Of a DNA stretch of 64,000 nt, positions 1 through 64,000 are shown piece by piece. Below the pieces are notes generated by a model. It did not search any database. It was given only the letters and a program-made list of their open reading frames with translations, and had not been told where the DNA came from. The position numbers and the translations under genes were made by a program. This DNA is from an uncultured Clostridia bacterium (GTDB lineage: Bacteria > Bacillota > Clostridia > TANB77 > UBA1234). The stretch is taken from the NCBI GenBank assembly GCA_934132775.1, contig CAKPAA010000006.1:1983-65982 (forward strand), read 5' to 3'. Numbering within the stretch: the first letter of the stretch is position 1; every line of letters starts with the position of its first letter.

Positions 1-198
1 TTGCAAAAAAATCTAAGCTAAATAACTTTTGTAGGCAGTTCGCTATTTATAATTTTACATTTGCTACTTATTGTTTGTTATTTGTTATATTCTTATTTTT
101 CTTCATATTTTCTGATTTTTAAAATAAAGATTATAATTTATTAGTCTCAATAATAAATAGTTAGTTATTGAATATTAAATTATTTCGACTAAAAATGA

Positions 199-972
199 TT
201 ACAATCTAAATTCATATGTTAATACTCTATCTTCCTCGGTCTTTTCTATACTAAAAGTTTTTGGAAATGTAATTGAAGTATCAAACTCTATTTCAAAATC
301 TAACTTTTGATTAGGAGCAATTGAAAACGAAGCATTCTCAGCATTATAAACTCCATCCTTAGTTGATGTCATGCTAGCAGAAGAAATCTTAATATCTGAC
401 TTCGACTTGTTTTCTATGGTAATATCAAACAAACACTTATTAACAGTAACTTTGTAGCCATTTACTATGTAATTAACGTTCCTTTTTTTAATACTTTCGT
501 CAACTTTTGAATAAGTAATAAAGTCATCTGGCGTTATAGTAGAATTTTTTTCACCAATAATTATCAAAAACGGCTGTGTAAGTTCATCTGAAAATTTTAA
601 TTTTATCATATACATATTTCTAGTTAAATTAACTAAACTTTCAACAGAATATGTTGAAAAATCAAGCTTGCTCATTTTCTCAACAAACTCTTCATAAGAT
701 ACATACTCATTATACTCTGGTGTGTTATAACTATATGCTTTTTCATAATTTTTCTCGCGTAGCTCTTTTAAATATGGTCCAATAGTTTTTTCAATTATAT
801 ATTTATAATCTAGCATAGTTATACTGCCGCCAGTATTTTTATCTCCTATTCTCTTCTCAATGCTATAATTTTCATCAAGAAAACTTGAAGATACCTTGAA
901 AAAAATCAACGCAATCAGAGAAATTAGCATAATGATAAATAGTATAGTTAAAAATATTTTCTTTGCTTTCAT
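199..972 (-). CDS. hypothetical membrane-anchored protein (single N-terminal TM helix, extracytoplasmic domain)
   Basis: Full-length ORF with hydrophobic N-terminus (FLTILFIIMLISLIALIFF). Lies 20 nt downstream of the preceding gene on the same strand, consistent with an operon with 993..1853 and 1873..7641. No recognisable catalytic motif. Confidence 0.5.
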   Translation of the reverse strand: MKAKKIFLTILFIIMLISLIALIFFKVSSSFLDENYSIEKRIGDKNTGGSITMLDYKYIIEKTIGPYLKELREKNYEKAYSYNTPEYNEYVSYEEFVEKMSKLDFSTYSVESLVNLTRNMYMIKLKFSDELTQPFLIIIGEKNSTITPDDFITYSKVDESIKKRNVNYIVNGYKVTVNKCLFDITIENKSKSDIKISSASMTSTKDGVYNAENASFSIAPNQKLDFEIEFDTSITFPKTFSIEKTEEDRVLTYEFRL

Positions 973-992
973 CTAAAATTACATTCCTTTCT

Positions 993-1853
993 CTACTCAA
1001 AGTATTCCTCTTGTATTACAATTGTTTGACCACTTATTATGCTGCCACTATTATTCTTCAAAGCTACATCAATATATAAATCTTCTGCATATGCAATGCT
1101 TTCTCTATTTTTAATAATAAAATTAACTCTTGTCGTTTCAGCTGGTGCAAGTTTAATATTTAAAGAATCATTAGCTTCTGATTTATACATCTTTCTATCT
1201 GTTCTATAAATATACGTATCTTCAAAAGAACCTTCAATCGCTTTGTTACTTACATTTTTTACTTCAACAGAATAAACTTTATATCCAGAATACTTAACTT
1301 CATACAACATCTTAAAACTTATGTTATTATCTACATAATTACTAGTTGCATCACTTGTAGTCAATGAAATTATATTATCGAACATAACACTATAACTTCC
1401 ATCAGAATTTTCGCTAATTACGATATCTTTAACACTCATAGATCCATTTCCTGAAACAGATATACTACAAGAATATTTGCCAAAACTTTCAACATAACTC
1501 ATCAAAGAAGCTGTATCAAAGTTTCCAAAATAGCTGTCAATTTGAGCCTTTAAATCTTCCTCAGATTTAATTTGTTTAAAGTCTTTATATGTTGGATCTA
1601 GGAGACTATAAAGAGTTTTATAGTCTCCGCTTTTAATATAGTCCAAAACTTCTTTTACAGATTTATCAATAAATGAATCAGTAACATATTCTTGCGAAGC
1701 TTCATATGCAGCTTGTTCTTTTTTTAGTTCAAAACTGTTTTTAACGTGTTCTGTTACTTTTGCAGTTCCTCTAATTGCATTTTCAAGCAAAATCAAGATT
1801 ACAACTATCATTAAAAATATTAAAATTCCTTTAATAATCTTCTTTTTATCCAT
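993..1853 (-). CDS. hypothetical membrane-anchored protein (N-terminal TM helix), architecture similar to 199..972
   Basis: ORF with N-terminal TM (ILIFLMIVVILILL) followed by a Ser/Asn/Tyr-rich soluble domain. Tightly spaced between the giant gene and 199..972. Confidence 0.5.
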   Translation of the reverse strand: MDKKKIIKGILIFLMIVVILILLENAIRGTAKVTEHVKNSFELKKEQAAYEASQEYVTDSFIDKSVKEVLDYIKSGDYKTLYSLLDPTYKDFKQIKSEEDLKAQIDSYFGNFDTASLMSYVESFGKYSCSISVSGNGSMSVKDIVISENSDGSYSVMFDNIISLTTSDATSNYVDNNISFKMLYEVKYSGYKVYSVEVKNVSNKAIEGSFEDTYIYRTDRKMYKSEANDSLNIKLAPAETTRVNFIIKNRESIAYAEDLYIDVALKNNSGSIISGQTIVIQEEYFE

Positions 1854-1872
1854 TTATTTTCCTCCAATTTAG

Positions 1873-4800
1873 TTACTGGTTATCAGGAACCTGAGCTAAC
1901 ATATAATTAAGCACTCCATTTTGATATGGCGGAATTCCACTAGCAGACTTAGCACCATCGTCATAATGCAAGTTCGCAAAAGCAGCAAAAGTACTATGTA
2001 CATTTTTACCGTGAGGTCCTTGGTTATACATCGCCGAAGCCGTTAAATATGTAATTAAAGTTTCTGGGGACATACCTAATCTTTTAGCAACTTTCTTCCA
2101 TTCTGAACTTTGGGCCATATCTTTTATTTCTGCATAGCTTACAGCTTTATCATACTTGCCAGCATAAATTCCATTTATTATGTTTTTAATATAACTTGCA
2201 GCCGTCAAAGCATTTGTATATGGTGTTCTCATCATTGATATCATAGTTTCAGTATCAGTTATTCCCATACTTCTATATATACCAATAGCCGTCGATGGTA
2301 ACAATTGCATTACGCCTTGAGCTCTTCTCAAATTCTTTAAACGTCCACCATAAGAGTATTGAAGTCCTGCTGCCTTAGCATCGCCTCTAGCCTTTCCCTT
2401 TGGAATTTCGTGTGATTCAATTCCAGGTTGGAATCCTGATTCTGCGTTTCCTGCAATACCCATAATAAATGTTGGATCTAAACCAGCCACAACAGCTGCC
2501 ATATAAGTTGCTTTCATTCCAACATCCTTTGCATTACTTAAAGTACCGTACACAACATACATATTATAATAACAAACATAATGTATAGAAAAGTTATCAG
2601 TAGATGATATTCTTCCCAAGTTTCCGGCTTCAACTCCTGTTGGAAAACCGGCTGCACTTAAAATTGGGACTAACTTTTCTTCTATAACTTTAGCCATATT
2701 TTCATCGTAGTCACCACTCATTATATTGTCACCACTTGATATAATTCCCTTTGCTTTAAATGACTGTTGAAGTTGAACAAGGTCTGTTATCATTCCGCCT
2801 GGATACTTGTTGTCAGTTGTAAATACAGTCGTACTAACTGGTCCATCATAAAAACCAACTACAAGTGGATTTTCTATATCTGCAAATCTAAGCAATAGCC
2901 CAGCAGGAAGTTGTAACCTTTTTTGTGCTAATGCACTATTTATATCGAAAAATGCTGACTGAGCTCTAACGTCGTAACCACCGTAACCTTCCAAATCTAT
3001 TCCTGGATCGGTCGCTTCTCCAAATGGTTCATAAGTTTTCTCTGCTGTTATTGATGCTGCACTTACTGCCATTTTAATGTCAGGAACAAGTGGCTCTATT
3101 GGTACGTTATTTCCCCATACTACACCAGCACCAGCATAACTAGATTCATCAGTTTGCACTGAAATTCCACCAACTCCAATGTTAGTCAAATTAACTTGTT
3201 CTGCACTAATTACTTCTGCTAAAATTCTTGTACTCGATTCAGGTAAATAATTAGAATTATTAGCACCACTACCAGAAAAATCTCCTGAGTCTGAATCATT
3301 TTGTGATGTGCTATCTTCTAGTAATTTCAATGAACATTGCCAATATTTAGGATCTAGTACCCCTTCTTTAATAATATATTTTTTGTTTTCGCCATCATTT
3401 TGTACATAGAAAAATGCACTTGCACTTACAGAGGTTGCAATATCCGATTCGTTAAAAACAACATATCTAGTTCCATCTCCACTTGTATAAAAAGCCGCTG
3501 AACGTAAGAAAGTAAGATCTCTGTTTCCTAGTTGTTGGCCATCTGAATATAACTCTTGTCCATCAGCAACATTTTGTAATAAAACAGTTCTCATTAAAGA
3601 ATAATATTCTGAAGCTAAAATAGCATTCTTATTACCATTTGCATTTGTGCGTACTTCTAATGCTTTTTCTTGATTATAGAATGGACTAAATATAGGTGCA
3701 AAATATTTTGAAGGGCTCTGCATTTCTCCATTGACCTTAACTCCCATATGTAAGTGGTATCCACCACTGTTACCTGTTGTTCCTTCATAACCAACAATAG
3801 TTCCAGCTCCAACAATGTCACCAACTTGTACATTAGGCCATCTCTTCATATGAACGTAGTGAGTTGTAACTGTATAGTTATCACTTATTGTATGCAAAAC
3901 ATTTACACAGAAACCACTGTAACAGTTGTATTCAGCTTTTATTACAATTCCAGGCGCTGCTGAAACTAAAGGCGACATCTTTGAATATTCAGTTAATTCT
4001 GCATTTAGCTCCGATTCAGCAAATGAGTATTTCTTCGTAGTCGTTCTAAGGCTGTTTAAAAAGGCGTCGCTAGCTGTTAAGGTGTTTCCATTATTGATTT
4101 TTCTTCTTGCTTTCATTTGTTTCAAGGCATATGTATATACGTCGCCTGCTACTCCTGCTTCGTGTTTTAAAATTTTCTTTATAACTGCACGACCAGTCCA
4201 GTCAGCACCAGCGTGACCATTTTTAAATCCTCCTCCATAGAACTTGCCAGTTTCAAGAGCGTTCATCATGTAATACGTTCTAATATAAGGACTTCCGAAT
4301 GGGAATAATCCATATACTGCTGCAACTCCTCTACTTGAATTTACGCATTCAGGATAACTTTGATAATCAACTACTTGCCAGTATATATTATCTTTCTTCG
4401 TTCTCATTCGTTTTTGTTCTGCCTGTGTCAGCGCATCTCCTTGTCCAGTTCCCTCAGCAGCGAGTCGCTCCGTCCAAAATGCCATCTGGGTTATTCCGTC
4501 ATCAAAATCCCAAACGGAATCATCCAAATACATGTATGTATAGCCCGTTTTCAGTATTCCATCATTTTGCCTTATACACATAATAAGCTTATATAAGTCT
4601 CTCATAAAGGCATACGCCGTTTCAGAGCCCTCTGCATATTTCTCCCAAGCTAGTAGCATATTCATCGAATCAGATTCTTTTATTGCATACTTATCTACCG
4701 CTACATTAGAAAAATATTTACTAAACATTTTAACTCTGTATTGTGACTGCTCACTTATTTGAAATACTCTAACACCAAAACTAAAATATGAATGTGGTAT

Positions 4801-7641
4801 AACATATCTATAATTATCAGGTACAAATGGATTTTGTACAATTTGAATGTTATACGATGTAGATTTTGCCCAGCTTTGTGCTTCTGTAACAAGCATTACA
4901 GACATTCTTTTTTGTGGCACATTCATCGTTAATGTAACTGTTTCTTCATCTATTGCAAATACACCTTTTTCTGGGAAGTCAGCAGCTAATTTATATTCCG
5001 GTTGTGTGCCATCTGCAAATCCTACTATTCTTACTCCAGTAATCTCAACATCTCCAATTATTTTTGCATTTTTTGGTAAATCACCTTTCACAACATCTTC
5101 AAGATCTGGTTTATTAGACTCAGCAATGCCATACACCTTATCTCTAAATTTTTCGTTATTATCCATCAAATCAGTTGATCTGCCTAAAATCGCTTCATTA
5201 AAATGTCCTCTTATACTGTCTTTTGCTTCGTCTTCAACACCTAAAATAGCAAAATAGTAGAATGGGAATTTTTGATGGTATCCCTCTAAATCACTTAATG
5301 GCTTACCTGCTACACTAGTTCCACCACCAGCTGCTGGTTTTTCTGCTACGCCACCTTCTTGAGTCCATTTGTACAAATAATTCGCAAACTTTCTCGTTTG
5401 ACGATCCTGAACAAACATTTCTGCCGCCTTAATATTAGGATTGTCATTAAACTGGCTTTCTGCATTTTTTATAGCCTCTCTGAAGAAATAATCAGATAAC
5501 GTGTCTCTTGCTTCTTCATTATCAGATACCTCCTCCCAGTTGTATTCAATATTGAAATCAGATGTTCCTATTCCCGATCCATAAACCGTTCTTGATCCAC
5601 TAGAACCCAATGTATATGTTGTACTGTTCGAAGCCAAGTTGACTTTTTTGCCTAAAACTATGCACTTTGCTCCATTGTAAACAATAGTCTCGCCAACTGA
5701 ATATTTTGTCCCTAAATCACCCTCTTCTTCGATAGTAAATGGTGCAATTAATATCTTGTCGTCATCAACCTTAAAGCTATTATCATCATTTTTTTCATTT
5801 TCATCATTTTTATCATCCTTACTTGTAGTGTTATTCTTCTTAGGAATCGTATATTGGTAACTATATGAATAATCAAATTCAACTTTAAGTTGATATTTTT
5901 GCAAAAATTCTGCATTCACTGATAAGAAATCTGTAACAACTGGAACGACTTCTTCAACTTCTGTTCCCGTTACTTCTGAATTTGTACAACCAGGTCCTAA
6001 TTCTCCTTTGCTAGATAATGCTGCAAAGTCGTACATTTCGAAAACACTAAATCTATTTGATTGTAAGCCTGCCTGTCCAAATTTTAGAAAAGTTTGTTCA
6101 TTTGTTGCAGCAAATGTTTTCATTTCGTCAGCCATTTCTGCATTGCCATCGCTGTCTCTTTTTATTTTACCATATTCATCATATTGAACTGATAGCACAG
6201 TTTCATCTCCTGCAGTCTCGCCATTTAAGCAATAATAATTATATATTGTCTTTATGTCCTGCATCATACTTTTTACTGCAAAACTATAAGAATCTTCTTC
6301 ACCATCTTTTCCTAATTCATCAGAATCTTTTATTGTATACCAAGCCGTTAGCAAACTTGACTTCGGCATATACCTATCTATCAATTGTTCCAAAGGAAAT
6401 TTATAAGCTGTAGAGCCACCGGTATTTGTGTAGTATAAAACTGGTGGAAATTCTTCATCTGCAATTGGCCAATTTTTAGAATCCGCATAGTTAGTTATAG
6501 AACCATCTAAGTTTAATTTTTCTCCATCGTCTCCCAGCTTAATTCTCATAACATCATTTGCAACATCAATGCTCTTAGGCAGATATGGATTAAACATATT
6601 AAGTAGCATATTAGCCTGCATAAGCTTTAAACTACCAATGTTTGATGAGTTAATTGCTACTCCAGAGTTTTCTGTATTAGTTGATTTGGCTCCTCCTTTT
6701 TCATATTGTTGTCTTATTGCATTTGTTGCTTCTTTTCCTTCTCCAATTTGTTTGTTATCTCCTACATTTTCAAAAGCATAATATCTATATTTATTTTCTT
6801 CTCTTAAAACTGTTATATATGGCACCAAGGAACCCGCACCATCTTCATACGGCTGTGATTTATATTCGTATGTCAATAGTGGTGGAAAACAACCTAAATC
6901 TCCTCCCATTGCTGTGTAACCAGTTCCTTCTAGCCCAACCTCTGCTGGACTCTTCAAACCAAATCTTGCAGAATTTTGACCTGCAATAACGGCTTTCATC
7001 CAGTTATCATGTGTAATTAAAGACATATCATACTCTACCTTTACAGGTAAATATGGCATATATTTAGGTGAAGCAGCTTTTGTACTTTTTGTGTTTCCAC
7101 CATTTCCATTACTCTTACTAGTAGTATCTTTCTGAATTGGTCCAACAAACGTATCATCTTTTTCTTTTGATGTTGATGCACTCTTATCACCAGAAAATCC
7201 AACACCAGATTTTACGTTTACTACATCATATGAACTCTTATCTCCCGCAAGATACTTATTCTGCCCCTCATATATATACTCAGCCACATCAATGAGCACC
7301 GAATATTCATAAGCATGAAACTCTTGCCAATTTTTTTCACTTATAAAAGATGAGTAACCAGCATAACCAATAGAACCAACCAGTACCTCATAGTCAGCAT
7401 CTGTTGAAATTCCTGCATACTCAACATTAAAATGTTTTGCTATGGCGTGCTGTGCTGTTCCTACAACTACAAGCATAACTAAAATTATAATCATAACAGA
7501 TATAAGCGTCGATACGACGAAACCAACACCTGATAAAAAGAACTTGACTGTTTTTACGGCTCTTTTTATTGTTTTCTTAAATCCGTTATATACTTTTTTT
7601 ATTCCATCTACGACACCATTTACTTGTTCCAAAAAACTCAT
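1873..7641 (-). CDS. giant (about 1920 aa) membrane-anchored peptidoglycan hydrolase with peptidase M23 (LytM-like) and C-terminal lytic transglycosylase (SLT) domains
   Basis: Single uninterrupted ORF. N-terminal TM (FFLSGVGFVVSTLISVMIIILVMLVVV). M23 motifs HYVHMK...GYHLHMG around residue 1270. SLT motifs AESGF and MQLLPSTA near the C-terminus. GGAGG RBS is 10 nt before the ATG that gives MSFLEQ, so the start is probably 7641 rather than 7650. Confidence 0.8.
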   Translation of the reverse strand: MSFLEQVNGVVDGIKKVYNGFKKTIKRAVKTVKFFLSGVGFVVSTLISVMIIILVMLVVVGTAQHAIAKHFNVEYAGISTDADYEVLVGSIGYAGYSSFISEKNWQEFHAYEYSVLIDVAEYIYEGQNKYLAGDKSSYDVVNVKSGVGFSGDKSASTSKEKDDTFVGPIQKDTTSKSNGNGGNTKSTKAASPKYMPYLPVKVEYDMSLITHDNWMKAVIAGQNSARFGLKSPAEVGLEGTGYTAMGGDLGCFPPLLTYEYKSQPYEDGAGSLVPYITVLREENKYRYYAFENVGDNKQIGEGKEATNAIRQQYEKGGAKSTNTENSGVAINSSNIGSLKLMQANMLLNMFNPYLPKSIDVANDVMRIKLGDDGEKLNLDGSITNYADSKNWPIADEEFPPVLYYTNTGGSTAYKFPLEQLIDRYMPKSSLLTAWYTIKDSDELGKDGEEDSYSFAVKSMMQDIKTIYNYYCLNGETAGDETVLSVQYDEYGKIKRDSDGNAEMADEMKTFAATNEQTFLKFGQAGLQSNRFSVFEMYDFAALSSKGELGPGCTNSEVTGTEVEEVVPVVTDFLSVNAEFLQKYQLKVEFDYSYSYQYTIPKKNNTTSKDDKNDENEKNDDNSFKVDDDKILIAPFTIEEEGDLGTKYSVGETIVYNGAKCIVLGKKVNLASNSTTYTLGSSGSRTVYGSGIGTSDFNIEYNWEEVSDNEEARDTLSDYFFREAIKNAESQFNDNPNIKAAEMFVQDRQTRKFANYLYKWTQEGGVAEKPAAGGGTSVAGKPLSDLEGYHQKFPFYYFAILGVEDEAKDSIRGHFNEAILGRSTDLMDNNEKFRDKVYGIAESNKPDLEDVVKGDLPKNAKIIGDVEITGVRIVGFADGTQPEYKLAADFPEKGVFAIDEETVTLTMNVPQKRMSVMLVTEAQSWAKSTSYNIQIVQNPFVPDNYRYVIPHSYFSFGVRVFQISEQSQYRVKMFSKYFSNVAVDKYAIKESDSMNMLLAWEKYAEGSETAYAFMRDLYKLIMCIRQNDGILKTGYTYMYLDDSVWDFDDGITQMAFWTERLAAEGTGQGDALTQAEQKRMRTKKDNIYWQVVDYQSYPECVNSSRGVAAVYGLFPFGSPYIRTYYMMNALETGKFYGGGFKNGHAGADWTGRAVIKKILKHEAGVAGDVYTYALKQMKARRKINNGNTLTASDAFLNSLRTTTKKYSFAESELNAELTEYSKMSPLVSAAPGIVIKAEYNCYSGFCVNVLHTISDNYTVTTHYVHMKRWPNVQVGDIVGAGTIVGYEGTTGNSGGYHLHMGVKVNGEMQSPSKYFAPIFSPFYNQEKALEVRTNANGNKNAILASEYYSLMRTVLLQNVADGQELYSDGQQLGNRDLTFLRSAAFYTSGDGTRYVVFNESDIATSVSASAFFYVQNDGENKKYIIKEGVLDPKYWQCSLKLLEDSTSQNDSDSGDFSGSGANNSNYLPESSTRILAEVISAEQVNLTNIGVGGISVQTDESSYAGAGVVWGNNVPIEPLVPDIKMAVSAASITAEKTYEPFGEATDPGIDLEGYGGYDVRAQSAFFDINSALAQKRLQLPAGLLLRFADIENPLVVGFYDGPVSTTVFTTDNKYPGGMITDLVQLQQSFKAKGIISSGDNIMSGDYDENMAKVIEEKLVPILSAAGFPTGVEAGNLGRISSTDNFSIHYVCYYNMYVVYGTLSNAKDVGMKATYMAAVVAGLDPTFIMGIAGNAESGFQPGIESHEIPKGKARGDAKAAGLQYSYGGRLKNLRRAQGVMQLLPSTAIGIYRSMGITDTETMISMMRTPYTNALTAASYIKNIINGIYAGKYDKAVSYAEIKDMAQSSEWKKVAKRLGMSPETLITYLTASAMYNQGPHGKNVHSTFAAFANLHYDDGAKSASGIPPYQNGVLNYMLAQVPDNQ

Positions 7642-7788
7642 AAGGTTCATACCTCCTCATTACACTTATTTTAATTTTACCTTAAAAAGCCCAAAGTATC
7701 AACAAAAAACTAAAAATATTCTGTGAATTTTTTCTTTTTGATTATATTTGTTTATTTTTGAGTAAATACTATTTTTCGAGGTGATTTT

Positions 7789-8701
7789 ATGAATTTTGGT
7801 ATAAGAACGGATTTAGCATTAGAAACACGTGAAATCTACAAAAAAGCACAAAACATCGAAGACGAAGTGCCTGGCGTTGAAACAATTATTGATGATTCAG
7901 ATAGTGATTTTTTATTTACTCACGTAAAAATTGTATCTGATGAAGGAGCTTCTGCCCTTGGAAAACCTATTGGTGACTATATTACAATAGAGTCAAAATA
8001 TATGAATGATGAAGTTGAAAATATTGATGAAAAGATAATCAAAAGAATGGCAAATGTTATTAAAGATATTTCACATATGGTAAAGAAAGATTCTGTTTTA
8101 GTTGTCGGGCTTGGAAATGAGGATGTAACTCCGGATGCTCTTGGCCCAAAAGTTGTTGATAGTTTGAGTATTACAAGACATCTTTTGCAATACGCTCCTG
8201 AACTTGTTGGCGAAAACACTAGGGCTGTTAGTGCTATTGTGCCTGGTGTGCTTGGCACAACTGGTATTGAAACTGGTGATATTATAAAAGGAATTGTAGA
8301 GAAAATAAATCCTGATTTTGTTATTGTGGTTGATGCTTTGGCAGCAAAAGATATGAATAGAATTAGTAGAACTATTCAAATAAGTAATACAGGAATAACA
8401 CCTCGGTTCAGGTGTTAAAAATAATAGATTTTCTATAACTAAGGATTCTCTTGGCATTCCCGTTATAGCTATTGGAGTGCCAACAGTTGTGGGCGTGCCA
8501 ACCATTGTAAATGAGGCTATTTCTTATGTTTCAGATAAGTTTCCTGATGTGAAAGAGCCTTTGGAAAATAAGAACTATATGCAAGAAATCCTTGAAAATA
8601 AAGACTTTGATTTTATGGTTACTCCTAATGATATTGACGATATAATAACAAATATATCTAACCTTGTAGCCGAAGGTATAAACACCGCACTACAAAATTA
8701 G
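7789..8701 (+). pseudogene. gpr: germination protease Gpr (spore protease), reading frame interrupted by a 1-nt insertion near 8404
   Basis: N-terminus MNFGIRTDLALE matches the Gpr N-terminus. ORF 7789..8418 ends ...ISNTGITPRFRC*. The +1 frame continues GSGVKNNRFSITKDSLGIPVIAIGVPTVV, the conserved Gpr core, into ORF 8477..8701. Deleting the c at 8404 (cct c ggt) restores ...ITPGSGV... Convergent with holA, a conserved gene neighbour. Confidence 0.8.
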
Positions 8702-8712
8702 ATATTTTAAAA

Positions 8713-9672
8713 TTATCCGCATATTACTCTTTCTAGGCCTATTTTTAAATCTATTAAACCCGTTTTAGAGTCTATATCAAGTTTTGCAAGTTCTTTTATC
8801 ATTCTTACTAATTCATCTAGTTTAAAAGACCTTGCTTGACTTGTGTATTTATTAGCTGCATACGTTGATTTCGTTGCAAGCTCATCCATAACATTTTTAT
8901 TTTCCATCATTGCTATTTTGGCAACTAGTAATGATTTAAAGTGTTTTGCTATCATTATTACAATTTTTTGAATTGGTTCTTTGTTTTCCAGTAAGTCGTT
9001 AAGCGATTTTAAAGCACCTTTAACGTTTTTATTTCCTAAACTATCAGTCAAATCAAATATAATAACGTCTGATGTTCTTATGCAAAGTAAATCTATTATT
9101 TCTTTATTTACAGTTTTAGCCTCCATCGCATAATCAATTAGTTTATCTATTTCATTTCTTAGTACAAGTTTATCTGTGCCAACTAAGTTTATTAAATAAT
9201 TTATATCGTTGTTTGAAATTGTAACTTCATTTTCTTTAAAAATCTTTGTGCACCAAGTTAATAATTCATATTCTTTTTTCTTTTCACATACTATACATTT
9301 TCCGTATTTGTCTACAAGTTTGTATATTCTGCTTCTTTTTTGAAAATCTCCTAAAAAAACAACGCATACGTCTTCTAACGAAGATAGAGATTTTTCTAAG
9401 CTTTCAGTTAACCAATCATTTTTCTCTTCCACTTGTTCAGTATCGCTTTTTTCTTTTTTGTCTATTTTAACTATTATAAGTTTCTTTTCAAAGCCAAATG
9501 GATATGTGTTGATTTCATTTTCTAAACTGTTTATTCCATCTTTTTCTAGCGTTATGAAGTTAATTCCTTTTACAATTTGTCCAAAATCGTCTTTTATTTT
9601 TTCAAGTGCTTCTTGCTTTTCAAAAGCTTCATCACCCGTTATTAAATACAAATTATTTTCCATTAAAACCAC
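8713..9672 (-). CDS. holA: DNA polymerase III delta subunit
   Basis: 319 aa. N-terminal LYLITGDE motif of HolA. The holA-gpr neighbourhood is conserved in Bacillus and Clostridium. Confidence 0.8.
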   Translation of the reverse strand: MVLMENNLYLITGDEAFEKQEALEKIKDDFGQIVKGINFITLEKDGINSLENEINTYPFGFEKKLIIVKIDKKEKSDTEQVEEKNDWLTESLEKSLSSLEDVCVVFLGDFQKRSRIYKLVDKYGKCIVCEKKKEYELLTWCTKIFKENEVTISNNDINYLINLVGTDKLVLRNEIDKLIDYAMEAKTVNKEIIDLLCIRTSDVIIFDLTDSLGNKNVKGALKSLNDLLENKEPIQKIVIMIAKHFKSLLVAKIAMMENKNVMDELATKSTYAANKYTSQARSFKLDELVRMIKELAKLDIDSKTGLIDLKIGLERVICG

Positions 9673-9752
9673 TTTACCTTTACTTAAAATATCAATACGA
9701 ATATAAATTTTATTTATGTATTATCAAGTAAGATGCCAAAATAGCAAAAATA

Positions 9753-10241
9753 TTACATAATTTCCTTTGCGAATCTATAACTATGTGCGTGACATATTGC
9801 AATAGCTATTGCGTCCGTTGTATCATCTAGCTTTGGTACACTTTCTAAATTTAATATTGTTTTAACCATCATTTGTACTTGTTTTTTATCTGCTCGTCCA
9901 TATCCAACAACACCTTGTTTTACTTGTAATGGCGTGTATTCGTATATTGGAATATTGTTCTTTGCAGCGATGATAAGCACTGCACCTCTTCCTTGTGCAA
10001 CTCCTATTGCCGTTGTAGTGTTTCTATTAAAAAATAATTCTTCTATCGATATCGCATCTGGTTTATATTCATTTACTAAAAGTTGCATATCATCGTATAT
10101 TTTTAAAAGTCTTTTTGGGAGTGGAACACCCGCTTTTGTCTCAATTGCTCCACTCTTTACCAATTCGAAATGATTTCCTGTGTAATCTAAAACTGCATAT
10201 CCTGTTATCGCATAACCAGGGTCTATTCCTATTATTCTCAT
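9753..10241 (-). CDS. ruvC: crossover junction endodeoxyribonuclease RuvC
   Basis: MRIIGIDPGYAITGYAVLDY... matches the RuvC N-terminus. The true start is probably the internal Met of ORF 9753..10289. Confidence 0.9.
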   Translation of the reverse strand: MRIIGIDPGYAITGYAVLDYTGNHFELVKSGAIETKAGVPLPKRLLKIYDDMQLLVNEYKPDAISIEELFFNRNTTTAIGVAQGRGAVLIIAAKNNIPIYEYTPLQVKQGVVGYGRADKKQVQMMVKTILNLESVPKLDDTTDAIAIAICHAHSYRFAKEIM

Positions 10242-10255
10242 CTTGCACCTCTCAT

Positions 10256-12148
10256 TTAATAGTTCAAAATAGCCATTGCAACACTCCAAGCCTGTGCAAA
10301 TGCACCTTTTGGCATTCTTGGCTCTTCAGCATCATATATTTCAGTAATGCTACCTATACAGTCGTCTCTAAGCATCTTTTCAACATTTTCTAATTTTCTA
10401 TAAACACCCTTATACCTTCTTGAAGCTGTAAAATAAAATTGTAAAAGCCAAGGCCACACCGTTCCTTGATGGTAGCTTACATCTCTGCTATAAACATCTC
10501 CATTGTAATATGGCTTATATTCTTTATCTTCTTTGTTTAAAGTTTTTAAACCTTGTTCTACATACAAATAATCCTCAACAACATCTATTACATCTTTTGC
10601 TTTTTCTGAATCAACTGGTGAATAATCTAATCCAATTGGTATTATTTGATTTGGTCTAATTTGATTGCTATATGGCTCTATCACATCATATAAGCCTTTT
10701 TCTGCATAAAACTTTTCAAAAGATTCTCTTACCTTTTCGCTCAATTCAGTATTATATTGTATCTCCAAGTCTCTTGAAAACTCCTCAAATATTTTTAATG
10801 CATTATACCAAAGAGCATTTATTTCAACAGCCTTTCCATTTCGTGGAGTTGGTACAATATCATCAACTTTTGCATCCATCCAAGTTAATTGAGTATGTTC
10901 ATCACCGGCAGTTATAAGGCCATCGTTATTATCCATTTTTATTCCATAATCTGTTCCACTTTTATATGCTTCAATAATTGTCTTAACCGTTTCAAACAGT
11001 GAATTTATCGTATCTTTGTCGTTCGTATATTTATAATACTTATAAATTGCATCAATATACCAAAGTGAAGCATCAACTGTGTTATAAGCGCTTCCGCCAT
11101 TCTCATCAATTAAGTTTGGAATGAGCCCATTTTTTAAATAATTTTTAAAACTAAATAATACTTCTTTTGCGTCTTTGAATCTATTTGTTTTTAATAAAAT
11201 TCCTTCGAAAGCTATAAATGTATCTCTACCCCAATCTCCAAACCAAGGATATCCAGCGATTATTGTTTTTCTCTTTCCACGTGTAACCACAAAATTATCT
11301 GCTGCTATTATAAGTTCCTTTTCTGTCTCATTTCTTGCAGATGCCATTTTGCAAAGCTTTTCATACCTAACTATTTCTCCTCTGATTATTCCACTTGCAT
11401 CAACTTTTTCTAAAAAGTTTTCTTTGCTATTTACTTCTGCAACAAACTCAATAATTTTTTCAGTGTTTCTAGGAATATCAACTATATAAGCTCCCGGCAT
11501 ATAATGATCTTCGTATGCTTCCAAGCCTCTTTCAGCTTCTATTTTATAAAACATATTCCTATAAAATGTTCTATCATATCTTTCAAAAAAGCCGTCGGAT
11601 ATATTCATATGAAGCTTTAAGCCATCTGAATTTAGTTCAACATTAACAGCTGTTTCTTGAACTTCCGAATTTAAAGAATAACAATTTCTAACCTTATGAA
11701 AATCTCTAAAATTAACAAAAGGTTGCATATTAAATCTAATTCCACTCTTGCCCGTTTTAATTTTATAAATTATTCCTATTTTATTTTCTCCATATTTCAT
11801 TGCAATTGTTTTATTGACAACCACATCGTCAACTTTGTATTCAAATTCAGGCAAGAAATCACGTTCAAAACTTTCTTGACGTGTATATCCCTGCTCAATA
11901 AAGTTATTGCACTGATTTGTCGATATTGTATAATTCTTTCCATTCAAATCAATACTTTCATTTATCTTAGAAAGCACTAAGCACCTATCTCCGCTTTCTC
12001 CAATTGCAGCCACCAAAAGCCCGTGATACTTTCTAGTATTAAGTCCAATAACTGTGCTAGAAGCATATCCTCCAATACCGTTTGTGATAATCCACTCGTG
12101 TCTTGAAGCATCTTCAAAATTACTTAACTCTTCTTTTGTAATCTTCAT
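10256..12148 (-). CDS. glycogen debranching enzyme / amylo-alpha-1,6-glucosidase family protein
   Basis: 630 aa. N-terminal GIGGYASSTVIGLNTRKYHGLL is the signature of the bacterial/archaeal GDE family. Confidence 0.75.
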   Translation of the reverse strand: MKITKEELSNFEDASRHEWIITNGIGGYASSTVIGLNTRKYHGLLVAAIGESGDRCLVLSKINESIDLNGKNYTISTNQCNNFIEQGYTRQESFERDFLPEFEYKVDDVVVNKTIAMKYGENKIGIIYKIKTGKSGIRFNMQPFVNFRDFHKVRNCYSLNSEVQETAVNVELNSDGLKLHMNISDGFFERYDRTFYRNMFYKIEAERGLEAYEDHYMPGAYIVDIPRNTEKIIEFVAEVNSKENFLEKVDASGIIRGEIVRYEKLCKMASARNETEKELIIAADNFVVTRGKRKTIIAGYPWFGDWGRDTFIAFEGILLKTNRFKDAKEVLFSFKNYLKNGLIPNLIDENGGSAYNTVDASLWYIDAIYKYYKYTNDKDTINSLFETVKTIIEAYKSGTDYGIKMDNNDGLITAGDEHTQLTWMDAKVDDIVPTPRNGKAVEINALWYNALKIFEEFSRDLEIQYNTELSEKVRESFEKFYAEKGLYDVIEPYSNQIRPNQIIPIGLDYSPVDSEKAKDVIDVVEDYLYVEQGLKTLNKEDKEYKPYYNGDVYSRDVSYHQGTVWPWLLQFYFTASRRYKGVYRKLENVEKMLRDDCIGSITEIYDAEEPRMPKGAFAQAWSVAMAILNY

Positions 12149-12159
12149 AATTTTTTCTC

Positions 12160-13551
12160 CTATTTACGTTTTTTCTTTTTACCTGAAACTATCTTTATAT
12201 CTCTAAATAAAATGCTTTTCTTTTTGTTTTTACCAGTCATCTTTTTTAGTTTAGACTTTGTTGTGTAGTATTCAATAGCTTTATCGCTATTTTCTAAGTC
12301 CATATTGTCGCAGAAAATCTTGAATATATTTTGAGCAAGTTTAAGAGGATTATGTCTAATGTTTCCTTTTTCGTCAACAACGGATAAATCATCAACTACA
12401 AGTCTAATTCCTTTGATATTGCTCTTATCAAGTTCAATTAAATCAACACCATCTTGATTTGCTCTTCTAACATATTCAGGCATAATATCGCTGTCTGAGA
12501 AAATACAATAATCAAATAAACCCTTGCCAGCGTGCTCGCAAATTGCATTTATGCAGTCTGATAAAGCGTATCCATCTGTTTGATTTTTCTCAGTCATAAT
12601 ATTAGAAACATAGATTTTTGTTGCGTTGCTCTTTCTTATTGCATCTGAAACTTCTCTAATTAAAAGTGTTGGAATTATGCCCATATACAAGCTTCCAGGT
12701 CCAATAATTATTACATCTGCTTCTTTTATACTCATTATAACGTCTTCGGCTGGCACACATCTGCTAGGAGACAAAAATACTCTTTCTATTTTTGTTTCTC
12801 TATTTTCAACCACCTCAGTTATATTTTTTCTTCCAATAGCTCTTGTTCCATCTTCTAAAACTGCTCCAACTGCAACTGTATCTAAGGTAACAGGTAATAC
12901 ACTACCTCTCATAGCCAAAATCTTTGACATATACTCAATTGTTTTTGACAAGTTGCCATCACACGTTCTTCCAAGCATATCAAAGAAAACGTCTCCTTGT
13001 TTTCTTCCAGTTAAAACACCATCTCTAACCTTAGTGCTAAAAAAGTCTTCCAAAACTTCTTCTTTGTTTGAAAGTGCTATCATAGCTTTTTTAACATCTT
13101 CAATTTGAAGTGGAATGCCTGTATCTCCACTTGTTCCAATAACGTTTACAACTGCTGTTATGTTATTAGAAAAAGCTTTTAATCCCTTTAAAATAGCTGC
13201 TAGTCCATCTCCGTCGCCAATGACAACAACCTTTGTGTTTTTATCTAGCATCTTTTTATCGAACAATAATTTTTTCAAATTTATATTTCTGCCATTAGGA
13301 TTTGCATTCGCTTCTGCAATTGCTTGTAAAATTCTTTTTTGTGACATAACATAGCTCATAATAACTGCTGAAAAACCAATTACAAAGAAAATTCCATACA
13401 TTATAAGCTCTTTTATATCAAGTTTGTCACTTGAAACAAACATAGCTATACTTGTGCTTACTAGCCCAACACCAACTAATAGCAATAAAAACCATCGCTT
13501 TAATTTAAGTCCTGAACTAAACCATTCAAATAAATTATTCATTTTATTCAC
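12160..13551 (-). CDS. YvcK/CofD-like (UPF0052, gluconeogenesis factor family) protein with N-terminal membrane segment
   Basis: KVVVIGDGDGLAAILKGLK...ITAVVNVIGTSGDTG matches the YvcK nucleotide-binding core. Two predicted TM helices at the N-terminus. Confidence 0.65.
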   Translation of the reverse strand: MNKMNNLFEWFSSGLKLKRWFLLLLVGVGLVSTSIAMFVSSDKLDIKELIMYGIFFVIGFSAVIMSYVMSQKRILQAIAEANANPNGRNINLKKLLFDKKMLDKNTKVVVIGDGDGLAAILKGLKAFSNNITAVVNVIGTSGDTGIPLQIEDVKKAMIALSNKEEVLEDFFSTKVRDGVLTGRKQGDVFFDMLGRTCDGNLSKTIEYMSKILAMRGSVLPVTLDTVAVGAVLEDGTRAIGRKNITEVVENRETKIERVFLSPSRCVPAEDVIMSIKEADVIIIGPGSLYMGIIPTLLIREVSDAIRKSNATKIYVSNIMTEKNQTDGYALSDCINAICEHAGKGLFDYCIFSDSDIMPEYVRRANQDGVDLIELDKSNIKGIRLVVDDLSVVDEKGNIRHNPLKLAQNIFKIFCDNMDLENSDKAIEYYTTKSKLKKMTGKNKKKSILFRDIKIVSGKKKKRK

Positions 13552-13554
13552 CCT

Positions 13555-14442
13555 TTATTCTTCACCAATTATTTTTACTTCTGTCTCTAACTTTACACCA
13601 AACTTCTCGTAAACAGTATTTTGAATATGAGAAATTAAATTTAATATATCTTTTGCTGATGCATTATTGTTATTAACAACAAAACCAGCGTGTAAAGTTG
13701 AAACACTAGCACCACCAATAGTATATCCTTTTAAACCTGAATCTTCAATAAGTTTACCAGCAAAAAACCCTTCCGGCCTTTTGAAAGTGCTTCCCGCACT
13801 AGGCATATTTACAGGTTGTTTACTATTTCTAGCAGCCTTATATTCATTCATTTTTGCTTCAATTTCTGCTTTATCGCCAAATGAAAGCTTAATTTTAGAA
13901 GACAAAATTATGTACTCCTTATTTGTAAAAAAGCTTCTTCTATAATCAAACCCGTGTTCAGTTATTGTAAAAACATTTCCACCCTCATCAGCATATGAAG
14001 TCTCAAAAATAACGTTTTTCATTTCTCCACCATATGCGCCAGCGTTCATAGCAACAGCTCCACCTAGCGTTCCAGGTATTCCAGATGCAAATTCAAGACC
14101 AGTCAATGAATTTTCTTTGGCAACATTAGCAATCTTAGAAAGAAAAGCTCCGCTCTCAGCCGTTATAACATCATTTTCAACAGAAATATTATTTAATCTA
14201 ACCGTTTGAATAACAAGACCTCTTATTCCTCCATCTCTAACAATTAAGTTGCTTCCATTTCCAATAATAGTCTTATTTACTGGCAATTTCAAACATTTAA
14301 TAAGCTCTTCTTTTGAAGTTGGAGTAACTAGTATATCTGCTGGGCCACCAACTCTAAAAGTCGTATGATTTTTCATAGGTTCATTAACAAGTATATTCTT
14401 TTCATCTGTTATCATTTTCAAAGAGTTTAAAATCTCTTCCAT
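13555..14442 (-). CDS. murB: UDP-N-acetylenolpyruvoylglucosamine reductase
   Basis: PMKNHTTFRVGGPADILVTP is the MurB FAD-binding N-terminus. ORF 13555..14538 overlaps the upstream ROK kinase by 47 nt, so a later start (ATG at 14442 or 14457) is more likely. Start uncertain. Confidence 0.8.
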   Translation of the reverse strand: MEEILNSLKMITDEKNILVNEPMKNHTTFRVGGPADILVTPTSKEELIKCLKLPVNKTIIGNGSNLIVRDGGIRGLVIQTVRLNNISVENDVITAESGAFLSKIANVAKENSLTGLEFASGIPGTLGGAVAMNAGAYGGEMKNVIFETSYADEGGNVFTITEHGFDYRRSFFTNKEYIILSSKIKLSFGDKAEIEAKMNEYKAARNSKQPVNMPSAGSTFKRPEGFFAGKLIEDSGLKGYTIGGASVSTLHAGFVVNNNNASAKDILNLISHIQNTVYEKFGVKLETEVKIIGEE

Positions 14443-14491
14443 AACTTTTACTCGCATCTTAAAAAGATGCACTCTCCTTTCATTTGGAATA

Positions 14492-15349
14492 TTAGTCATA
14501 TCTATAAAGCATTGCTGCACCAATAATTCCTGCATCATTTCCTAAGGTTGCAGATTTAATGTTTAAATCACAAGAATATCTGTTATACATTTTAGATATT
14601 ATTTTTGCCTTAAGTTTATGCATAAAACTACCAGCGTAATCTGCCAAACCTCCACCAATTACAAGCATTTCAAGATCAAAAATATTTATAAAATTAGCAA
14701 GTCCATCTGCTAAATTTTCAAAGTACTCATCTAGAACTTTTTGCACACTTTGATTTCTTTCACTCAAATAAAAAATCTCATCCAAGGAATCCAGTTCTAT
14801 CATCCTTTTAAGCGCAGACACAGAAGCATATTGCTCAAAACAGCCATTTCGTCCGCATCTGCATTTAAGTCCATCTCTCTCTATTATCATATGCCCAAGT
14901 TCACCTGCACATCCAGTACTGCCTGAATACAAATTTCCATTTATAATCATACCAGCACCAATACCTGTACCAACAGTCACAAGCGCATAATTAGAATAAA
15001 ACTTTTTGTCACTAATTTCATATTCTGCAATCGTAGCACAATTTGCGTCATTAGACATATGAATAGGAATCGATGTTTTTATATAATCAGTAACATCAAT
15101 ATTGCTAAGTGGTAAATTACAAGTGTAATCAATATGTGTACCACTTGTAATTCCAGGTATTCCAATTCCAATAGACTTAATCCCAGCACTCTTTTTATTT
15201 TTGATAAAAGACTTTACAGGATTTAATATATCATCAACTGTTACCTCATCATTGGCATAATTAAAAATTTGTTTTTCTTTAATCACACCATTTTCATTTA
15301 CAATTCCTATTCCTACGTGATTTCCACCAATATCAACACCTATATGCAA
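14492..15349 (-). CDS. ROK family sugar kinase (glucokinase / N-acetylglucosamine kinase-like)
   Basis: MHIGVDIGGNHVGIGIV... ATP-binding N-terminus. Zn-binding Cys motif CGRNGC of the ROK family. Confidence 0.8.
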   Translation of the reverse strand: MHIGVDIGGNHVGIGIVNENGVIKEKQIFNYANDEVTVDDILNPVKSFIKNKKSAGIKSIGIGIPGITSGTHIDYTCNLPLSNIDVTDYIKTSIPIHMSNDANCATIAEYEISDKKFYSNYALVTVGTGIGAGMIINGNLYSGSTGCAGELGHMIIERDGLKCRCGRNGCFEQYASVSALKRMIELDSLDEIFYLSERNQSVQKVLDEYFENLADGLANFINIFDLEMLVIGGGLADYAGSFMHKLKAKIISKMYNRYSCDLNIKSATLGNDAGIIGAAMLYRYD

Positions 15350-15442
15350 AAGGTATCACCCCATATCATTTGTATAATTTAAAGCTACTACTTTTTTAAA
15401 ACCTTACAAATCCAAATTTAAGTTTTCTAACTTTTCATAAAA

Positions 15443-16489
15443 CTATTTCAAACCTTCTAAAAGCCAGTTAGTGCTACAAGCATTAACTAACTTGTTTAGA
15501 AGTGGTCTTTCCTTTTCTCTTTTATCAATTTCAATATGTTGTTCAGGGTACTTATTTATATCATTTCGTGAATTTTCTATTCCTAATATTTCAATGTCTG
15601 TATAATACCATTTTAATATTTCATCATAACTAAAACCGTTAAGAGCCATACCAATTGCACCATTTTGACTCATTCCAACTCCGTGACCATAGCCTCTTCC
15701 AGTAAATATTATTTCGTCTTCATCAACTTCAACATCAAACCACTGACTTTTAAGCTTTGTAGCTCCTAAGGCTGTTCTTATAGAATTCTTTGTTAAAATC
15801 TTACTCCCATCTGTGCCTTTAATTTTTAGTTCAATAACTCTATCATTATCAGAATATTCAAGTATTTTGATAGACTTAAAATCGCCTATTTCAGGAAACT
15901 TATTTTCAATATCACTTATAGAGTAAACAGCCGTCCAAGAAGATTTATTATCAACTTCAATTTCATATTTATCTTCAACAGCTTTTAAATAAGGTACTTC
16001 TGAGTACCAAACATTTTCAGAAGACTCTGTCTGCCCACCACTTGTTGAGAAGAAATATGCACAAGCAACTTCATCATCATATGTAATTACTTGCCCACTA
16101 GTTTCATTTACAGCTTTCTTAACATTAGCGTTTATATTAGCATTATGATTATAAACTTGACTACTCGTGCTTGCTGTAACGTGAAACTCTGCATCTTCAC
16201 CAGCTTTATTTATATTGTAAACGGCATAACTTCTAGAAGCAACAGCTTGTGCTTTAAGTGCATCTATTGGAACAGCTTCACTCTTCGACATCCCAGAAGC
16301 TTTATAGTTAACTCCCATTTCACTTTGAACAACACTATACAAATATGTATCAAGCTCAACCTCTTCAATTGTTCCATCACTTAATTTTACTCTTATGTAT
16401 TCTGGCACATCAACACCAGCAAAAGTAACCGTGCTAAAAGCAATTACAAGTAATATTATACAAAAAAATTTCTTCATTAGTTCCTCCAA
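15443..16489 (-). CDS. spoIID: SpoIID/LytB domain protein, likely stage II sporulation protein D
   Basis: 348 aa with a signal/TM N-terminus. Conserved SpoIID blocks SRSYAV, HVTASTSSQVYN, FFSTSGGQTESSENVW. Confidence 0.7.
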   Translation of the reverse strand: MEELMKKFFCIILLVIAFSTVTFAGVDVPEYIRVKLSDGTIEEVELDTYLYSVVQSEMGVNYKASGMSKSEAVPIDALKAQAVASRSYAVYNINKAGEDAEFHVTASTSSQVYNHNANINANVKKAVNETSGQVITYDDEVACAYFFSTSGGQTESSENVWYSEVPYLKAVEDKYEIEVDNKSSWTAVYSISDIENKFPEIGDFKSIKILEYSDNDRVIELKIKGTDGSKILTKNSIRTALGATKLKSQWFDVEVDEDEIIFTGRGYGHGVGMSQNGAIGMALNGFSYDEILKWYYTDIEILGIENSRNDINKYPEQHIEIDKREKERPLLNKLVNACSTNWLLEGLK

Positions 16490-16593
16490 ATCTATATTTG
16501 CTCCTTCAATTTCATATTTAAAATGTTCTTACTTCTATCAAAATATCAAACCGTACAAATATTTTTTATATGTGTGCTAAAAACTAGCAAGTC

Positions 16594-17688
16594 TTATACA
16601 TTAAATCTAAATAAAACTACGTCTCCATCTTGCATAACGTATTCTTTTCCCTCAAATCTAACAAGTCCTTTCTCTTTTGCCTTTACAATAGAACCACATT
16701 CCATCAAATCCTTATAGCTTATAACCTCTGCCTTGATAAAGCCTCTCTCTATATCAGAGTGAATCTTTCCAGCAGCAGCAGGTGCTTTTGTTCCAATTTT
16801 AATCGTCCAAGCCCTAACCTCAGGTTCACCAGCAGTCAAGAAAGACATTAGCCCCAAAAGCTTATAGCTTGCTTTAATAAGCTTATCAAGGCCAGATTCG
16901 TCAATTCCCATAAGTTCGAGCATTTCATTTCTTTCATTATCTTCCAAAGTAGCAAGTTCTTCTTCAATCTTAACGCAAAGAGGAATTGCTTCACTATTAT
17001 TCTTTAAAGCATACTCTTTAAGTTCATTAAAATGCTTATCATTATCAACATTTTTTAATTGCTCTTCTGATAAATTTCCAACATACATCATAGGCTTAGC
17101 AGTTAATAGATAAAGGTCAGACAATTGCTCTTGTTCCTCATCATTTAAAGCAACAGAACTTGCTAATTTACCTGCTTCCAATGCTTCCTTAATTCTAGTC
17201 AAAGCATCAACTTCTATTTGATGTTTTTTATCAGCTCTTGCCAACTTAACAGCCCTATCCATACGTTTTTCAAGAGTTTCCAAATCAGCAAAGATAAGCT
17301 CCATATTTATAGTTTCAATATCACGTACTGGATTTATAGAACCATCAACGTGAGTAATATTATCATCTTCAAAGCACCTTACAACTTGCACAATAGCATC
17401 AGTTTCTCTAATATGAGATAAAAACTTATTTCCTAATCCCTCACCCTTAGAAGCACCTTTAACAAGTCCAGCAATATCGACAAACTTAACAACAGCATGA
17501 GTAACCTTCTCAGGGTTATAAAGCTTTGCCAAATTATCTAATCTCTCATCAGGTACAGGAACAATTCCAACATTAGGTTCGATAGTGCAGAAAGGATAGT
17601 TTGCACATTCGGCACCAGCCTTAGTAATAGCATTAAAAAGTGTACTCTTTCCTACATTTGGTAGGCCAACAATTCCTATTTCCATTTC
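16594..17688 (-). CDS. ychF: ribosome-binding ATPase YchF (Obg-family GTPase)
   Basis: MEIGIVGLPNVGKSTLFNAIT...CTIEPNVGIV P-loop. C-terminal TGS domain. The start is probably the internal Met of ORF 16594..17775. Confidence 0.9.
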   Translation of the reverse strand, partial: EMEIGIVGLPNVGKSTLFNAITKAGAECANYPFCTIEPNVGIVPVPDERLDNLAKLYNPEKVTHAVVKFVDIAGLVKGASKGEGLGNKFLSHIRETDAIVQVVRCFEDDNITHVDGSINPVRDIETINMELIFADLETLEKRMDRAVKLARADKKHQIEVDALTRIKEALEAGKLASSVALNDEEQEQLSDLYLLTAKPMMYVGNLSEEQLKNVDNDKHFNELKEYALKNNSEAIPLCVKIEEELATLEDNERNEMLELMGIDESGLDKLIKASYKLLGLMSFLTAGEPEVRAWTIKIGTKAPAAAGKIHSDIERGFIKAEVISYKDLMECGSIVKAKEKGLVRFEGKEYVMQDGDVVLFRFNV

Positions 17689-17698
17689 TAAAATCTCC

Positions 17699-18931
17699 TT
17701 ATTTTTTTCTTCTAATAACGTATCCAGCTTTAACCTCAGCAGGAATTTTAAATTTAACTTTTTGCTCTTTAACACCTGGATTTACAGTAGTAATTTCTTC
17801 TCCTGTCTCAGCATCAAAAAGCTTGTCAATAACCATTTCAACTGGTTCAATCTTATCTGGCAAAACAATTTCTAATGAATCACCAACAGACAATTTGTTT
17901 CTAATTTCAACAGTAGAAATTCCGTTAATATCAGTAGAAACAACCATTCCACCAAATTCATAATTAGGATTATATTGTTTTCCCTCATAATCCTGAGTAT
18001 CTTTATTTTCTTTATCATTAAAGAAAAATGTTGTTGTACCTCTTGTTCTAGCCTTATCAAGCTCTGCAAAATACTTTTCATAATTCCATTCTTCTGGATT
18101 CTTTTCGTAATCATCAAGAGCATGTCTATACGCGTGAACAACGTTAGCAAGATAAAACTCTGTTTTAAGCCTGCCCTCTATCTTTAAACTATCAACATTC
18201 AAATTAAAAAGCTCTGGAATTTCTTTTACTAAGCACATATCCTTTGAAGAAAAAATATAAGTGCCTTTTTCATCACATTCAACAGGTAAAAGTTCACCAG
18301 GCTTATTAACTTCTTCAACATAAAGATTATATGCCCATCTGCAAGGTTGAGCACAGTCTCCGTGATTAGCACTTCTGCCAGCCATATAATCACTCATATA
18401 GCATCTTCCAGAATAACTATAACAAATAGCACCGTGCACAAACATCTCAATATCTAGCCCATTAGGCTTGTTATCAGTAATATATTTAATTTCATCTTTG
18501 CTAAGCTCTCTTGCTAAAATAACCCTACTTGCGCCATTCTTGTACCAAAAGTTGCAAGCGTGCAAACTAGTAACATTAGCCTGTGTGCTAATATGTACTT
18601 CTGTATTAGGTGCATATTCCTTTATAACATCAACAATACCACCATCAGAAACAATAATTCCATCAACGCCAATTTCATCTAAATGCTTAGCTTCCTCTTT
18701 TATAAGGTCATATTCATTATCCCTAGCATAAATATTCATCGCAACATAAACTTTTTTATTCAATGAATGAGCTAACCTAACAGTGTTGATAAGATCATCA
18801 AATTGCATTGTAGTCCTTGTCCTAAGTGAAAGTTTTGTAGTGCCCGCATAAACAGCATCAGCACCATATAAAAAAGCGATTTTAGCCTTTTCAAAAGTAC
18901 CTGCTGGTGCAAGCAATTCTGGTTTTTTCAT
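17699..18931 (-). CDS. peptidase U32 family protein (YrrN/YrrO-like)
   Basis: 410 aa. U32 family N-terminus PELLAPAG. Gene order OMT then U32 matches B. subtilis yrrM-yrrN/O. Confidence 0.8.
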   Translation of the reverse strand: MKKPELLAPAGTFEKAKIAFLYGADAVYAGTTKLSLRTRTTMQFDDLINTVRLAHSLNKKVYVAMNIYARDNEYDLIKEEAKHLDEIGVDGIIVSDGGIVDVIKEYAPNTEVHISTQANVTSLHACNFWYKNGASRVILARELSKDEIKYITDNKPNGLDIEMFVHGAICYSYSGRCYMSDYMAGRSANHGDCAQPCRWAYNLYVEEVNKPGELLPVECDEKGTYIFSSKDMCLVKEIPELFNLNVDSLKIEGRLKTEFYLANVVHAYRHALDDYEKNPEEWNYEKYFAELDKARTRGTTTFFFNDKENKDTQDYEGKQYNPNYEFGGMVVSTDINGISTVEIRNKLSVGDSLEIVLPDKIEPVEMVIDKLFDAETGEEITTVNPGVKEQKVKFKIPAEVKAGYVIRRKK

Positions 18932-18946
18932 TATATCTCCTCCTAA

Positions 18947-19540
18947 TTATCTAATAACTTTACAAATCATCAAACCGTCTCCAATATCGTGTAAAGAAGA
19001 CTCTAAATTTTTGTTTTCCATAACAATATCAATAAAACTTCTAAGCTTATTCACAGCAGTCCTTTGTTTATGTTTGTTATAATCACCTAAAACCATTCCT
19101 TTATAAAGCACATTATCAGCAATTATATATCCACCAACTTTGCAAAGCCTCAACGCATGTTCAAAAAATTCAACATACTTTCCCTTAGAAGCGTCAATAA
19201 ACACAACATCATACTTTTCGTTAAGATAAGGCAAAATATCAAGTGCATCACCCTCAAGCACCCTAATCTTATCTTCAACCCCAACTCTTTTAATATTTTC
19301 AAGAGCTTGTTCCACTCTTAAACTTTCAATTTCTATCGTATCAATTCTACCATCACTTGCTAAATACTTTGAAAAGCAAATAGACGAAAAGCCAATTGCA
19401 GTGCCTATTTCAAGTATTCTGTGTGGCTTTATATCTTTTAAAATATTTGAAATAAACTCTAACGAATCATCTAATAAAATAGGAATTTTATTGTCTCTGC
19501 CATACTTTTCAATGTCTTTAAGCAATTCATAATTTGCCAT
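18947..19540 (-). CDS. class I SAM-dependent O-methyltransferase (YrrM-like)
   Basis: ILEIGTAIGFSSI SAM-binding motif. DVVFIDASK. GGGAGG RBS 8 nt upstream of the ATG giving MANYELL, so the start is at 19540 rather than 19687. Confidence 0.8.
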   Translation of the reverse strand: MANYELLKDIEKYGRDNKIPILLDDSLEFISNILKDIKPHRILEIGTAIGFSSICFSKYLASDGRIDTIEIESLRVEQALENIKRVGVEDKIRVLEGDALDILPYLNEKYDVVFIDASKGKYVEFFEHALRLCKVGGYIIADNVLYKGMVLGDYNKHKQRTAVNKLRSFIDIVMENKNLESSLHDIGDGLMICKVIR

Positions 19541-19743
19541 CTCAAAACCTCCCGAACGAATTATATCATAAAAAGGAATAAAAAAATATATAAAAATAAA
19601 AAAAATCAAAGAAGGATAACAACCATCTCTAAATAAATTATCACAAGTGTCAAGCCAAACCTGCTTAAATAAAAAAATCCATTCCACGTTAAAATAAAAT
19701 TAACATAGAACGGATTTACTTTTAACTAATTTATACTATCTCT

Positions 19744-21138
19744 CTACCTAGACAATTCTGGATCTTGCATTGTTTCTTTTTCATCAAAATACTCAACTGT
19801 GCCGTCATTTACGCAATATAAAGCCAATTTAGAGTCTCTATCTTTATGTCCACACCCTGCATCTATTCTTACGAAGCCTCTTTTACTATCTATTAAGATT
19901 TTTCCTAATTGGGGATCATGTCCACAAATTGTTGTAAAGCCTTCTGTTTTTGCCAGCTCGTATGTGCTTCCTTCTCTTTCCTGTAACATAAACGTATATT
20001 GGTTCTCAGTTAATTCTGTGATTTTATAACCATTTCGTGATTGCTTCATTCGACGTATCAATTGAGGATCTTTTGGTGGCACAGAATGTACAAATAAATA
20101 ATCTTTACCATCAATATTTTTAGGTAATACAACATACGAATTCAATAAAAAATTATATATATCGCGTCGTTCCTTTAAAGTTTTAATTCGTCCCCCTGGT
20201 ACAAAATCAGAAAATGTGTCCTCTCCTTTATTCGATCTTATCCAAATGTCTATATTTTTCGCTTCTATCTCTGTTAACCCTTTTTCTTTAATCATTTCTT
20301 GATAAGCAACATCATACGGTGCAAATCTTTCTTCAACAACTTTTAGCTTTTCCGACTTACGATCCACACACCATCTGTATAGTTGATAAAGAGCATTTCT
20401 ATTATAAATAATCCAAACATCTTCTGGTTTCAGCCTTTTCGTTAGCATAGTAGTAACTGTTTCTATGAATTGCATTTCGTGATTTCCCAACAAAAAAGTA
20501 ATTTTTGGATTAGTCTGCTCATTTTGTTTTCTTTTCATAATATCTTGAAGTATTCGAATACCACCATTTCCTCTATCTATGACGTCTCCTAAAATAATTA
20601 AATGATCTTGTGGTGTCATTTTTTTCATTACTTCCATATATGATCCATACATTCCGTGAATGTCTCCAATTACGTATGTTTTGCCATTCTTACAATTAGA
20701 ATTCTTCGTATTCTGAAACATTCTTTCTTTTTCTTCAACCTGTAACTTTATGTTAGATAAGTTTTCATCAAAATTTTGTTGGCCTGTTTTTCCATTTGCT
20801 TGTACTATATAGCGATTAGCTGAATATTCTTTTTTACCAAATTCTCCACCTAAATAAATATAATCATCTCGACCTTCTTTATTCATTAACCCTTCTTCAC
20901 CTATCAATCTTTCAATAAAAAAATTATCAATACGTTTCTTACCACACACTTTCTCCAATTCTGTAGAGTCGTTAGTATTGTATCTAGAAAAAGTTTCTTT
21001 TTCGCAGAAAACTCTTATTGTTCTAATATCTCCTGTTTTCATTAAAAACTGTACATAATACATATCATATTTATCCAAATAAATATGACTATTCAACACT
21101 CTTGCGGCCTTAGCTTCTTCTCTTATTATATAACTCAT
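19744..21138 (-). CDS. calcineurin-like metallophosphoesterase with about 160-aa N-terminal extension of unknown function
   Basis: YVIGDIHGMYG...LILGDVIDRGNGG...GNHE are phosphoesterase motifs I-III. Likely start at MSYIIREE (ATG 21138). Confidence 0.65.
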   Translation of the reverse strand: MSYIIREEAKAARVLNSHIYLDKYDMYYVQFLMKTGDIRTIRVFCEKETFSRYNTNDSTELEKVCGKKRIDNFFIERLIGEEGLMNKEGRDDYIYLGGEFGKKEYSANRYIVQANGKTGQQNFDENLSNIKLQVEEKERMFQNTKNSNCKNGKTYVIGDIHGMYGSYMEVMKKMTPQDHLIILGDVIDRGNGGIRILQDIMKRKQNEQTNPKITFLLGNHEMQFIETVTTMLTKRLKPEDVWIIYNRNALYQLYRWCVDRKSEKLKVVEERFAPYDVAYQEMIKEKGLTEIEAKNIDIWIRSNKGEDTFSDFVPGGRIKTLKERRDIYNFLLNSYVVLPKNIDGKDYLFVHSVPPKDPQLIRRMKQSRNGYKITELTENQYTFMLQEREGSTYELAKTEGFTTICGHDPQLGKILIDSKRGFVRIDAGCGHKDRDSKLALYCVNDGTVEYFDEKETMQDPELSR

Positions 21139-21243
21139 AAAAATTCCCCCATTACAACCCAAATAACACCTATTCTTATTATACCACGACTTTACATAAA
21201 ATTCTACAATAAGAACCAAAAATGCAACGTGAAACTAAAAAAA

Positions 21244-21278
21244 TTCAAAGAGTTTTCAGTATCTCTTTGAATTTTTTT
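21244..21278. terminator. bidirectional intrinsic terminator (TTCAAAGAG/CTCTTTGAA stem with flanking A/T runs)
   Basis: Perfect 9-bp inverted repeat with A-run before and T-run after. Confidence 0.6.
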
Positions 21279-21361
21279 ATTTGACTTTTGGTATATTTCT
21301 TATTAAAATAAACATAGATAAAGGAAAACCGCATAAGCGGTAGACCTTAGTTGTTTATTTT

Positions 21362-21388
21362 AAAATAACCACTCTGTGGTTATTTTTT
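21362..21388. terminator. intrinsic terminator downstream of mnmA (ATAACCAC/GTGGTTAT + T-run)
   Basis: 8-bp perfect stem, 3-nt loop, flanking A and T runs. Confidence 0.65.
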
Positions 21389-21400
21389 ATTGTTCCTAAT

Positions 21401-22456
21401 TTATATTTTTATTTTTCCTCCACCAAGTACTATGTCTCCTACGTAGAATACTGCTGATTGTCCTGGGGTTACTGCTCTTTGCGGCTCGTCAAATTTAACC
21501 ACTATTTTGTCATCAATTTGTTTTATCTTTGCTTTTGCAACTTTTGAAGAATATCTTGTTTTTACTTCAACGTCCATCCATTCTGGAATTTCATCAACTA
21601 AAATTAAATTTATTTCTTGGACTTCTATTTCACTTTTATATAATTCTTTTTCTTCTCCAACTATTACTTCATTTTTTGCACTATTAAAGCCTACAACAAA
21701 TAATGGAACTGGATTAGAAATTCCAAGACCTTTTCTTTGACCTATCGTATAATTATATAGTCCTGTGTGTTTTCCTAATACTTTGCCCTCGGTATTTATA
21801 ATGTTACCTTCTTTTGGCTTTATATCAGAATTATTTTCTAAGAATTTTTTATAATTTCCATCTGGCACAAAGCAGATATCCTCGCTATCCGGCTTATTTG
21901 CCACTTTTAAATTATTGTCTCTTGCTATTTTTCTTATCTCTTCTTTTTCCTCATACTCTGCAAGCGGAAACAACACGTGTTCAACTAGCTCTTTTGGAAT
22001 ATTCCATAAAACATAACTTTGGTCTTTTTTTAGTGAGTTAGATTTTTTTAGCACCCATCTCCCATATTCTTCACTATACTCCGTTTTTGCATAGTGACCT
22101 GTCGCAATATATTCACAGCCCATTTCTTTGGCTTTTTCATACATATATCCAAATTTCATATATTTGTTACATTCTATACAAGGGTTTGGCGTTCTACAAT
22201 TTGCATAGCAAGCTATAAAATCATCTATTACATATTTTCTAAATTCGTCTTTATAATTGAACGTAAAATGAGGTATTCCTAGTTGATTGCACACGTTCTT
22301 TGCATCTATGTATGTGTCTATGTTGCAACAGCTACTGCCAGCAAATAATTCGAGAGTTGCACCAATCACATCATATCCCGCATTTTTAAGAAGAAGCGCA
22401 GCAACAGAACTATCAACTCCGCCACTCATTCCAAGCATTACTCTTTTATTTTCCAT
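21401..22456 (-). CDS. mnmA: tRNA-specific 2-thiouridylase MnmA
   Basis: VMLGMSGGVDSSVAALLL PP-loop. 351 aa. Directly follows the suf cluster. Confidence 0.9.
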   Translation of the reverse strand: MENKRVMLGMSGGVDSSVAALLLKNAGYDVIGATLELFAGSSCCNIDTYIDAKNVCNQLGIPHFTFNYKDEFRKYVIDDFIACYANCRTPNPCIECNKYMKFGYMYEKAKEMGCEYIATGHYAKTEYSEEYGRWVLKKSNSLKKDQSYVLWNIPKELVEHVLFPLAEYEEKEEIRKIARDNNLKVANKPDSEDICFVPDGNYKKFLENNSDIKPKEGNIINTEGKVLGKHTGLYNYTIGQRKGLGISNPVPLFVVGFNSAKNEVIVGEEKELYKSEIEVQEINLILVDEIPEWMDVEVKTRYSSKVAKAKIKQIDDKIVVKFDEPQRAVTPGQSAVFYVGDIVLGGGKIKI

Positions 22457-22897
22457 CTATTTCTCCTCGTCCCCAGCTAACATATCTTCTATTGTGTGCC
22501 ACGCAAGTAATGCACATTTAACCCTAGCTGGCATATTAGATATATTTCTAAAAGCAATAGCATCTTCTAGTTTTTTTAGTTGTTCTTCATCCGTTGTCTC
22601 TCTTTTTATCATCTCAATAAATGTTCTTACTATATCTTTTGCCTCTTCAACGGTTTTTCCTCTTAAAGTGTCTATCATTATTGATGTTGATGCTTGTGAA
22701 ATAGCACAACCGTGACCTGTAAATGCTAAGTCTTCTATCACATTATCTTTAAGTTTTATTTCTAGCTTTATCTCGTCACCGCAGTTTGGATTATGCCCCA
22801 TTCTAGAACAGGTAGCGCCATCAAGTTCTTTTTTGTTATATGAATTCATACTATGTTCCATTATTAAATCGTTATAAACATCTGTAAGTTCGTCCAT
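22457..22897 (-). CDS. sufU: Fe-S cluster assembly scaffold SufU/IscU (NifU N-terminal domain)
   Basis: NPNCGDEIKL...GHGCAISQAS conserved Cys motifs. Confidence 0.85.
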   Translation of the reverse strand: MDELTDVYNDLIMEHSMNSYNKKELDGATCSRMGHNPNCGDEIKLEIKLKDNVIEDLAFTGHGCAISQASTSIMIDTLRGKTVEEAKDIVRTFIEMIKRETTDEEQLKKLEDAIAFRNISNMPARVKCALLAWHTIEDMLAGDEEK

Positions 22898-22909
22898 ATT
22901 ATTCCTTTC

Positions 22910-24133
22910 CTATTTCTTGATATATTTTTCAAACATATTATATGCTTTATTTAAAGCCTTAACAAGTCTATCAACATCTTCCTTAGTATTATAAAAATAA
23001 AAACTAGCTCTGCAAGTTGAATCTATTCCTAGTGACCTTAAAAGTGGTTGTGCACAATGATTTCCAGAACGCACACACACATTTTCCGAATCTAATATAC
23101 TTGCAACATCGTGTGGATGGACGCCTTTTATGTTAAAAGAAATGACAGCAGAGTGATTTTCTCTATTTGGTGTAACATAAAGTGTCAAAAAATCAAGCTT
23201 TGAAAGTTCGTCAAGTGCATAATTAACAACCTCTTTCTCTACTCTTTCAATTTCATCATAACCAATTTTATTCAAATAATCTATCGCTGCTCCTAAACCA
23301 ACAACTCCACCAACATTTTGAGTGCCAGCCTCAAATTTGTTTGGAAGTGGTGCAAAGGTTGTATCTTGTTCATAAACGTATTCTATCATATCACCGCCCA
23401 TTAAAAACGGAGTCATTTTATTCAAAATTTCTTTCTTGCCATATAAAACTCCAATTCCAAGCGGTGCAAGCATTTTGTGACCCGAAAAGACTAAGAAATC
23501 TGCATCCAAATCTCTAACATCTATCTTCATATGAGGAATGCTTTGAGATGCGTCAACTAGTACCTTTGCTCCTTTTTTATGTGCATATTTAATTATGTGC
23601 TTAATATCATTTATCGTTCCTATCACATTAGAAACGTGGGTAATAGCAACAATTTTCGTTTTATCTGTAATCTTACTTTCAATTTCTTCACGTGTAAGTT
23701 CGAATTTATCATCTATATACATATATTTTAAAGTGCTACCAGTCTTTTTAGTAACCATTTGCCAAGGTACTAAATTAGAGTGATGTTCCATTATAGATAA
23801 AACCACTTCATCACCTTGTTTTAGATTATCTAATCCATACGAGTACGCAACCAAATTCAAACTCTCGCTTGCATTTTTAGAAAAAATAATCTCCTCAGCA
23901 GACTTTGCATTTATAAACTTTGCTACTTTTGCCCTCGTCTCTTCGTACAAAGCAGTAGCTTCAATGCTTAAACCATATGCCCCCCTATGTGGATTTGCAT
24001 TGCAAGTCTCATAATATTCACTTACTTTATCTATTACGTATTGTGGCTTTTGTGTTGTCGCGCCACTGTCTAAATACGCAATATCACGATTTTTAAATAT
24101 CGGAAAATCTTTTCTTATTTCATTAACGTCCAT
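22910..24133 (-). CDS. sufS: cysteine desulfurase SufS (class V aminotransferase, group II)
   Basis: SGHKMLAPLGIGVLYGK PLP-lysine motif. RSGNHCAQP active-site Cys region. Confidence 0.9.
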   Translation of the reverse strand: MDVNEIRKDFPIFKNRDIAYLDSGATTQKPQYVIDKVSEYYETCNANPHRGAYGLSIEATALYEETRAKVAKFINAKSAEEIIFSKNASESLNLVAYSYGLDNLKQGDEVVLSIMEHHSNLVPWQMVTKKTGSTLKYMYIDDKFELTREEIESKITDKTKIVAITHVSNVIGTINDIKHIIKYAHKKGAKVLVDASQSIPHMKIDVRDLDADFLVFSGHKMLAPLGIGVLYGKKEILNKMTPFLMGGDMIEYVYEQDTTFAPLPNKFEAGTQNVGGVVGLGAAIDYLNKIGYDEIERVEKEVVNYALDELSKLDFLTLYVTPNRENHSAVISFNIKGVHPHDVASILDSENVCVRSGNHCAQPLLRSLGIDSTCRASFYFYNTKEDVDRLVKALNKAYNMFEKYIKK

Positions 24134-24146
24134 ATTAAAAATTCCT

Positions 24147-25157
24147 CTAATCTAATTTTTTATCAATTATTTCAATTATTTCATTTTTCAAATCGTTATC
24201 TGTTATTCTGTCAATAATCGTAACAAAATTTGACTTTACTAATAATTTTACAGCCTCTTTATAGCTTAGACCTCTACTCATAATATAGAAAAGCACTTGA
24301 TTATCTACCTTTCCAGAAGCAGTAGAATGGTTACCCTCAACATCGTCTTCGCTACATAAAAGCATTGGAAGTGCTATTGATTTAGCATTATCTGAAAGCA
24401 ACATACAAAATTCATTTTCGTCACCCTTAGCTTTTTTACAGCCTTTTTTGAAATCAATAGTTCCTTTAAAATTCTTCTTAGCTTTTCCAGAAAGCGCACC
24501 CTGTACATCAATGTCTATGTTAGTCTTCTTTCCATAAAGTTCAGCAATATAGTTTATATCCTTAACCTGCTCTCCTGTTCCAAGATAAACAGTTTTTAAG
24601 TCGTTTTTAGAGTTATCTCCAACAATGTTAGAGTAGTAATTACTAACACTTGTTTTTGCCCCTATATCAATAATAGTGTAATTAACATTTGAATTTTCAT
24701 TCAATACATTTTCAATTGCTTCAAAATTTGCCGAATCTTCATTCAAAAAATTAACCAAATTAACATTTACATTGGAACTAGCATTTGCAATAAGTTTAAG
24801 AGCCCCACTATGAAAGCATCTTTCTAAGCAACTTGACTTATATTCAATTGTAATTGTAGCATTTCCATTTGCCTCGATTAAAAGTTCATCAATCAAATTT
24901 AAGTTATTCTTATCGAAGTTAAATAAAATTTTAACATCGTCGCCATCTTTTAATTCGATTTTACCTTTATAATTAGCCTTAGAATAATCTAATCCAACTC
25001 CATAAACAAATTTCAAATCTTCATTTAGAAGAGCTACATCACTAGATACGCAAGCATTAGAAAATTTGCTCAAATTTTCAGGTATAATCACATCTAATTT
25101 TATATTGTTTATATTAAAATTCTTTGATGTTCTAACTGGTGTATTATTAAATTCCAT
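24147..25157 (-). CDS. sufD: Fe-S cluster assembly protein SufD
   Basis: C-terminal LFYIMSRGLSYKEAVKLLV is paralogous to the SufB C-terminus. Confidence 0.8.
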   Translation of the reverse strand: MEFNNTPVRTSKNFNINNIKLDVIIPENLSKFSNACVSSDVALLNEDLKFVYGVGLDYSKANYKGKIELKDGDDVKILFNFDKNNLNLIDELLIEANGNATITIEYKSSCLERCFHSGALKLIANASSNVNVNLVNFLNEDSANFEAIENVLNENSNVNYTIIDIGAKTSVSNYYSNIVGDNSKNDLKTVYLGTGEQVKDINYIAELYGKKTNIDIDVQGALSGKAKKNFKGTIDFKKGCKKAKGDENEFCMLLSDNAKSIALPMLLCSEDDVEGNHSTASGKVDNQVLFYIMSRGLSYKEAVKLLVKSNFVTIIDRITDNDLKNEIIEIIDKKLD

Positions 25158-25159
25158 AT

Positions 25160-26614
25160 CTAACCTATGCTCCCTTCTAATTCAAGATTTATCAAGTTAT
25201 TCATTTCAACGGCATACTCAACTGGAAGCTCCTTAGAAACAGGGTATGCAAAACCTCTGACAATCATAGCTTTCGCATCTTCTTCTGAAAGTCCTCTACT
25301 CATTAAATAAAAAATTTCTTTATCACTAATCTTACCAATTTTAGCTTCGTGCGAAAACTCAACTTCGTCAGTTCTAATATCGTTTACAGGGATAGTATCA
25401 GAACGTGAAATATCATCAAGCATCAAAGATTCACAACTTACGCTGCACTTAGAATTTTTAGCATTTTCAGAAACTCTAACTAAAGCTCTGTAAGTGCACG
25501 CACCACCATTTTTAGAAAGTGATTTTGAATTTACAACCGAAGAAGTATTAGGCGCATTGTGAATAACTTTAAAACCAGTATCAAGATTTTGCCCTTTTCC
25601 CGCGAAAGTAATTCCTGTATATTCAGTCTTTGCGCCATCTCCATTTAAAATACTCATAGGATAAAGCATTGAAACCTTTGAACCAAAAGAACCGGTAACC
25701 CAGTCTATCTGTGCATTCTTGCCAACAATTGCTTTCTTAGTGTTCAAATTCATCATATTTTTAGACCAATTTTCAATTGTTGAATATCTCAAATATGCAT
25801 TATCTTTAACATACAATTCAACACAACCAGCGTGTAAATTAACTTTATTATACTTTGGAGCCGAACATCCTTCAATAAAATGAAGACTTGCCCCCTCATC
25901 AACTATTATAAGTGTATGTTCAAATTGGCCTGATTCAGGCGAATTTAGCCTAAAATATGATTGAAGCGGAATATCCAACTTAACGCCTTTTGGCACATAA
26001 ACAAAAGAGCCACCAGACCAAACCGCAGCGTGAAGTGCCACAAACTTGTGGTCACTGATAGGCACGCACTTCATAAAATGTTCCTTAACCATATCTGGAT
26101 ACTCTCTAACAGCAGTCTCCATATCAGTATAAATAACACCTTGTTTCAATAATTCCTCTTTCATACTGTGATAAACAACTTCTGAATCATATTGTGCGCC
26201 AACGCCACCCAAAGACTTCTTTTCAGCATCAGGAATACCAAGTTTGTCAAACGTACTCTTTATATCCTCTGGTACATCATCCCAACTAGAATTAAGCTTA
26301 GACTTAGGCTTAACGTAAGTTGCAATGTCATCCATTTTAAGTTCAGAAAGGTCAGGTCCCCAAGTTGGAAGTTCAAGCTTATTATACATCTCCAAAGCAT
26401 CAAGCCTTATCTTTCTCATCCAGTCAGGATCATTTTTTTGTCTAGAAATTTCTTCAACAATCTCTCTATTCAAGCCCTTCTTCATCTTAAATTCATAGTC
26501 ATCTTTATTTTTAAAATCATAAATGTTTCTATCAATTTCTTCAACATTAGTCTTCATACCATTTACCTGCTTCCTTATATTTTCCAAAGCCATTCTCATC
26601 AATTTCATTAACAA
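25160..26614 (-). CDS. sufB: Fe-S cluster assembly protein SufB
   Basis: C-terminal FYLMSRGLSEEDAKAMIVRGF. The 5' end of ORF 25160..26614 overlaps sufC, so the start is probably a downstream Met. Confidence 0.85.
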   Translation of the reverse strand: MLMKLMRMALENIRKQVNGMKTNVEEIDRNIYDFKNKDDYEFKMKKGLNREIVEEISRQKNDPDWMRKIRLDALEMYNKLELPTWGPDLSELKMDDIATYVKPKSKLNSSWDDVPEDIKSTFDKLGIPDAEKKSLGGVGAQYDSEVVYHSMKEELLKQGVIYTDMETAVREYPDMVKEHFMKCVPISDHKFVALHAAVWSGGSFVYVPKGVKLDIPLQSYFRLNSPESGQFEHTLIIVDEGASLHFIEGCSAPKYNKVNLHAGCVELYVKDNAYLRYSTIENWSKNMMNLNTKKAIVGKNAQIDWVTGSFGSKVSMLYPMSILNGDGAKTEYTGITFAGKGQNLDTGFKVIHNAPNTSSVVNSKSLSKNGGACTYRALVRVSENAKNSKCSVSCESLMLDDISRSDTIPVNDIRTDEVEFSHEAKIGKISDKEIFYLMSRGLSEEDAKAMIVRGFAYPVSKELPVEYAVEMNNLINLELEGSIG

Positions 26615-27305
26615 GTTCAGCAGTGCCTGTTTTCACAATCTTGCCGTCAACCAAAATATGAACATAATCAACTTTTAAGCTTTCCAAGATTCTCATATTA
26701 TGAGTAATAATCAAAACAGCATTTTCAGAATTTTTATACATTTCAATACCCTTTGAAACAGCCTTAACAGCATCAACATCAAGGCCCGAATCAGTCTCGT
26801 CCAAAATAGCCAACTTAGGATTTAAAACAAGCATTTGCAAAATCTCATTCTTCTTCTTTTCTCCACCTGAAAAGCCAACGTTTAAATTTCTATCAATAAG
26901 CTTAGAATTCATATTAAGCTCGTCCATATATTTCTTTACAGTATCTTTAAGCTCAAAAACTTTAACAGGCTTATCTTCAATCTTATTTTTAGCAACTTTC
27001 AAAAAGTTAAAAGTCGAAATGCCAGGAATTTCTTCAGGTGACTGAAAAGACATAAAAATACCCTTCTTAGCAATTTTATCAGTAGAAAGATTACTAATAT
27101 CTTCACCATCAAAATTAACAGTACCACTAACTTTTTTATATTCTGGATTGTTTAAAATAACATTTGCCAAAGTAGATTTACCAGCCCCATTAGGCCCCAT
27201 AATAACGTGAATTTCGCCCTTTCCAATATTCAAATTAAGGCCATTTAAAATCTCTTTTTCACCTGCAACAACATGCAAATCACTAATCCCTAATAACTTA
27301 TTCAT
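26547..27305 (-). CDS. sufC: Fe-S cluster assembly ATPase SufC
   Basis: GEIHVIMGPNGAGKSTL Walker A. ABC signature FSGGEKKKNEILQM. Confidence 0.9.
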   Translation of the reverse strand: MNKLLGISDLHVVAGEKEILNGLNLNIGKGEIHVIMGPNGAGKSTLANVILNNPEYKKVSGTVNFDGEDISNLSTDKIAKKGIFMSFQSPEEIPGISTFNFLKVAKNKIEDKPVKVFELKDTVKKYMDELNMNSKLIDRNLNVGFSGGEKKKNEILQMLVLNPKLAILDETDSGLDVDAVKAVSKGIEMYKNSENAVLIITHNMRILESLKVDYVHILVDGKIVKTGTAELVNEIDENGFGKYKEAGKWYED

Positions 27306-27479
27306 AAAAACTCCTTTAACATCTATCTCTTTTTAATACTTATATTTTCCCATATTTTACGATTTTTACTACTAAAAACCTGCTTTTCATAGTATTTCGG
27401 TAGTAATTATAATATCTAATTCATACTTTGTCAATAGGAATTGAAATAGCAAAAAAAACAAACAAGTGTAAAAACCATA

Positions 27480-27508
27480 TTGACACATTATGTAAATGGT
27501 GATATACT
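27480..27508 (+). promoter_or_regulatory. sigmaA-type promoter P1 (TTGACA-17-TATACT with TGn extension), spacer carries TTATGTAAA motif
   Basis: TTGACA cattatgtaaatggtga TATACT. Followed by AAAGGAG RBS and a GTG start at 27541. Confidence 0.7.
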
Positions 27509-27540
27509 AAGCGTACCAAATAGAAAAGGAGTGAATCTAT

Positions 27541-27981
27541 GTGAGGATTCGGATTCGGGCCTCTAGGAAACATCAGAACAGTAGCATCTTTGGTGAAGAT
27601 GTGAAGATGCTGAAAAACGCCTGCAAGCACATTGCTGAGTACTATTTGCTTGGTGATGAAGACATCGATTCAGAGTCAACCAAACCAACATATGAGGATG
27701 CTTATATGTTGGCAAGGAGCGACAACTGGATTGGTAGCATCGAGGAAGCCTACCAGACGTTGCTCAGCATTTGGCGTGCTCGTGAGCCTCGAGAGGTCGA
27801 AAAAGAAAACGCACTTAGAGAAGAACAATTCTCGATGTGCGAGGATGCATTCGACGTCATCAAGGAACTCGAACGTGCACACAACGTTCAGGTTAAATGG
27901 GGTGGTATTTCAGACCCCGGAAACTGGTTCCTGAACGACACAGGTGGGAATCGAATCGGTCGCATTACCGTCGATTCCTAA
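27541..27981 (+). CDS. hypothetical protein, GC-rich (about 47% GC) orphan gene, opposite orientation to neighbours
   Basis: 146-aa ORF. AAAGGAG RBS 9 nt upstream of GTG 27541 (alternative ATG 27607). GC content far above the about 30% background. No recognisable motif. Confidence 0.6.
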   Translation: MRIRIRASRKHQNSSIFGEDVKMLKNACKHIAEYYLLGDEDIDSESTKPTYEDAYMLARSDNWIGSIEEAYQTLLSIWRAREPREVEKENALREEQFSMCEDAFDVIKELERAHNVQVKWGGISDPGNWFLNDTGGNRIGRITVDS

Positions 27982-27986
27982 AACAC

Positions 27987-28020
27987 AACAACCACAGATT
28001 TTTTAATCTGTGGTTGTTAT
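27987..28020 (+). terminator. stem-loop terminator after the GC-rich gene (AACAACCACAGAT/ATCTGTGGTTGTT)
   Basis: Perfect 13-bp inverted repeat immediately after the stop codon. The downstream T-run is weak. Confidence 0.5.
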
Positions 28021-28083
28021 CTTTACTGCACAAAGTGATTATAACAAAATTAAACTTTTAATATAAATTATTTAATACCATCA

Positions 28084-28587
28084 CTATTGTTGTTGATTTT
28101 CACTTATTACTTCTGCACTTTCAGTTTTTCCTGCTTTTTGATATTCATCTTTATTGAAACCTAAAATCATTAGGAATATTGGTTGCATAAAGAATAACCC
28201 TGTTGCAAATGCTCCACCGTGTCCAAAAGCTTTAGACAAACCATCACAGAATTTGCAATTAACGGCTATAAAATATATTAAATATATTAAATACAACAAT
28301 GCCGTTATTATTCCTAAAATTCCACTTGATGTAGCAGCTGCAATACTACCTAAAACAATAGATAATACAACTACAATTGCAGTAGCAACTACAAGTTCTA
28401 TAAAATTTCTGCCAGCAATTTTCCAAAGAATATAAGCATTATAAAAAGGAATAAGACTCTTCCATCCCTCTTCGCCTGCTTTTTCAAAAATCTTCCACTG
28501 TCCAATAACTAATGCAACATAAAAAAGTGTTGCAAACGTACTGTTTCCACCTAAAAACATTCCCATTAAATTTGAGCCATCGATCAT
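28084..28587 (-). CDS. hypothetical small membrane protein (3-4 TM helices)
   Basis: AAGGGGGAG RBS 6 nt upstream of the ATG giving MIDGSNL. Hydrophobic segments with WKIFEKAGEEGWKSLIPFYNAYILWKIAGR. Confidence 0.6.
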   Translation of the reverse strand: MIDGSNLMGMFLGGNSTFATLFYVALVIGQWKIFEKAGEEGWKSLIPFYNAYILWKIAGRNFIELVVATAIVVVLSIVLGSIAAATSSGILGIITALLYLIYLIYFIAVNCKFCDGLSKAFGHGGAFATGLFFMQPIFLMILGFNKDEYQKAGKTESAEVISENQQQ

Positions 28588-28651
28588 AAAATTCTCCCCC
28601 TTAATATCTTTTGTTATAAACACATTTTAATTTTATATAAACTGAAACTTC

Positions 28652-28680
28652 TTGTCAATATTTGGCGAAAGATTAAATTA
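28652..28680 (+). promoter_or_regulatory. putative promoter (TTGTCA-16/17-TAAATT) for orphan plus-strand transcript
   Basis: -35 TTGTCA at 28652. -10-like TAAATT. Located between two minus-strand genes. Confidence 0.35.
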
Positions 28681-28684
28681 GGCT

Positions 28685-28806
28685 TTTCTAAAATTTATAC
28701 TTCCAGTTCATCTAGCAGTTGCTTGTCCAGCGATGACTCATCCGGTCGTTGCTCTGGTGGTAGCGGGGGTAACTCTTGGTAATATACTTTTAACCACATA
28801 AATAGC
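28685..28806 (+). ncRNA. candidate small RNA or type-I-toxin-like sORF: GC-rich (about 55%) 90-nt segment between a promoter and an intrinsic terminator
   Basis: Segment catctagcagttgcttgtccagcgatgactcatccggtcgttgctctggtggtagcgggggtaactcttgg is much more GC-rich than its surroundings. Contains a 22-codon ORF with no SD (ATG 28734). Contains GGTGGTAGCGGGGG, resembling the T-box core. No long ATG-initiated ORF. Confidence 0.3.
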
Positions 28807-28855
28807 AAAGGCGAAAACTAAAAGTAGTTTTCGCCTTTATAACATTATTTTTTTC
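28807..28855 (+). terminator. rho-independent terminator (AAAGGCGAAAACTA/TAGTTTTCGCCTTT + T-run)
   Basis: Perfect 14-bp stem, 4-nt loop, then ataacattattttttt. The T-rich tail is on the plus strand only. Confidence 0.75.
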
Positions 28856-28937
28856 TACGTTCAGCGATTTGAAAAAGGACAAGACTCGTCCATACTCCAA
28901 TATCAAAGAAACAAAAATTCATTTAGCCAAAATAGTT

Positions 28938-29876
28938 CTATGCTGCACTAAAGCAAATAGTAAATTTTCTTCCATCAAAAAGATCTGGAGGAATTACAAG
29001 TTTAATTGGTATATGACTTATACTCTTATACTCCGCAATACTGTTTCTGTCATCTTCTCCATTTGGCCTCAAAACAGCATTGCTTATTTTTTCCCTTGCA
29101 TCACTGCATTTTTTCAGACTGCCGACAGCCTCTTTACCACTACTTGTGGAATTATCGCAATGGACAGAAACTGGCTTTGCTCTTTCAGAAATCTTTTCAC
29201 AAGCTGCAGGAACAGCAATTGAACTAGTCACTTTCTCTTTACGAAGTCTCCTATGATGCCTACAAAGAGTCTGATTTTCAGTATTAGTCTTTTCAGACAT
29301 TTCCTGTGTGGAAAGATCGGTAACCGTTTGCATATTTTCATTCTTTTCATGAGCATCATCATAAGATTTAGAAATAACAGATTGCCCTTCTTCTACTTTC
29401 TCACTAGGTTCTACCTTCTCACAATGATTTTCAAAAGTGGCAATATCTTCAAAACTAATGTGACGAACATATCTACGGCGTTTAGGCAAATCTATTGCAT
29501 CAACTACATTTGTAGCACTTTTCAAATTACATTCCGAAGGACTTTTAGGAGTATTAATACACATTATTCCAACTTCATCCTTAAAGAGTTCATCGGGTTT
29601 CATATTATCTTCATATTCTTCTTCATCTTCAACGTCATCTTCGACACCATAAATTTCTCTTCTAATTTTTCTCATTTTCATCTTTAAAAGAAAAGATTTT
29701 ACGTCTAATCCTTCAAAAAGCATATACATGCTGGTAGCAAAAAGATACAATGTGCCTAAATTAAGAACGAAAGCATACTTATCAGACAAATTGATAGCCG
29801 TAGAAATCCACATCATCATCGCGCAATAAAGCAACATGGAAACAGCAAAAATAGATTCCTTTTTATTATTACTCAT
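28938..29876 (-). CDS. hypothetical membrane protein (two N-terminal TM helices, acidic/Cys-containing C-terminal region), moderately GC-enriched
   Basis: AGGAGAA RBS 9 nt upstream of the ATG giving MSNNKK. TM segments IFAVSMLLYCAMMMWISTAI and AFVLNLGTLYLFATSMYMLF. About 38% GC. Confidence 0.55.
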   Translation of the reverse strand: MSNNKKESIFAVSMLLYCAMMMWISTAINLSDKYAFVLNLGTLYLFATSMYMLFEGLDVKSFLLKMKMRKIRREIYGVEDDVEDEEEYEDNMKPDELFKDEVGIMCINTPKSPSECNLKSATNVVDAIDLPKRRRYVRHISFEDIATFENHCEKVEPSEKVEEGQSVISKSYDDAHEKNENMQTVTDLSTQEMSEKTNTENQTLCRHHRRLRKEKVTSSIAVPAACEKISERAKPVSVHCDNSTSSGKEAVGSLKKCSDAREKISNAVLRPNGEDDRNSIAEYKSISHIPIKLVIPPDLFDGRKFTICFSAA

Positions 29877-30171
29877 AAATATCATTTCTCCTATTTTTAT
29901 TAACAATTCTTAGTTAATGCTTCTGACAACCAAAGTTTTATTACTTTTTTAAATAGGTTTTATAGTCTATTGTGAAATCGATATATATTTTTAAAATCCG
30001 CATCAGTCCATCTCTAATAAAAAATACAAACAGTAAGGTTAAATCTATATAAATTGCTAATCAGTAGCGCCTTTGCACCGATTGCAAGTAAAATTATTAA
30101 AACATTATTTGGCTTATTCAAGGTTGGTAAAAACACCTACCTTATGTAAAACTAATAAAAATAACAGTAAA

Positions 30172-30200
30172 CAGTATAATATGGTTTATGTAAATTGTCA
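30172..30200 (-). promoter_or_regulatory. sigmaA-type promoter P4 (TTGACA-17-TATACT) with TTTACATAAA spacer motif, pointing at 28938..29876 through a roughly 290-nt structured leader
   Basis: Minus-strand sequence TTGACA atttacataaaccatat TATACT. The leader contains a second TTTTACATAAGG copy and the hairpin AAGGTAGGTGTTTTTACCAACCTT. Confidence 0.55.
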
Positions 30201-30227
30201 ACCATAAAAACAAGTATTCGCAGATGA

Positions 30228-30282
30228 AACATAAAACATAAAACTAACAAGAATGTCTAGATTTCTGTTGATGTTTTATGTT
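30228..30282 (+). promoter_or_regulatory. operator-like inverted repeat AACATAAAACAT-N31-ATGTTTTATGTT overlapping the -35 of the 30385 gene promoter
   Basis: Perfect 12-bp arms. Central XbaI-like palindrome tctaga. The right arm abuts TGcTATAAT (30288-30296). Confidence 0.5.
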
Positions 30283-30296
30283 AATTGTGCTATAAT
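30283..30296 (+). promoter_or_regulatory. extended -10 promoter (TGcTATAAT) for gene 30385..30645
   Basis: TGTGCTATAAT with a weak -35. Followed by the 5' UTR hairpin CGGAGGcacggtCCTCCG (30344-30361) and an AAGAGGAGG RBS. Confidence 0.5.
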
Positions 30297-30384
30297 TAGA
30301 CTGTGTTTATAGACATTTGTATACCTTTGAAATGATTCTATTTCGGAGGCACGGTCCTCCGAAAATAAGAGGAGGAAAAAAACA

Positions 30385-30645
30385 ATGAAAAAATTTGCAA
30401 TCGACCTTAATTCAAAAGTAAAAGTTAAATTAACGAAAGCCGGAGTGGATGTGCTTCGCACACATTATATGATGTATAGACTTCCAGGCGCTCCGCAATT
30501 TAAAGTGTACACTGACAAGGATGGTTACTATGTAGCTACACTTTGGCAGCTTATGAATGCTTTTGGTGGATGTATGCTCTTAAACTCACCTTCTCTTTTC
30601 GAAGGTGATCTTGTCTTAATTGATGAGGATCAGTTCAAAGACTAA
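30385..30645 (+). CDS. hypothetical small protein (86 aa)
   Basis: Strong RBS AAGAGGAGG 8 nt upstream of the ATG. ORF followed by an intrinsic terminator. No recognisable domain. Confidence 0.6.
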   Translation: MKKFAIDLNSKVKVKLTKAGVDVLRTHYMMYRLPGAPQFKVYTDKDGYYVATLWQLMNAFGGCMLLNSPSLFEGDLVLIDEDQFKD

Positions 30646-30652
30646 AATGTAA

Positions 30653-30692
30653 TCGCCTAGTTAGCTTTATATGCTGACTAGGCGAACTTTTT
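30653..30692 (+). terminator. intrinsic terminator (TCGCCTAGT...ACTAGGCGA + TTTTT)
   Basis: 9-bp stem with a 15-nt loop, then actttttaa. Confidence 0.6.
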
Positions 30693-30896
30693 AATAAATT
30701 TAAAATTATTTTAAATGGAGCGATTTCGAAACAGGTATGCGAAAAAATGACTTACTTTGTTTCAAGCACTCTTATATAATTCGATTTATTGTTTATAATT
30801 TAACATAAATTATATCTTTTTACAAGATATAAAAATAAAAAACAGGAAAATTTTTTTTTACAAATTAATTATTATTTCAAAAAGGAGGTTATAATA

Positions 30897-31692
30897 TGCC
30901 AGAATTAAATGTTTTAAATCAAAAGATAACTTATATAAAAATTGATGATGAAGATTATATATCTATTACAGATATGCTTAAATCAAAAGATGGGGATTTT
31001 TTGTATCAGACTGGCTAAGAAATAGGAATACCATTGAATTTTTAGGCATTTGGGAAGAAATTCATAATCCTAATTTTAATTATGGCGAATTCGCCATAAT
31101 TAAAAGTCAAGCAGGTTTAAATAGCTATAAAATTAGTGTTAAAGAATGGACAGAAAAAACAAATGCAATTGGAATAATTTCAAAAGCTGGAAGATATGGA
31201 GGAACATATGCTCATAAAGATATTGCTTTTGAGTTTGGTATGTGGATTAGTCCAAAATTCAAGCTGTTATTGATAAAAGAATTTGAAAGATTAAAAGCAG
31301 AAGAACAAAAGCAAATAGGCTGGAATGCTAAAAGAGAACTTTCAAAAATTAATTATAGAATACATACAGATGCTATAAAGAAGAATTTAGTACCTAAAGA
31401 ATTAACTAAATTTCAAATAAACTTTGTTTATGCTGAAGAAGCAGATGTTTTAAATATGGCTTTATTTGGTATGACTGCAAAGGAATGGCATGATAAAAAT
31501 CCTAATTTAAATGGGAATATAAGAGATTATGCAACAATGAATGAATTGATATGCTTAGCAAATTTGGAAAATTTAAATTCTGTTTTTATAAATGAAAGAT
31601 TAAAACAAAGTGAAAGGCTTGAAAAATTAAATAAAATTGCAATTTCACAAATGCAAATTTTAAATGATACAGATATAAAATATCTAAAATAA
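30897..31692 (+). pseudogene. KilA-N domain (phage antirepressor-like) protein, frameshifted in a poly-T run near 31000
   Basis: AGGAGG RBS then MPELNVLNQKITYIKIDDEDYISITDMLKSKDGDF, ending in a stop at 31016. The next frame continues SDWLRNRNTIEFLGIWEEIHNPNFNYGEFAIIKSQAGLNSYKISVKEWTEKTNAIGIISKAGRYGGTYAHKDIAFEFGMWISPKF... into ORF 31240..31692. One T is missing from the run gattttttg. Confidence 0.7.
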
Positions 31693-31760
31693 TTATATTA
31701 AAAAAGAAAACTCCCACTTAAGTGAGAGAAAGATATATCTTTTTTGATGATGGCTTAAGC

Positions 31761-32108
31761 TTACTTCATTGTTGCACCAGAAACATTTATTGCCATAGAG
31801 TCACGGAACTGAATCATATCTTCCATTGAGAAGAAACTGAGGTAAACCTTGAGCTTGTGGTCTGCGTTGTGCATTTCCACTAGGTTAGCATTGCAACAAG
31901 CTGCCCACTTTAGAAGTGCTCTTGCTCTGTCAAATTCAACCTGCTTTCTATGGTTACTCTCCTTATCTCTCTTGGAAATAAACGATTCTTCTGCTTCGCC
32001 GATGGTCTGGTTCTTTACGATGAGAATCGGAGATTCAAGTGGGATAGATACCACGAGAACATATTCCTCAACCTTGGGTTTGGGTGATAAAATCTTAATG
32101 ATTGCCAT
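31761..32108 (-). CDS. hypothetical protein, GC-rich (about 42%) orphan gene
   Basis: 115-aa ORF. CAAGGAGG RBS. Consensus-type promoter P2 upstream. No recognisable motif. Confidence 0.55.
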   Translation of the reverse strand: MAIIKILSPKPKVEEYVLVVSIPLESPILIVKNQTIGEAEESFISKRDKESNHRKQVEFDRARALLKWAACCNANLVEMHNADHKLKVYLSFFSMEDMIQFRDSMAINVSGATMK

Positions 32109-32194
32109 AGTAATTCCTCCTTGGGCAGTTGCCCTGTCTAAAGTTGATTTTTCCTACATGATGAAACGGAGACCAGATTAGTTCATCACCTATA

Positions 32195-32223
32195 ATTATA
32201 TCATATTTTACATAAAATTGCAA
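32195..32223 (-). promoter_or_regulatory. sigmaA-type promoter P2 (TTGCAA-17-TATAAT with TGn extension), spacer carries TTATGTAAA motif
   Basis: Minus-strand sequence TTGCAA ttttatgtaaaatatga TATAAT. 12 of 17 spacer positions are identical to P1, including the 9-mer TTATGTAAA and tga before the -10. Confidence 0.65.
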
Positions 32224-32402
32224 TGAATTTTTTCGTTTGTACCCATTTTTGAACTAATTTATGTCAGATATCTCTAGTTTGTCTTATATTGAATTTTATT
32301 TTATTAGTAAATTTTCTAATAATAAATTTAAACACAAAAAAAGGGCGCACTAACCCTATTACAACCTCATGTGTCTTTTAATTTTATTTACGCTACTAAA
32401 CT

Positions 32403-33053
32403 TCATATATTTTCTTGTTTATTCTTTATATGTCCTTTTGCTATTGTTAGCATTACTATAAATGTTAGATTTAACATTATTTTCATACCTCTTTTACAAT
32501 TTTCTATTACTGGAACACCAATAACATGCATATGTGGAGATGTTTCATCAAAATGTATTGTTGCATTAGCTATTTTAAAAGTAGGTAGTATTTTAGATAA
32601 ATCTTGAATTTGCTCATTATATACATCAGTCATTTTAAATCTATATTCATCATCTTTATCTTGCCAAAAGTCCATATCTCCAAGTTCTATAATAATTTCA
32701 CAGGCAATATCATTTTGAGAATTACAAACTTTTTGAAAGTAATCTTTAACTTGTCTATCAGCTCTTGTCTTGCTATTATATTCAATTCTAATTTTTTCGA
32801 ATTCATCTAAATAGACTTGTTTAACATCTTCTACAATATCATTAGTTTCATAAATAGTAGTAATTAAATCTCTTTGATTATCGTAATCTCGTAAATTGTG
32901 TTTATTTACTCTTGGTAAATCATTTGCATTTTGAATAGCATTATTTGAAAGGGAAGTAGTTCCAGATACATTTCCTTTAGCTGTTTTTTTTGCTATTTTA
33001 CTTTTATTCTTATCACTACCCAAGTGAAAAGAATAGGCTAATTCTTGTTCCAT
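32403..33053 (-). pseudogene. mob: MobV-family (Pre/Mob) relaxase, truncated after the relaxase domain (about 217 aa instead of about 400-500)
   Basis: KHNLRDYDN, ACEIIIELGDMDFW and ATIHFDETSPHMHVIGVPV match MobM motifs I-III (HxDExxPHxH). AAGGAGGTG RBS before the ATG giving MEQELAYS. The ORF ends about 30 aa after motif III with non-Mob sequence. Confidence 0.65.
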
Positions 33054-33086
33054 TAAACGCACCTCCTTGAACTTTCTTCGAAGCAC

Positions 33087-33200
33087 AGGACTTTGACTTT
33101 GTCATAAGTCCTAACCTCCTATGAGTTATGACGTGCCATCATAACTCGGGGGCTCTGCGAGTCAATAAATTTTCTCCCAATGGGATAAAATTTATTCAAA
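33087..33200. promoter_or_regulatory. oriT-like region upstream of mob: adjacent hairpins AGGACTT-N12-AAGTCCT and GAGTTATGA-N7-TCATAACTC
   Basis: Two perfect inverted repeats immediately 5' of the mob start, as in pMV158-type oriT. Further downstream are TTGCAACA direct repeats (33262-33292). Confidence 0.5.
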
Positions 33201-33300
33201 TTACCTCACACAAAATTTATATTGCTAACGCAAATATAAATTTGTATTCGCCAATTTGCTTGTTGCAACATTGCATATAAAAAAGTAATAGTTGCAACAA

Positions 33301-35157
<1,857 letters not shown>

Positions 35158-35278
35158 TTTTCCATTTACAACCTCCTAAAAAAAAAACAAAGTGCTAGAA
35201 AGCCTTTGCTAACTAACACTTAAAAAATCTAATATTTACTTGTTATATTACTTGCTAAAAACAAAAAATCTTTTAGTA

Positions 35279-35575
35279 TTAGTTGCCATTGATAAAATCT
35301 CTTAATTTTGAGAGTGGATATTTATTTGCTAAATTGCCTATGCAAAAGTATTCGTGTTCATTAAAGAATAGATATAACTTGTCTTTAATGAATATTCTAT
35401 GAGGTTCTACATAAGCAATATTAGTTTTTTCTATCATTCTCAAATTACCATTCTTTATCTTTGGTTCACAATTACTAAAAGTGCAAGCCCATTCAATCTT
35501 AGAATGTAATTCTTTACTCATTGTTATTTCTCTTTTAACTGTAGATATCGTATCACAAAAACCTCCTTTTTTCAA
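35279..35575 (-). CDS. hypothetical protein (98 aa)
   Basis: ORF only. No clear RBS or motif. Lies between the recombinase and tRNA-Thr. Confidence 0.35.
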   Translation of the reverse strand: MKKGGFCDTISTVKREITMSKELHSKIEWACTFSNCEPKIKNGNLRMIEKTNIAYVEPHRIFIKDKLYLFFNEHEYFCIGNLANKYPLSKLRDFINGN

Positions 35576-35615
35576 TATTTTGAGGCTATTTTTCTACTTT
35601 ATGAAAATTTAAGGT

Positions 35616-35642
35616 AAAAAAATAAGCCGACTAAATCGACTT
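35616..35642 (-). terminator. intrinsic terminator downstream of tRNA-Thr (AAGTCGA-tttag-TCGGCTT + T7)
   Basis: 7-bp stem with one G-U pair, followed by ATTTTTTT on the minus strand. Confidence 0.5.
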
Positions 35643-35726
35643 ATATAAAGTGATACAATATTCACTTTTGTTTTCTTCAAACTCAATTATACCAATAATT
35701 ATAAGTAGTTCGACGAAAACGCATTA

Positions 35727-35802
35727 TGGAGCCAATGACAGGAATCGAACCTGCGACCTGCTGATTACGAATCAGCTGCACTACCGACTGTGCTACATTG
35801 GC
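35727..35802 (-). tRNA. tRNA-Thr (anticodon CGT)
   Basis: Minus-strand sequence GCCAATGTAGCACAGTCGGTAGTGCAGCTGATTCGTAATCAGCAGGTCGCAGGTTCGATTCCTGTCATTGGCTCCA folds as a cloverleaf. 7-bp acceptor stem, anticodon loop TTCGTAA, T-loop GGTTCGATTCC, encoded CCA. Confidence 0.9.
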
Positions 35803-35948
35803 ATTTTGGTGCATGACCTCGCTCACGCACCTATTATTATAAAGTTATTGTTTGTAAATTGCAATCACTTTTTTACACAATATAAAAGTAATGAATTTAG
35901 AAAACATACAAGTGTACAAAACTTCACATTTATAATTGATTATTATCC

Positions 35949-37379
35949 TTACTTTGTTAAATATTCTAGTATCAATTTATTTAGAATTTGTGGATTTCCT
36001 TTTCCTTTCATTTCTTTCATACATTGACCAACTAAAAATCCTAGTGCTCTGTCTTTTCCGTTTTTGTAATCTTCGACTGACTGTGGATTTGCTGCAATTA
36101 TTTTGTCTACTACTTCTTTTATTGCTCCCTCATCAGATATTTGTACTAGCCCTTTTTCTTCTACTATTTTTTCTGCGTCTTTGCCTGTTTCAACCATTTC
36201 TTCAAATACTTTTTTGGCTATTGAACCACTTATTATTCCTTTATCTATTAAAGTTATAAGCTTTGCAAATTGCTTTGGTGTGAATGGAAGTTCGTTATAT
36301 TCAATACCTTTTTCTCTTACTACTCTTATTATGTCTGTCATTATCCAGTTGCTTACTGCTTTTGCGTTTCCACATTCTTTTGTGGCTGCTTCGAAAAAGT
36401 CTGATAGGTGTTTTGATGAGGTTATTATTCCTGCATCATACTCTGGTAACCCTAGTTCTTCTATATATCTTGCTTTTCTGCTTTCTGGCAACTCTGGTAA
36501 TGTATCTTGAATATTTTTTATATATTCTTCTGTTAATCTTATTGGCATTAAATCTGGTTCTGGGAAGTATCTATAATCGTGTGCCTCTTCCTTTGTCCTC
36601 ATTGCATAGCCTTCTCCTGCCTCGTCGTCCCATCTTCTTGTTTCTTGATGTACAACTCCTCCTGATTCTAATACTTCTTTTTGTCTTTGTATTTCAAATT
36701 CTATACTTCTTGCTATTGCTCTGAATGAGTTTAAATTTTTAGTTTCTGTTCTTGTTCCGAACTTTTCACTACCTACTGGTCTTAATGATAAGTTTACGTC
36801 TGCTCTTAGTGAACCTTCTTGCATTTTACAGTCTGATACACCTATGTATTCTAGTATTCCTTTTAGTCTTTCAACATATGCAACTGCCTCTTCTGCACTT
36901 CTCATATCTGGTTCTGAAACGATTTCTATAAGCGGAACTCCAGCCCTGTTTAAGTCTACTAATGTTCCTCCTGTGTAGTTATCGTGAACAAGTTTTCCTG
37001 CATCTTCTTCTATGTGTATTCTTGTAATGCCTATGTCTTTCTTTTTACCATCAACAACTACATCGACGTGTCCGTGTTCGCAAAGTGGTAAATCAAATTG
37101 TGATATTTGATATGCTTTTGGAAGGTCTGGATAGAAATAGTTTTTTCTATCTTGTTTACTTTCTCTTGCTATCTCACAATTTGTTGCAAGACCTGCTCTT
37201 ACCGCATATTCAACGACTTTTTCATTTAACACAGGTAGTGCCCCTGGCATACCTGTACAAACTGGACAGCAGTGAGTGTTTGGTGCACTTCCAAACTCTG
37301 TTGAACAACCACAATATATTTTAGTTTTTGTTGATAATTCTGCGTGGACTTCAAGTCCTATTACTACTTCGTATTCCAT
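35949..37379 (-). CDS. gatB: Asp-tRNA(Asn)/Glu-tRNA(Gln) amidotransferase subunit B
   Basis: 476 aa. [24 protein letters not shown]-terminus. gatCAB gene order. Confidence 0.95.
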
Positions 37380-37382
37380 ATT

Positions 37383-38822
37383 TTACACCTCCTCATTTTG
37401 CTCATATGTATATGCTGCTTTCAATACTGTTTCTTCATTAAAGTGCTTTCCTATTAGTTGCATTCCTATTGGCATTCCCTCTTCATCTTTTCCACAAGGA
37501 ATTGATATTGCTGGCACTCCTGCGATATTTATTGAAACTGTTAATATGTCTGACATATACATTTCAAGTGGATTTGATATTTTTGAGCCTATATCAAATG
37601 CTACTGTTGGTGCGGTTGGAGTTAGTAATATATCGTATTTTTCAAAAGCTTCATCAAAGTTTTTCTTTACTATTGTTCTAACTTTCTGTGCTTTTTTATA
37701 ATAAGCATCGTAGTATCCCGAAGATAGAACATATGTACCAAGTATAATTCTTCTCTTAACTTCTTCTCCAAAACCTTCTGAACGGCTGTTTCTATATATA
37801 TCTGTTAATGTTTCATAATTCTTTGTTCTATATCCATATCTAATTCCATCAAATCTACCTAGGTTTGAGCTTGCTTCTGCACAAGCGATTATATAGTATG
37901 CTGGAAGTGCATATTCAGTTGCAGGAAGTGAACATTCCTCAACTTTTGCACCCATTTTTTCAAATTTTTCAATTGCAGTTTTTATTGCTTTTCTTACATC
38001 TTCACTAACGCCATCACCTAAGAATTCCTTAGGCACACCTATTTTCATATTCTTTACATCATTTACTAACGCTTTTGTGTAGTCTTGCTTTTCTATGTTT
38101 GCAGATGTTGAGTCCATCTTGTCGTGACCAGCAATAACATTTAACAAGTTTGCAATATCTGTAACATTTGTTCCCATTGGTCCAATTTGGTCAAGTGAAG
38201 ATGCAAATGCAACAAGTCCATATCTTGAAACTAGTCCATATGTTGGCTTTAATCCAACTATGCCACAAAATGAAGCTGGCTCTCTTATTGAACCACCTGT
38301 ATCACTTCCCAATGAAATTGGTGCTAGTCCACCTGCAACTGCCGCAGCGCTTCCACCAGAAGAACCACCTGGTACTTTATTTAAGTTTACTGGATTATGT
38401 GTTTTGAAAAATGCTGAATTTTCAGTTGAACCACCCATAGCAAATTCGTCCATATTAACTTTTCCTAAGATTATAGCTCCTGCTTCATTTAGCTTTTCAA
38501 TAACTGTCGCATCGTATGGTGGAATAAAGTTTTCAAGCATTTTTGAAGCGCAAGTTGTCTTTATTCCTTTTGTGCACATATTATCTTTTATTGCTATTGG
38601 AACACCTGCAAGTGGCCCCATTTTTTCGCCACTGTCATATCTTTTTTGCATTTCTTCAGCCTTATTCATAGCTTCTTCTTCGCATAATGTTATATATGCC
38701 TTTATTTTGCTATCTTCTGCTTTTATTTTTTCAAAATATGCTTTAACAACTTGTGGCACCGTTAATTCTTTTTTCTCATATTTTTCTCTTATTTCATATG
38801 CTTTTAAGTTTGTTATATCCAT
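37383..38822 (-). CDS. gatA: Asp-tRNA(Asn)/Glu-tRNA(Gln) amidotransferase subunit A
   Basis: Amidase signature [14 protein letters not shown]. 479 aa. Confidence 0.95.
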
Positions 38823-38833
38823 TTTCTCGCCTC

Positions 38834-39127
38834 CTAGTTCATCATACTTGGTAATGAATATGCTTCTCCATTGCTGCTTGGAGCATTTTTTAATAGCATA
38901 TCTCTGTCAAAAGATTCTCTTACTTCATCTTTTCTAAACACATTGTATGTATCTAGTGCAAAAGCAGATTCAGTAACACCAGCTGTATCTATCTCATTTA
39001 TTTTGTTTGCAAATCCAACTATATCTTGCATATTTGCTGTGTATTTTTCAATTTCTTCTTCTGTTAAGTTTAACATACTCAAATCTGCAATATGCTTTAT
39101 TTCTTCTTTGCTTATCATTTTTATCAC
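38834..39127 (-). CDS. gatC: Asp-tRNA(Asn)/Glu-tRNA(Gln) amidotransferase subunit C
   Basis: 97 aa. [22 protein letters not shown] is the typical GatC N-terminus. Confidence 0.9.
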
Positions 39128-39203
39128 TCCTTATTTTTTGAGGTCTATTCCCCAAAATCCTGCTTCATTATATATCAAATAATATAATTTTACAACCTAA
39201 AAA

Positions 39204-40949
39204 CTACGTTCTTAATTTTACGTGCACTTCTCTTAACAGTTTTTCTGTAACCTCACCTGGTGCCCCCATTAGCAAGTCTTCTGCATTTGCAGTCATTGGA
39301 AATGCAATTATTTCTCTTATGCATTCTTCATCAGATAGAAGCATTATTATTCTATCAACTCCTGGTGCCATTCCTGCGTGTGGAGGAGCTCCATATTGGA
39401 AAGCTTTATATAATGCTCCAAATCTCTTTTCTAATTCTTCCTTAGAGTATCCCGCAATTTCAAAAGCCTTTTCCATTATATCTATTCTATGATTTCTAAC
39501 TGCGCCAGAAGATAGTTCCACACCATTGCAAACAATATCGTATTGATATGCTTTTACATCAAGTGGATTTTGTTCTTCCAAGGCTTTTAATCCACCTTGT
39601 GGCATTGAAAATGGATTATGCATAAAATCTATTTTTCCGTCAATTCCTAACTCATACATTGGGAAATCTGTAATAAAGCAAAAGTCAAATCTGTCTTTAT
39701 CAATAAGTCCCATTCTGTTTCCAAGTTCTGTTCTTATTTGCCCTGCAAGTTTGTTTATAACGTATTTAGAATCTGAAATGAAGAATACTACATCTCCAAC
39801 TTTTAAATTCAATTTTTGTCTAATTTCTTCTGTCTGCTCAGGTGTAAAATATTTTGCTATTGGTCCTTTATAGCTACCATCTTCCTCAACTTCTATATAT
39901 CCCAAACCTTTCATTCCAATACTTAAAGCAAAATCTAACATTTTTTCAAAAAAAGATTTTGGCATTTTTGTACAATCATTAACAACAATTCCTCTTACTA
40001 ATTTTCCTTTAAAAGGCTTAAATTCAACATTTGCAAAAAAGTCTGTTAAATCCTCAATTAAAAGTGGATTTCTTAAATCTGGCTTATCTGAGCCATATTT
40101 TAGCATAGATTCTTCATAAGGTATTCTTACAAATGGTTTTGTGCTTATCTTTTTATCTGAGAATTTTGAAAAAACATCTGTTAAAACTTCTTCTGCCACA
40201 TCAAAAACATCTTCTTGTGTTGCAAATGCCATTTCAAAATCAAGTTGATAAAACTCACCTGGCGTTCTATCTGCTCTGGCGTCTTCATCTCTAAAACAAG
40301 GTGCAATTTGAAAATATTTGTCTATTCCAGACACCATAAGTAATTGCTTAAACTGTTGTGGGGCTTGTGGCAACGCATAAAATTTGCCTTTATGTTTTCT
40401 TGATGGAATTATATAATCTCTTGCTCCCTCAGGTGATGACGAAGTAAGAATTGGTGTTGTTATTTCTGTGAATTTCATACTTTCCATCTTTTTTCTTAAA
40501 TAGCTAACAACTTTTGACCTAAATAAAATTTTATCTTTTACTTTTTCATTTCTTAAATCCAAGTAACGATATTTTAAACGTACATCTTCTTTGGTTTTTA
40601 AAGATTCTTGAATTTCAAAAGGTAACACATTTTCGCATTCGCCTAATACTTCAATTGTTTCTGCAACAACTTCAACTAATCCAGTTTTAATATGTGGGTT
40701 AATTGTGTCCTCATCTCTTTTTATAACCTTTCCCTCAACTGATATTACAGTTTCTTTACAAAGTTTCTTTATTTCTTCTCCATCGTGTATAACAATTTGA
40801 GAAATTCCATATTGGTCTCTTAAATCTAAAAAAGTAACCCCACCGTGGTCTCTTATAGACTGAATCCAACCTGCCAATTTTACAACTTTTCCAATATCTT
40901 CTTCTGATATTTCATTGCAATTATGTGTTCTGTACTTAAATTTTTCCAT
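39204..40949 (-). CDS. aspS: aspartyl-tRNA synthetase (probably non-discriminating, co-operonic with gatCAB)
   Basis: Class II aaRS motifs FRDEDLRADRQPEF-like (FRDEDARADRTPGEF) and GGAPPHAG. AGGAGG RBS 9 nt upstream of the ATG giving MEKFKY (40949). Confidence 0.9.
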   Translation of the reverse strand: MEKFKYRTHNCNEISEEDIGKVVKLAGWIQSIRDHGGVTFLDLRDQYGISQIVIHDGEEIKKLCKETVISVEGKVIKRDEDTINPHIKTGLVEVVAETIEVLGECENVLPFEIQESLKTKEDVRLKYRYLDLRNEKVKDKILFRSKVVSYLRKKMESMKFTEITTPILTSSSPEGARDYIIPSRKHKGKFYALPQAPQQFKQLLMVSGIDKYFQIAPCFRDEDARADRTPGEFYQLDFEMAFATQEDVFDVAEEVLTDVFSKFSDKKISTKPFVRIPYEESMLKYGSDKPDLRNPLLIEDLTDFFANVEFKPFKGKLVRGIVVNDCTKMPKSFFEKMLDFALSIGMKGLGYIEVEEDGSYKGPIAKYFTPEQTEEIRQKLNLKVGDVVFFISDSKYVINKLAGQIRTELGNRMGLIDKDRFDFCFITDFPMYELGIDGKIDFMHNPFSMPQGGLKALEEQNPLDVKAYQYDIVCNGVELSSGAVRNHRIDIMEKAFEIAGYSKEELEKRFGALYKAFQYGAPPHAGMAPGVDRIIMLLSDEECIREIIAFPMTANAEDLLMGAPGEVTEKLLREVHVKLRT

Positions 40950-41098
40950 TTTATATTTCCTCCTTTTTTCAAGGGACGAAAAACTCAAAAACAAAAAAAT
41001 CCTAGTATTCTATAAAATACTAGGGACGAATTTTCCGTGGTACCACCCAAGTTTCAATACTCTTTTTAAAATATTAAACTCTAATACCACCATAACTA
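40950..41098 (-). promoter_or_regulatory. proximal T-box-like module: T-box core GGGTGGTACCACGG plus intrinsic terminator. Too short to hold a Stem I, so apparently a partial duplication of the distal element
   Basis: Minus-strand sequence AACTTGGGTGGTACCACGGAAAATTCGTCCCTAGTATTTTATAGAATACTAGGATTTTTTTG. Only about 105 nt lie between this and the distal terminator. Confidence 0.55.
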
Positions 41099-41099
41099 T

Positions 41100-41357
41100 G
41101 CATTACAAAAAGTCCTTAGTGTAAACTAATTTCTACACTAAGGACGAAAAATCATAATTCGTGGTACCACCTTATATTTTAATACTCTAAAAAGAATATC
41201 CTCTCTAGTTTTTAACGCAACCTCTGCGAACTTACTTTGCATAAGCCTGCTAGTAAGGTGTTCTTTCGTTAGTTTCAATTGCAATCACTCTCAGCTTAAT
41301 AATGCTTGCTCTCTTTAATCTACCTCTAATTACTTTTCCTTAATCAACGCATTTAAT
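41100..41357 (-). promoter_or_regulatory. T-box riboswitch leader (distal, full length) of the aspS-gatCAB operon, with its own terminator
   Basis: GA/K-turn-like AGAGAG near the 5' end. T-box core AAGGTGGTACCACGAA. Terminator CCTTAGTGTAGAAA-TTAG-TTTACACTAAGG + ACTTTTTG. A possible specifier AAC followed by A (GAAAGAACACC, plus 41258-41268) is tentative. Confidence 0.7.
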
Positions 41358-41363
41358 AGAAAA

Positions 41364-41391
41364 ATACTAGCACACATAAAAAACGTTGTCA
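41364..41391 (-). promoter_or_regulatory. sigmaA-type promoter of the T-box leader (TTGACA-17-TAGTAT)
   Basis: Minus-strand sequence TTGACA acgttttttatgtgtgc TAGTAT. Confidence 0.6.
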
Positions 41392-41514
41392 ATATATTTT
41401 TTGAATAATTATTGAAAGACTGAGCAGAGGTTTGTATTAAAGATAGAATTTGCTTTAAGAAGCTAAAATTATTTTTACAAACTGCCCAAGATTTTAATAT
41501 AGATTAAATAGTTC

Positions 41515-41561
41515 AAAAAATAGGATTCGAATCATTATTTTGATTCGAATCCTATTTTTAT
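41515..41561. terminator. bidirectional intrinsic terminator (TAGGATTCGAATCA/TGATTCGAATCCTA, flanking A6/T5)
   Basis: Perfect 14-bp inverted repeat with a 7-nt loop. Terminates the minus-strand GC-rich gene 41664..42434. Confidence 0.75.
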
Positions 41562-41663
41562 CAGAGACTTTTTACAGCCTCTCCTATTTCTAGTGTACAA
41601 ATTCTTGTGCACTCATGAACTAGTAGGTGTTTCTAAACTATCTAGCACCTATCTTCGAAAGTG

Positions 41664-42434
41664 TTACATTTGATTAGCTCTTTTCGAAGAATATTCCGAC
41701 ATCGCAGGAAAATGAAGTCCACGGCTATTTTTTTTCGTATGGACTTTCGAATAGCCTCCGTCAATCTCAGGATACATATACCCTGCAATCCCAAGTTTCA
41801 TCTCGCTAATCTTCTCCCTCGACAACATCGAGGTGCGCACAGCAAGCATGTAGTGCTCACAATTGCTGACGAAGAACACCGGATTACGCATATTCAGCGT
41901 CTGATATCCATCCGTAATCCACGAATACTTTTCGATGCGCTTCAGATTTCCTCTGTCACGCACCTTAGCGCAGCCACCACATTCATCAGATGCAGCAGAA
42001 AGCCGAGCACATTCCTTACCTGCAGATGCACAATAGTGCATCCTGCCAAGCTTGAAATGGTTCATGAAGTCGAGCTTTTCACAGCTCTTGTCCAACTCTG
42101 CCCAGTAGCAAATGCCACACTTCTTAATAATAAAGGCAGGCGCGGAAGTCTTGCGAAGCACTTTGAGTTCGTCCTTGTTAACCTTTTTGAGCTCATAGCG
42201 CTTATCTTTGCTCTCAGAGCTGAGCACTTCTTTCGAAACAATCGAAAGAGGTTTACCAGTTTTGGCACTGATTTCGACAAGAAGCCGACAGTCCTGCTCT
42301 TCCGAGCAGATAATCACCGCCGACATGTCATCTGCCACAATAACCTCTTTGCTTACCGTCATCTTCTCCCGCATTTCATGGACTTCCGATACTCCCTTTT
42401 GAATAGGAAACACAAACCCACTATCGCTCATAGA
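41664..42434 (-). CDS. hypothetical Cys-rich protein, GC-rich (about 50%) orphan gene inserted between the aspS leader promoter and asnS
   Basis: GGAGG RBS 8 nt before the ATG giving MSDSGFVFPIQKG. Cys clusters KKCGICYW...SCEK...HYCASAGKECARL...DECGGCAKV. Perfect consensus promoter P3 upstream. The opposite-strand ORF 41661..42629 lacks an RBS or promoter. Confidence 0.6.
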   Translation of the reverse strand, partial: SMSDSGFVFPIQKGVSEVHEMREKMTVSKEVIVADDMSAVIICSEEQDCRLLVEISAKTGKPLSIVSKEVLSSESKDKRYELKKVNKDELKVLRKTSAPAFIIKKCGICYWAELDKSCEKLDFMNHFKLGRMHYCASAGKECARLSAASDECGGCAKVRDRGNLKRIEKYSWITDGYQTLNMRNPVFFVSNCEHYMLAVRTSMLSREKISEMKLGIAGYMYPEIDGGYSKVHTKKNSRGLHFPAMSEYSSKRANQM

Positions 42435-42497
42435 CACGTTCCTCCTTCTTTGAGAAAAAAATCTCAAGTCATTATTAGTAATAGAGTTACAGACATT

Positions 42498-42526
42498 ATT
42501 ATACATTTTTATGTAAACATTGTCAA
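42498..42526 (-). promoter_or_regulatory. sigmaA-type promoter P3 (perfect TTGACA-17-TATAAT) with TTTACATAAA spacer motif
   Basis: Minus-strand sequence TTGACA atgtttacataaaaatg TATAAT. Confidence 0.7.
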
Positions 42527-42650
42527 TTATATTTTTCGAAAAATAAAGAAGATGCATTTTTTTCTACATCTCCTTTGGATTTTCATGTTAAACCATTTAA
42601 ATTTTTCAAAACTAGGCTTACTTTTATAGTTTACTTCTAATAAAATCAGA

Positions 42651-44033
42651 CTAAAACTCACAATTTCCTGGTGTTCTTGGGAATGGTATTACGTCTCTTA
42701 TATTCTCAACACCTGTTATATAGATAAGTAATCTTTCAAAGCCCATTCCAAAACCTGAATGAACACAGCTACCATATCTCCTCAAATTTAAATACCAGTC
42801 TAACTCTTCTGTGTGCATTCCAAGTTCGTGCATACGATTTAATAGTTTATCGTAGTCTTCTTCTCTTTGACTTCCACCCATTAGCTCACCTGCGCCTGGC
42901 ACTTCTAAGTCAACAGCTGCAACAGTTTTACCGTCTGCATTTTGTTTCATATAAAATGCTTTTATATCTTTTGGCCAATTTGTAATAAACACTGGTCCGT
43001 TAAAGTATTCTGTTATATACTTTTCATGCTCTTTCGCAATATCCTCACCATATTCAGGCTTAAACTCCCAATCTACTTTTGCATTTTTTAATATTGTTAT
43101 TACTTCTTCGTGTGTAACTCTCTTAAACTCGCTTGATAAAACTTTTTCAAGTTTTTCAATTAAACCTGGTGCAACAAACTTATTTAAGAAAGTCATTTCT
43201 TCTGGGCATTTTTCTAAAACATATTTTATTATGTATTTAAGCATATCTTCTTCTATGTCCATAACGCCTTCCAAATCGCAAAATGCAATTTCTGGCTCTA
43301 TCATCCAGAATTCTGATGCATGAGTTTTTGTATTTGAATTTTCTGCTCTAAAAGATGGTCCAAATGTGTATGTCCTTCCATATGCCATAGCAAAGGCTTC
43401 TGCCTCTAATTGACCAGTTACAGTTAATCCAACGTGCTTTCCAAAGAAGTCTTTGTCATAACAAACTTTTCCGCTCTCAGCAACTTTGTCTAAATCTAAT
43501 GTTGTGACTTGGAACATTTCTCCTGCACCCTCGCCATCATTTGCAGTTATAAGTGGAGCATGTAGATAAACGTATCCTTGTGACTGAAAATATTCATGAA
43601 TTGCCATTGCTGCAACGCTTCTAACTCTAAACACAGCACTAAATAAATTCGTTCTTGGTCTTAGATATGCTTGTTCTCTTAAAAATTCTATAGTGTGTCC
43701 CTTCTTTTGAAGTGGATAATCACTTGGAGATAAGCACTCTATTTTTACATTAGTAGCTTTTATTTCAAATGGCTGTTTTGCTTCTGGCGTTAACACAAAC
43801 ACACCAGTTACAATTATTGAAGAACTAACTGTTAACTTTGTAAGCTCAGCAAAGTTTTCTAATTTATCTTCATAAACAATTTGTATATTTTTAAAATATG
43901 AGCCATCGTTTAGCTCTATAAATCCAAAAGTCTTTGAATCTCTGGCTGTTCTTACCCAACCAGCCAAAGTTATTTCTTTTCCAGAAAAATTTTCAGATTC
44001 TTTGTATAAATCTTTTACTAACACTTTATTCAT
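42651..44033 (-). CDS. asnS: asparaginyl-tRNA synthetase
   Basis: Class IIb aaRS with an N-terminal OB fold. GGGAGG RBS 7 nt before the ATG giving MNKVLVKD. C-terminal motif 3 GFGMGFERL. Confidence 0.9.
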
Positions 44034-44176
44034 ATCAAATTCCTCCCTAACGTAAGCATATCGCAATTATATAACAAGGTAACTTAAAAAGCAATATCAA
44101 AAGCTTTCAGCGACAAGAAAACTAACAAAAAAACTAGTCCATCTTTAAGACTAGCTTTCTCATATATTCAATAAAT

Positions 44177-45061
44177 TTAAGCACGTGGGTGTGATTTCAT
44201 ATAAACATCTTTTATTCTATTTTGCTCAATTTGTGCATATACTTGAGTAGAAGAGATGTCTGAATGACCTAACATTTCTTGAATAGCTCTAAGTTCAGCA
44301 CCATTTTCTAATAGATGTACAGCAAAAGAATGTCTTAAAGTGTGTGGCGTAATATCAACATCTATGTTTGCTTGTGTTTTGTATTGTTTAATAATCTTCC
44401 AGAAACCTTGTCTTGTTAATCTATGTCCATTAACATTTACAAACAAAGCTTGGTCATTTTCGTCTTTTAAAAGAATGCTTCTTGATTTATCAACATACTC
44501 TTTTAAAGCATTTACTGCTAAACTTCCAATTGGAATTACTCTTTCTTTATTTTTTCCAACGCATTTAATATAGCCATTATCTAAGTCAATGTCGTTCATA
44601 TTTAAAGAAATAAGTTCTGTAACTCTAATTCCTGTCGCATAAACAAGTTCAAGCATAGCCTTGTCTCTATAACCTTTTAGGTCAACACATTTGGGTTGTT
44701 CTAAAAGCAATTCAACTTGCTCTGAGCTTAAAACTTTTGGCAACTTTCTTTCAATTTTTGGTGACTCCAAATTTAAAGTTGGATCATCAGATATAACCTT
44801 CGTTCTGTGTAAATATTGATAGAAAGAACGAAGTGAAGCCAAGTTTCTTGAAACTGTTGAAACAGCCTTACCGTTCTCTTTTAAACTATCTAAATATGTG
44901 CTTAACTCTGTCTCATCTGCTTTAACTGCATCTAAATTATGAGCATCCAAATAGTTGCAATACAATTTTATATCACGATTATATGATTGTAATGTATTAT
45001 CAGACAATTTTTTATCTTTTTGAAGAAAATCTAAAAAATTCTCAACCAAATTCTTTTCCAT
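44177..45061 (-). CDS. xerD: site-specific tyrosine recombinase XerD
   Basis: RHSFAVHLLENGAELRAIQEMLGHSDISSTQVY catalytic region. N-terminal core-binding domain. Neighbours spoIIM as in Bacillus. Confidence 0.85.
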   Translation of the reverse strand: MEKNLVENFLDFLQKDKKLSDNTLQSYNRDIKLYCNYLDAHNLDAVKADETELSTYLDSLKENGKAVSTVSRNLASLRSFYQYLHRTKVISDDPTLNLESPKIERKLPKVLSSEQVELLLEQPKCVDLKGYRDKAMLELVYATGIRVTELISLNMNDIDLDNGYIKCVGKNKERVIPIGSLAVNALKEYVDKSRSILLKDENDQALFVNVNGHRLTRQGFWKIIKQYKTQANIDVDITPHTLRHSFAVHLLENGAELRAIQEMLGHSDISSTQVYAQIEQNRIKDVYMKSHPRA

Positions 45062-45296
45062 CCCACATACTCCTTTTTTTCTAAGTATTCTACATAATTT
45101 AATTGGTTATTCCCTAGGCTTATGTGTACCATCAGTTATCTTTAGTATATTTCTACGTACCTTAATGTTATTTATTACTTCGTTTTTCGACAAACCTATT
45201 TTATACAATTACATCACATAATGCAAGTATTTTTTTGTAATTTTTTATGTAAAATTTATTTTTTTACAATACTTTGAATTTTAGAAGTTGTTTCGC

Positions 45297-45878
45297 TTAT
45301 CCTCTAAAAAAAACTTCAACAAGAATAGAAATGGCAAACAAAACTAAGGCCACAATCGCAGTTATTGAATGTCTTATAATTTCAACCTTTATATCCTTTT
45401 TATTTCTTAGGACATTAAATGTAACCTTCACAGAGCTTACCGTTAATACAATTATTGCAAGCACAGCAAAGGCAGAATGTAAAAACATATGTCTAAAAAT
45501 AAGCTTATTTCCCGACAAAAAGCCAATATTATATACAACTGTTGACACAGCAAATGAGGTTGAAAATCCTTTCGCCAAAGTATTCAACGCTAAAAAAGGT
45601 GCACCAACAACTGAAATTCCAATAATCCAATATGTAATCAATGTTTTAACATTCTTTAAAAGTAATTTTGAAAGTAGTTCAGATTTAGTAAGCTCAGCTG
45701 TTTCTTGAATTGTTTGAAAGTTGTCAGACAACACAGCTTGTGGTGTATCATTTAAAACTATTCTAAAATATATCGCACCACATATAATCCCTATCAAAAA
45801 TATAATACATACAAAAAAATAAACTTTATAATCAAATGTACTCTTTAAAATCTCTTCTCTCTTTGTATTTCTAAGCAA
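45297..45878 (-). CDS. spoIIM: stage II sporulation protein M
   Basis: 193-aa polytopic membrane protein. Adjacent to xerD as in B. subtilis (ripX-fur-spoIIM). Confidence 0.65.
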   Translation of the reverse strand: MLRNTKREEILKSTFDYKVYFFVCIIFLIGIICGAIYFRIVLNDTPQAVLSDNFQTIQETAELTKSELLSKLLLKNVKTLITYWIIGISVVGAPFLALNTLAKGFSTSFAVSTVVYNIGFLSGNKLIFRHMFLHSAFAVLAIIVLTVSSVKVTFNVLRNKKDIKVEIIRHSITAIVALVLFAISILVEVFFRG

Positions 45879-45951
45879 TGCTTTTTACCTCCATAATATT
45901 TATTACAAAAACTTGTACTAAATATTATGAAAAATAAATTTAAATAAGAAC

Positions 45952-46389
45952 CTATTTAAGTGTTTTTATGGCAGCAACAGCCATTTCATCGCACCTATTG
46001 TTATATTTATTATCACTATGACCTTTTACCTTTATCCACTCTATTTTATGTATCTTCGTAAATTCGTATATTTTCTCCCACAGTTCCCTATTTTTCACAT
46101 TCTGTTTTTCTGCCGTTTGCCAGCCGTTACGTTGCCAATTATATATCCAGCCCTGCTTAAAAGCATTCACTAGATATGCACTATCGCTATATACTTTTAC
46201 GTTGCAAGGTCTCTTTAAAAGAGAAATTGCCTTAATTGGTGCAGTTAACTCCATCTGATTATTTGTTGTATGCTCCACAGCTCCACTTATCTCTTTTATA
46301 ACTCCATTACATATTAAAACAGCTCCCCAGCCACCTTTTCCAGGATTTCCAGAGCAGGCACCATCAGTGTAAATTATAACATCTTCCAT
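45952..46389 (-). CDS. rnhA: ribonuclease HI
   Basis: VIIYTDGACSGNPGKGGWGAVL. Catalytic DEDD-type residues. Confidence 0.9.
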   Translation of the reverse strand: MEDVIIYTDGACSGNPGKGGWGAVLICNGVIKEISGAVEHTTNNQMELTAPIKAISLLKRPCNVKVYSDSAYLVNAFKQGWIYNWQRNGWQTAEKQNVKNRELWEKIYEFTKIHKIEWIKVKGHSDNKYNNRCDEMAVAAIKTLK

Positions 46390-46401
46390 ATTTCCCCCAT
46401 A

Positions 46402-47640
46402 CTAAACAGTAATCATCTGTTTTGTGAAATCTAAATTCATAGTTCTATATTTAGGTATTTGGTAACCCAAAGTGTAGATATTAGTTGCCATTATATCTTT
46501 TTCTAGCATTTTTTTACTTGTTGGATTTGCATTTTTCAAAAACTTGCTAACAGAAGTTACAACTGGCAAATTAGAATTATTATGTATTTGAGAAAGCACT
46601 TTTTCTCCTGTTTTATTAAAGCCAAGTACCCTTATGTATTGTGGATTATATTTATAATTTTCAACATCATCCTTCGTCACATTAAGTAATGTATGAAGCA
46701 AAATTCTTTGAATTCTTGTTCGAGTATATCTCTTAGTTTTTAATACTTCTATAACGTCATCTAATTGCATTCCCTCAGTTGCAGCCTTCTTTAATAGGTT
46801 TTCAATTCCCTCTGTAACATCTGCAATATTAGCAAGTTCATCCGTTGAACATCTTCTTAAAATATACAAAATTTCTTTTTCAAAATTATTTAAAAACATA
46901 GGTGACATACCATCTAAAATTGCATCGTTAATCATACTAAAAGTCTCTTTTGGAACAACTTCCGAAACCTTCTTCAAATCATTTTTATCAAGTAATTCTC
47001 TAACGGCAGTTGCACTGCATATATTGTCTATCACGGCTGTTGAATTATAAGTAGTGCCCTTTCTTTCGATAACCACAGGAGTTATTTGACTATTTGAATA
47101 CAATAATGCTTTTAAATACTCAATTCCAAGTATATTGTTTGAATCTAGTAATATATCTGCAATATACTTCGCATCATACTCTTTTTTCAAAAAATTCTTC
47201 AAAGCATTGCTTCTAGCAATTGGGTATGATGTTCCTCTTTTAAGCTCAGACTGCAAAAGTTTTTTGTAGTTTTCAGGCTCTAAATACAAAACATTAGCAA
47301 TTCTTTTAAGAGCATCTATATCAGTCGTGCTACTTCCAAAAGATATATTTTTAACAACTCCAAGCCCATCTAAAAGTGCAACACTTCCTTGTGCAAAATA
47401 CTCTGCACTAGATGTAGCATAACACGATGGTAATTCAATAACTAAATCAACTCCATTTTTTAGTGCCATCTCTGTTCTCTTCCATTTATCAAAAAGAGCA
47501 GGCACACCACGTTGAATAAAATTACCACTCATTATTGCAACTATCGCATCACAACCTGTTTTCTTTTTAGTTTCTTCTATATGATACGTATGACCATTAT
47601 GAAAAGGATTATATTCTGCAACTATTCCACAAACATCCAT
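46402..47640 (-). CDS. tmcAL: tRNA(Met) cytidine acetate ligase TmcAL (YlbM/UPF0348 family nucleotidyltransferase)
   Basis: MDVCGIVAEYNPFHNGHTYHI (HxGH-like). GAGGTGA RBS 6 nt upstream of the ATG at 47640. Confidence 0.8.
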   Translation of the reverse strand: MDVCGIVAEYNPFHNGHTYHIEETKKKTGCDAIVAIMSGNFIQRGVPALFDKWKRTEMALKNGVDLVIELPSCYATSSAEYFAQGSVALLDGLGVVKNISFGSSTTDIDALKRIANVLYLEPENYKKLLQSELKRGTSYPIARSNALKNFLKKEYDAKYIADILLDSNNILGIEYLKALLYSNSQITPVVIERKGTTYNSTAVIDNICSATAVRELLDKNDLKKVSEVVPKETFSMINDAILDGMSPMFLNNFEKEILYILRRCSTDELANIADVTEGIENLLKKAATEGMQLDDVIEVLKTKRYTRTRIQRILLHTLLNVTKDDVENYKYNPQYIRVLGFNKTGEKVLSQIHNNSNLPVVTSVSKFLKNANPTSKKMLEKDIMATNIYTLGYQIPKYRTMNLDFTKQMITV

Positions 47641-47716
47641 TGTTTTCACCTCATATTTTAGATTTATATAAAACCATTTTACGTACAACTATGTAAAAAT
47701 CGTTACTTGTATTGTA

Positions 47717-48829
47717 TTACTTCTCATTACCTTTATTAGACGTTTCGTCTTCATCTTTCTTTGTATCTTCGTTATGTGTCTCATTTTCGCTAGTCTCATT
47801 ACTTTTATTATCTTCGTTATCAATTTCATTCTCACTATTTACAGTTTCTTCGCCGTCTTTATTAAGTGTCTCCTGACTTTCGTTTTCTTCATCATTAGGT
47901 TGTATATCATTGTTATTGACATCTGTTTCATCCTTTATAGGATTTCCATTCTTGTCCACCTTTGTAACAACGACCTTTGCATTTTTTTTATTTGCATTAC
48001 TCATAATTAGTAAAAAAGCATCTAATTTAACGGCACGTATCGCATAAAATATATAAACATATGAAAGTGCTGATGTAACCATCATTGTGTAAGTTTTTAC
48101 TGAACCAACACAAGCCACTGAAATAGCTTCAAGTAAATATGGCAAAGTCATAGCATAAATAGCTATTTTAAAATAGTTCTTAACATCCAGTCTCATCCTA
48201 AACAAGGCACAAATTATAGAAACCATCAAAGTTATAACAAGTATTTCAAATATTTTTACAAAGAAATACTGCATAAACACTGCAACATACACAGCTAAAA
48301 ACATAATAACTTTATTAGCAAAACTACTATACAATATAGTTATATACGAATACAAAGCCTTCTTATTTAAACTACAACCTAAATCTTGAAAAACAAGCCT
48401 TGCTCCACTGCCATCGTAATTTTCATAAGTTATTGCGTCGCTATTCACAAAAACTCTTGTATCATATCGTGTGTTCTCATTATACTTTTCAGAATTTTTA
48501 TACTCCTCGTAAGTCATAGAAGTATCAATAATAGCAAGAGTATCATCGTCTAATTTAAAGTTCTTCTCTTCTCCAACATTAAGCACACCATTTTGAAAAG
48601 AAAACTCTGGCACCATCATATCATAACTATCCATAAAAGTTTCTATGCCTGAAATCAATGTGCTGAAAGTACAAATAGCCATAATAAAAGTAACTATAAG
48701 AATAAGTTTCAAGAAATACCCAAAACTTTTTGAAACTTTTTCTGTTTTCAATATATACGGATACAATCTAAAATCAGTAATAGCCAAAGCCATTTTCTTA
48801 AAAAAACCTAACTTCTTTTGTTCCTCCAT
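47717..48829 (-). CDS. polytopic membrane protein with acidic low-complexity C-terminal tail (DUF1189-like)
   Basis: Multiple TM helices. C-terminal 90 aa rich in D/E/N/K. Confidence 0.55.
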   Translation of the reverse strand: MEEQKKLGFFKKMALAITDFRLYPYILKTEKVSKSFGYFLKLILIVTFIMAICTFSTLISGIETFMDSYDMMVPEFSFQNGVLNVGEEKNFKLDDDTLAIIDTSMTYEEYKNSEKYNENTRYDTRVFVNSDAITYENYDGSGARLVFQDLGCSLNKKALYSYITILYSSFANKVIMFLAVYVAVFMQYFFVKIFEILVITLMVSIICALFRMRLDVKNYFKIAIYAMTLPYLLEAISVACVGSVKTYTMMVTSALSYVYIFYAIRAVKLDAFLLIMSNANKKNAKVVVTKVDKNGNPIKDETDVNNNDIQPNDEENESQETLNKDGEETVNSENEIDNEDNKSNETSENETHNEDTKKDEDETSNKGNEK

Positions 48830-48883
48830 TTGTTTTCTCCATTCTATATAATAATAATTTCTCTGTTAGACTTTGAAAAAAGT

Positions 48884-49531
48884 TCAACTCCGTTTTCCGG
48901 TTAACACGCCTGTATCCTCTATTCTAACGCCAAAATTGTCCTCTAAATAAATTCCAGGTTCAATAGTGAAAACCATATCTTTTAACAATTCAACATCTCT
49001 TTTAGGAGATAAAACAGGGTCTTCGTGAACCTCTTTTCCAACACCGTGTCCCAAAGCGTGAGCATAATCATAACCAGCATCAATAATATTCTTTCTTCCG
49101 TAAGAATCTGCCACATTTGCCAATGTGCCAATTTTGATCTTTTCAGTAGCATTTTTATGAGCTTCTTTTACCAAATTGTAAATCTTAATTTGCTCATCAG
49201 TTGCCCCACCAACAAATATCGTTCTAGACATATCAGAGCAATACTCATCTAAAACACAACCAAAATCAAGAAGAATAATGTCACGCTCTTTAACTTTATT
49301 CTCAGATGGTGTTGAATGAATTAAAGATGAAGTTTTTCCAGCTCCAACTATTGTATCAAATGAATTTCCAGATGCACCGTTTTTCATAAAAAATTCATCA
49401 ATTTCTTTTGCAATTTGAATCTCAGTCATTCCAGGCTTTATAAAGTGACAAATATGTTCAAAGCACTTGTCCCCCAAAAGAGCAGCCTTTCTCAACTTTT
49501 CTATTTCATCGTTAGTTTTTATCATACTCAT
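48884..49531 (-). CDS. M24 family metallopeptidase (catalytic pita-bread domain only, 215 aa)
   Basis: Metal ligand pattern D...D...H...E...E (ILLDFGCVLDEYCSDMSRT, HGVGKEVHE, FTIEPG, RIED). Confidence 0.7.
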   Translation of the reverse strand: MSMIKTNDEIEKLRKAALLGDKCFEHICHFIKPGMTEIQIAKEIDEFFMKNGASGNSFDTIVGAGKTSSLIHSTPSENKVKERDIILLDFGCVLDEYCSDMSRTIFVGGATDEQIKIYNLVKEAHKNATEKIKIGTLANVADSYGRKNIIDAGYDYAHALGHGVGKEVHEDPVLSPKRDVELLKDMVFTIEPGIYLEDNFGVRIEDTGVLTGKRS

Positions 49532-49544
49532 AAAATCAAATCTC

Positions 49545-50243
49545 CTATATTCTCATCATAAGCCCCATATACCAAGGGAATGTAACTGTGTAAGGCACAA
49601 ACATTGTGAAAATAGCCGCAAGCACTATAAAAGGCCCAAAAGCCATATAATCAGTTGACTTCTTTATCTTCGTTATAAGAAAAAATATACTTACAACTGC
49701 ACCAACAGCAAACGAAATTATAAAAATTTGAATGGTGTTGTAAAGACCAAAAAACAATCCAAGCATTCCCATAAGCTTAACATCGCCTAGTCCCATTCCT
49801 TCTTTTCTATACATAACAAGCGCTAAAAGTGCAATAACTAAAAAAATGCCACCACCAGCGAACATACCAAAAAGCATATCAAGCCCTTTTGCTGTATCAG
49901 TAACCAAAGCAATGTAAGTCAAAATAATTCCAACAACAAATCCAGTAAAATTAAGCCCATTTGGTATTATTTGCGCTTTTATATCAATAAATGCGTCCAT
50001 AATTAGGATTGCTCCAACAAAAGCATAAATCAAAAACTCAAAAGAAATTCCAAACTTAAAAAACAAAGCAATAAACAAAAGCGGAGTGATAATTGCAAGT
50101 TTTACATCAATTTTATTCTTTTGAAACATACCTTTTAAAGTAATCTTCTCTTCCTTGCTAAAAAGTTCAATCAAATTCTTCATAACTGGTGTAATTCCAA
50201 TTCCAATAAGTGCAATAAGCACGTTGCAAATAACAATTTCCAT
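49545..50243 (-). CDS. prepilin peptidase (A24 family)
   Basis: Polytopic membrane protein with EGMGLGDVKLMGMLGLFFG. Confidence 0.8.
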   Translation of the reverse strand: MEIVICNVLIALIGIGITPVMKNLIELFSKEEKITLKGMFQKNKIDVKLAIITPLLFIALFFKFGISFEFLIYAFVGAILIMDAFIDIKAQIIPNGLNFTGFVVGIILTYIALVTDTAKGLDMLFGMFAGGGIFLVIALLALVMYRKEGMGLGDVKLMGMLGLFFGLYNTIQIFIISFAVGAVVSIFFLITKIKKSTDYMAFGPFIVLAAIFTMFVPYTVTFPWYMGLMMRI

Positions 50244-50430
50244 TTTTTACATCCTTTCCAAAATCAAACAAATCAGTCATTTAAACCTATTAGAATATAT
50301 CAATTTTAAACATAAAAGTCAATATGTGATAAGTTCCATTGCATTTTAAGATTCACTATGATATAATTTTACCAGTTTAAAAGTAGTTAATACAGTAAAT
50401 ACTACTTATATACGGATTGGAGGAATTTAT

Positions 50431-50688
50431 ATGGAAATAAAAAAATGTACAAAATGCGGTGCTTTTATTACAACAGGAGCTGACCTTTGCGAAACTTGTG
50501 CAAATAAAGCTACATACAATATGACATTGTTAAAAAACTATTTTGATGAAACTCCAAGTTTCGATTCAATATCTGCAGTTTCTGCTGCAACTGGTGTTTC
50601 TCCAGAGTATGTTGAGCGATATATAAGCGAAAATAATTATCATAATTCAGAGATTAATCCAAACACATTTAGCTCGATTCAATATTAA
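50431..50688 (+). CDS. hypothetical zinc-ribbon small protein (85 aa)
   Basis: GGAGG RBS 8 nt upstream of the ATG. CTKCGAF...CETCANK. Confidence 0.6.
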   Translation: MEIKKCTKCGAFITTGADLCETCANKATYNMTLLKNYFDETPSFDSISAVSAATGVSPEYVERYISENNYHNSEINPNTFSSIQY

Positions 50689-50704
50689 AATTATATCAAG
50701 ATTT

Positions 50705-50734
50705 AAGTGGAGTCGCAGTTAGACTCCACTTTTG
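50705..50734 (+). terminator. intrinsic terminator directly upstream of the tyrS RBS (AGTGGAGTC/GACTCCACT + TTTTG)
   Basis: Perfect 9-bp stem, 7-nt loop. Confidence 0.6.
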
Positions 50735-50769
50735 TTATACACAAAATATATTAAAAAAGGAGAATTTTT

Positions 50770-51972
50770 ATGAAAAACGTATACGATACACTAGAAGAAA
50801 GAGGTTACATCGAACAAGTAACACACGATGGATTAAGAGAATGGTTTGAAAAGGAAAAAGTTTCATTCTACATAGGATTTGATCCAACAGCAGATAGTTT
50901 GCACGTTGGACACTTTGTTTCAGCAATGGTAGCATCACATATGCAAAAAGCAGGACATAGACCAATAATACTAATTGGTGGTGGCACAGGAATGATTGGA
51001 GACCCATCAGGCAGAACAGATTTGCGTCAAATGATGACAAAAGAAACAATAGACCATAACGTTGAATGTTTCAAAAAACAACTTTCAAAATTCGTAAGCT
51101 TTGAAGGTGAAAATGCTGCAATAATAGTAAACAATGCAGACTGGCTTTTAGGATTAAACTACATAGAATTTTTAAGAGACATTGGAGCATACTTCTCTGT
51201 AAACAAAATGCTAACAGCAGACTGCTACAAAAAAAGATTGGAAAAAGGCTTAACATTCCTCGAATTCAACTATATGTTAATGCAAGCATACGACTTTTTA
51301 CAACTGTACAAAAAATATAATTGTAGCTTAGAGCTTGGTGGAAACGATCAATGGTCAAACATCTTAGCAGGAGCAGATTTAATAAGAAGAAAGGAACAAG
51401 CAACCGCATTTGGACTAACCTTCAAACTACTTACAACAACGGAAGGAATAAAAATGGGAAAAACAGCAAAAGGTGCATTATGGCTAGATCCAAATAAAAC
51501 ATCTCCTTACGAATTTTACCAATATTTCAGAAACATTGCAGATGCAGATGTAAAAAATGTAATGTGTATGCTTACCTTCCTACCAATGGAAAGAGTTCAT
51601 GAACTATGTGATGTTGAAGGTTCTGCAATAAACGAAGCTAAAAAAGTTCTAGCATACGAAATAACAAAAATAGTTCACGGCGAAGAAGAAGCTAAAAAAG
51701 CAGAAGAAGCAGCAAACGCACTATTCGGTGGTGGAAACGACTTAGGAAATATGCCAACAACAAAAATAAATACCCTACCTATTTCAGTTGTAGACTTATT
51801 AGTAGCAACAAAAATAGCACCTTCAAAAGGACAAGCAAGAACTTTAATTGAACAAGGTGGAATTTCAATAGACGATGTAAAAGTTACAGACATAAATCAA
51901 ATTATAGAAAAAATTGATGGACACATCATTATAAAGAAAGGAAAGAAAACTTTCCACAAAGTTGAAATGTAA
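50770..51972 (+). CDS. tyrS: tyrosyl-tRNA synthetase
   Basis: HVGH ([10 protein letters not shown]) and KMGKT (KMSKS-type) motifs. C-terminal S4 domain. Confidence 0.95.
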
Positions 51973-51983
51973 ATAAATCGTTT

Positions 51984-52020
51984 AAAAAGTTCGGGAATAT
52001 TTTAATTCTCGAACTTTTTT
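51984..52020 (+). terminator. intrinsic terminator after tyrS
   Basis: AAAAAGTTCGGGAATATTTTAATTCTCGAACTTTTTT. A second hairpin GAAACACCGGTG...CGGGTGTTTC + T-run follows at 52055-52100. Confidence 0.7.
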
Positions 52021-52468
52021 CAAACATTATATATAAAAAAAATCGATTAAAGAAACACCGGTGTAATTTAGGGGTTACTACGGGTGTTTCTTTTTGGGGA
52101 AATTAACATCAGTCGAAGTATTGCTTATGTTATAGTTATTTTAATAAAAATATATCAAAGCAAAATAAAATTATAATACGATATTTGTCAAATTAAATTT
52201 TATCAATTTCTTTAATCATTGTAAACATATTTTAGATAAAAGTCAATTATAATTTGAGTCAGATCTATTTTAAAAATGAAGATATTCAATTTTTCAAGAA
52301 AAAAAGACTAACCAAAACTCTTTATGCAAAGCTTAAACTAAGCAACAAAGTTTCTGTTAGTCTCCTAATTTCTCTTAATATAATTTATAAATCCCAATCA
52401 CAACTATAAGAACTTATAACTATTTTAATACAAAACATATCTTTAATTTAAAATATGAGTCAGGTTTT

Positions 52469-52870
52469 CTAATGCTCCAACAAATCTTCTAATGTCTTGC
52501 TATCAACATATTCATTTATCACATTATCTAGTCCTTCCCAGAAGTCATAAGTTTTACAGTCATTTTTCTTAACGCACTCTCCCTCTTCTGTTAAGCAATA
52601 AACTGGCGATAAGTCTCCCTCAGATGCTCTTAAAATGTCTCCAACGGTATACTCTTTTGGCTCTCTTGCTAATCTATATCCACCTGCATTTCCTCTTGTT
52701 ACTTCCAAAAAGCCTGCTTTGTTTAAAAGAGAAATTATTTGTTCTAAGTATTTATTTGATATTCCTTGTCTATCAGCTATACTCTTTAAAGATATGTAAT
52801 TACCGTTTCCGTTTACTGCTAGATCTATCATTATTCGTAATGCATATCTACCTTTTGTTGATATTCTCAT
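52469..52870 (-). CDS. Rrf2 family transcriptional regulator (IscR/CymR-like, with Cys ligands)
   Basis: MRISTKGRYALRIMIDLA HTH. Cys at C-x-C...C positions consistent with an Fe-S-binding Rrf2. Confidence 0.85.
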   Translation of the reverse strand: MRISTKGRYALRIMIDLAVNGNGNYISLKSIADRQGISNKYLEQIISLLNKAGFLEVTRGNAGGYRLAREPKEYTVGDILRASEGDLSPVYCLTEEGECVKKNDCKTYDFWEGLDNVINEYVDSKTLEDLLEH

Positions 52871-52902
52871 TTCTTCCTCCTAAAAGTATTACTTTTTCGC
52901 AA

Positions 52903-53202
52903 CTATTCAACTACAAAATTAACAAATTTATTTCTTTTATATGTTAATTTTCCTGTTTGATTTTCTTCATATTGTTCATAAACAGAGTATGTCGTTGCAA
53001 AGATTTTCCTTTTTCCACCTATATCAAATGTTAGTATATAATCTGTGTTTATTATTCCTTGATTTGGATCTGGGCAATATGACGAAACTTCTTTTTTTAC
53101 TAATTTTGCATTAACTGTTTCTTCTGGTGCATTTTCATCCATTCTAAAATTTATTATTATATATGCCAAGAAAGCTACTATTATAAGCCAAAATAAAAAC
53201 AT
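52903..53202 (-). CDS. hypothetical small membrane-anchored protein (99 aa)
   Basis: N-terminal TM FLFWLIIVAFLAYIII. No other motif. Confidence 0.5.
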   Translation of the reverse strand: MFLFWLIIVAFLAYIIINFRMDENAPEETVNAKLVKKEVSSYCPDPNQGIINTDYILTFDIGGKRKIFATTYSVYEQYEENQTGKLTYKRNKFVNFVVE

Positions 53203-53265
53203 AAAATACCTCTTTTCCTCTTTATTTATTTCTCTTACGTCTATTTATACCATAAAAACAGACGA

Positions 53266-54039
53266 TTAGCAACCGTCTGTTTTATTGTACCCTATTATGT
53301 CTTTTACTATTTCACCAGCTATTATTAAGCCTGCAACTGATGGCACAAATGAAACACTTCCTGGCACTTGATTTCGTGATGCACATTTTCTTTTTGTTCC
53401 AGGTGGGCAAATGCAATTTGTTTTGCAACTGCAATTTGCCATTTCATCTATTTTTATCGGTTCTTCCTTTGAATATAGAACTTTTAAGCTATCAATATTT
53501 CTTTTTCTCAATTCTTTTCTCATAACTTTTGCTAGTGGACAAATGCTAGTTTTGTATATATCTGATATTTCAAATCTTGTTGGATCTAGTTTATTTCCTG
53601 TTCCCATTGATGAAATAACTGGTATTCCAAGTTTTTTGCATTGTATCACTATTTCAATTTTTGCCGTGACTGTATCTACACAGTCTACAACATAAGTTAG
53701 ATCTTTATTTATTATATTGCTTTCTGAGTTTGGTAAATAAAACTCTTGATGTGTCTCAACATTAGCATCTGGGTTTATATCAAGTATTCTTTCTTTCATA
53801 ACGTCTACTTTGAATTTTCCTACTGTCTTTCTTGTTGCTATTATTTGTCTATTTATGTTTGTTAAACAAATTTTATCGTCATCTATTATTACAAAATTTC
53901 CAACGCCCGCTCTTGCAAGCCCTTCAATTACAAATGAACCAACTCCACCAACACCAAACACTGCAATTTTAGCATTTTTTAATTTTTCTAATCCTTCTTT
54001 TCCTATTAGTAATTCTGTTCTTGAAAATTGATTTAACAT
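53266..54039 (-). CDS. tcdA: tRNA threonylcarbamoyladenosine dehydratase TcdA (ThiF/MoeB E1-like)
   Basis: KIAVFGVGGVGSFVIEGLARAGVGNFVIIDDD Rossmann motif. Confidence 0.8.
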   Translation of the reverse strand: MLNQFSRTELLIGKEGLEKLKNAKIAVFGVGGVGSFVIEGLARAGVGNFVIIDDDKICLTNINRQIIATRKTVGKFKVDVMKERILDINPDANVETHQEFYLPNSESNIINKDLTYVVDCVDTVTAKIEIVIQCKKLGIPVISSMGTGNKLDPTRFEISDIYKTSICPLAKVMRKELRKRNIDSLKVLYSKEEPIKIDEMANCSCKTNCICPPGTKRKCASRNQVPGSVSFVPSVAGLIIAGEIVKDIIGYNKTDGC

Positions 54040-54138
54040 TTTTATACTTCCATTTCTTTTATTTTATGTAAGATTCTTCTACTTTCAGCCTCAAACTCTC
54101 TATTGTCTAAATCTTAAATATCTAAATTTTCAGCTTTC

Positions 54139-56338
54139 TTATTTTTTTAATCTTAGTGCATTTAATACAACTGTTAGGCTGCTAATTGTCATTGCTAATG
54201 CCGCAAGCATTGGATTCAAAGCTACTCCTACTGGTTCTAGCACTCCGCAAGCCACTGGTATCATACAAATATTATAGAAAAAAGCCCAAAATAAATTTTG
54301 CTTTATATTTCTTATTGTATTCGCACTTATATCTAATAATGTGTTTATTTTTTCAATATTATCATTCATCAAAACTACACTTGCTGAATCCATTGCTATG
54401 TCTGTTCCTGATGAAACTGACACACCAATGTCTGATGTTACTAAACTTACGCTATCATTTATTCCGTCTCCACACATCATAACAAGACCGTCTTTTTTTA
54501 GCTCTTTTATTTTTTCAGCTTTTTCTTTCGGTGTGACATTTGATATTACGTTATCTATTCCCAGTTGACTTGCTATTATATTAGCTGTTTTTTCGTTGTC
54601 GCCTGTTATCATTGTGATTTTTATGCCTCTTTGTTTTAGTTTTTGTATAGTCTCTTTTGCATTCTCTTTTAAGGTATCTTTAACACCAATCAACGCAACC
54701 ATTTCGTCATTTATTGAAGCAAATAATATACTGTTTCCGTTCGCTTATCAAGCTTTGCTCATCTTGTGAAGATTTGATTTCGATATTGTTTTGTTCCATT
54801 ATTTTTCTGTTTCCTATTAAGATTTTATCTCCATTTTGATTTTTGGCTTCTATACCAAAACCTGCAATAGCCTTAAAATCTGCAATTTTTTCTAGTTCAA
54901 TATTTCTTTCATTTGCATATTGTACAACTGCTCTTGCAATTGGATGTTCTGAACTGTTTTCAGCACTTGCAATTTCTCTTAATAAATTGCTTTCTTCTAA
55001 GTTACAGTAATTAAATATTCTTGAAACTGTTAATTTTCCATTTGTTAGTGTTCCTGTTTTATCAAAGCATATGTCTTTTACTTTGTGTGCATTTTCCAAA
55101 GCTTCACTAGTTTTTATTAAAATTCCATTTTTACTAGCATTTCCAGATGCAATTACTATCGCAAGTGGTGTAGCAAGCCCCAAACTGCAAGGACAAGCAA
55201 CAACTAATATGCTTACAAATATGTTTAATGCTGTTGCAACACTCTTAGATATTGCAAACCAAACTGCAAAAGCAATAGCAGCAATAACTAAAACCGTTGG
55301 CACAAAATACCCACTTATCTTATCTGCAATTTTTGCAATTGGCGCTTTTGTTGATGTTGCATTTGCAACTAATTTAACAATTTCAGAAACGGTCGACTCT
55401 TTGCCTATTTTCTCAGCTTTATATTTTATCGCTCCATCATAATTTATGCTACCTGCAATTACTTTCGCACCAATTTCTTTTTTTACAGGCACACTTTCAC
55501 CTGTTATGAACGACTCGTTTATATGAGATTCCCCTTCTGCTATTTCACCGTCAACTGCAATTTTTTCTCCTGGTTTACAAATGACGATATCACCTTTTTT
55601 TATTTCATCTAATGTCACTTGTACTTCTTTGCCCTCACGCAAGATAGTAGCATTGTTAGGTGTTATTGTCATTAAATTTTGCAATGCTTCTTTTGTTTTA
55701 TCTTTATTTTTATTTTCGATATATTTTCCTATCTTTATGAAAAATATGACTATTGCAGCTGACTCATAATACAAGTTTTCAACATACATTAAGTCGCCGT
55801 TTAATATTTTTACTGTACTATATACACTATATGAAAAGCTTGCAAGCACACCTATCATAACTAATGTATCCATATTAGGTGTTTTGTGTATCAGGTTCTT
55901 ATATCCATTTTTTAAAATGTCTACTCCAAATAACAGCACAACAACAGTAAGCACAAGCAATGAAATCGCGTAATTTACTGGATATGTTTCCATATTCAAA
56001 AATGGAATAACTGGCAGACCAACCATATGTGACATTGATATATATAATATTAAAATTGATATTACTGATATTCCAATAAGTTTATATTTTTCATTAGATT
56101 TTTTTGTTTCTTCTTTTTCAAAGTTATCTATCCCTAAACTTTCAAATCCTGCCTTTTCAACAAATTTTTCTACTTGTTCTAGTGTTAATTTTTCATCGTC
56201 ATATTCGATATTTGCATTATTCATTACTAAATTTACAGCTGCACTTTCTATTCCATCTTGTTTATTCAAATATTTTTCTAAACCAGAAGAACACGCCGAA
56301 CAAGTCATTCCACCTATTTTTAGTAATACTTTTTTCAT
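54139..56338 (-). pseudogene. copA: copper-translocating P-type ATPase CopA, split by a 1-nt insertion near 54739
   Basis: N-terminal HMA GMTCSACSS, CPC, DKTGTLT (ORF 54707..56338). MITGDN, GDGINDS hinge (ORF 54139..54702). At the junction ...EQSLISE is followed by a shifted NGNSILFASINDEMVALIGV. Removing one c (gaa c gga) gives a continuous ...ISEGNSILFAS... Confidence 0.8.
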
Positions 56339-56341
56339 TTT

Positions 56342-56551
56342 TTATTCTCCCTTGAATCCTGCATCTTCGATTGCTTCCTTAATCTCTTTTTCGCTCGTTG
56401 TGTTTTCATCAAATTTAATTTCTGCAACTTTATTTTCAAAACTTACTTTTGCTTCTTCAATTCCATCTGTATTATTTAAAACTTTTTCTAATCTTCCCGA
56501 ACATCCTGTACAATGCATTCCTTCAATTTTTAATTTTATTTCTTTCATCAT
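56342..56551 (-). CDS. copZ: copper chaperone CopZ (HMA domain)
   Basis: GMHCTGCSGRLEKVL metal-binding motif. The start is one of the tandem ATGs. Confidence 0.85.
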   Translation of the reverse strand: MMKEIKLKIEGMHCTGCSGRLEKVLNNTDGIEEAKVSFENKVAEIKFDENTTSEKEIKEAIEDAGFKGE

Positions 56552-56645
56552 TATCATTCCTTTCATATCCTTTTATTTTTACTAATTGTTTCATTTATTA
56601 TCTCCAACTTTTGCTTGGAATTTCACAAATCTAAACAAAATATAT

Positions 56646-57890
56646 TTAAAATTTATTATTAAAATAATAGTTATTGTATAGTTCTATCGCAGTTGTGGGG
56701 CTGTCTACGCCGTCTTTGTTTTTTATTGGTGCAAAATTTTCTTCTCTTTTCACACTCAAAACAAGCATATCGTCTGCAACTTCAAAGCCATCAAATATAA
56801 ACATCTCAAACTTATATGTGTTTGGTTGTTCACCAATAATCATCTTTCCATTCTTATCTATATAACTATTTTTCTTTTTAGCTGGTCTGTATTCTAAACC
56901 TTGAACAATTTTTTCTAGCAAACTAACTTTGAACATTACAAATCCATAATAAGCCTCTCCAAATTTCAAGTTATTATTTTCATCTTTCTCATTCGCCATT
57001 TTTTCTGTAATCTCTGTATATTCAACAACTCCCGGCTTACCATTTAACTTACACACAACACCAACCTTTTCTTCTGGCGACGTCTTTGTAACTGTTTTAA
57101 CAGCCAGTTCTTTATTTTCTATGTTCATCATTCCAATAAAAGTTGGTTCTAACATGTCTAATAAAATATTATCAACATTTCCTATGCCTAAATATTCGAT
57201 GCCTTTTTCTTTTAGTTTCTCTAAAATACCTTGTGCGTGTAAAGCATCATATATTCCACCATTTCCATTTGCAGCCATAAAGACCTTATCCTTGGCTGAT
57301 AAAGTATAATTGCCATCAAAATCTAATATAGGCAATTCTTTTTGTGAGAAAAATATTATATTTTCTTTTCCGTAGTTAAAATAATTATTCTTCTCAAAAA
57401 ATAATTTTGTTTCTTTATCATTTTGTTCGCTCGTCATTATGAACCACAATATTTTTACATTATATTTATTACACGTTTCTTTTATTTTATCTGCGAAAAT
57501 TTCAAATATTGTCTTTGGAGTTTTTAAAGCCACAGTGTAAGTTCCTTTTGGTCCACTATACCCAAGCCTAGTGCCTTGGCCACCAGCCATTTGGCAAACA
57601 GCCACTTTACCGTTTTTTAATAATTCCTCGCCTTTTTCTCTATACTTATTCTTTTGTTCATCAGTTAAACTTTCTATTTTTATGTACGGTATGCTTTCTA
57701 TTTTTTTATTTGCGACTGGTGGTGTGTTTCTAACATTATACAATTTTCTCATCAAATCAAAGTCTATTTTTTCTATTTGCTCAAATAAACTTTCTCTTTC
57801 ATCCTCAGATAACTCATTATAAAAGTTTAACAAATATTCTGCATTGTTTTCTTTTAGGTATTTATACATCTCATCAAAATTTTTCAACAT
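56646..57890 (-). CDS. UDP-sugar pyrophosphorylase, UDPGP family (UDP-GlcNAc/UTP-glucose-1-phosphate uridylyltransferase-like)
   Basis: VAVCQMAGGQGTRLGYSGPKG nucleotide-binding loop. Confidence 0.7.
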   Translation of the reverse strand: MLKNFDEMYKYLKENNAEYLLNFYNELSEDERESLFEQIEKIDFDLMRKLYNVRNTPPVANKKIESIPYIKIESLTDEQKNKYREKGEELLKNGKVAVCQMAGGQGTRLGYSGPKGTYTVALKTPKTIFEIFADKIKETCNKYNVKILWFIMTSEQNDKETKLFFEKNNYFNYGKENIIFFSQKELPILDFDGNYTLSAKDKVFMAANGNGGIYDALHAQGILEKLKEKGIEYLGIGNVDNILLDMLEPTFIGMMNIENKELAVKTVTKTSPEEKVGVVCKLNGKPGVVEYTEITEKMANEKDENNNLKFGEAYYGFVMFKVSLLEKIVQGLEYRPAKKKNSYIDKNGKMIIGEQPNTYKFEMFIFDGFEVADDMLVLSVKREENFAPIKNKDGVDSPTTAIELYNNYYFNNKF

Positions 57891-57912
57891 ATAGCTTCCT
57901 TTCTAAAACATT

Positions 57913-59622
57913 CTACATTTTCTCTGGTGTTTGTATTCCTAATAATCCTAAGCCACTCTTTATTGTTGCACCAACACATTTGGTAAGCGCAAGTCTTGCC
58001 ATTTTTGTTTCTTCATCATCACATATTATTTGATGTTCATTGTAAAATCTGCTAAAACTATGTGCCAAGTCTATTAAATACCTAGAAATTATTGAAGGCT
58101 CATTTTTGTTAGTTGCACTTATAACAATATCAGTATATTCAGAAAGTCTCTTTATTACATCTATCGCTTCAGCATCTAATAATTTTTCAAAGTTAATTTT
58201 GCTTTCGTCTATATTTGTAATTCCAGCATTTCTTAATATACTCTGAGTTCTAACGTACGTATATTGCATATATGGACCTGTTTCTCCGTTAAAGTTTAGT
58301 AATTGATTCCAATCAAATATTTCGTCCTTAATTCTGTTATTAGACAAATCATTAAATATAACAGCACCAACACCAACCATTTTGGCAACTTCTTTTTTGT
58401 TTTCCAAAGTTGGATTTTTTTCTTCAATAATTTTCTCAGATTTATCTATCGCTTCATTCAATATTTCTTCTAAAGTTAATAGATTTCCACCTTTTCTCGA
58501 ACCGATTTTTTCTCCATTTTCATCTAAGACAAGGCCAAAAGGTATATGCTCACAAACTTTGGCATATTTCTCATATCCCATCATTTCTAGCACTTTGAAA
58601 ATTTGCTTGAAATGAAGAGACTGCTCACTTCCAACCACATATAATGCCTTAGAAAAATCATATGTATCTATTCTGTACAAAAGTGCAGCTAAATCACGAG
58701 TAGCGTAAATTGTTGTGCCCGCAGAAGTTATTATTATGCAAGGTGGTATGTTCTCTTCTGGCATTTCAACAACCTTAGCACCTTCACTATCTTTTAATAA
58801 CCCTTTTTTTTCTAGTTCTTTTATAACTCTATCCATTTTATCGTTATAGAAAGCCTCTCCGTTGTACGAATCAAACTGAGAGCCAAGCAAATCATAAACT
58901 CTTCTATAATTTTCTAAGCTTATGTCTATTATCCATTTCCAAATCTTTGTTGTTTCTTCATCCTTGTTTTCAAGCCTTATTAAAACATCTCTTGCCTTCT
59001 CTGTGTATGACGGATCTTCCTTTTCCATTTTGTTAAATCTAACATATATCGCAAGAATTGACTTAATTGGCTCAACATCAAAAGAATATTCGTCTTTCCA
59101 CATCTCATATCCAGCAATCGTTTTTGAAATTCCCATTCCCCAGTCACCTAAGTGATTTATTCCAACAACATTGTATCCTAAGAACTTATACATTTTGTAT
59201 AAAGCTCCACCAATAACAGTCGTACGCAAATGTCCAATGTGAAAAGGTTTTGCAATGTTTGGAGAAGAATAATCAATTACTATTGTCTTACCTTCACCAA
59301 TGTTACTCTTTCCGTAATTTTCTCCTTTTTCTAATGCTTCGATTAAAACGTGTTTAACTAAGCCTTCTTTATTTATGAAAAAGTTTAAGTATCCTCCTGC
59401 GACGTCTATTCTTTCTATTACGTCATCTACTTTCATTTTTTCTTTTATCTCATTTGCTATAACAGGTGGCGCTTTTCTCATACTCTTTGCAAGTTTAAAG
59501 CAAGGAAATGCAAAATCACCCATATCTGAATTTGGTGGTATTTCTATGTATTCCTCTAACTCTTTTGTATCAACATCTGTTATTTTATGAATTCTTTCAG
59601 CAATTTCATTTTTATAGTTCAT
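57913..59622 (-). CDS. argS: arginyl-tRNA synthetase
   Basis: HIGHLRTTVIG HIGH motif. 569 aa. Confidence 0.95.
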   Translation of the reverse strand: MNYKNEIAERIHKITDVDTKELEEYIEIPPNSDMGDFAFPCFKLAKSMRKAPPVIANEIKEKMKVDDVIERIDVAGGYLNFFINKEGLVKHVLIEALEKGENYGKSNIGEGKTIVIDYSSPNIAKPFHIGHLRTTVIGGALYKMYKFLGYNVVGINHLGDWGMGISKTIAGYEMWKDEYSFDVEPIKSILAIYVRFNKMEKEDPSYTEKARDVLIRLENKDEETTKIWKWIIDISLENYRRVYDLLGSQFDSYNGEAFYNDKMDRVIKELEKKGLLKDSEGAKVVEMPEENIPPCIIITSAGTTIYATRDLAALLYRIDTYDFSKALYVVGSEQSLHFKQIFKVLEMMGYEKYAKVCEHIPFGLVLDENGEKIGSRKGGNLLTLEEILNEAIDKSEKIIEEKNPTLENKKEVAKMVGVGAVIFNDLSNNRIKDEIFDWNQLLNFNGETGPYMQYTYVRTQSILRNAGITNIDESKINFEKLLDAEAIDVIKRLSEYTDIVISATNKNEPSIISRYLIDLAHSFSRFYNEHQIICDDEETKMARLALTKCVGATIKSGLGLLGIQTPEKM

Positions 59623-59638
59623 TTTATCCTCCCTCTGC

Positions 59639-60920
59639 CTACATAGGCATATGTTCTTTAAGCCATTTAATTCTATCTGCTCTGACTTTTTCTTTCAATT
59701 TATTAAACTCCTTTTCCCCAGGATATTTCTTTCCATTTATCTCAGTCATCATTTCTTTTCCAATAATTGCAAACTCAATTTTTCTATTCGTTGTTTTATC
59801 TGCATTTGCCAAAATTTCCATTCCGTCCAGCCCCAAGCTACTTTTATAAATCCTCTCAATAAAATCTACTCTTTTAGGATAAGTCATTATATCAAAAATT
59901 CCAGCTCGCATATGTTCTAAGCAAGCAGTTTTACCTATTTTATGCCACTTAGCAGGAAGTTTTAGCCTGCTACATAATTTGTTTAATGGCTCAATACCAT
60001 TTTCTTCATGATTTATATGTCGTGGTAAAATTTCTTTTGGTGTTGCAGCCTTACCTAAGTCGTGAACTAAACCTGCAAATACAATACTCGGATTTGATGT
60101 GTCTATTGCAATTTTATCTATTACTAACATCGTGTGTTCATACGCATCGCCTTCTGGATGATACTGTATTGGTTGCTCAACACCAATTAAATCATTTACC
60201 TCTTTAAAATGCTCTTCTAACAAATTAGCACTTTTTAAAGCATTAAAAAATTTACTTGGTCTATTAGCTTGCAATGCTCTTTCTAATTCTGCAAACACTC
60301 TCTCAGAAGACAAAAAATCTAATTCTAACTTACATTTCTTCATAAGTTCAAGTGTATAATCATCAATCTTAAAATCATTTTCATCGTTATCAAAATACTC
60401 TTCCGTTTTAAAAAAACTATCTACACACAACTTCTTTGATAACTGGGCTAAAAACCTTGCAACTCTGTACGCTCTCAAAGGATCTTCTAAAAAAGCATCA
60501 CTAGTTGCTCTAATCACTTTATTTTTCAAATCACGCACTCCGATTAAACGGGTCTATAATTTCTTCAGTCAGCACATCTTTTGCAATGCTATTTATCGTT
60601 ATATCTCTTCTTTTCAAATCTTCTTCTATCGATATTTTACTATTAGTAAGCATTTCAAAACCCTTGTGCCCATTAGAAACTTTCTTTTCAACTCTTGCCA
60701 TTGCAAACTCAATATTATCCATTGTGAATACAGGAAAGGATTTTCCCTGAATTTTGGCATTTGGAAATATCTCTTCAAAAGTTTCTCTTTCAATTCCAGT
60801 AACACAATAGTCATAATCTTTTGGCTGTAATCCAAGCAAACTATCCCTTAATGCTCCGCCAACTAAATAAAGTCTACCACCATATTTTTCTATTTTTTTA
60901 GCGATATATATAATATCCAA
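59639..60920 (-). pseudogene. cca: CCA-adding tRNA nucleotidyltransferase with HD domain, split by a 1-nt insertion near 60542
   Basis: Head domain GGALRD...DYD (ORF 60531..60920) ends ...IIDPFNRSA*. The +1 frame continues (V)RDLKNKVIRATSDAFLEDPLRAYRVARF... with HD motif LVHDLGK (ORF 59639..60538). Removing the c in aat c gga restores IIDPFNGVRDLKN. Confidence 0.8.
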
Positions 60921-61220
60921 CTTTAATGACCACCTCCAAAAGCCTATTCTAACGTGTTCGTACTAAAATCTCACTCGGTTATTATAGCATATTTTGCTAC
61001 ATACAGCAATAAGTAACAAAGCAAAAAAATGTCCATTCTCTTTAACAGCACATAACTTACTCAAATAGAAATTTACTTTTTTAAGTTTCAACAAAATACC
61101 CACATTTTTATAAATATTAAGCTCTCACTAATACTTGAAATTGAAAAAGGAGAACAGTTTTTGACTGTTCCCCCCTTTTTCCCTTAAAACTCAACTCAGA
61201 AGAAGTTTAATCTTCTAATC

Positions 61221-61943
61221 TCAGCCCTCCATTTTTGTAATTCTCACAATAGAGACCTCGTACGTAGTTCTAGCTTCTACATCTTCGGAGTCCGAAAGCT
61301 TTTTCAAGTATTCCCTACTCTGTACTCTACCATACAACTTAATCCAGTCGCCTACTTCAAGCTTGCTCGCATATTGTGCAGCTCTTCCCCAAGCAATGCA
61401 AGGAATATAGTCAACTTTATTGTGAGGTCTACCTACTGCAATTACGAAGTCAGTAATCTGCCTACCCAAAGGCGTCGTTCTGAATGTAGACTGCCTACAA
61501 ATGTGACCGTTCAAATAGATTAAGTTTTCAATTGGTAAAGCATACTCCAATTCTTCTCCAATTTCATAAACTTTGATGTTCCTGGCAAACAGGAACAGCT
61601 CCAAATGCTTCCGACCATCTTTGCCAACTTTTTTATAAGAACGTAACTGTCCTTCAACTTTGACATACTTGCCTTTCAAACCACTTTCAATGGCAATGGG
61701 CATCAGCAACTCAGATACAATTATGGGTATATAGTCTGCAGTTCCACTCAACCTCACAACCCTTATTCTGGTTTTGTAGAATTTTTCCCGCAAAAACTCG
61801 TGGCTATACTCGAATTCTTCCTCGATAAAGCCACTTACGCAAATCTTGTTGAAATCGGTAGAGGCATTTTCTTTGCCAATACTTATACCTTGGTAAGTTA
61901 CGACCTTGTTGTCCTGCGTTGCTACGAAACTTTTTTCTGACAT
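61221..61943 (-). CDS. SSB-like protein with two OB-fold repeats, GC-enriched (about 42%)
   Basis: C-terminal repeat DFVIAVGRPHNKVDYIPCIAWGRAAQY...GDWIKLYGRVQSREY resembles the SSB core. AGGAGG RBS 9 nt upstream of the ATG giving MSEKSF. Confidence 0.55.
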   Translation of the reverse strand: MSEKSFVATQDNKVVTYQGISIGKENASTDFNKICVSGFIEEEFEYSHEFLREKFYKTRIRVVRLSGTADYIPIIVSELLMPIAIESGLKGKYVKVEGQLRSYKKVGKDGRKHLELFLFARNIKVYEIGEELEYALPIENLIYLNGHICRQSTFRTTPLGRQITDFVIAVGRPHNKVDYIPCIAWGRAAQYASKLEVGDWIKLYGRVQSREYLKKLSDSEDVEARTTYEVSIVRITKMEG

Positions 61944-62443
61944 TGTACTATTTCCTCCTGTAATAATATTTTTTTGCTTATAGTACATTAGTAGAAAGAA
62001 TTTTTTAACTTGTTTATTAGCACAAATACTGCACTAATAATCAGATTCAGAAATTACTTCTTCCTCCTTTATAGTAATATAAACAGCATACAAATTATAA
62101 CATCAATTAACAATTTTGTAAAGATTATGTAAAATAGTTTCTTAGATTCATAATAAACTTCTACCTTCCATATTGAACTCACTTTCGGAAATAGAAATTA
62201 CTTTTGCAAGTTGTCATTTAAATAATACAGCCAAAATACATTTTAATCTCAAATAACTAAAATTGAAAAAATCGCTCATAAATAATGCACATTTCAAATT
62301 TTATCTAACCGTAAATTTGTTGTTGTTTACGAGTTGACTTTTTATAGCTTTTACGTTAATATAAGCTTTGTGTAAATGCCAAGTCATTCAGGTATTTACG
62401 CAAATCATTTACAGAATTTGATAAAAAAGGAGAGTTATTATAA

Positions 62444-64000
62444 ATGTCATTATGCTCAGTATGTAAAAAGAATACGGCTGTAGTATTTGTTAATAAGATG
62501 GTTGATGGAAAACCTGAAATTGAAGGTTTGTGTCTTTCTTGTGCTAAAAAAAGAGGCATCAATCCACTATCTTCAATGATGAAACAATACGGTGCTTCAG
62601 ATGAAGATATTGAAAATTTGAACGAACAGTTTGAAGAAATTGTTTCTTCATTATCAGGAGATAGCGAAATGCCAGAAGAATTAGCAGAAGAACTTAATAT
62701 GGACGACCCAAATAGTCCATTTTCTTCTATGCTGTCTAATTTATTTCCTAGTATGAACGCACATAGCGACACAGAAAATGCAGATTTTTCAAAAACTAAG
62801 AGTTCATCTAGCAAAGAAAAAAATAAAAAAGATAAGAAAAGAAAGATTCTTGATACCTATGGTGTAAATTTAACAGCCAAGGCTCGTGACGGCAAAATAG
62901 ATAAACTTATTGGAAGAGATGTTGAAATTGAACGCATTACTCAAATACTAAATCGTCGTAGCAAAAATAATCCTTGTTTAATTGGTGAACCTGGTGTCGG
63001 CAAGACCGCAATTGCACAAGGACTTGCTCTTAAAATTGCAGAAAAAGATGTTCCTGCAAAATTGTTGTCAGCCGAAATTTACCAAATAGATATGACTTCA
63101 ATGGTAGCTGGCACTCAATTTAGAGGTCAATTTGAGGCAAGAATGAAAGCTCTAATCGAAGAATGTCGTCAATGTGGAAATATTATTCTTGTAATTGATG
63201 AAATTCACAACATTGTTGGAGCTGGTGGTGACGTAAATCAAACAATGAATGCCGCAAACATTTTAAAGCCAGCACTATCTAATGGAGACATTCAAGTTAT
63301 TGGTACTACAACACTTAAAGAATATAGGAAAAACATAGAAAAAGATGCTGCACTTGAAAGAAGATTTCAACCAGTTATTGTTGAAGAGCCTTCAATTCAA
63401 GACACAATAAAAATTTTAAGTGGTATAAAGGACTATTATGAAAATTATCATCACGTAAAAGTTTCTGATACATTGATAAAACAAATTGTGCTAATGTCTG
63501 AGAAATACATTCACGATAGATTTTTGCCAGATAAAGCAATTGATATATTAGATGAAGCTTGTTCAAAAGTTAATTTGACAAACAAAGTGCTAGCTCAACT
63601 TCAAATTATGAAAGATGAACTTGAACAAGTCAAAGCTAAAAAAGATGAATTAGAAACAATTACTAATGAAAATGAGACACCTGATTATGAAAAGATTGCG
63701 AACTTAAAATCTCGTGAAACAGCACTTATTAACCAAATTGCAGATATGTCACAAGGCAATAATTTAGAGTTGGAGTTAAATATTGATGATGTCGCAGCTA
63801 TAATCGAAAATTGGACAAAAATACCTGCTTCAAAAATATCTGAGACAGAAGCTGATAAATTATTAAACTTAGAAAAAAATATTCATAAGAGACTAATAGG
63901 TCAAGATGAAGCTGTAACTGCTGTTGCCGATGCAATTAGAAGAAACCGTGCAGGGCTAAGAAATAAAAAACGTCCACCATCATTCATTTTTGTTGGTCCA
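62444..64000 (+). CDS. clpE: Clp ATPase with N-terminal zinc ribbon (ClpE-like), 5' part, continues beyond the window
   Basis: AAGGAGAG RBS. N-terminal CSVC...CLSC. AAA+ domain 1 [15 protein letters not shown]. Coiled-coil middle domain. Start of domain 2. Open to the window end. Absent from the ORF track for lack of a stop. Confidence 0.85.

What the first reader, a model, noticed from the sequence alone, without database searches (positions are those of the whole stretch)
199..7650. Three-gene operon encoding a roughly 1920-aa membrane-anchored M23 peptidase + lytic transglycosylase protein and two membrane-anchored partner proteins, divergent from gpr
The giant protein has an N-terminal TM anchor, then about 1200 aa of G/S/T/N/Y-rich sequence with an acidic KNDENEKNDDN stretch. 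This is followed by a LytM/M23 metallopeptidase domain (HYVHMK...GYHLHMG) and a C-terminal SLT domain with the catalytic AESGF motif. The two downstream genes are similar to each other in architecture (N-terminal TM plus a beta-rich soluble domain). The neighbourhood has no phage tail, conjugation or secretion ATPase genes, so tape-measure or VirB1-like roles are not supported by context. The operon sits where spoIIP lies next to gpr in Bacillus/Clostridium, and spoIID-like and spoIIM genes are present in the window. A dual glycan-strand plus peptide cross-link hydrolase anchored in the membrane could be a sporulation or cell-separation cell-wall remodelling machine. GC content of the gene (about 38-40%) is somewhat above background.
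Basis: partly seen in the sequence, partly recalled or inferred. Interest (0 to 1): 0.55.

Follow-up and report, generated by a model that had tools for sequence, protein, structure and literature searches.

The report
Giant membrane-anchored cell-wall hydrolase operon
An uncultured group of gut Clostridia carries a conserved chromosomal operon for a 1,900-residue membrane-anchored enzyme that should cut both the sugar strands and the peptide cross-links of the cell wall, plus two related helper proteins. It sits where the sporulation gene spoIIP normally lies, but it appears to be switched on by an ordinary housekeeping promoter.

Summary
Three tightly packed minus-strand genes (1873-7650, 993-1853, 199-972) encode a 1922/1925-aa single-pass membrane protein and two single-pass partners. 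The large protein has an M23 peptidase domain with all catalytic residues and an SLT domain with all its motifs.

- The N-terminal ~1100 aa is not a spacer. It consists of conserved modules under strong purifying selection.
- GC is 35.7%, not 38-40%.
- The two partners are distant paralogs.

The operon is core chromosome, not mobile. About 20 contigs from uncultured gut Clostridia share the order spoIID...ruvC-holA-gpr | giant-P1-P2-rpsO-pnp, down to 31% identity. Nothing beyond the ~90-aa M23 core matches phages or plasmids. Distant relatives carry other hydrolase domains and sit either directly downstream of gpr, in the classical spoIIP slot, or between rpmA and obg.

A sigmaA-type promoter (TTGAnn-17-TAnAAT) is conserved upstream of the gene. 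gpr is broken in three lineages where the giant gene is intact.

Best reading: a clade-specific self-wall remodelling complex, probably vegetative. Main rival: in-situ replacement of SpoIIP in engulfment. This could not be tested because whole genomes could not be searched for spoIIP.

The parts
7674..7702 (-). SigmaA-type promoter of the operon: -35 TTGATA (7702-7697), 17-nt spacer, -10 TAAAAT (7679-7674).
   Evidence: Consensus scan gives 10/12 matches. The same TTGAnn-17-TAnAAT element lies at a comparable distance from the start codon in 13 of the 15 loci scored and in 16 of the 19 upstream regions inspected. These include the distant L023 and L025.
7652..7658 (-). Ribosome-binding site GAGGAGG. 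It lies 10 nt before the second ATG (7641), the likely true start.
   Evidence: Sequence. All homologs start MSFLE.
1873..7650 (-). Giant gene: 1925 aa from the first ATG, 1922 aa from ATG 7641. Single-pass (N-in) membrane-anchored peptidoglycan hydrolase.
7453..7539 (-). Transmembrane helix (about residues 38-66), preceded by a Lys-rich cytoplasmic tail (residues 1-37, nt 7540-7650).
   Evidence: Hydropathy peak 3.17. It is the only TM in the protein.
5851..7443 (-). Conserved N-terminal ectodomain modules (residues ~70-600). No known family.
   Evidence: Many invariant residues. dN/dS 0.109. No Pfam or PDB hits. The first ~125 residues recur in other proteins.
4951..5850 (-). Variable region (residues ~600-900), including the lineage-specific acidic KNDENEKNDDN insert.
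   Evidence: Lowest conservation. dN/dS 0.32. Alignment gaps in distant homologs.
4219..4950 (-). 'Pre-M23' module (residues ~900-1144), the most conserved part of the protein. In distant relatives it always lies directly upstream of the M23 domain.
   Evidence: dN/dS 0.043. Conservation 0.66-0.73. Profile positions ~835-1097 hit about 50 large M23 proteins.
3691..4218 (-). M23/LytM metallopeptidase domain (residues ~1145-1320). HxGxD (1146-1150) is separated from the core (1224-1313) by a ~75-aa insert.
   Evidence: Pfam E 4.6e-13. Aligns to lysostaphin, LytM, TagE and ShyA. Zn and catalytic residues are invariant.
2551..3690 (-). Linker region (residues ~1321-1700). It contains a possible PG_binding_1-like segment at about residues 1615-1665.
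   Evidence: Moderately conserved. One homolog gives a weak PG_binding_1 hit (E 0.0099); its placement at residues ~1615-1665 is my reading of the alignment and was not reported by the tool.
2011..2508 (-). SLT (family-1 lytic-transglycosylase-type) domain (residues ~1715-1880).
   Evidence: Pfam 25.9 bits against a 21.3 cutoff. 10 of 17 homologs hit. The E-S, GxMQ and YNxG motifs are invariant.
993..1853 (-). Partner P1 (286 aa): N-terminal TM, an alpha/beta (NTF2-like) domain and a beta-sandwich.
   Evidence: Co-conserved in the 20 loci that extend past the giant gene (21 of the loci carry the operon). Paralog of P2. Weak DUF3887 hits in 6 of 14 members. dN/dS 0.10.
199..972 (-). Partner P2 (257 aa): N-terminal TM helix, an NTF2-like alpha/beta domain (~53-147) and a DUF4352-like Ig-type beta-sandwich (~151-256).
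   Evidence: AlphaFold2 pLDDT 90. Foldseek gives only generic Ig-like/DUF4352 matches. Weak MecA_N, DUF4864 and DUF4878 hits. The family has only 24 clusters.
7789..8701 (+). Divergent neighbour gpr (germination protease). In this window it is broken by a 1-nt insertion near 8403.
   Evidence: Split ORFs. Alignment to the 97%-identical intact gene in L001. Peptidase_A25 in orthologous loci.

Best explanation
This is a vertically inherited three-gene operon specific to one clade of uncultured low-GC gut Clostridia.

The first gene encodes a type-II (N-in) single-pass membrane protein with an ectodomain of about 1860 aa. The ectodomain carries, in order:
- roughly 1100 aa of conserved modules with no known relatives;
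- an M23 metallo-endopeptidase with a complete zinc/catalytic set, which should cut peptide cross-links;
- a possible peptidoglycan-binding segment;
- an SLT-type domain with all family-1 motifs, which should cut the MurNAc-GlcNAc glycan bond.

The two downstream genes are paralogs. Each is a single-pass membrane protein with an NTF2-like domain and an Ig-like ectodomain. I infer that they bind the conserved non-catalytic modules of the giant protein and position or restrain it. This would resemble other Firmicute hydrolase plus membrane-partner pairs.

The operon is read from a conserved sigmaA-type promoter. I therefore infer that the complex works on the cell's own wall during growth and division, for example in septum splitting, daughter-cell separation or wall turnover, and not only during sporulation.

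Shown: gene structure, domains, catalytic residues, paralogy, synteny, purifying selection, promoter conservation and the absence of mobile-element context.

Inferred: enzymatic activities, complex formation, timing of expression and the cellular process.
For: - Domains and motifs.
- Topology.
- Core-chromosome synteny (spoIID-ROK-murB-cofD-GDE-ruvC-holA-gpr | giant-P1-P2-rpsO-pnp) in about 20 loci down to 31% identity.
- Giant plus P1/P2-like partners stay together in distant relatives and at a second housekeeping location (rplU-rpmA ... obg).
- Purifying selection over the whole length (dN/dS 0.157; 0.043 in the pre-M23 module).
- Native composition (GC3 within the range of neighbouring genes).
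- Conserved TTGAnn-17-TAnAAT promoter. SigmaE/F/G/K consensus matches are no better than shuffles. gpr and spoIIM show forespore- and sigmaE-like motifs as internal controls.
- gpr is frameshifted or fragmented in the window, in L006/L007 and in L018, while the 5.5-5.8 kb giant ORF and both partners are intact.
- Partner structure.
Against: - Promoter assignment is a sequence inference. In AT-rich DNA the per-sequence score is only modestly better than shuffles (mean 2.6 vs 3.25 mismatches). Its weight comes from positional conservation.
- SigmaA promoters can still be developmentally regulated.
- The locus occupies exactly the slot of another wall hydrolase, spoIIP, next to gpr. In two distant subfamilies it is co-directional with and downstream of gpr. 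This is hard to dismiss as coincidence.
- No SpoIIP was seen in any fetched locus.
- The gpr breaks could be assembly errors. Other genes in the window are also split.
- Nothing shows that P1 and P2 bind the giant protein.
- The N-terminal structure prediction failed (pLDDT 38.7).
Confidence: 0.5

Rival explanations
1. In-situ non-orthologous replacement of SpoIIP. In this clade the giant hydrolase, with P1 and P2, would have taken over the peptide-cutting role of SpoIIP in the SpoIID-SpoIIM-SpoIIP engulfment machine. It would act at the sporulation septum together with the SpoIID and SpoIIM encoded nearby.
For: - gpr-spoIIP is a widely conserved operon in Bacillus and Clostridium (PMC3416734; C. 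difficile CD2470-CD2468, PMC3789822).
- Here the gene next to gpr is the giant hydrolase in all of the ~20 loci of the clade in which both flanks are present.
- In the distant relatives L023 and L025 it lies directly downstream of gpr on the same strand.
- No PF07454 (SpoIIP) product appears in any fetched neighbourhood.
- spoIID and spoIIM are present.
- SpoIIP is otherwise near-universal and considered indispensable in spore-formers (bioRxiv 10.1101/2022.02.25.481979).
Against: - The conserved promoter is sigmaA-type and no sigmaE/sigmaF motif is conserved.
- There is no SpoIIP-like domain by Pfam or NCBIfam.
- SpoIIP's essential activity is an amidase that denudes glycans for SpoIID (PMC6221140). 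An M23 endopeptidase does not supply this.
- Another branch of the family sits between rpmA and obg, away from gpr.
- The giant gene stays intact where gpr is degraded.
- Absence of spoIIP elsewhere in these genomes was not testable.
Confidence: 0.25
2. Exapted wall-breaching module of a mobile element. On this reading it is a domesticated descendant of a Gram-positive type IV secretion hydrolase plus VirB8-like partner (PrgK-PrgL type), or of a phage tape-measure lysin (CwlP type). It would now make local holes in the wall for some envelope-spanning structure.
For: - The architecture TM + LytM + SLT matches PrgK. PrgK binds PrgL (PMC11323569), which from my own knowledge is a single-pass VirB8-like protein with an NTF2-like fold.
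- P1 and P2 are TM + NTF2-like proteins.
- Distant relatives add glucosaminidase and CHAP domains, as mobile-element lysins do.
- The best phage hits of the M23 core are SPbeta/phi3T tape-measure/CwlP-type proteins.
- A prepilin peptidase gene is in the window at 49545-50243.
Against: - No VirB4/VirD4 ATPase, relaxase, tail or integrase genes lie next to the operon in any of about 25 loci.
- There is no similarity to phage or plasmid records outside ~90 aa of M23.
- P1 and P2 have no plasmid matches.
- There are no relatives in IMG/VR.
- Codon composition is native.
- The NTF2-like assignment is sub-threshold, and the fold is very common.
Confidence: 0.08
3. Spore-cortex lytic enzyme for germination. 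It would be functionally linked to gpr, with P1 and P2 playing a YpeB-like stabilising role as in SleB-YpeB.
For: Adjacency to the germination protease gene gpr. A glycan-cleaving SLT-type domain together with membrane-anchored partners is reminiscent of SleB-YpeB (established knowledge, not tested here).
Against: - SigmaA-type promoter instead of a sigmaG/sigmaE/sigmaK type.
- No SleB/CwlJ (Hydrolase_2) or PepSY domains.
- The gene is retained where gpr is broken.
- The size and the membrane anchor are unlike known cortex lytic enzymes.
Confidence: 0.05

Closest known systems
PrgK of Enterococcus faecalis plasmid pCF10 (Gram-positive T4SS VirB1-like hydrolase) with its partner PrgL
   Same: N-terminal membrane anchor followed by extracellular LytM/M23 and SLT domains. 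It works with a partner protein, PrgL (PMC11323569).
   Different: - PrgK is much smaller (about 870 aa, from my own knowledge), and its LytM domain is degenerate and metal-free (PMC11323569). Here all M23 zinc and catalytic residues are invariant.
- PrgK lies in a conjugation operon with ATPases. Here the context is core chromosome.
- There is no sequence similarity beyond generic domains.
- About 1100 aa of extra conserved sequence and two paralogous partners have no counterpart in PrgK.
CwlP (YomI) of Bacillus subtilis prophage SPbeta, and related tape-measure lysins
   Same: Very large protein combining a glycan-cleaving SLT-type domain with an M23 DD-endopeptidase (PMC9662197). It is the best phage match of the M23 core.
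   Different: - CwlP has the opposite domain order (from my own knowledge) and lies in a tail module (PMC9662197). Its lack of a membrane-anchor architecture is also from my own knowledge.
- Similarity is limited to ~83 aa at 39% identity.
- The N-terminal 1150 aa has no phage match.
SpoIIP (with SpoIID and SpoIIM), the engulfment hydrolase encoded downstream of gpr
   Same: Same genomic slot next to gpr. It is a membrane-anchored wall hydrolase that cuts peptide cross-links. spoIID and spoIIM are present in the same genome (PMC3416734, PMC6221140).
   Different: - No SpoIIP domain is detectable.
- The peptidase is of the M23 type rather than an amidase.
- An SLT domain is built in.
- It is about five times larger.
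- It has a sigmaA-type promoter rather than a sigmaE/sigmaF type.
Firmicute autolysin plus membrane-partner systems (FtsEX-CwlO/PcsB, SagB-SpdC, LytH-ActH); named from established knowledge, not tested here
   Same: A self-wall hydrolase whose activity or placement depends on dedicated membrane proteins encoded nearby or co-regulated with it. Vegetative expression.
   Different: The catalytic domains, partner folds (TM + NTF2-like + Ig-like) and size are all different. There is no ABC-type or polytopic partner. The interaction here is only inferred from co-conservation.

Membership tests
Peptidase M23 / LytM (PF01551) | Profile match above the curated threshold | tested here: met
   E 4.6e-13, 49.6 bits against a 28.7 cutoff. 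17 of 17 homologs match. PDB sequence hits to lysostaphin, LytM, TagE and ShyA.
Peptidase M23 / LytM (PF01551) | Zinc ligands and catalytic residues: HxxxD, a central His, and HxH | tested here: met
   H1146/D1150, H1267 and H1299/H1301 are invariant in 17 sequences. HLH aligns to lysostaphin HLH. The HxGxD motif lies 75 aa upstream of its usual place (an insert).
Peptidase M23 / LytM (PF01551) | Endopeptidase activity on peptidoglycan cross-links | not testable with these tools
   Needs purified protein and muropeptide analysis.
SLT / family-1 lytic transglycosylase (PF01464) | Profile match above the curated threshold | tested here: met
   25.9 bits against a 21.3 cutoff. 10 of 17 homologs match, best E 2.4e-9. 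There is no PDB sequence hit at E<=0.01.
SLT / family-1 lytic transglycosylase (PF01464) | Catalytic Glu-Ser, GLMQ-like and AYNxG-like motifs | tested here: met
   E1737-S1738, G1779..Q1782 and N1876-x-G1878 are invariant or nearly so.
SLT / family-1 lytic transglycosylase (PF01464) | Lytic transglycosylase (anhydro-MurNAc forming) chemistry rather than muramidase chemistry | not testable with these tools
   The SLT domain of PrgK proved to be a muramidase (PMC11323569), so the chemistry cannot be read from sequence.
SpoIIP (PF07454 / TIGR02867) | SpoIIP amidase-type catalytic domain | tested here: not met
   No Pfam hit at E<=0.1 and no NCBIfam hit at E<=0.01 in the window protein. No Pfam hit at E<=0.05 in 17 homologs.
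SpoIIP (PF07454 / TIGR02867) | Position adjacent to or downstream of gpr | tested here: met
   Divergent from gpr in the window clade. Directly downstream and co-directional in L023 and L025.
SpoIIP (PF07454 / TIGR02867) | Compartment-specific (sigmaE and/or sigmaF) promoter | tested here: not met
   The conserved element is TTGAnn-17-TAnAAT. SigmaE/F/G/K matches are no better than shuffles. This is a sequence inference only.
Phage tape-measure / virion-associated lysin (CwlP type) | Location in a tail-morphogenesis module, and similarity to phage proteins beyond the catalytic domain | tested here: not met
   No phage genes in about 25 loci. No IMG/VR relatives. The N-terminal 1150 aa gives no phage match. 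PHROG hits cover only the M23 region.
Gram-positive T4SS VirB1-like hydrolase (PrgK/TcpG/CwlT type) | Encoded in a conjugation cluster with VirB4/VirD4-type ATPases and a relaxase | tested here: not met
   The flanking genes are holA, gpr, rpsO and pnp, or rpmA and obg. No plasmid matches except the M23 core.
Gram-positive T4SS VirB1-like hydrolase (PrgK/TcpG/CwlT type) | VirB8-like (NTF2-fold) membrane partner | tested here: inconclusive
   P1 and P2 have a TM plus an alpha/beta domain with weak NTF2-family hits (MecA_N, DUF3887, DUF4864, DUF4878). There are no VirB8/TcpC hits and no plasmid matches.
SpoIIQ (forespore LytM protein) | About 280-aa TM + LytM protein under sigmaF, commonly near spoIID-spoIIID | tested here: not met
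   The protein is 1922 aa with an SLT domain, has a sigmaA-type promoter and lies six genes from spoIID.

The most novel reading that the evidence does not exclude
In this uncultured gut Clostridia lineage the near-universal engulfment hydrolase SpoIIP may have been displaced, in its own gpr-linked slot, by an unrelated giant membrane-anchored multi-hydrolase with two dedicated paralogous partners. If so, the conserved SpoIID-SpoIIM-SpoIIP engulfment machine would have a non-orthologous variant in which an M23 endopeptidase and a built-in glycan-cleaving domain do SpoIIP's job.
Probability: 0.2. Interest if true: 0.75.

Novelty: new variant of a known kind. Interest (0 to 1): 0.45.

Why it matters
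Multi-domain wall hydrolases that combine M23 and SLT domains are known from phages and conjugative plasmids. This one differs in several ways:
- It is a core chromosomal gene conserved across a clade.
- It carries about 1100 aa of strongly constrained sequence with no known relatives.
- It has two dedicated paralogous membrane partners.
- It sits exactly where spoIIP normally lies.

It defines at least three undescribed protein families: the giant N-terminal modules, the 'pre-M23' module, and the P1/P2 family. All are found only in uncultured gut and rumen Clostridia.

If it is the main autolysin of these organisms, it is a new model for how a hydrolase is tethered and controlled at the membrane. 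If it replaces SpoIIP, it would be a rare example of turnover in a core part of the endospore engulfment machine. Either outcome can be tested with a whole-genome spoIIP search, with metatranscriptomes and with in-vitro assays.

Tried and rejected
- **Prophage tail or tape-measure origin: rejected.** IMG/VR holds no relatives. tblastn of the N-terminal 1150 aa against 50,697 phage records gives no match. PHROG and phage hits cover only the M23 core.
- **Conjugative element: rejected as membership.** There is no plasmid match for the N-terminus, P1 or P2. No ATPase or relaxase lies near the operon in any locus.
- **Recent horizontal acquisition: rejected.** GC3 is within the native range and synteny is conserved to 31% identity.
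- **'Spacer' or low-complexity N-terminus: rejected**.
- **Structure of the N-terminal 1150 aa.** The AlphaFold2 model had pLDDT 38.7 from an 8-sequence alignment, so it is unusable and was not sent to Foldseek. A profile search of the PDB found nothing at E<=1.
- **Function of the partners from structure.** The P2 model is good (pLDDT 90). Foldseek against PDB and BFVD gave only generic Ig-like/DUF4352 matches with TM<=0.5. PDB profile searches for P1 and P2 gave nothing significant.
- **Regulatory RNA in the leader or downstream.** There are no Rfam hits in the window or in four related loci.
- **Spo0A boxes near the promoter.** I inspected the upstream sequences printed by eye and found none that are consistently conserved.
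- **Single-sequence sigma-factor scoring.** On its own it discriminates weakly in this AT-rich DNA. The argument rests on positional conservation.
- **Exact-sequence look-up of the window protein.** It is not on record. The 99%-identical P0001 was used instead.

Full report
**What is there**

Three co-directional ORFs lie on the minus strand: 1873..7650 (1925 aa), 993..1853 (286 aa) and 199..972 (257 aa). They are separated by 19-20 nt, and each is preceded by a Shine-Dalgarno-like sequence. All homologs of the large protein begin MSFLE, and GGAGG lies 10 nt before the second ATG. The real start is therefore probably 7641, giving 1922 aa.

Pfam places Peptidase_M23 at residues 1224-1313 (E 4.6e-13) and SLT at residues 1721-1845 (E 7.7e-6). 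Both are above the curated thresholds. NCBIfam and PHROGs hit only the M23 region. The protein has one hydrophobic segment at about residues 38-66 behind a Lys-rich tail, so it should be N-in with an ectodomain of about 1860 aa. Both small proteins have one N-terminal TM.

**Are the catalytic domains intact?**

In a 17-sequence alignment that spans 31-99% identity, the following M23 residues are invariant: H1146-x-G-x-D1150, H1267 and H1299-x-H1301. The same is true of the SLT motifs E1737-S, RRAQGxMQ and YNxG. The M23 core aligns to lysostaphin, LytM, TagE and ShyA, with the HLH motif in register.

The HxGxD motif lies about 75 residues upstream of its usual place. The domain therefore carries an insert between its first strand and the core. 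This explains why the Pfam match starts at profile position 12.

**The N-terminal 1150 aa is not a spacer**

This region contains more than 100 invariant positions. Conservation in blocks 51-150, 200-300, 400-600 and 900-1150 equals or exceeds that of the catalytic domains. Against the 77-81%-identical ortholog, dN/dS is 0.109 for residues 70-600 and 0.043 for residues 900-1150. It is 0.32 in the variable 600-900 stretch, which contains the acidic insert.

No Pfam family matches in any of 17 homologs, apart from one weak PG_binding_1 hit. A profile search of PDB sequences found nothing. An AlphaFold2 model built from the shallow alignment was unusable, with pLDDT 38.7.

**The partners**

P1 and P2 are distant paralogs (hhalign probability 97.5%, E 5.6e-12). 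A confident model of P2 (pLDDT 90) shows three parts: a TM helix, a helices-then-sheet domain at about residues 53-147, and a beta-sandwich at about residues 151-256.

Foldseek returns only generic Ig-like/DUF4352-type matches. Several family members give weak hits to NTF2-like families, namely MecA_N, DUF3887, DUF4864 and DUF4878. The P2 family comprises only 24 clusters among 5.8 billion proteins.

**Distribution and context**

The full-length family has 18 clusters at 90% identity. In GTDB species representatives it occurs in 11 MAGs labelled Clostridia bacterium or uncultured Eubacteriales, from human gut and from ruminants. None occur in IMG/VR.

Every locus of this clade has the same gene order: ychF-spoIID-ROK-murB-cofD-GDE-ruvC-holA-gpr(divergent) | giant-P1-P2-rpsO-pnp. 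This fills in the flank that the window lacks.

A profile of the N-terminal region against 1.84 billion representatives found 117 relatives. Many share only the 'pre-M23' module followed by M23, combined with other hydrolase domains. For example, P0079 carries SLT + M23 + glucosaminidase + CHAP. Their contexts are again housekeeping:
- holA>gpr>giant>...>rpsO, in L023 and L025.
- rplU-rpmA-giant-partner-obg, in L024, L026 and L022.

P1- and P2-like genes accompany the giant in L023, and a P1-like gene accompanies it in L024. The hydrolase-partner association therefore does not depend on location.

tblastn against phage and plasmid collections matches only about 90 aa of the M23 core. GC is 35.7% against 32.1% for the window, and GC3 falls inside the native range.

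**When is it expressed?**

The 138-nt region between the giant gene and gpr contains TTGATA-17-TAAAAT at 7702-7674. The same TTGAnn-17-TAnAAT element lies at a comparable distance from the start codon in almost all loci, although the surrounding sequence has diverged. This includes the distant L023 (TTGAAT-17-TATAAT) and L025 (TTGAAG-17-TATAAT).

I scored the B. subtilis sigmaE/F/G/K consensus sequences as tabulated in PMC3416734. They match no better than in shuffled sequence. As internal controls, gpr shows a forespore-type element at -45 to -48, for example GCATA-14-GGGAATAGTA in L010 and GAATA-17-AATAATA in L003. spoIIM shows a sigmaE-like element. This is inference from sequence, not measurement.

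**Independence from gpr**

gpr carries a 1-nt insertion at about 8403 in the window, relative to an intact 97%-identical copy. It is split in two in L006/L007 and in three in L018. In all of these the giant ORF and both partner genes are intact.

This fits a function that does not depend on spore germination. However, other split genes in the window show that assembly error cannot be excluded for the window itself.

**The spoIIP question**

gpr-spoIIP is a widely conserved operon (PMC3416734; C. difficile CD2470-2468, PMC3789822). SpoIIP is near-universal in spore-formers (bioRxiv 10.1101/2022.02.25.481979). Here the neighbour of gpr is a different wall hydrolase, no SpoIIP domain appears in any fetched locus, and spoIID and spoIIM are present.

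That positional coincidence is the main argument for a sporulation role. Four points count against it:
- The promoter is sigmaA-type.
- The operon supplies no amidase activity, which SpoIIP needs to provide for SpoIID (PMC6221140).
- Another branch of the family lies at rpmA-obg, away from gpr.
- The giant gene is retained where gpr is broken.

I could not search whole genomes for spoIIP, so this stays open.

**Verdict**

The most likely reading (about 0.5) is a clade-specific, membrane-tethered bifunctional peptidoglycan hydrolase with two paralogous membrane partners, acting on the cell's own wall under housekeeping transcription.

The main rival (about 0.25) is in-situ replacement of SpoIIP in engulfment. 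An exapted mobile-element wall-breaching module (PrgK/PrgL-like or CwlP-like) and a cortex-lytic role are minor alternatives.

This is a new variant of a known kind of enzyme. It contains three protein families without described relatives.

Noticed in passing
window 7789-8701 (indel near 8403); L006 8973-9870; L018 8966-9912: gpr is interrupted by a 1-nt insertion in the window (ACACCTCGG against ACACC-CGG in the 97%-identical L001). It is split into 2 ORFs in L006/L007 and into 3 in L018. This could be decay of a germination gene in several lineages, or assembly error.
   Followed up: partly
window ~28000-35800: Probable small integrated mobilisable element next to a tRNA gene (35730-35802). 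It carries a Mob_Pre relaxase-like ORF (32403-33086), a serine recombinase that appears split (33301-34990), a DUF5684 protein, several ORFs without Pfam hits, and a local GC-skew reversal at 30-32 kb.
   Followed up: partly
window 54139-56338: A heavy-metal P-type ATPase is split into two ORFs: E1-E2_ATPase + HMA, then a separate HAD part. This is another apparent frameshift in the window and bears on whether the gpr frameshift is real.
   Followed up: no
window 41661-42629 (+) and 41664-42557 (-): Two long ORFs overlap on opposite strands, between two class-II aaRS genes, in the most GC-rich kilobase of the window (38.5%). The minus-strand ORF has no Pfam hit and the region has no Rfam hit.
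   Followed up: no
window 3994-4218 (residues ~1145-1225 of the giant protein): The M23 domain is split. The invariant HxGxD zinc motif lies about 75 aa upstream of the rest of the domain, and the insert is predicted to be helical. It could be a lid or autoinhibitory element, as in latent LytM or ShyA.
   Followed up: partly
L024 683-7455; L026 5819-10508; L022 9977-16872: A second branch of the giant-hydrolase family, with a P1-like partner, sits between rplU-rpmA and obg. In Bacillus subtilis spo0B occupies that position. In L022 and L026 the gene is split into two ORFs.
   Followed up: partly
L010 9844-16016 (same in L011): In one species the giant gene is broken by at least two frameshifts: one in the TM region and one inside the pre-M23 module (FWTERLAAE|...). 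gpr is shortened there too. The contig has only 5x coverage, so this is either a pseudogene or sequencing error.
   Followed up: partly
window 45879-46028 and 7651-7788: Sporulation-type promoter motifs are recognisable. There is a sigmaE-like element upstream of spoIIM (TCTTATT-N13-CATAATAT by eye) and a sigmaF/G-like element upstream of gpr (TTATA-15-GTAAATACTA). This suggests that the compartment-specific sigma factors are, or were, in use in this organism.
   Followed up: partly
window 49545-50243: A prepilin (type IV leader) peptidase gene lies 42 kb from the operon. No other pilus or secretion genes were seen among the ORFs scanned.
   Followed up: no

What the first reader, a model, noticed from the sequence alone, without database searches (positions are those of the whole stretch)
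27480..42526. Four consensus sigmaA promoters share a palindromic TTTAYRTAAA element directly after the -35 box; three of them drive GC-rich orphan genes
Four promoters are involved. P1 (27480-27508, +) drives the GC-rich gene 27541..27981. P2 (32195-32223, -) drives the GC-rich gene 31761..32108. P3 (42498-42526, -) drives the GC-rich gene 41664..42434. P4 (30172-30200, -) points at the membrane-protein gene 28938..29876. All four are near-consensus TTGACA/TTGCAA-17-TATAAT/TATACT promoters, which is unusual for accessory genes. All four have the 9-10-mer TTATGTAAA or its complement TTTACATAAA starting 2-4 nt after the -35. P1 and P2 spacers are 12/17 identical. P3 and P4 both read TTGACAAT(G)TTTACATAAA. 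Related sequences occur elsewhere in the island: TTTTACATAAGG in the P4 leader, TTTATGTAAATTGTCAA at 30186, the operator arms AACATAAAACAT/ATGTTTTATGTT at the 30385 promoter, TTAACATAAA upstream of the KilA-N gene, and TTTACATAA beside the promoter of the SSB-like gene at about 62110. An exact 10-mer is expected less than once by chance in 128 kb of 30%-GC sequence. I found four to five positioned copies. This looks like a shared operator for a common repressor, or a promoter module inherited by a family of mobile single-gene cassettes.
Basis: seen in the sequence. Interest (0 to 1): 0.75.

Follow-up and report, generated by a model that had tools for sequence, protein, structure and literature searches.

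The report
Conserved spacer motif in Clostridia promoters
Four strong promoters in this gut Clostridia genome share a 10-base element between their -35 and -10 boxes; the same element is kept by selection in promoters of many related uncultured gut bacteria, mostly ahead of small, GC-rich, fast-evolving genes of unknown function, and is most likely a binding site for a regulator nobody has identified.

Summary
All four sites are near-consensus sigmaA promoters with 17-bp spacers. Each carries TTTA(CA/TG)TAAA (P1: 9/10) centred near -22. P1-P3 drive GC-rich orphan genes (41-48% GC against 32%).

The motif is not chance. Three of the window's eight best promoters carry it (P about 2e-6). In orthologous or paralogous promoters of all four genes it stays fixed while neighbouring spacer bases, leaders and proteins diverge (g3 family: 2/60 motif changes against 15/42 flanking changes).

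It is not island-specific. 98 of them are from Clostridia, and 111 of 123 sites have exactly 17-bp spacers. The genes behind them are very diverse. As in the window, such promoters preferentially precede short, monocistronic, GC-richer genes (26% against 6% with at least +0.08 GC).

Only g2 sits on a mobile element, a decayed serine-recombinase/Mob IME. g1, g3 and g4 are syntenic, very fast-evolving chromosomal genes.

Best reading: a clade-wide operator embedded in the promoter, for an unidentified repressor (about 45%). The main rival is an intrinsic spacer element (about 30%). The idea of an inherited cassette promoter holds only within each gene family.

The parts
27480..27508 (+). P1: sigmaA-type promoter TTGACA-17-TATACT with an extended -10 TG. 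Its spacer holds ATTATGTAAA (27487-27496).
   Evidence: In the sister species the -35, motif and -10 are kept while the flanks change.
27541..27981 (+). g1: 146-aa orphan gene with a GTG start. GC 0.478, GC3 0.53.
   Evidence: only 3 representatives among 1.84 billion. Syntenic between sufC and a DUF5684 gene. 53% aa identity to the sister-species orthologue, against SufB 99%.
27981..28024 (.). Terminator hairpin after g1 (20-nt arms).
30173..30201 (-). P4: TTGACA-ATTTACATAAACCATAT-TATACT. Motif at 30185-30194.
   Evidence: In the sister species the -35, 9/10 of the motif and the -10 are kept.
28938..29876 (-). g4: 312-aa membrane-anchored orphan protein behind a leader of about 290 nt. GC 0.346.
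   Evidence: 45% aa identity to the sister-species orthologue.
32195..32223 (-). P2: TTGCAA-TTTTATGTAAAATATGA-TATAAT. Motif at 32207-32216.
   Evidence: The core promoter is conserved across the g2 family down to 59% aa identity.
31761..32108 (-). g2: 115-aa orphan with a ferredoxin-like alpha/beta fold, GC 0.414. It is the last gene of the IME.
42498..42526 (-). P3: TTGACA-ATGTTTACATAAAAATG-TATAAT. Motif at 42508-42517.
   Evidence: Identical in the 65%-identity orthologue. The motif is kept in 35%-identity family members.
41664..42431 (-). g3: 255-aa Cys/His-rich orphan, GC 0.458, lying between asnS and aspS.
41516..41559 (.). Perfect 19-nt-arm hairpin acting as terminator after g3.
21178..21200 (-). 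Fifth motif-bearing promoter: TTTATGTAAA-GTCGTGG-TATAAT, with an extended -10 and a weak -35. It precedes the Metallophos gene 19744-21219.
   Evidence: Conserved in L005.
30722..35723 (.). Decayed integrative mobilisable element that carries P2/g2. It holds a frameshifted KilA-N gene, g2, a truncated Mob_Pre relaxase, and an N-truncated, split large serine recombinase. It abuts the tRNA at 35730-35802.
27406..27434 (-). Perfect consensus promoter of the suf operon, without the motif. Serves as an internal control.

Best explanation
The four sites are genuine sigmaA-type promoters. Their shared TTTA(CA/TG)TAAA (core TTAYRTAA), centred at about -22/-23 in a 17-bp spacer, is a discrete cis-element kept by purifying selection.

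It does not belong to one island. It marks a subclass (a few per cent) of strong promoters throughout AT-rich gut Clostridia. These promoters preferentially drive short, monocistronic, GC-richer, rapidly evolving orphan genes, which resemble phage 'morons' but lie in the chromosome.

The most likely mechanism is that the element is the operator of a chromosomally encoded DNA-binding protein conserved across the clade. Bound in the spacer, that protein would block RNA polymerase at promoters that would otherwise be constitutively strong, so that these accessory genes are switched together.

Shown: presence, position, enrichment, clade restriction, conservation, and the association with gene type.
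Inferred: protein binding, repression and co-regulation.

Confidence that this is a real, selected, clade-wide promoter element is about 0.85. Confidence that it is a repressor operator is about 0.45.
For: Enrichment in the window: 3 of the 8 best promoters carry the core, P about 2e-6.

Phylogenetic footprints:
- P3 is 39/39 identical in an orthologue whose protein is 65% identical.
- In six distinct functional g3-family promoters, the motif shows 2/60 changes against 15/42 in the other spacer positions (Fisher p = 2e-5). A pseudogenised copy has lost the motif.
- The P2 core is kept down to 59% aa identity while the -35, the upstream flank and the leader change.
- The P1 motif is unchanged, and P4 keeps 9/10, against proteins that are 53% and 45% identical.

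Scan of species genomes:
- 111 of 123 sites have exactly 17-bp spacers, where 1/3 is expected by chance.
- 98 of 119 loci come from Clostridia.
- The motif centre is TG 55, CA 42, TA 24, CG 2.
- A viral-contig control gives TA 42, CA 17, TG 9 (Fisher p = 4e-8).

Sites not used for ascertainment:
- 12 of 150 near-consensus promoters in those loci carry the core, against 1.1 expected by shuffling.
- 10 of 27 leftover 10-mers lie in a promoter context, against 0-9% for all but one of the control 10-mers (the exception, TTTAACTAAA, is 1 of 3 sites).

Features that fit steric occlusion by a bound protein better than a fixed RNAP contact:
- The offset varies by about 1 bp, even within the g2 family, with a compensating change that keeps the spacer at 17 bp.
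- Both orientations are used.

An example of a related sequence used as an evident operator array: in three Lachnospiraceae genera a small Xre-family HTH gene has the motif in its spacer plus two further (A/G)TGTAAA copies at exactly 23-bp intervals.
Against: - No cognate protein has been identified.
- There is only a single 10-bp site per promoter, and no auxiliary copies at a fixed spacing.
- The centre is asymmetric, and the perfect palindrome TTTACGTAAA is rare (2 of 123).
- The downstream genes are very diverse and include housekeeping genes (rpsJ, ftsH, rny).
- A generic T-tract then A-tract layout is enriched roughly 3-4-fold in spacers for three of the four central-step classes tested (not AG/CT), and not specifically for CA/TG. 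This hints at a structural component.
Control promoters come from loci that were chosen because they hold a motif promoter.
Confidence: 0.5

Rival explanations
1. The motif is an intrinsic promoter element. A T-tract/A-tract spacer with a deformable central CA/TG step near -22 would tune spacer geometry, or be read by the clade's RNA polymerase, and so set promoter strength without any dedicated regulator.
For: - The motif duplex is the same in both orientations, with the CA/TG step exactly at its centre, which fits the near-equal use of both orientations.
- It is tightly coupled to exactly 17-bp spacers and to consensus hexamers.
- It occurs ahead of housekeeping as well as accessory genes.
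- A general T3...A3 layout is enriched in spacers that lack the motif (8 against 1.9 expected).
- Some MAGs carry it in a quarter to nearly half of their strong promoters in the sampled loci.
Against: - An RNAP contact or a phased bend should have a fixed position, yet the offset varies over 3 bp.
- Among non-motif spacers the CA/TG step is no more enriched between the tracts than GA/TC or AC/GT. What stands out is the specific sequence, not a step type.
- TA, an equally flexible step, is under-used relative to composition.
- Only a minority of promoters have the motif. The perfect suf promoter lacks it.
- This reading does not explain the link to GC-rich monocistronic genes.
Confidence: 0.3
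2. The similarity reflects common descent. On this view a promoter module travels with mobile single-gene cassettes, and the motif is a passenger, not a functional site.
For: - The g2 and g3 families keep their own promoter in unrelated genomic contexts.
- The genes are single-ORF GC islands with their own terminator.
- g2 lies on an IME.
Against: - Between families the promoters share nothing beyond the -35, motif and -10. Offset and orientation differ.
- Within families the motif is conserved far better than adjacent spacer bases, which shows selection, not inheritance alone.
- g1, g3 and g4 are syntenic in sister species.
- No attC-like sites, terminal repeats or convincing target duplications were found.
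- The g2 and g3 families were not found in 2.9 million viral contigs.
Confidence: 0.1
3. It is a degenerate site of a known global regulator of low-GC Firmicutes, most plausibly CodY (AATTTTCWGAAAATT).
For: - The P2 region AATTTTATGTAAAAT matches the 15-mer CodY consensus at 12/15 positions (read; consensus as given in PMC5314169).
- Both are AT-rich palindromes that overlap promoters.
Against: - The CodY box has an odd-length C-W-G centre, while this element has an even YR centre.
- The enriched G/C-containing spacer 6-mers are TTATGT, ACATAA, CATAAA and TATGTA. No CodY-type words (TTTCAG, CTGAAA) are among them.
- Positions conserved in the footprints are the ones that differ from the CodY consensus.
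- Hits in Bacilli, which have CodY, are rare.
Confidence: 0.05
4. It is a chance resemblance among AT-rich spacers.
For: - The 10-mer is AT-rich.
- The whole-window excess is modest: 7 against 2.5 for the 10-mer and 22 against 15 for the 8-mer.
Against: Positional enrichment, footprints, clade restriction, centre-base bias and the viral control all contradict chance.
Confidence: 0.02

Closest known systems
Repressor operators placed in or across the -35/-10 spacer of sigma70/sigmaA promoters, for example lac, tet and phage operators, and the CopY/BlaI 'TACAnnTGTA' boxes (from general knowledge)
   Same: A short AT-rich (pseudo)palindrome lies inside an otherwise consensus promoter. It is conserved independently of the rest of the spacer, and its position tolerates about 1 bp of shift.
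   Different: No regulator is known. There is a single site with one G:C pair and 4-bp arms. It is used in both orientations. It is spread over a whole bacterial class and over very diverse genes, and is not tied to one operon or element.
Phage morons: independent transcription units with their own promoter and terminator and a deviant GC content (PMC3594210)
   Same: g1, g2 and g3, and many units in other MAGs, are single ORFs with their own strong promoter, their own terminator, and a GC content 0.08-0.2 above their surroundings.
   Different: They lie between housekeeping genes or on an IME, not in prophages. Neither the g2 nor the g3 family was found in IMG/VR. g1 and g3 are syntenic across species. 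They share a promoter-embedded motif, which is not a described moron feature.
The '-16 region' TRTG / extended -10 of Gram-positive sigmaA promoters (from general knowledge: Helmann 1995; Voskuil and Chambliss 1998)
   Same: A conserved sequence within the spacer of sigmaA promoters. TRTG is also visible here at spacer positions 13-16.
   Different: The new element lies further upstream (spacer positions about 2-12), occurs in either orientation, shifts by 1-2 bp, and is present in only a few per cent of promoters.
Tn4451/Tn4453-type integrative mobilisable elements: a large serine recombinase plus a MobV/Mob_Pre relaxase (PMC5704250)
   Same: The element that carries g2 has Resolvase+Recombinase and Mob_Pre genes, and in one relative a TnpV gene. 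It is small and occurs at many sites.
   Different: No resistance cargo. It has Bro-N/KilA-N genes and the g2 orphan as its terminal gene. The window's copy is degenerate.
CodY box AATTTTCWGAAAATT (PMC5314169)
   Same: An AT-rich palindrome that overlaps promoters in low-GC Firmicutes. P2 matches at 12/15.
   Different: Different symmetry and core. The enriched spacer words are not CodY-like.

Membership tests
sigmaA (sigma70-type) promoter | A -35 close to TTGACA, a 17 +/- 1 bp spacer, and a -10 close to TATAAT, upstream of a gene with an RBS | tested here: met
   111 of 123 related sites in other genomes have exactly 17 bp.
sigmaA (sigma70-type) promoter | A transcription start mapped 6-8 nt downstream of the -10 | not testable with these tools
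   No transcript data are available.
Repressor operator within a promoter | The sequence is conserved beyond the neutral expectation and independently of the RNAP hexamers | tested here: met
   (2/60 against 15/42 changes).
Repressor operator within a promoter | Dyad symmetry suited to a dimeric regulator | tested here: inconclusive
   The arms TTTA/TAAA are symmetric and the centre CA/TG is not. The perfect palindrome TTTACGTAAA occurs in 2 of 123 sites.
Repressor operator within a promoter | An identified cognate DNA-binding protein and regulated expression | not testable with these tools
   No candidate is encoded near P1-P4. A small Xre HTH with a triple repeat was seen only in Lachnospiraceae.
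MerR-type spacer operator | An over-long 19-20 bp spacer that contains the palindrome | tested here: not met
   Spacers are 17 bp.
CodY box | A 15-bp AATTTTCWGAAAATT with few mismatches, and CodY-type words enriched | tested here: not met
   P2 matches 12/15, but the conserved core differs. The enriched spacer 6-mers are TTATGT, ACATAA and CATAAA.
Phage moron | Own promoter, own terminator, and a GC content that differs from the neighbours | tested here: met
   Definition from PMC3594210.
Phage moron | Located within a (pro)phage genome | tested here: not met
   g1 lies between sufC and a DUF5684 gene, g3 between asnS and aspS, and g2 on an IME. There are no relatives in IMG/VR.
Mobile gene cassette (integron-like or transposon-borne) | Recombination sites or terminal repeats at the unit's ends, or an adjacent recombinase | tested here: not met
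   No convincing flanking repeats. Syntenic in sister species. The g3 family does occur in different contexts, so past movement is not excluded.
Tn4451-like IME (context of g2 only) | A large serine recombinase plus a Mob_Pre/MobV relaxase on a small integrated element | tested here: met
   The element is absent from the conspecific contig L005. The window's copy has a truncated and split recombinase and a truncated relaxase.
Structured non-coding RNA (alternative reading of the GC-rich segments) | An Rfam match, or a substitution pattern without codon periodicity | tested here: not met
   No Rfam hit apart from one tRNA. g3 differences by codon position are 56/52/98. The g2 model has pLDDT 85. 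Protein-level homology is E = 1e-33 at 35% identity.

The most novel reading that the evidence does not exclude
AT-rich gut Clostridia may possess a previously unrecognised regulon. In it, one clade-conserved repressor recognises TTTA(CA/TG)TAAA inside the consensus promoters of horizontally acquired, GC-rich, fast-evolving single-gene units (chromosomal 'morons'). That would be a dedicated control or silencing layer for foreign or arms-race genes. It would work through a promoter-embedded operator that the genes carry with them, and not through AT-rich xenogeneic silencing.
Probability: 0.15. Interest if true: 0.8.

Novelty: new member of a known kind. Interest (0 to 1): 0.55.

Why it matters
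Almost nothing is known about transcription control in the uncultured, small-genome Clostridia that are abundant in human and animal guts. This motif can be found by sequence alone. It marks real promoters with single-base precision in about a hundred species, and it is under clear selection. It therefore gives an entry point to a regulator and its target set.

The motif also flags a coherent class of genes: short, stand-alone, GC-rich, very rapidly diverging orphans. Examples are g1 (3 representatives in 1.84 billion proteins) and the Cys/His-rich g3 family. Their evolutionary behaviour (protein identity of 45-65% where neighbouring proteins are 96-99% identical) suggests conflict or niche functions.

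If the element proves intrinsic to the promoter, it would instead be a useful design rule for strong promoters in these organisms.

Tried and rejected
Family and fold searches that gave nothing useful:
- Pfam, PHROGs, PADLOC and NCBIfam for g1-g4 and for several GC-rich units from other MAGs: no informative family.
- The g3 model was too poor to use (pLDDT 37).
- Exhaustive HMMER search for g1: 3 hits only.
- The listing of cluster members gave no names or organism, so the exact taxon of the window remains unknown.

Readings tested and rejected:
- The GC-rich segments as ncRNAs: rejected (Rfam, codon periodicity, protein homology).
- Extra motif copies at fixed distances around promoters: none.
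- A central CA/TG 'hinge' as a general rule: not supported beyond the specific motif.
- Cassette boundaries or target duplications around g1, g2 and g3: only AT-rich chance-level repeats and the terminators.
- The g2 and g3 families in viral contigs: none.
- TTTACA of the motif as a second -35, or as a divergent promoter: no matching -10 at the required distance (by inspection).
- Matches, from memory, to known operators (Spo0A, WalR, PhoP, TnrA, cre, Rex, PerR, BlaI/CopY, DnaA box): no convincing fit. These remain unverified leads only.

Other dead ends:
- Literature search for the motif strings found only incidental primer or eukaryotic occurrences.
- Homologues of the Lachnospiraceae small Xre protein were sought in the window and all loci: none.

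Full report
1. WHAT IS IN THE SEQUENCE

All four promoters exist as described:
- P1, 27480-27508 (+): TTGACA-CATTATGTAAATGGTGA-TATACT.
- P2, 32195-32223 (-): TTGCAA-TTTTATGTAAAATATGA-TATAAT.
- P3, 42498-42526 (-): TTGACA-ATGTTTACATAAAAATG-TATAAT.

Each has a 17-bp spacer and precedes an ORF with a Shine-Dalgarno sequence. The genes behind P1-P3 have GC 0.478, 0.414 and 0.458 in a window of 0.321. g4 has 0.346. The GC excess is confined to the single ORF. g1 and g3 are each followed by a strong hairpin terminator.

The element is TTTA-YR-TAAA with a CA or TG centre, so it is a pseudo-palindrome. P1 has 9 of its 10 bases.

2. IS IT MORE THAN CHANCE?

Taken over the whole window the excess is modest. 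There are 7 matches against 2.5 expected for the 10-mer and 22 against 15 for the 8-mer core.

The positional signal is strong. Of the eight sites in the window within one mismatch of TTGACA-17-TATAAT, three carry the core in the spacer. A random 17-mer of this window carries it with probability 0.0035, which gives P about 2e-6.

P2 (two mismatches in its -35) is a fourth site. A fifth lies at 21178-21200 (-), an extended -10 promoter ahead of a Metallophos gene. Near variants sit in the spacers at 30268 (+), 50322 (-) and 52246 (-).

Consensus promoters as such are not unusual here. The suf operon, divergent from P1, has a perfect one without the motif.

3. WHAT THE GENES AND THEIR SURROUNDINGS ARE

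g1 (146 aa), g2 (115 aa), g3 (255 aa) and g4 (312 aa) match no Pfam, PHROG, PADLOC or NCBIfam family.

- g1 has three representatives among 1.84 billion cluster representatives.
- g3 had three close homologues. More distant ones were found later.
- g2 belongs to a family of 33 clusters.

All three are protein-coding:
- g3 differences from its orthologue fall 56/52/98 by codon position.
- The g2 family gives a confident ferredoxin-like model (pLDDT 85), though the fold is uninformative.
- There are no Rfam hits apart from a tRNA.

The 'island' is heterogeneous.

Comparison with a conspecific contig (L005, 97.6-99% identical) shows that only 30722-35723 is an insertion next to the tRNA at 35730-35802. 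It is a small integrative mobilisable element of the serine-recombinase plus Mob_Pre type. The same element occurs intact in many other contexts with the g2 homologue as its last gene. It is comparable to Tn4451-type IMEs (PMC5704250). In the window it is decayed: the recombinase is N-terminally truncated and split, the relaxase is truncated, and the KilA-N gene is frameshifted.

g1, the DUF5684 gene, g4 and the 86-aa gene are present in conspecifics. g1, the DUF5684 gene and g4 are also syntenic in a sister species. g3 lies outside the region altogether, between asnS and aspS, in every relative found.

Against that sister species, protein identities are SufB 99%, SufC 96%, AsnS about 98% and AspS about 96%. 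For the motif-promoter genes they are g1 53%, g3 65% and g4 45%. These genes evolve extremely fast at fixed positions.

4. THE MOTIF IS UNDER SELECTION

- P3: the 39 bases that span the -35, spacer and -10 are identical in the orthologue whose protein is 65% identical.
- P1: the sister species has TTGACG-CATTATGTAAACGGTGT-TATACT. Both spacer changes fall outside the motif. The upstream flank is scrambled.
- P4: the -35, 9/10 of the motif and the -10 are kept. Three of the other seven spacer bases change. The second copy in the leader is lost.
- P2: ATTTTATGTAAA(A)TATGR-TATAMT is kept across the g2 family down to 59% aa identity. Meanwhile the -35 drifts (TTGCAA, TTGACA, TTTACT), the upstream flank is unrelated, and the motif slides by one base with a compensating change that preserves the 17 bp.

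The strongest case was found by accident. Two loci retrieved only by the promoter pattern encode g3 homologues (35% identity, E = 1e-33 and 1e-26). A search of metagenomes with the family alignment added six more loci.

All functional g3-family members read (A/T)TTGACA-NNN-TTTACATAAA-NNNN-TATAAT, with variable Ns. That is 2 changes in 60 motif positions against 15 in 42 flanking spacer positions (Fisher p = 2e-5). The one pseudogenised copy has TTTACTCAAG.

These homologues sit in unrelated contexts: an IS200 transposase with a polysaccharide biosynthesis gene, PBP5, RsmF with an AMP-binding enzyme, and GNAT.

5. IT IS CLADE-WIDE

- 111 of 123 sites have a spacer of exactly 17 bp, where the pattern allowed 15-19 (p = 1e-39). 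They are therefore promoters, not random matches.
- 98 of the 119 loci carry Clostridia-class labels. Most are uncultured gut MAGs from humans, rabbits and ruminants.
- The few hits outside Firmicutes mostly have a TA centre or a wrong spacer length.
- Motif centres are TG 55, CA 42, TA 24, CG 2, although TA should dominate by composition. In 2.9 million viral contigs the same pattern gives TA 42, CA 17, TG 9 (p = 4e-8).
- Several MAGs contribute three to five exact hits. Hits also cluster within a few kb.

Among promoters in these loci that were not used for ascertainment, 12 of 150 carry the core, against 1.1 expected by shuffling. After masking, the 10-mer is no commoner than control 10-mers, but 10 of 27 copies lie in a promoter context, against 0-9% for all controls but one (TTTAACTAAA, 1 of 3 sites).

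The downstream genes are diverse: three small Xre HTH proteins, two stand-alone Spo0A C-terminal domains, two ArsR proteins, rpsJ, ftsH, rny, and many without any family.

6. THE LINK WITH GC-RICH STAND-ALONE GENES REPLICATES

Within AT-rich loci, the first ORF behind a motif promoter was compared with the first ORF behind a non-motif consensus promoter in the same loci.

| Measure | Motif promoters | Non-motif consensus promoters | Test |
|---|---|---|---|
| Mean GC above the locus | +0.047 | +0.016 | Mann-Whitney p = 3e-4 |
| Share with at least +0.08 GC | 26% | 6% | |
| Terminator within 120 nt of the stop | 52% | 27% | Fisher p = 0.003 |
| Median ORF length | 144 aa | 180 aa | p = 0.04 |

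In every case examined the GC island is one ORF wide. In architecture these units match the definition of phage morons (own promoter, own terminator, deviant GC; PMC3594210). However, they are chromosomal or IME-borne, and they were not found in viral contigs.

7. MECHANISM

Shown: a discrete, clade-restricted 8-10-bp element, kept by selection, centred near -22 in 17-bp spacers of consensus promoters. It is used in both orientations and with about 1 bp of positional freedom.

Inferred as most likely: it is an operator for a DNA-binding protein conserved in the clade, and that protein occludes RNA polymerase. Three points support this:
- Strong promoters need a repressor if they are to be regulated.
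- Positional slack and orientation independence fit occlusion better than a directional RNAP contact.
- A related sequence forms an evident operator array in three Lachnospiraceae genera. There a 66-69-aa Xre gene has the motif in its spacer plus two further (A/G)TGTAAA copies at exactly 23-bp intervals.

Against this reading:
- No regulator has been identified.
- There is one short site per promoter, and no auxiliary copies at a fixed spacing.
- The true palindrome TTTACGTAAA is rare.
- The targets include housekeeping genes.
- A generic T-tract-then-A-tract layout is enriched in spacers for most central steps tested.

The main rival, an intrinsic spacer element, therefore keeps about 0.3. 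Common descent of one cassette promoter, CodY-like sites and chance are each unlikely, for the reasons given under the rivals.

8. WHY THE GENES ARE GC-RICH

This remains unexplained. GC3 of 0.46-0.53 in a genome with GC3 of about 0.2-0.27 cannot come from amino-acid content. Sister-species orthologues have a lower GC (g1 0.43, g3 0.41), which is compatible with slow amelioration after acquisition from a GC-richer donor. Without an outgroup this is inference only.

9. VERDICT

The element is best filed as a new member of a known kind, a promoter-embedded operator-type motif, with an unusual and reproducible association with moron-like, fast-evolving orphan genes. Interest is moderate to high for specialists in Clostridia and gut microbiome regulation. 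The regulator, the regulatory logic and the function of the target genes are all open.

Noticed in passing
window 30722-35723: A 5-kb integrative mobilisable element (serine recombinase, Mob_Pre, KilA-N, g2) inserted beside the tRNA at 35730-35802. A conspecific contig (L005) has a RelB/YoeB segment at this place instead. The recombinase is N-truncated and split (34280-34990 and 33301-34302), the relaxase is truncated, and KilA-N (30897-31692) is frameshifted. g2 and its promoter are intact.
   Followed up: partly
window 30228-30242 / 30268-30282: A 15-nt inverted repeat, 93% complementary, with 25 nt between the arms. Its right arm covers the -35 and the start of the spacer of the promoter (TTGATG-17-TATAAT, 30268-30296) of the 86-aa gene 30385-30645. 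It is probably a separate operator. This whole gene is absent from the sister species.
   Followed up: partly
window 30044-30092 (-), in the roughly 290-nt leader of g4: A block of about 49 nt (ACTTGCAATCGGTGCAAAGGCGCTACTGATTAGCAATTTATATAGATT) is almost invariant between species, while the rest of the leader and the protein (45% identity) diverge. The predicted fold is unremarkable (z = -0.9). There is no Rfam match.
   Followed up: partly
window 42450-42467 (-) and the g3-family loci L064, L140, L142, L143 and L144: A short hairpin immediately upstream of the RBS recurs in the g3 family with different but complementary arms (TTGAGA/TCTCAA, GAGAT/ATCTC, TAGAT/ATCTA). In most members it is followed by CCAATAA(T/C)AAGGAGG. 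This is a possible leader element.
   Followed up: no
window 32160-32188 (-), leader of g2, and L011-L016: The leader hairpin shows apparently compensatory changes between elements (GATGAAAC...GTTTCATC against GATGTAAC...GTTACATC). A second small hairpin abuts the RBS.
   Followed up: no
window 27539-27544: The GTG start of g1 overlaps a minimal ATG-TGA start-stop (ATGTGA). The same arrangement is kept in the sister species (L146).
   Followed up: no
L134:5079-5567 and L139:6500-7000: Stand-alone Spo0A C-terminal (DNA-binding) domain genes without a receiver domain, each behind a motif promoter and each a single-gene GC island (0.37 in a 0.28 locus; 0.55 in a 0.32 locus). The two are 43% identical to each other.
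   Followed up: partly
L067:5719-5985, L098:6218-6506, L123 (- strand, 4177-4380): In three Lachnospiraceae genera a 66-69-aa Xre-family gene has three direct (A/G)TGTAAA repeats at -12, +11 and +34 relative to the start of the -35, a spacing of exactly 23 bp. The middle repeat is the spacer motif. This looks like an autoregulatory operator array.
   Followed up: partly
window 41661-42629 (+), 27632-27934 (+), 31849-32181 (+): Long ORFs antisense to, or out of frame with, g3, g1 and g2. They are most likely artefacts of the scarcity of stop codons in GC-rich sequence, not genes.
   Followed up: no
window 45244-45253, in the intergenic region between the xerD-like and spoIIM genes: A TTTATGTAAA copy with identical flanks in L001 and L003, but not inside a recognisable -35/-10 pair. 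It lies about 30 nt upstream of a TTGCAT-17-TAAAAT promoter.
   Followed up: partly
L142:2869-3492: A g3-family copy with an internal stop codon, GC fallen to 0.31, and a degraded motif (TTTACTCAAG), next to an IS200-type transposase. Gene, GC excess and motif appear to decay together.
   Followed up: partly

What the first reader, a model, noticed from the sequence alone, without database searches (positions are those of the whole stretch)
27541..27981. GC-rich single-gene cassettes, each with its own strong promoter and terminator, inserted in intergenic regions in opposite orientation to their neighbours
The genes at 27541..27981 (about 47% GC), 31761..32108 (about 42%), 41664..42434 (about 50%) and the SSB-like 61221..61943 (about 42%) sit in about 30%-GC DNA. 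All four have RBS motifs; the first three have consensus promoters, and a TTTACA-17-TATAAT promoter with an adjacent motif copy lies upstream of the fourth. The first three are followed by hairpin terminators. The 41664 cassette sits between the promoter of the aspS T-box leader and asnS. The 27541 cassette sits between sufC and the island. None of the products has a domain I can recognise. The 41664 product is Cys-rich with several CxxC-like clusters. Small GC-divergent genes with strong promoters are typical of toxin/immunity, anti-defence or phage moron genes. The island itself could not be compared with related strains.
Basis: partly seen in the sequence, partly recalled or inferred. Interest (0 to 1): 0.6.

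Follow-up and report, generated by a model that had tools for sequence, protein, structure and literature searches.

The report
GC-rich orphan genes, fixed not inserted
Four small genes with foreign-looking, GC-rich codon usage and their own promoters really exist in this AT-rich gut bacterium, but they are four different things, and the focal one is a stably inherited, fast-evolving orphan protein of probable phage ancestry rather than a recently inserted, strain-variable cassette.

Summary
The observation largely holds. The four genes are the only real GC3 outliers among about 58 ORFs (GC3 0.41-0.53 vs about 0.22; CAI 0.35-0.48 vs 0.73±0.03). Each has a near-consensus promoter, a strong RBS and a hairpin terminator. 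"Opposite orientation" is true only for 27541..27981, and 41664..42431 is 46% GC, not 50%.

Cassettes 1 and 3 are not presence/absence insertions. They occur in every contig of the species. They also sit at the same position, still GC-rich, in sister species whose housekeeping DNA is 88-96% identical, while the proteins are only 53% and 65-87% identical. Both are real coding genes (dN/dS about 0.2) with no known domain or fold. Cassette 1's family has five clusters among 5.8 billion proteins, one of them in a phage-like array of small ORFs.

Cassette 2 is true mobile cargo on a decaying serine-recombinase element at tRNA-Thr. Cassette 4 is a known two-OB SSB (NCBIfam NF004476) of phage recombination-module type.

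Two things remain unexplained: high GC persists across hosts without visible decay, and the mRNAs of cassettes 1 and 3 fold unusually well. Interest is moderate and function is unknown.

The parts
27480..27508 (+). Cassette 1 promoter: TTGACA-17-TATACT with extended -10 TG. The 9-mer TTATGTAAA (27488-27496) lies inside the spacer.
   Evidence: The -35, the 9-mer and the -10 are conserved in the divergent orthologous locus L172.
27526..27544 (+). Cassette 1 RBS (AAAGGAG) and start context. The GTG start at 27541 overlaps a minimal ATG-TGA start-stop (27539-27544).
   Evidence: Sequence. CTATGTGAG is conserved in L172. Homologues P0064, P0065 and P0066 begin at the equivalent position.
27541..27981 (+). 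Cassette 1 CDS: 146-aa soluble alpha/beta protein of a tiny orphan family. 47.8% GC, GC3 0.53.
   Evidence: dN/dS 0.20 vs L200 and 0.18 vs L172. AF2 model pLDDT 82. No Pfam/PHROG/PADLOC/NCBIfam/PDB/BFVD match. The family is 5 clusters in 5.8e9 proteins.
27987..28018 (+). Cassette 1 intrinsic terminator: 14-bp stem followed by a T-rich tail.
   Evidence: The stem is conserved in L172.
31761..32108 (-). Cassette 2 CDS: 115-aa protein with no known domain, 41% GC, GC3 0.46. It is cargo of the tRNA-Thr integrative element.
   Evidence: Its 90% cluster includes P0022, which occurs on 384 contigs. There is 94% DNA identity to L183 across 30708-32220.
32195..32223 (-). Cassette 2 promoter: TTGCAA-17-TATAAT with TG. 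TTATGTAAA lies in the spacer (32207-32215).
31711..31728 (-). Cassette 2 terminator hairpin.
30708..35804 (.). Integrative mobilisable element carrying cassette 2. It has a Mob_Pre gene (32403-33086) and a degraded large serine recombinase (33301-34302 plus 34280-34990), and it abuts tRNA-Thr(CGT) at 35727-35802.
   Evidence: The element is absent from strain L002 (RelB/YoeB there) and from sister species L172 (methyltransferase plus AbiEi/AbiEii there).
41664..42431 (-). Cassette 3 CDS: 255-aa basic (pI 9) Cys/His-rich protein, 45.8% GC, GC3 0.52, confined to this genus.
   Evidence: dN/dS is 0.21-0.27. Invariant residues are C108, C117, H132, C134, C141, C151, C154, C191 and H193.
42498..42526 (-). 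Cassette 3 promoter: perfect TTGACA-17-TATAAT with an inverted TTATGTAAA in the spacer. A conserved 5'-UTR hairpin and a GAAGGAGG RBS follow (42435-42497).
   Evidence: The promoter block is 100% identical in three species.
41518..41562 (-). Cassette 3 terminator: 13-bp inverted repeat flanked by A/T runs (bidirectional), about 100 nt after the stop codon.
   Evidence: Read from the sequence. It is picked up as a hairpin by sub-threshold Rfam matches. The simple terminator scan did not call it.
41137..41356 (-). aspS T-box leader (context, not part of the cassette). Its promoter is TTGACA-17-TAGTAT at 41392-41364.
61221..61943 (-). Cassette 4 CDS: 240-aa two-OB-fold single-stranded DNA-binding protein, NCBIfam NF004476/PRK05813, GC3 0.41.
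   Evidence: It has 373 relatives on viral contigs, where the gene sits next to a Rad50-like ATPase and RecT.
62094..62122 (-). Cassette 4 promoter: TTTACA-17-TATAAT with TG. TTATGTAAA (inverted) lies just upstream at 62125-62133.
61152..61170 (.). Hairpin downstream of cassette 4 that could act as a bidirectional terminator.
   Evidence: called on the + strand. The T-run on the minus strand was read from the sequence.

Best explanation
The four loci are real, compositionally foreign, self-contained transcription units, but they are four different things of mobile-element ancestry at different stages of domestication. The focal gene (27541..27981) most likely encodes a small soluble protein that came from a phage or other mobile-element accessory gene. 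It became fixed at the edge of a tRNA-Thr integration and defence hot spot in the ancestor of a genus of uncultured gut Bacilli. Shown: it is transcribed, on sequence evidence, as a monocistronic unit from a conserved near-consensus sigma-A-type promoter to a conserved hairpin terminator; it has a conserved RBS and GTG start; it is under purifying selection (omega about 0.2); it is present in every strain sampled; and it is syntenic in a sister species. Inferred: the product acts through protein-protein contacts with a rapidly changing partner in phage/mobile-element versus host conflict. That would explain why the protein is only 53% identical between species whose neighbouring proteins are 98-99% identical. 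Because dS equals that of the flanks at short range but is saturated at longer range, the sister-species allele was probably swapped in by recombination from a divergent pool, not diverged in place. Cassette 3 (41664..42431) is an analogous genus-restricted gene for a basic, probably metal-binding Cys/His protein inserted between asnS and aspS. Cassette 2 is cargo of a decaying integrative element. Cassette 4 is a phage recombination-module SSB captured as a solo gene.
For: Composition and codon outliers. Promoters, RBS and terminators, and their conservation. Fixation and synteny: c1 in L001-L007, L192-193 and L200-202, and in L172; c3 in L194-199, L008 and L010. Ancestral state without c3: asnS abuts aspS in L100, L102 and L103. 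Coding signature: c1 dS 0.147, dN 0.029 vs L200, with flanks at dS 0.07-0.22; c1 pS 0.70, pN 0.29 vs L172, with flanks at pS 0.26-0.37; c3 omega 0.21-0.27. Tiny family. Relatives in other settings: P0065 is a stand-alone cassette at another locus in a 27%-GC genome, with GC3 0.47 and its own promoter and terminator. P0066 lies in an array of more than 20 small co-oriented ORFs with homing-endonuclease and phrog_4273 matches. Hot-spot context: three different contents between orf322 and tRNA-Thr in three genomes, namely the integrative element, RelB/YoeB, and a methyltransferase plus AbiEi/AbiEii. Divergence rises from about 27450 through DUF5684 (80% aa identity) and orf322 (67% nt identity) into the island. 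c2 mobility. c4 identity.
Against: No function is demonstrated. c1 to c3 have no hit in PADLOC, Pfam, PHROGs, NCBIfam, PDB sequences, PDB folds or BFVD folds. They also have no relatives in 2.9 million viral contigs, even with family profiles. The phage assignment of the P0066 contig rests on weak PHROG matches and has no match in the phage genome collection. No donor with 45-50% GC is known. High GC persists in every family member and host (GC3 0.46-0.63 in 27-39%-GC backgrounds). Polarised substitutions in c3 show no net GC-to-AT decay. A simple 'foreign gene being ameliorated' model does not predict either of these. c1 and c3 are not next to identifiable defence genes or toxins.
Confidence: 0.5

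Rival explanations
1. The high GC content is itself the selected trait. Cassettes 1 and 3 are kept GC-rich because their mRNAs must be unusually structured or stable. Alternatively, codons that are rare in this host throttle or condition their translation, so composition reflects function rather than ancestry.
For: c1 transcript folding z = -7.75 against dinucleotide shuffles. The CDS alone gives z = -6.5. Permuting synonymous codons gives z = -6.55 for c1 in the window and -4.61 in L200, and -2.35, -3.90 and -2.77 for c3 in three species, against +0.14 to -1.29 for native genes. GC3 stays at 0.46-0.63 in all five c1-family contexts. c3 shows 23 AT-to-GC against 10 GC-to-AT polarised third-position changes where about 31% AT-to-GC is expected. 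Cassettes use codons nearly absent from native genes: CTC, CGG, CCC, ACC, ATC.
Against: Excess folding is absent in c2 and c4 (z about 0 and -1) and in three of five c1 family members (z -0.3 to -1.6). RNAalifold on c3 gives no covariation support (term -0.33 kcal/mol, with many pairs broken in L008). Both strands of c1 fold well (-6.5 and -4.5), which points to DNA-level inverted repeats, not an RNA-specific structure. The polarisation test is biased by parsimony with a distant outgroup; native genes also show an apparent AT-to-GC excess (161 vs 88).
Confidence: 0.15
2. One reading: all four are recently inserted, strain-variable moron-like cassettes encoding toxin/immunity, anti-defence or lysogenic-conversion functions.
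For: Each matches the formal anatomy of a moron, with its own promoter and terminator and divergent GC (definition in PMC3594210). c2 is on an element that is present in strain L001 and absent from L002. c4 has phage relatives.
Against: c1 and c3 were present in every contig carrying the flanking genes (7 of 7, and all contexts from 22 contigs). They are syntenic in sister species. None lies in a prophage. No toxin or partner gene is adjacent. PADLOC gives no hits. c4 is a curated SSB family, not a conflict gene.
Confidence: 0.1
3. Cassettes 1 and 3 are native, lineage-specific genes, either born de novo or diverged beyond recognition, with no mobile-element ancestry. The atypical composition would come from a local process such as GC-biased gene conversion at a recombination hot spot.
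For: No donor or wider family is detectable among 5.8 billion proteins. Position is stable. Within-species diversity is elevated at c3 (pi 0.018 against 0.002-0.010 in the flanks). c1 lies beside a recombination/integration hot spot.
Against: Gut-microbiome orphan genes normally match their genome's GC, and de novo candidates are lower in GC (PMC11293555); here GC3 is about 30 points higher. The c1 family also occurs at unrelated loci in other genomes and in a phage-like array, each time with high GC, which implies horizontal movement. The adjacent promoters, untranslated regions and neighbouring genes are not GC-enriched, so a regional conversion bias would have to stop exactly at the ORF boundaries.
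Confidence: 0.12
4. The GC-rich segments are structured non-coding RNA genes, and the ORFs are chance products of low stop-codon density in GC-rich DNA.
For: GC-rich islands with a strong promoter and terminator in AT-rich genomes are typical of structured RNAs. c1 folds at z = -7.75. c3 has long ORFs on both strands.
Against: No Rfam family matches, at gathering or at E<=1. Strong, conserved RBS and start context. pN is far below pS in the annotated frames. ORF length is preserved at 30-65% protein identity. The c3 antisense ORF is broken in L008. There is no covariation. A confident protein model exists for c1.
Confidence: 0.03

Closest known systems
Phage morons: independent promoter-gene-terminator units of divergent GC content within phage genomes (definition as given in PMC3594210)
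   Same: Single gene with its own sigma-70-type promoter and intrinsic terminator, and composition clearly different from both neighbours. c1 is also transcribed against its neighbours. One c1 relative and hundreds of c4 relatives lie on phage-like contigs.
   Different: c1, c3 and c4 lie among housekeeping genes (suf operon, asnS/aspS, cca/argS), not in a prophage. c1 and c3 are fixed in the species and syntenic across sister species, not 'more DNA' relative to close relatives. They are GC-richer than the host, whereas phage-derived DNA is usually AT-richer.
Bacterial ORFan / species-specific orphan genes of the human gut microbiome (PMC11293555; PMC12315717)
   Same: Short, lineage-restricted, no detectable homologues, low codon adaptation, fast-evolving yet under purifying selection.
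   Different: Gut orphan genes on average match their genome's GC, and virus-like ones are lower in GC. These are 10-16 points higher in GC (about 30 in GC3). They are core (noncloud) genes and keep that composition in different hosts.
Two-OB-fold SSB, NCBIfam NF004476 (PRK05813); structurally like Thermus/Deinococcus SSBs (PDB 2ihf, 2fxq) - applies to cassette 4 only
   Same: 228.8 bits against a cutoff of 171. Both OB folds match solved SSBs. In phage contigs the gene sits with a Rad50/SbcC-like ATPase and RecT.
   Different: Here it is a solo gene with its own promoter between a Clp ATPase gene and cca, with no recombination partners nearby.
Integrative mobilisable elements with a large serine recombinase and a Mob_Pre relaxase, targeting a tRNA gene - applies to the island carrying cassette 2
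   Same: The element abuts tRNA-Thr(CGT) in two unrelated hosts. It carries Mob_Pre and a serine recombinase and shows 83-94% DNA identity between hosts.
   Different: In the window the recombinase lacks its first 64 residues and is split in two, so the element is probably immobile. Cassette 2 is GC-rich relative to its own 26-30%-GC element.

Membership tests
Phage moron | Own promoter and own terminator flanking a single gene | tested here: met
   plus sequence reads. These parts are conserved in orthologous loci.
Phage moron | [quoted passage not shown] | tested here: met
   GC3 is 0.41-0.53 against a native value of about 0.22. CAI is 0.35-0.48 against 0.73±0.03.
Phage moron | Located within a phage or prophage genome, between conserved phage genes | tested here: not met
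   c1 lies between sufC and DUF5684, c3 between asnS and aspS, and c4 between a Clp ATPase gene and cca. c2 is in an integrative mobilisable element, not a phage.
Phage moron | Present in one genome and absent from closely related ones ('more DNA') | tested here: not met
   c1 and c3 are present in all conspecific contigs and in sister species. They are absent only from distant Bacilli. The feature is met for c2 through its element.
SSB, NCBIfam NF004476 / PRK05813 (cassette 4) | Full-length score above the curated cutoff | tested here: met
   228.8 bits against a cutoff of 171, covering residues 29-239.
SSB, NCBIfam NF004476 / PRK05813 (cassette 4) | Two OB folds homologous to SSB | tested here: met
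   Pfam SSB at 140-233 (E=8e-17). The N-terminal OB at 31-125 matches PDB 4gs3 (1e-13). Residues 90-212 match the two-OB Thermus SSBs.
SSB, NCBIfam NF004476 / PRK05813 (cassette 4) | Binds single-stranded DNA | not testable with these tools
   Needs biochemistry.
Known anti-phage defence systems (PADLOC) / toxin-antitoxin pairs | Match to a defence-system protein model, or an adjacent cognate partner gene | tested here: not met
   No PADLOC match at E<=1 for any of the four. All four are single-gene units with their own terminators.
Anti-defence proteins (anti-restriction, anti-CRISPR, DNA mimics) | Homology to a known anti-defence family, or consistently very acidic DNA-mimic character | tested here: inconclusive
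   No dedicated library was available. Pfam, PHROGs and BFVD are negative. The c1 family pI ranges from 5.0 to 8.9, so it is not a consistent DNA mimic.
Structured non-coding RNA gene | Match to an RNA family, or a conserved structure with covariation and no coding signature | tested here: not met
   No Rfam match. The covariation term is -0.33 kcal/mol. pN is far below pS and the RBS is conserved.
Integrative mobilisable element (island carrying cassette 2) | Site-specific recombinase plus relaxase, tRNA-adjacent, shared between unrelated genomes | tested here: met
   Mob_Pre. Serine recombinase homology of 77-86% to the intact 626-aa protein, but degraded here. tRNA-Thr(CGT) abuts the element in both hosts. 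DNA identity is 83-94%.

The most novel reading that the evidence does not exclude
In this clade of AT-rich gut Bacilli, a class of small, fast-evolving accessory genes is actively held at about 45-50% GC. Selection on the nucleic acid would do this, for example for highly base-paired, nuclease-resistant mRNA, or for dependence on rarely used codons. Composition would then be a functional property that travels with the gene across hosts and mobile elements, not a fading mark of foreign origin. A shared promoter-spacer element (TTATGTAAA) would tie these genes into one regulon.
Probability: 0.12. Interest if true: 0.7.

Novelty: new member of a known kind. Interest (0 to 1): 0.38.

Why it matters
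Atypical GC is routinely read as recent horizontal transfer. Here the signal is real, but for two of the four genes that inference is wrong. They are fixed, syntenic across species, and show no sign of drifting toward host composition. This is a caution for island and moron prediction in AT-rich metagenome-assembled genomes.

The work also flags two uncharacterised protein families confined to an uncultured gut lineage. One has a confident model with no fold match in PDB or BFVD, the only fold libraries that could be searched. The other is a Cys/His-rich basic protein. Both are rapidly evolving and may take part in conflict with phages or other mobile elements. If the persistence of high GC and the excess mRNA folding prove to be selected, that would be an unusual case of nucleotide-level selection on accessory genes.

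Tried and rejected
1. RNA-gene hypothesis. Rfam at gathering threshold on the whole window, and at E<=1 on 40900-42700, found only tRNA-Thr and the aspS T-box. RNAalifold on six c3 sequences gave no covariation. Rejected.

2. Conserved antisense gene over c3 (41661..42629+, 322 aa). The frame is open in the window and L010 but has 2 stops in L008. It is a by-product of avoiding TTA/CTA/TCA codons. Rejected.

3. Local hypermutation as the cause of fast divergence. c1 dS equals that of its flanks at short range. Rejected for c1. c3 dS is about 2-2.5 times its flanks at both distances, which is partly explained by faster mutation at G/C sites.

4. DNA-mimic idea for c1. The family's pI is inconsistent. 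Not supported.

6. Searches for more relatives. Single sequences and family profiles on viral contigs, the c3 profile and a back-translated Cys-core pattern on JGI metagenome contigs, and L191 against phage genomes all found nothing.

7. The 86-aa gene at 30385-30645 as a regulator for the TTATGTAAA motif. It has no recognisable domain. Unresolved.

8. Species identification.
Full report
SETTING. The window is 32% GC and most genes are on the minus strand. It comes from an uncultured human-gut bacterium. Exact copies of its proteins occur on Hadza and other gut metagenome contigs. The closest species-representative genomes by AsnS (66-71% identity) are 'Bacilli bacterium' MAGs.

THE OBSERVATION. 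The composition claim holds. Among about 58 ORFs, the four named genes are the only real GC3 outliers: 27541..27981 (c1) 0.53, 31761..32108 (c2) 0.46, 41664..42431 (c3) 0.52 and 61221..61943 (c4) 0.41, against a native mean of 0.24. A fifth flagged ORF, at 16630, is a short antisense ORF. Codon adaptation to native usage is 0.35-0.48, against 0.727±0.030 (minimum 0.654) for 36 native genes. The cassettes use codons that native genes almost never use, namely CTC, CGG, CCC, ACC and ATC.

Each gene has a top-scoring promoter (c1 11/12 with TG, c2 10/12 with TG, c3 12/12, c4 11/12 with TG), a GGAG/GGAGG ribosome-binding site and a hairpin terminator. The aspS T-box leader is real at 41137-41356(-), 89.8 bits.

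Three details are wrong or overstated:
- c3 is 46% GC, not 50%.
- Only c1 is transcribed against both neighbours; c3 is co-oriented with asnS and aspS.
- Consensus promoters are not unique to the cassettes, since the suf operon has a 12/12 promoter at 27434-27406(-).

NOT RNA GENES. GC-rich islands in AT-rich genomes are often structured RNAs, so I tested this first. Rfam finds only tRNA-Thr and the T-box. The ORFs carry a coding signature (see below) and conserved start contexts. The long antisense ORF over c3 is broken in one orthologue.

CASSETTE 1 (the focal gene). The exact protein occurs in 36 blocks of the collection, always as sufC -> c1(+) -> DUF5684. Looking up SufC instead returns only contigs that also carry c1, 7 of 7.

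The family is very small. A word-indexed search of 5.8 billion proteins found two clusters at 96-98% identity. An exhaustive HMMER pass over 1.84 billion representatives added one protein at 53% (P0064) and one at 30% (P0065). A family-profile search added one more (P0066).

- P0064 lies at the same position and orientation in a sister species (L172) whose flanking DNA is 87-93% identical to the window. The promoter, the 9-mer in its spacer, the extended -10, the ATGTGAG start context and the terminator stem are all conserved there.
- P0065 is at an unrelated locus (near upp, a Y1 transposase and ftsY) in a 27%-GC genome. It is again a 42%-GC (GC3 0.47) single gene with its own TTGACG-17-TATAAT promoter and terminator.
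- P0066 sits in a 39%-GC contig within more than 20 small co-oriented ORFs. Several of these have weak PHROG matches (homing/HNH endonuclease, and phrog_4273 at 1e-9). That looks like a phage accessory region, and the gene has GC3 0.63 there.

Against a 95%-identical variant (L200), c1 has dS 0.147 and dN 0.029 (omega 0.20), with flanks at dS 0.07-0.22. Against L172, pS is 0.70 and pN 0.29, while flanks have pS 0.26-0.37. So c1 is a purifying-selected coding gene with an ordinary local mutation rate. The sister-species allele is far older than the species split, which is best explained by allele replacement. Divergence rises at about 27450 and continues through DUF5684 (80% aa identity) and orf322 (67% nt identity) into the variable island. 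That places c1 on the flank of a hot spot.

An AlphaFold model built from six sequences is confident (pLDDT 82, pTM 0.68). It has an N-terminal strand, four helices and a C-terminal three-stranded sheet. It has no significant neighbour in PDB or BFVD. Pfam, PHROGs, PADLOC, NCBIfam and PDB sequence profiles are all negative.

CASSETTE 3. Relatives at 94%, 87% and 65% identity are all found as asnS -> c3 -> aspS -> gatCAB, co-oriented. All contexts returned for the neighbouring xerC-like gene contain c3. In more distant Bacilli, asnS abuts aspS directly. So c3 is an old, lineage-specific addition.

The orthologues keep elevated GC (47% and 41% against flanks of 31-32%). The promoter block and the 5'-UTR hairpin plus RBS are 100% identical in three species. 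omega is 0.21-0.27, dN is 10-40 times that of the flanks, and dS is about 2-2.5 times. Within-species diversity is 0.018, against 0.002-0.010 for neighbours.

The protein is basic (pI 9). Its invariant residues are C108, C117, H132, C134, C141, C151, C154, C191 and H193, which suggests metal binding. The structure model was unusable. No further relatives were found in viral or JGI metagenome contigs.

CASSETTE 2. Its 90% cluster includes a protein seen on 384 contigs. In a different, 28%-GC genome it lies in an element with an intact 626-aa serine recombinase and a KilA-N gene. Window 30708-32220 and 32662-35804 match that element at 94% and 83% identity. The element abuts tRNA-Thr(CGT) in both hosts.

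In the window the recombinase is degraded: it lacks residues 1-64 and is split at about residue 299. The element is present in strain L001 but replaced by RelB/YoeB in L002, and by a methyltransferase plus AbiEi/AbiEii in the sister species. So c2 is genuine mobile cargo. It is GC-rich even relative to its own element.

CASSETTE 4. It scores above the curated cutoff of NCBIfam NF004476/PRK05813. Both OB folds match solved SSBs. It has 373 relatives at about 45% identity on viral contigs. There the gene is compositionally ordinary (40% against 37%) and sits with a Rad50-like ATPase and RecT. It is a captured phage-type SSB, fixed between a Clp ATPase gene and cca.

WHAT REMAINS ODD. First, high GC is a persistent family trait, not a fading mark. 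With L008 as outgroup, c3 shows 10 GC-to-AT against 23 AT-to-GC third-position changes on the window and L010 branches, where native per-site rates predict about 31% AT-to-GC (P about 5e-6). Parsimony with a distant outgroup inflates AT-to-GC calls, so I rate this as suggestive only.

Second, c1 and c3 fold better than expected.
- Dinucleotide shuffles: the c1 transcript gives z = -7.75, the c1 CDS -6.5 and the c3 CDS -3.7, while 14 native genes range from -2.2 to +1.1.
- Synonymous-codon permutation: c1 gives -6.55 (L200 -4.61), and c3 gives -2.35, -3.90 and -2.77 in three species, against +0.14 to -1.29 for native genes.

This signal is absent from c2, c4 and the other c1 family members, affects both strands of c1, and has no covariation support.

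Third, TTATGTAAA occurs 8 times against 3.0 expected. It lies in the -35/-10 spacer of c1, c2 and c3 and of two further promoter-like sites, and just upstream of the c4 -35.

COMPARISON WITH WHAT IS KNOWN. The units match the anatomy of phage morons (own promoter and terminator, divergent GC; PMC3594210). They fail the defining context (a phage genome) and, for c1 and c3, the presence/absence criterion. They resemble bacterial orphan genes in being short, fast-evolving and poorly codon-adapted. Gut orphan genes normally match host GC, however, and virus-like ones are lower in GC (PMC11293555).

VERDICT. The grouping into one class of recent insertions is not. c4 is known, c2 is ordinary mobile cargo, and c1 and c3 are new, genus-restricted, fixed orphan families of probable mobile-element ancestry with unknown function and unexplained nucleotide-level peculiarities. 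Interest is moderate.

Noticed in passing
window 21191, 27488, 30142, 30186, 32207, 42509, 45245, 62125: The 9-mer TTATGTAAA occurs 8 times against 3.0 expected (0 of 100 shuffles reach 8). Five copies lie inside the 17-nt spacer of strong promoter-like sites: c1, c2, c3, 21191(-) upstream of a metallophosphoesterase gene, and 30186(-) upstream of orf322. A sixth lies just upstream of the c4 -35. It is conserved in orthologous c1 and c3 promoters. It may be an operator for an unidentified regulator.
   Followed up: partly
window 27541-27981 and 41664-42431: The coding sequences of c1 and c3 fold much better than dinucleotide shuffles or synonymous-codon permutations (c1 z about -6.5; c3 z -2.4 to -3.9 in three species; native genes about 0). 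c1 contains several perfect local hairpins, for example the 12-bp stem at 27685-27712. There is no covariation support, and the signal is absent from more distant family members.
   Followed up: partly
window 27539-27544: A minimal ATG-TGA start-stop ORF overlaps the GTG start codon of c1 by one base. The CTATGTGAG context is conserved in the sister species. It may compete with c1 translation initiation or tune it.
   Followed up: no
window 28900-35900 (compare L002 and L172): The interval between orf322 and tRNA-Thr(CGT) is an integration/defence hot spot. It holds the integrative element here and in L001, RelB/YoeB in strain L002, and a methyltransferase plus AbiEi/AbiEii in the sister species.
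   Followed up: partly
window 33301-34990 (-): The element's large serine recombinase is degraded. The 236-aa ORF corresponds to residues 65-299, and the 333-aa ORF to residues 299-626, of the intact 626-aa protein in L183. The catalytic N-terminus is missing, so the element is probably immobile.
   Followed up: yes
window 30268-30690 (+): There is another small self-contained unit: a TTGATG-17-TATAAT promoter with TG, a GC-rich 5'-UTR hairpin (about 30346-30363), a strong RBS, an 86-aa ORF (30385-30645, GC3 0.33, no known domain) and a 13-bp terminator (30653-30685). It is present in all strains regardless of island content.
   Followed up: partly
window 59639-60920 (-): The CCA-adding enzyme is encoded as two adjacent, slightly overlapping ORFs: 129 aa with the PolyA_pol head domain, and 296-299 aa with the RNA-binding domain. 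The same split is called in other strains (L186, L187), so it is either a conserved split gene or a programmed frameshift.
   Followed up: no
window 41001-41356 (-): The aspS leader has a full T-box (41137-41356). A second partial T-box match (41022-41095, model positions 146-216) follows it. There are two terminator-like hairpins (41145-41112 and 41024-41001). That suggests tandem terminator/antiterminator modules.
   Followed up: no
window 27306-27445: The region upstream of sufC is almost invariant between sister species (2 differences in about 140 nt), although synonymous sites in the flanking genes differ by 26-37%. It contains the 12/12 suf promoter (27434-27406) and presumably a conserved regulatory leader.
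   Followed up: no
window 41661-42629 (+): A 322-aa ORF runs antisense to c3 in exact codon register. It is open in the window and L010 but has two stops in L008, so it is an artefact of c3's avoidance of TTA/CTA/TCA codons, not a gene.
   Followed up: yes
L188 1924-3277: In one conspecific contig, c4 is followed by a group II intron reverse transcriptase (RVT_1 + GIIM) instead of cca. This indicates an intron insertion or a rearrangement downstream of c4 in some strains.
   Followed up: no
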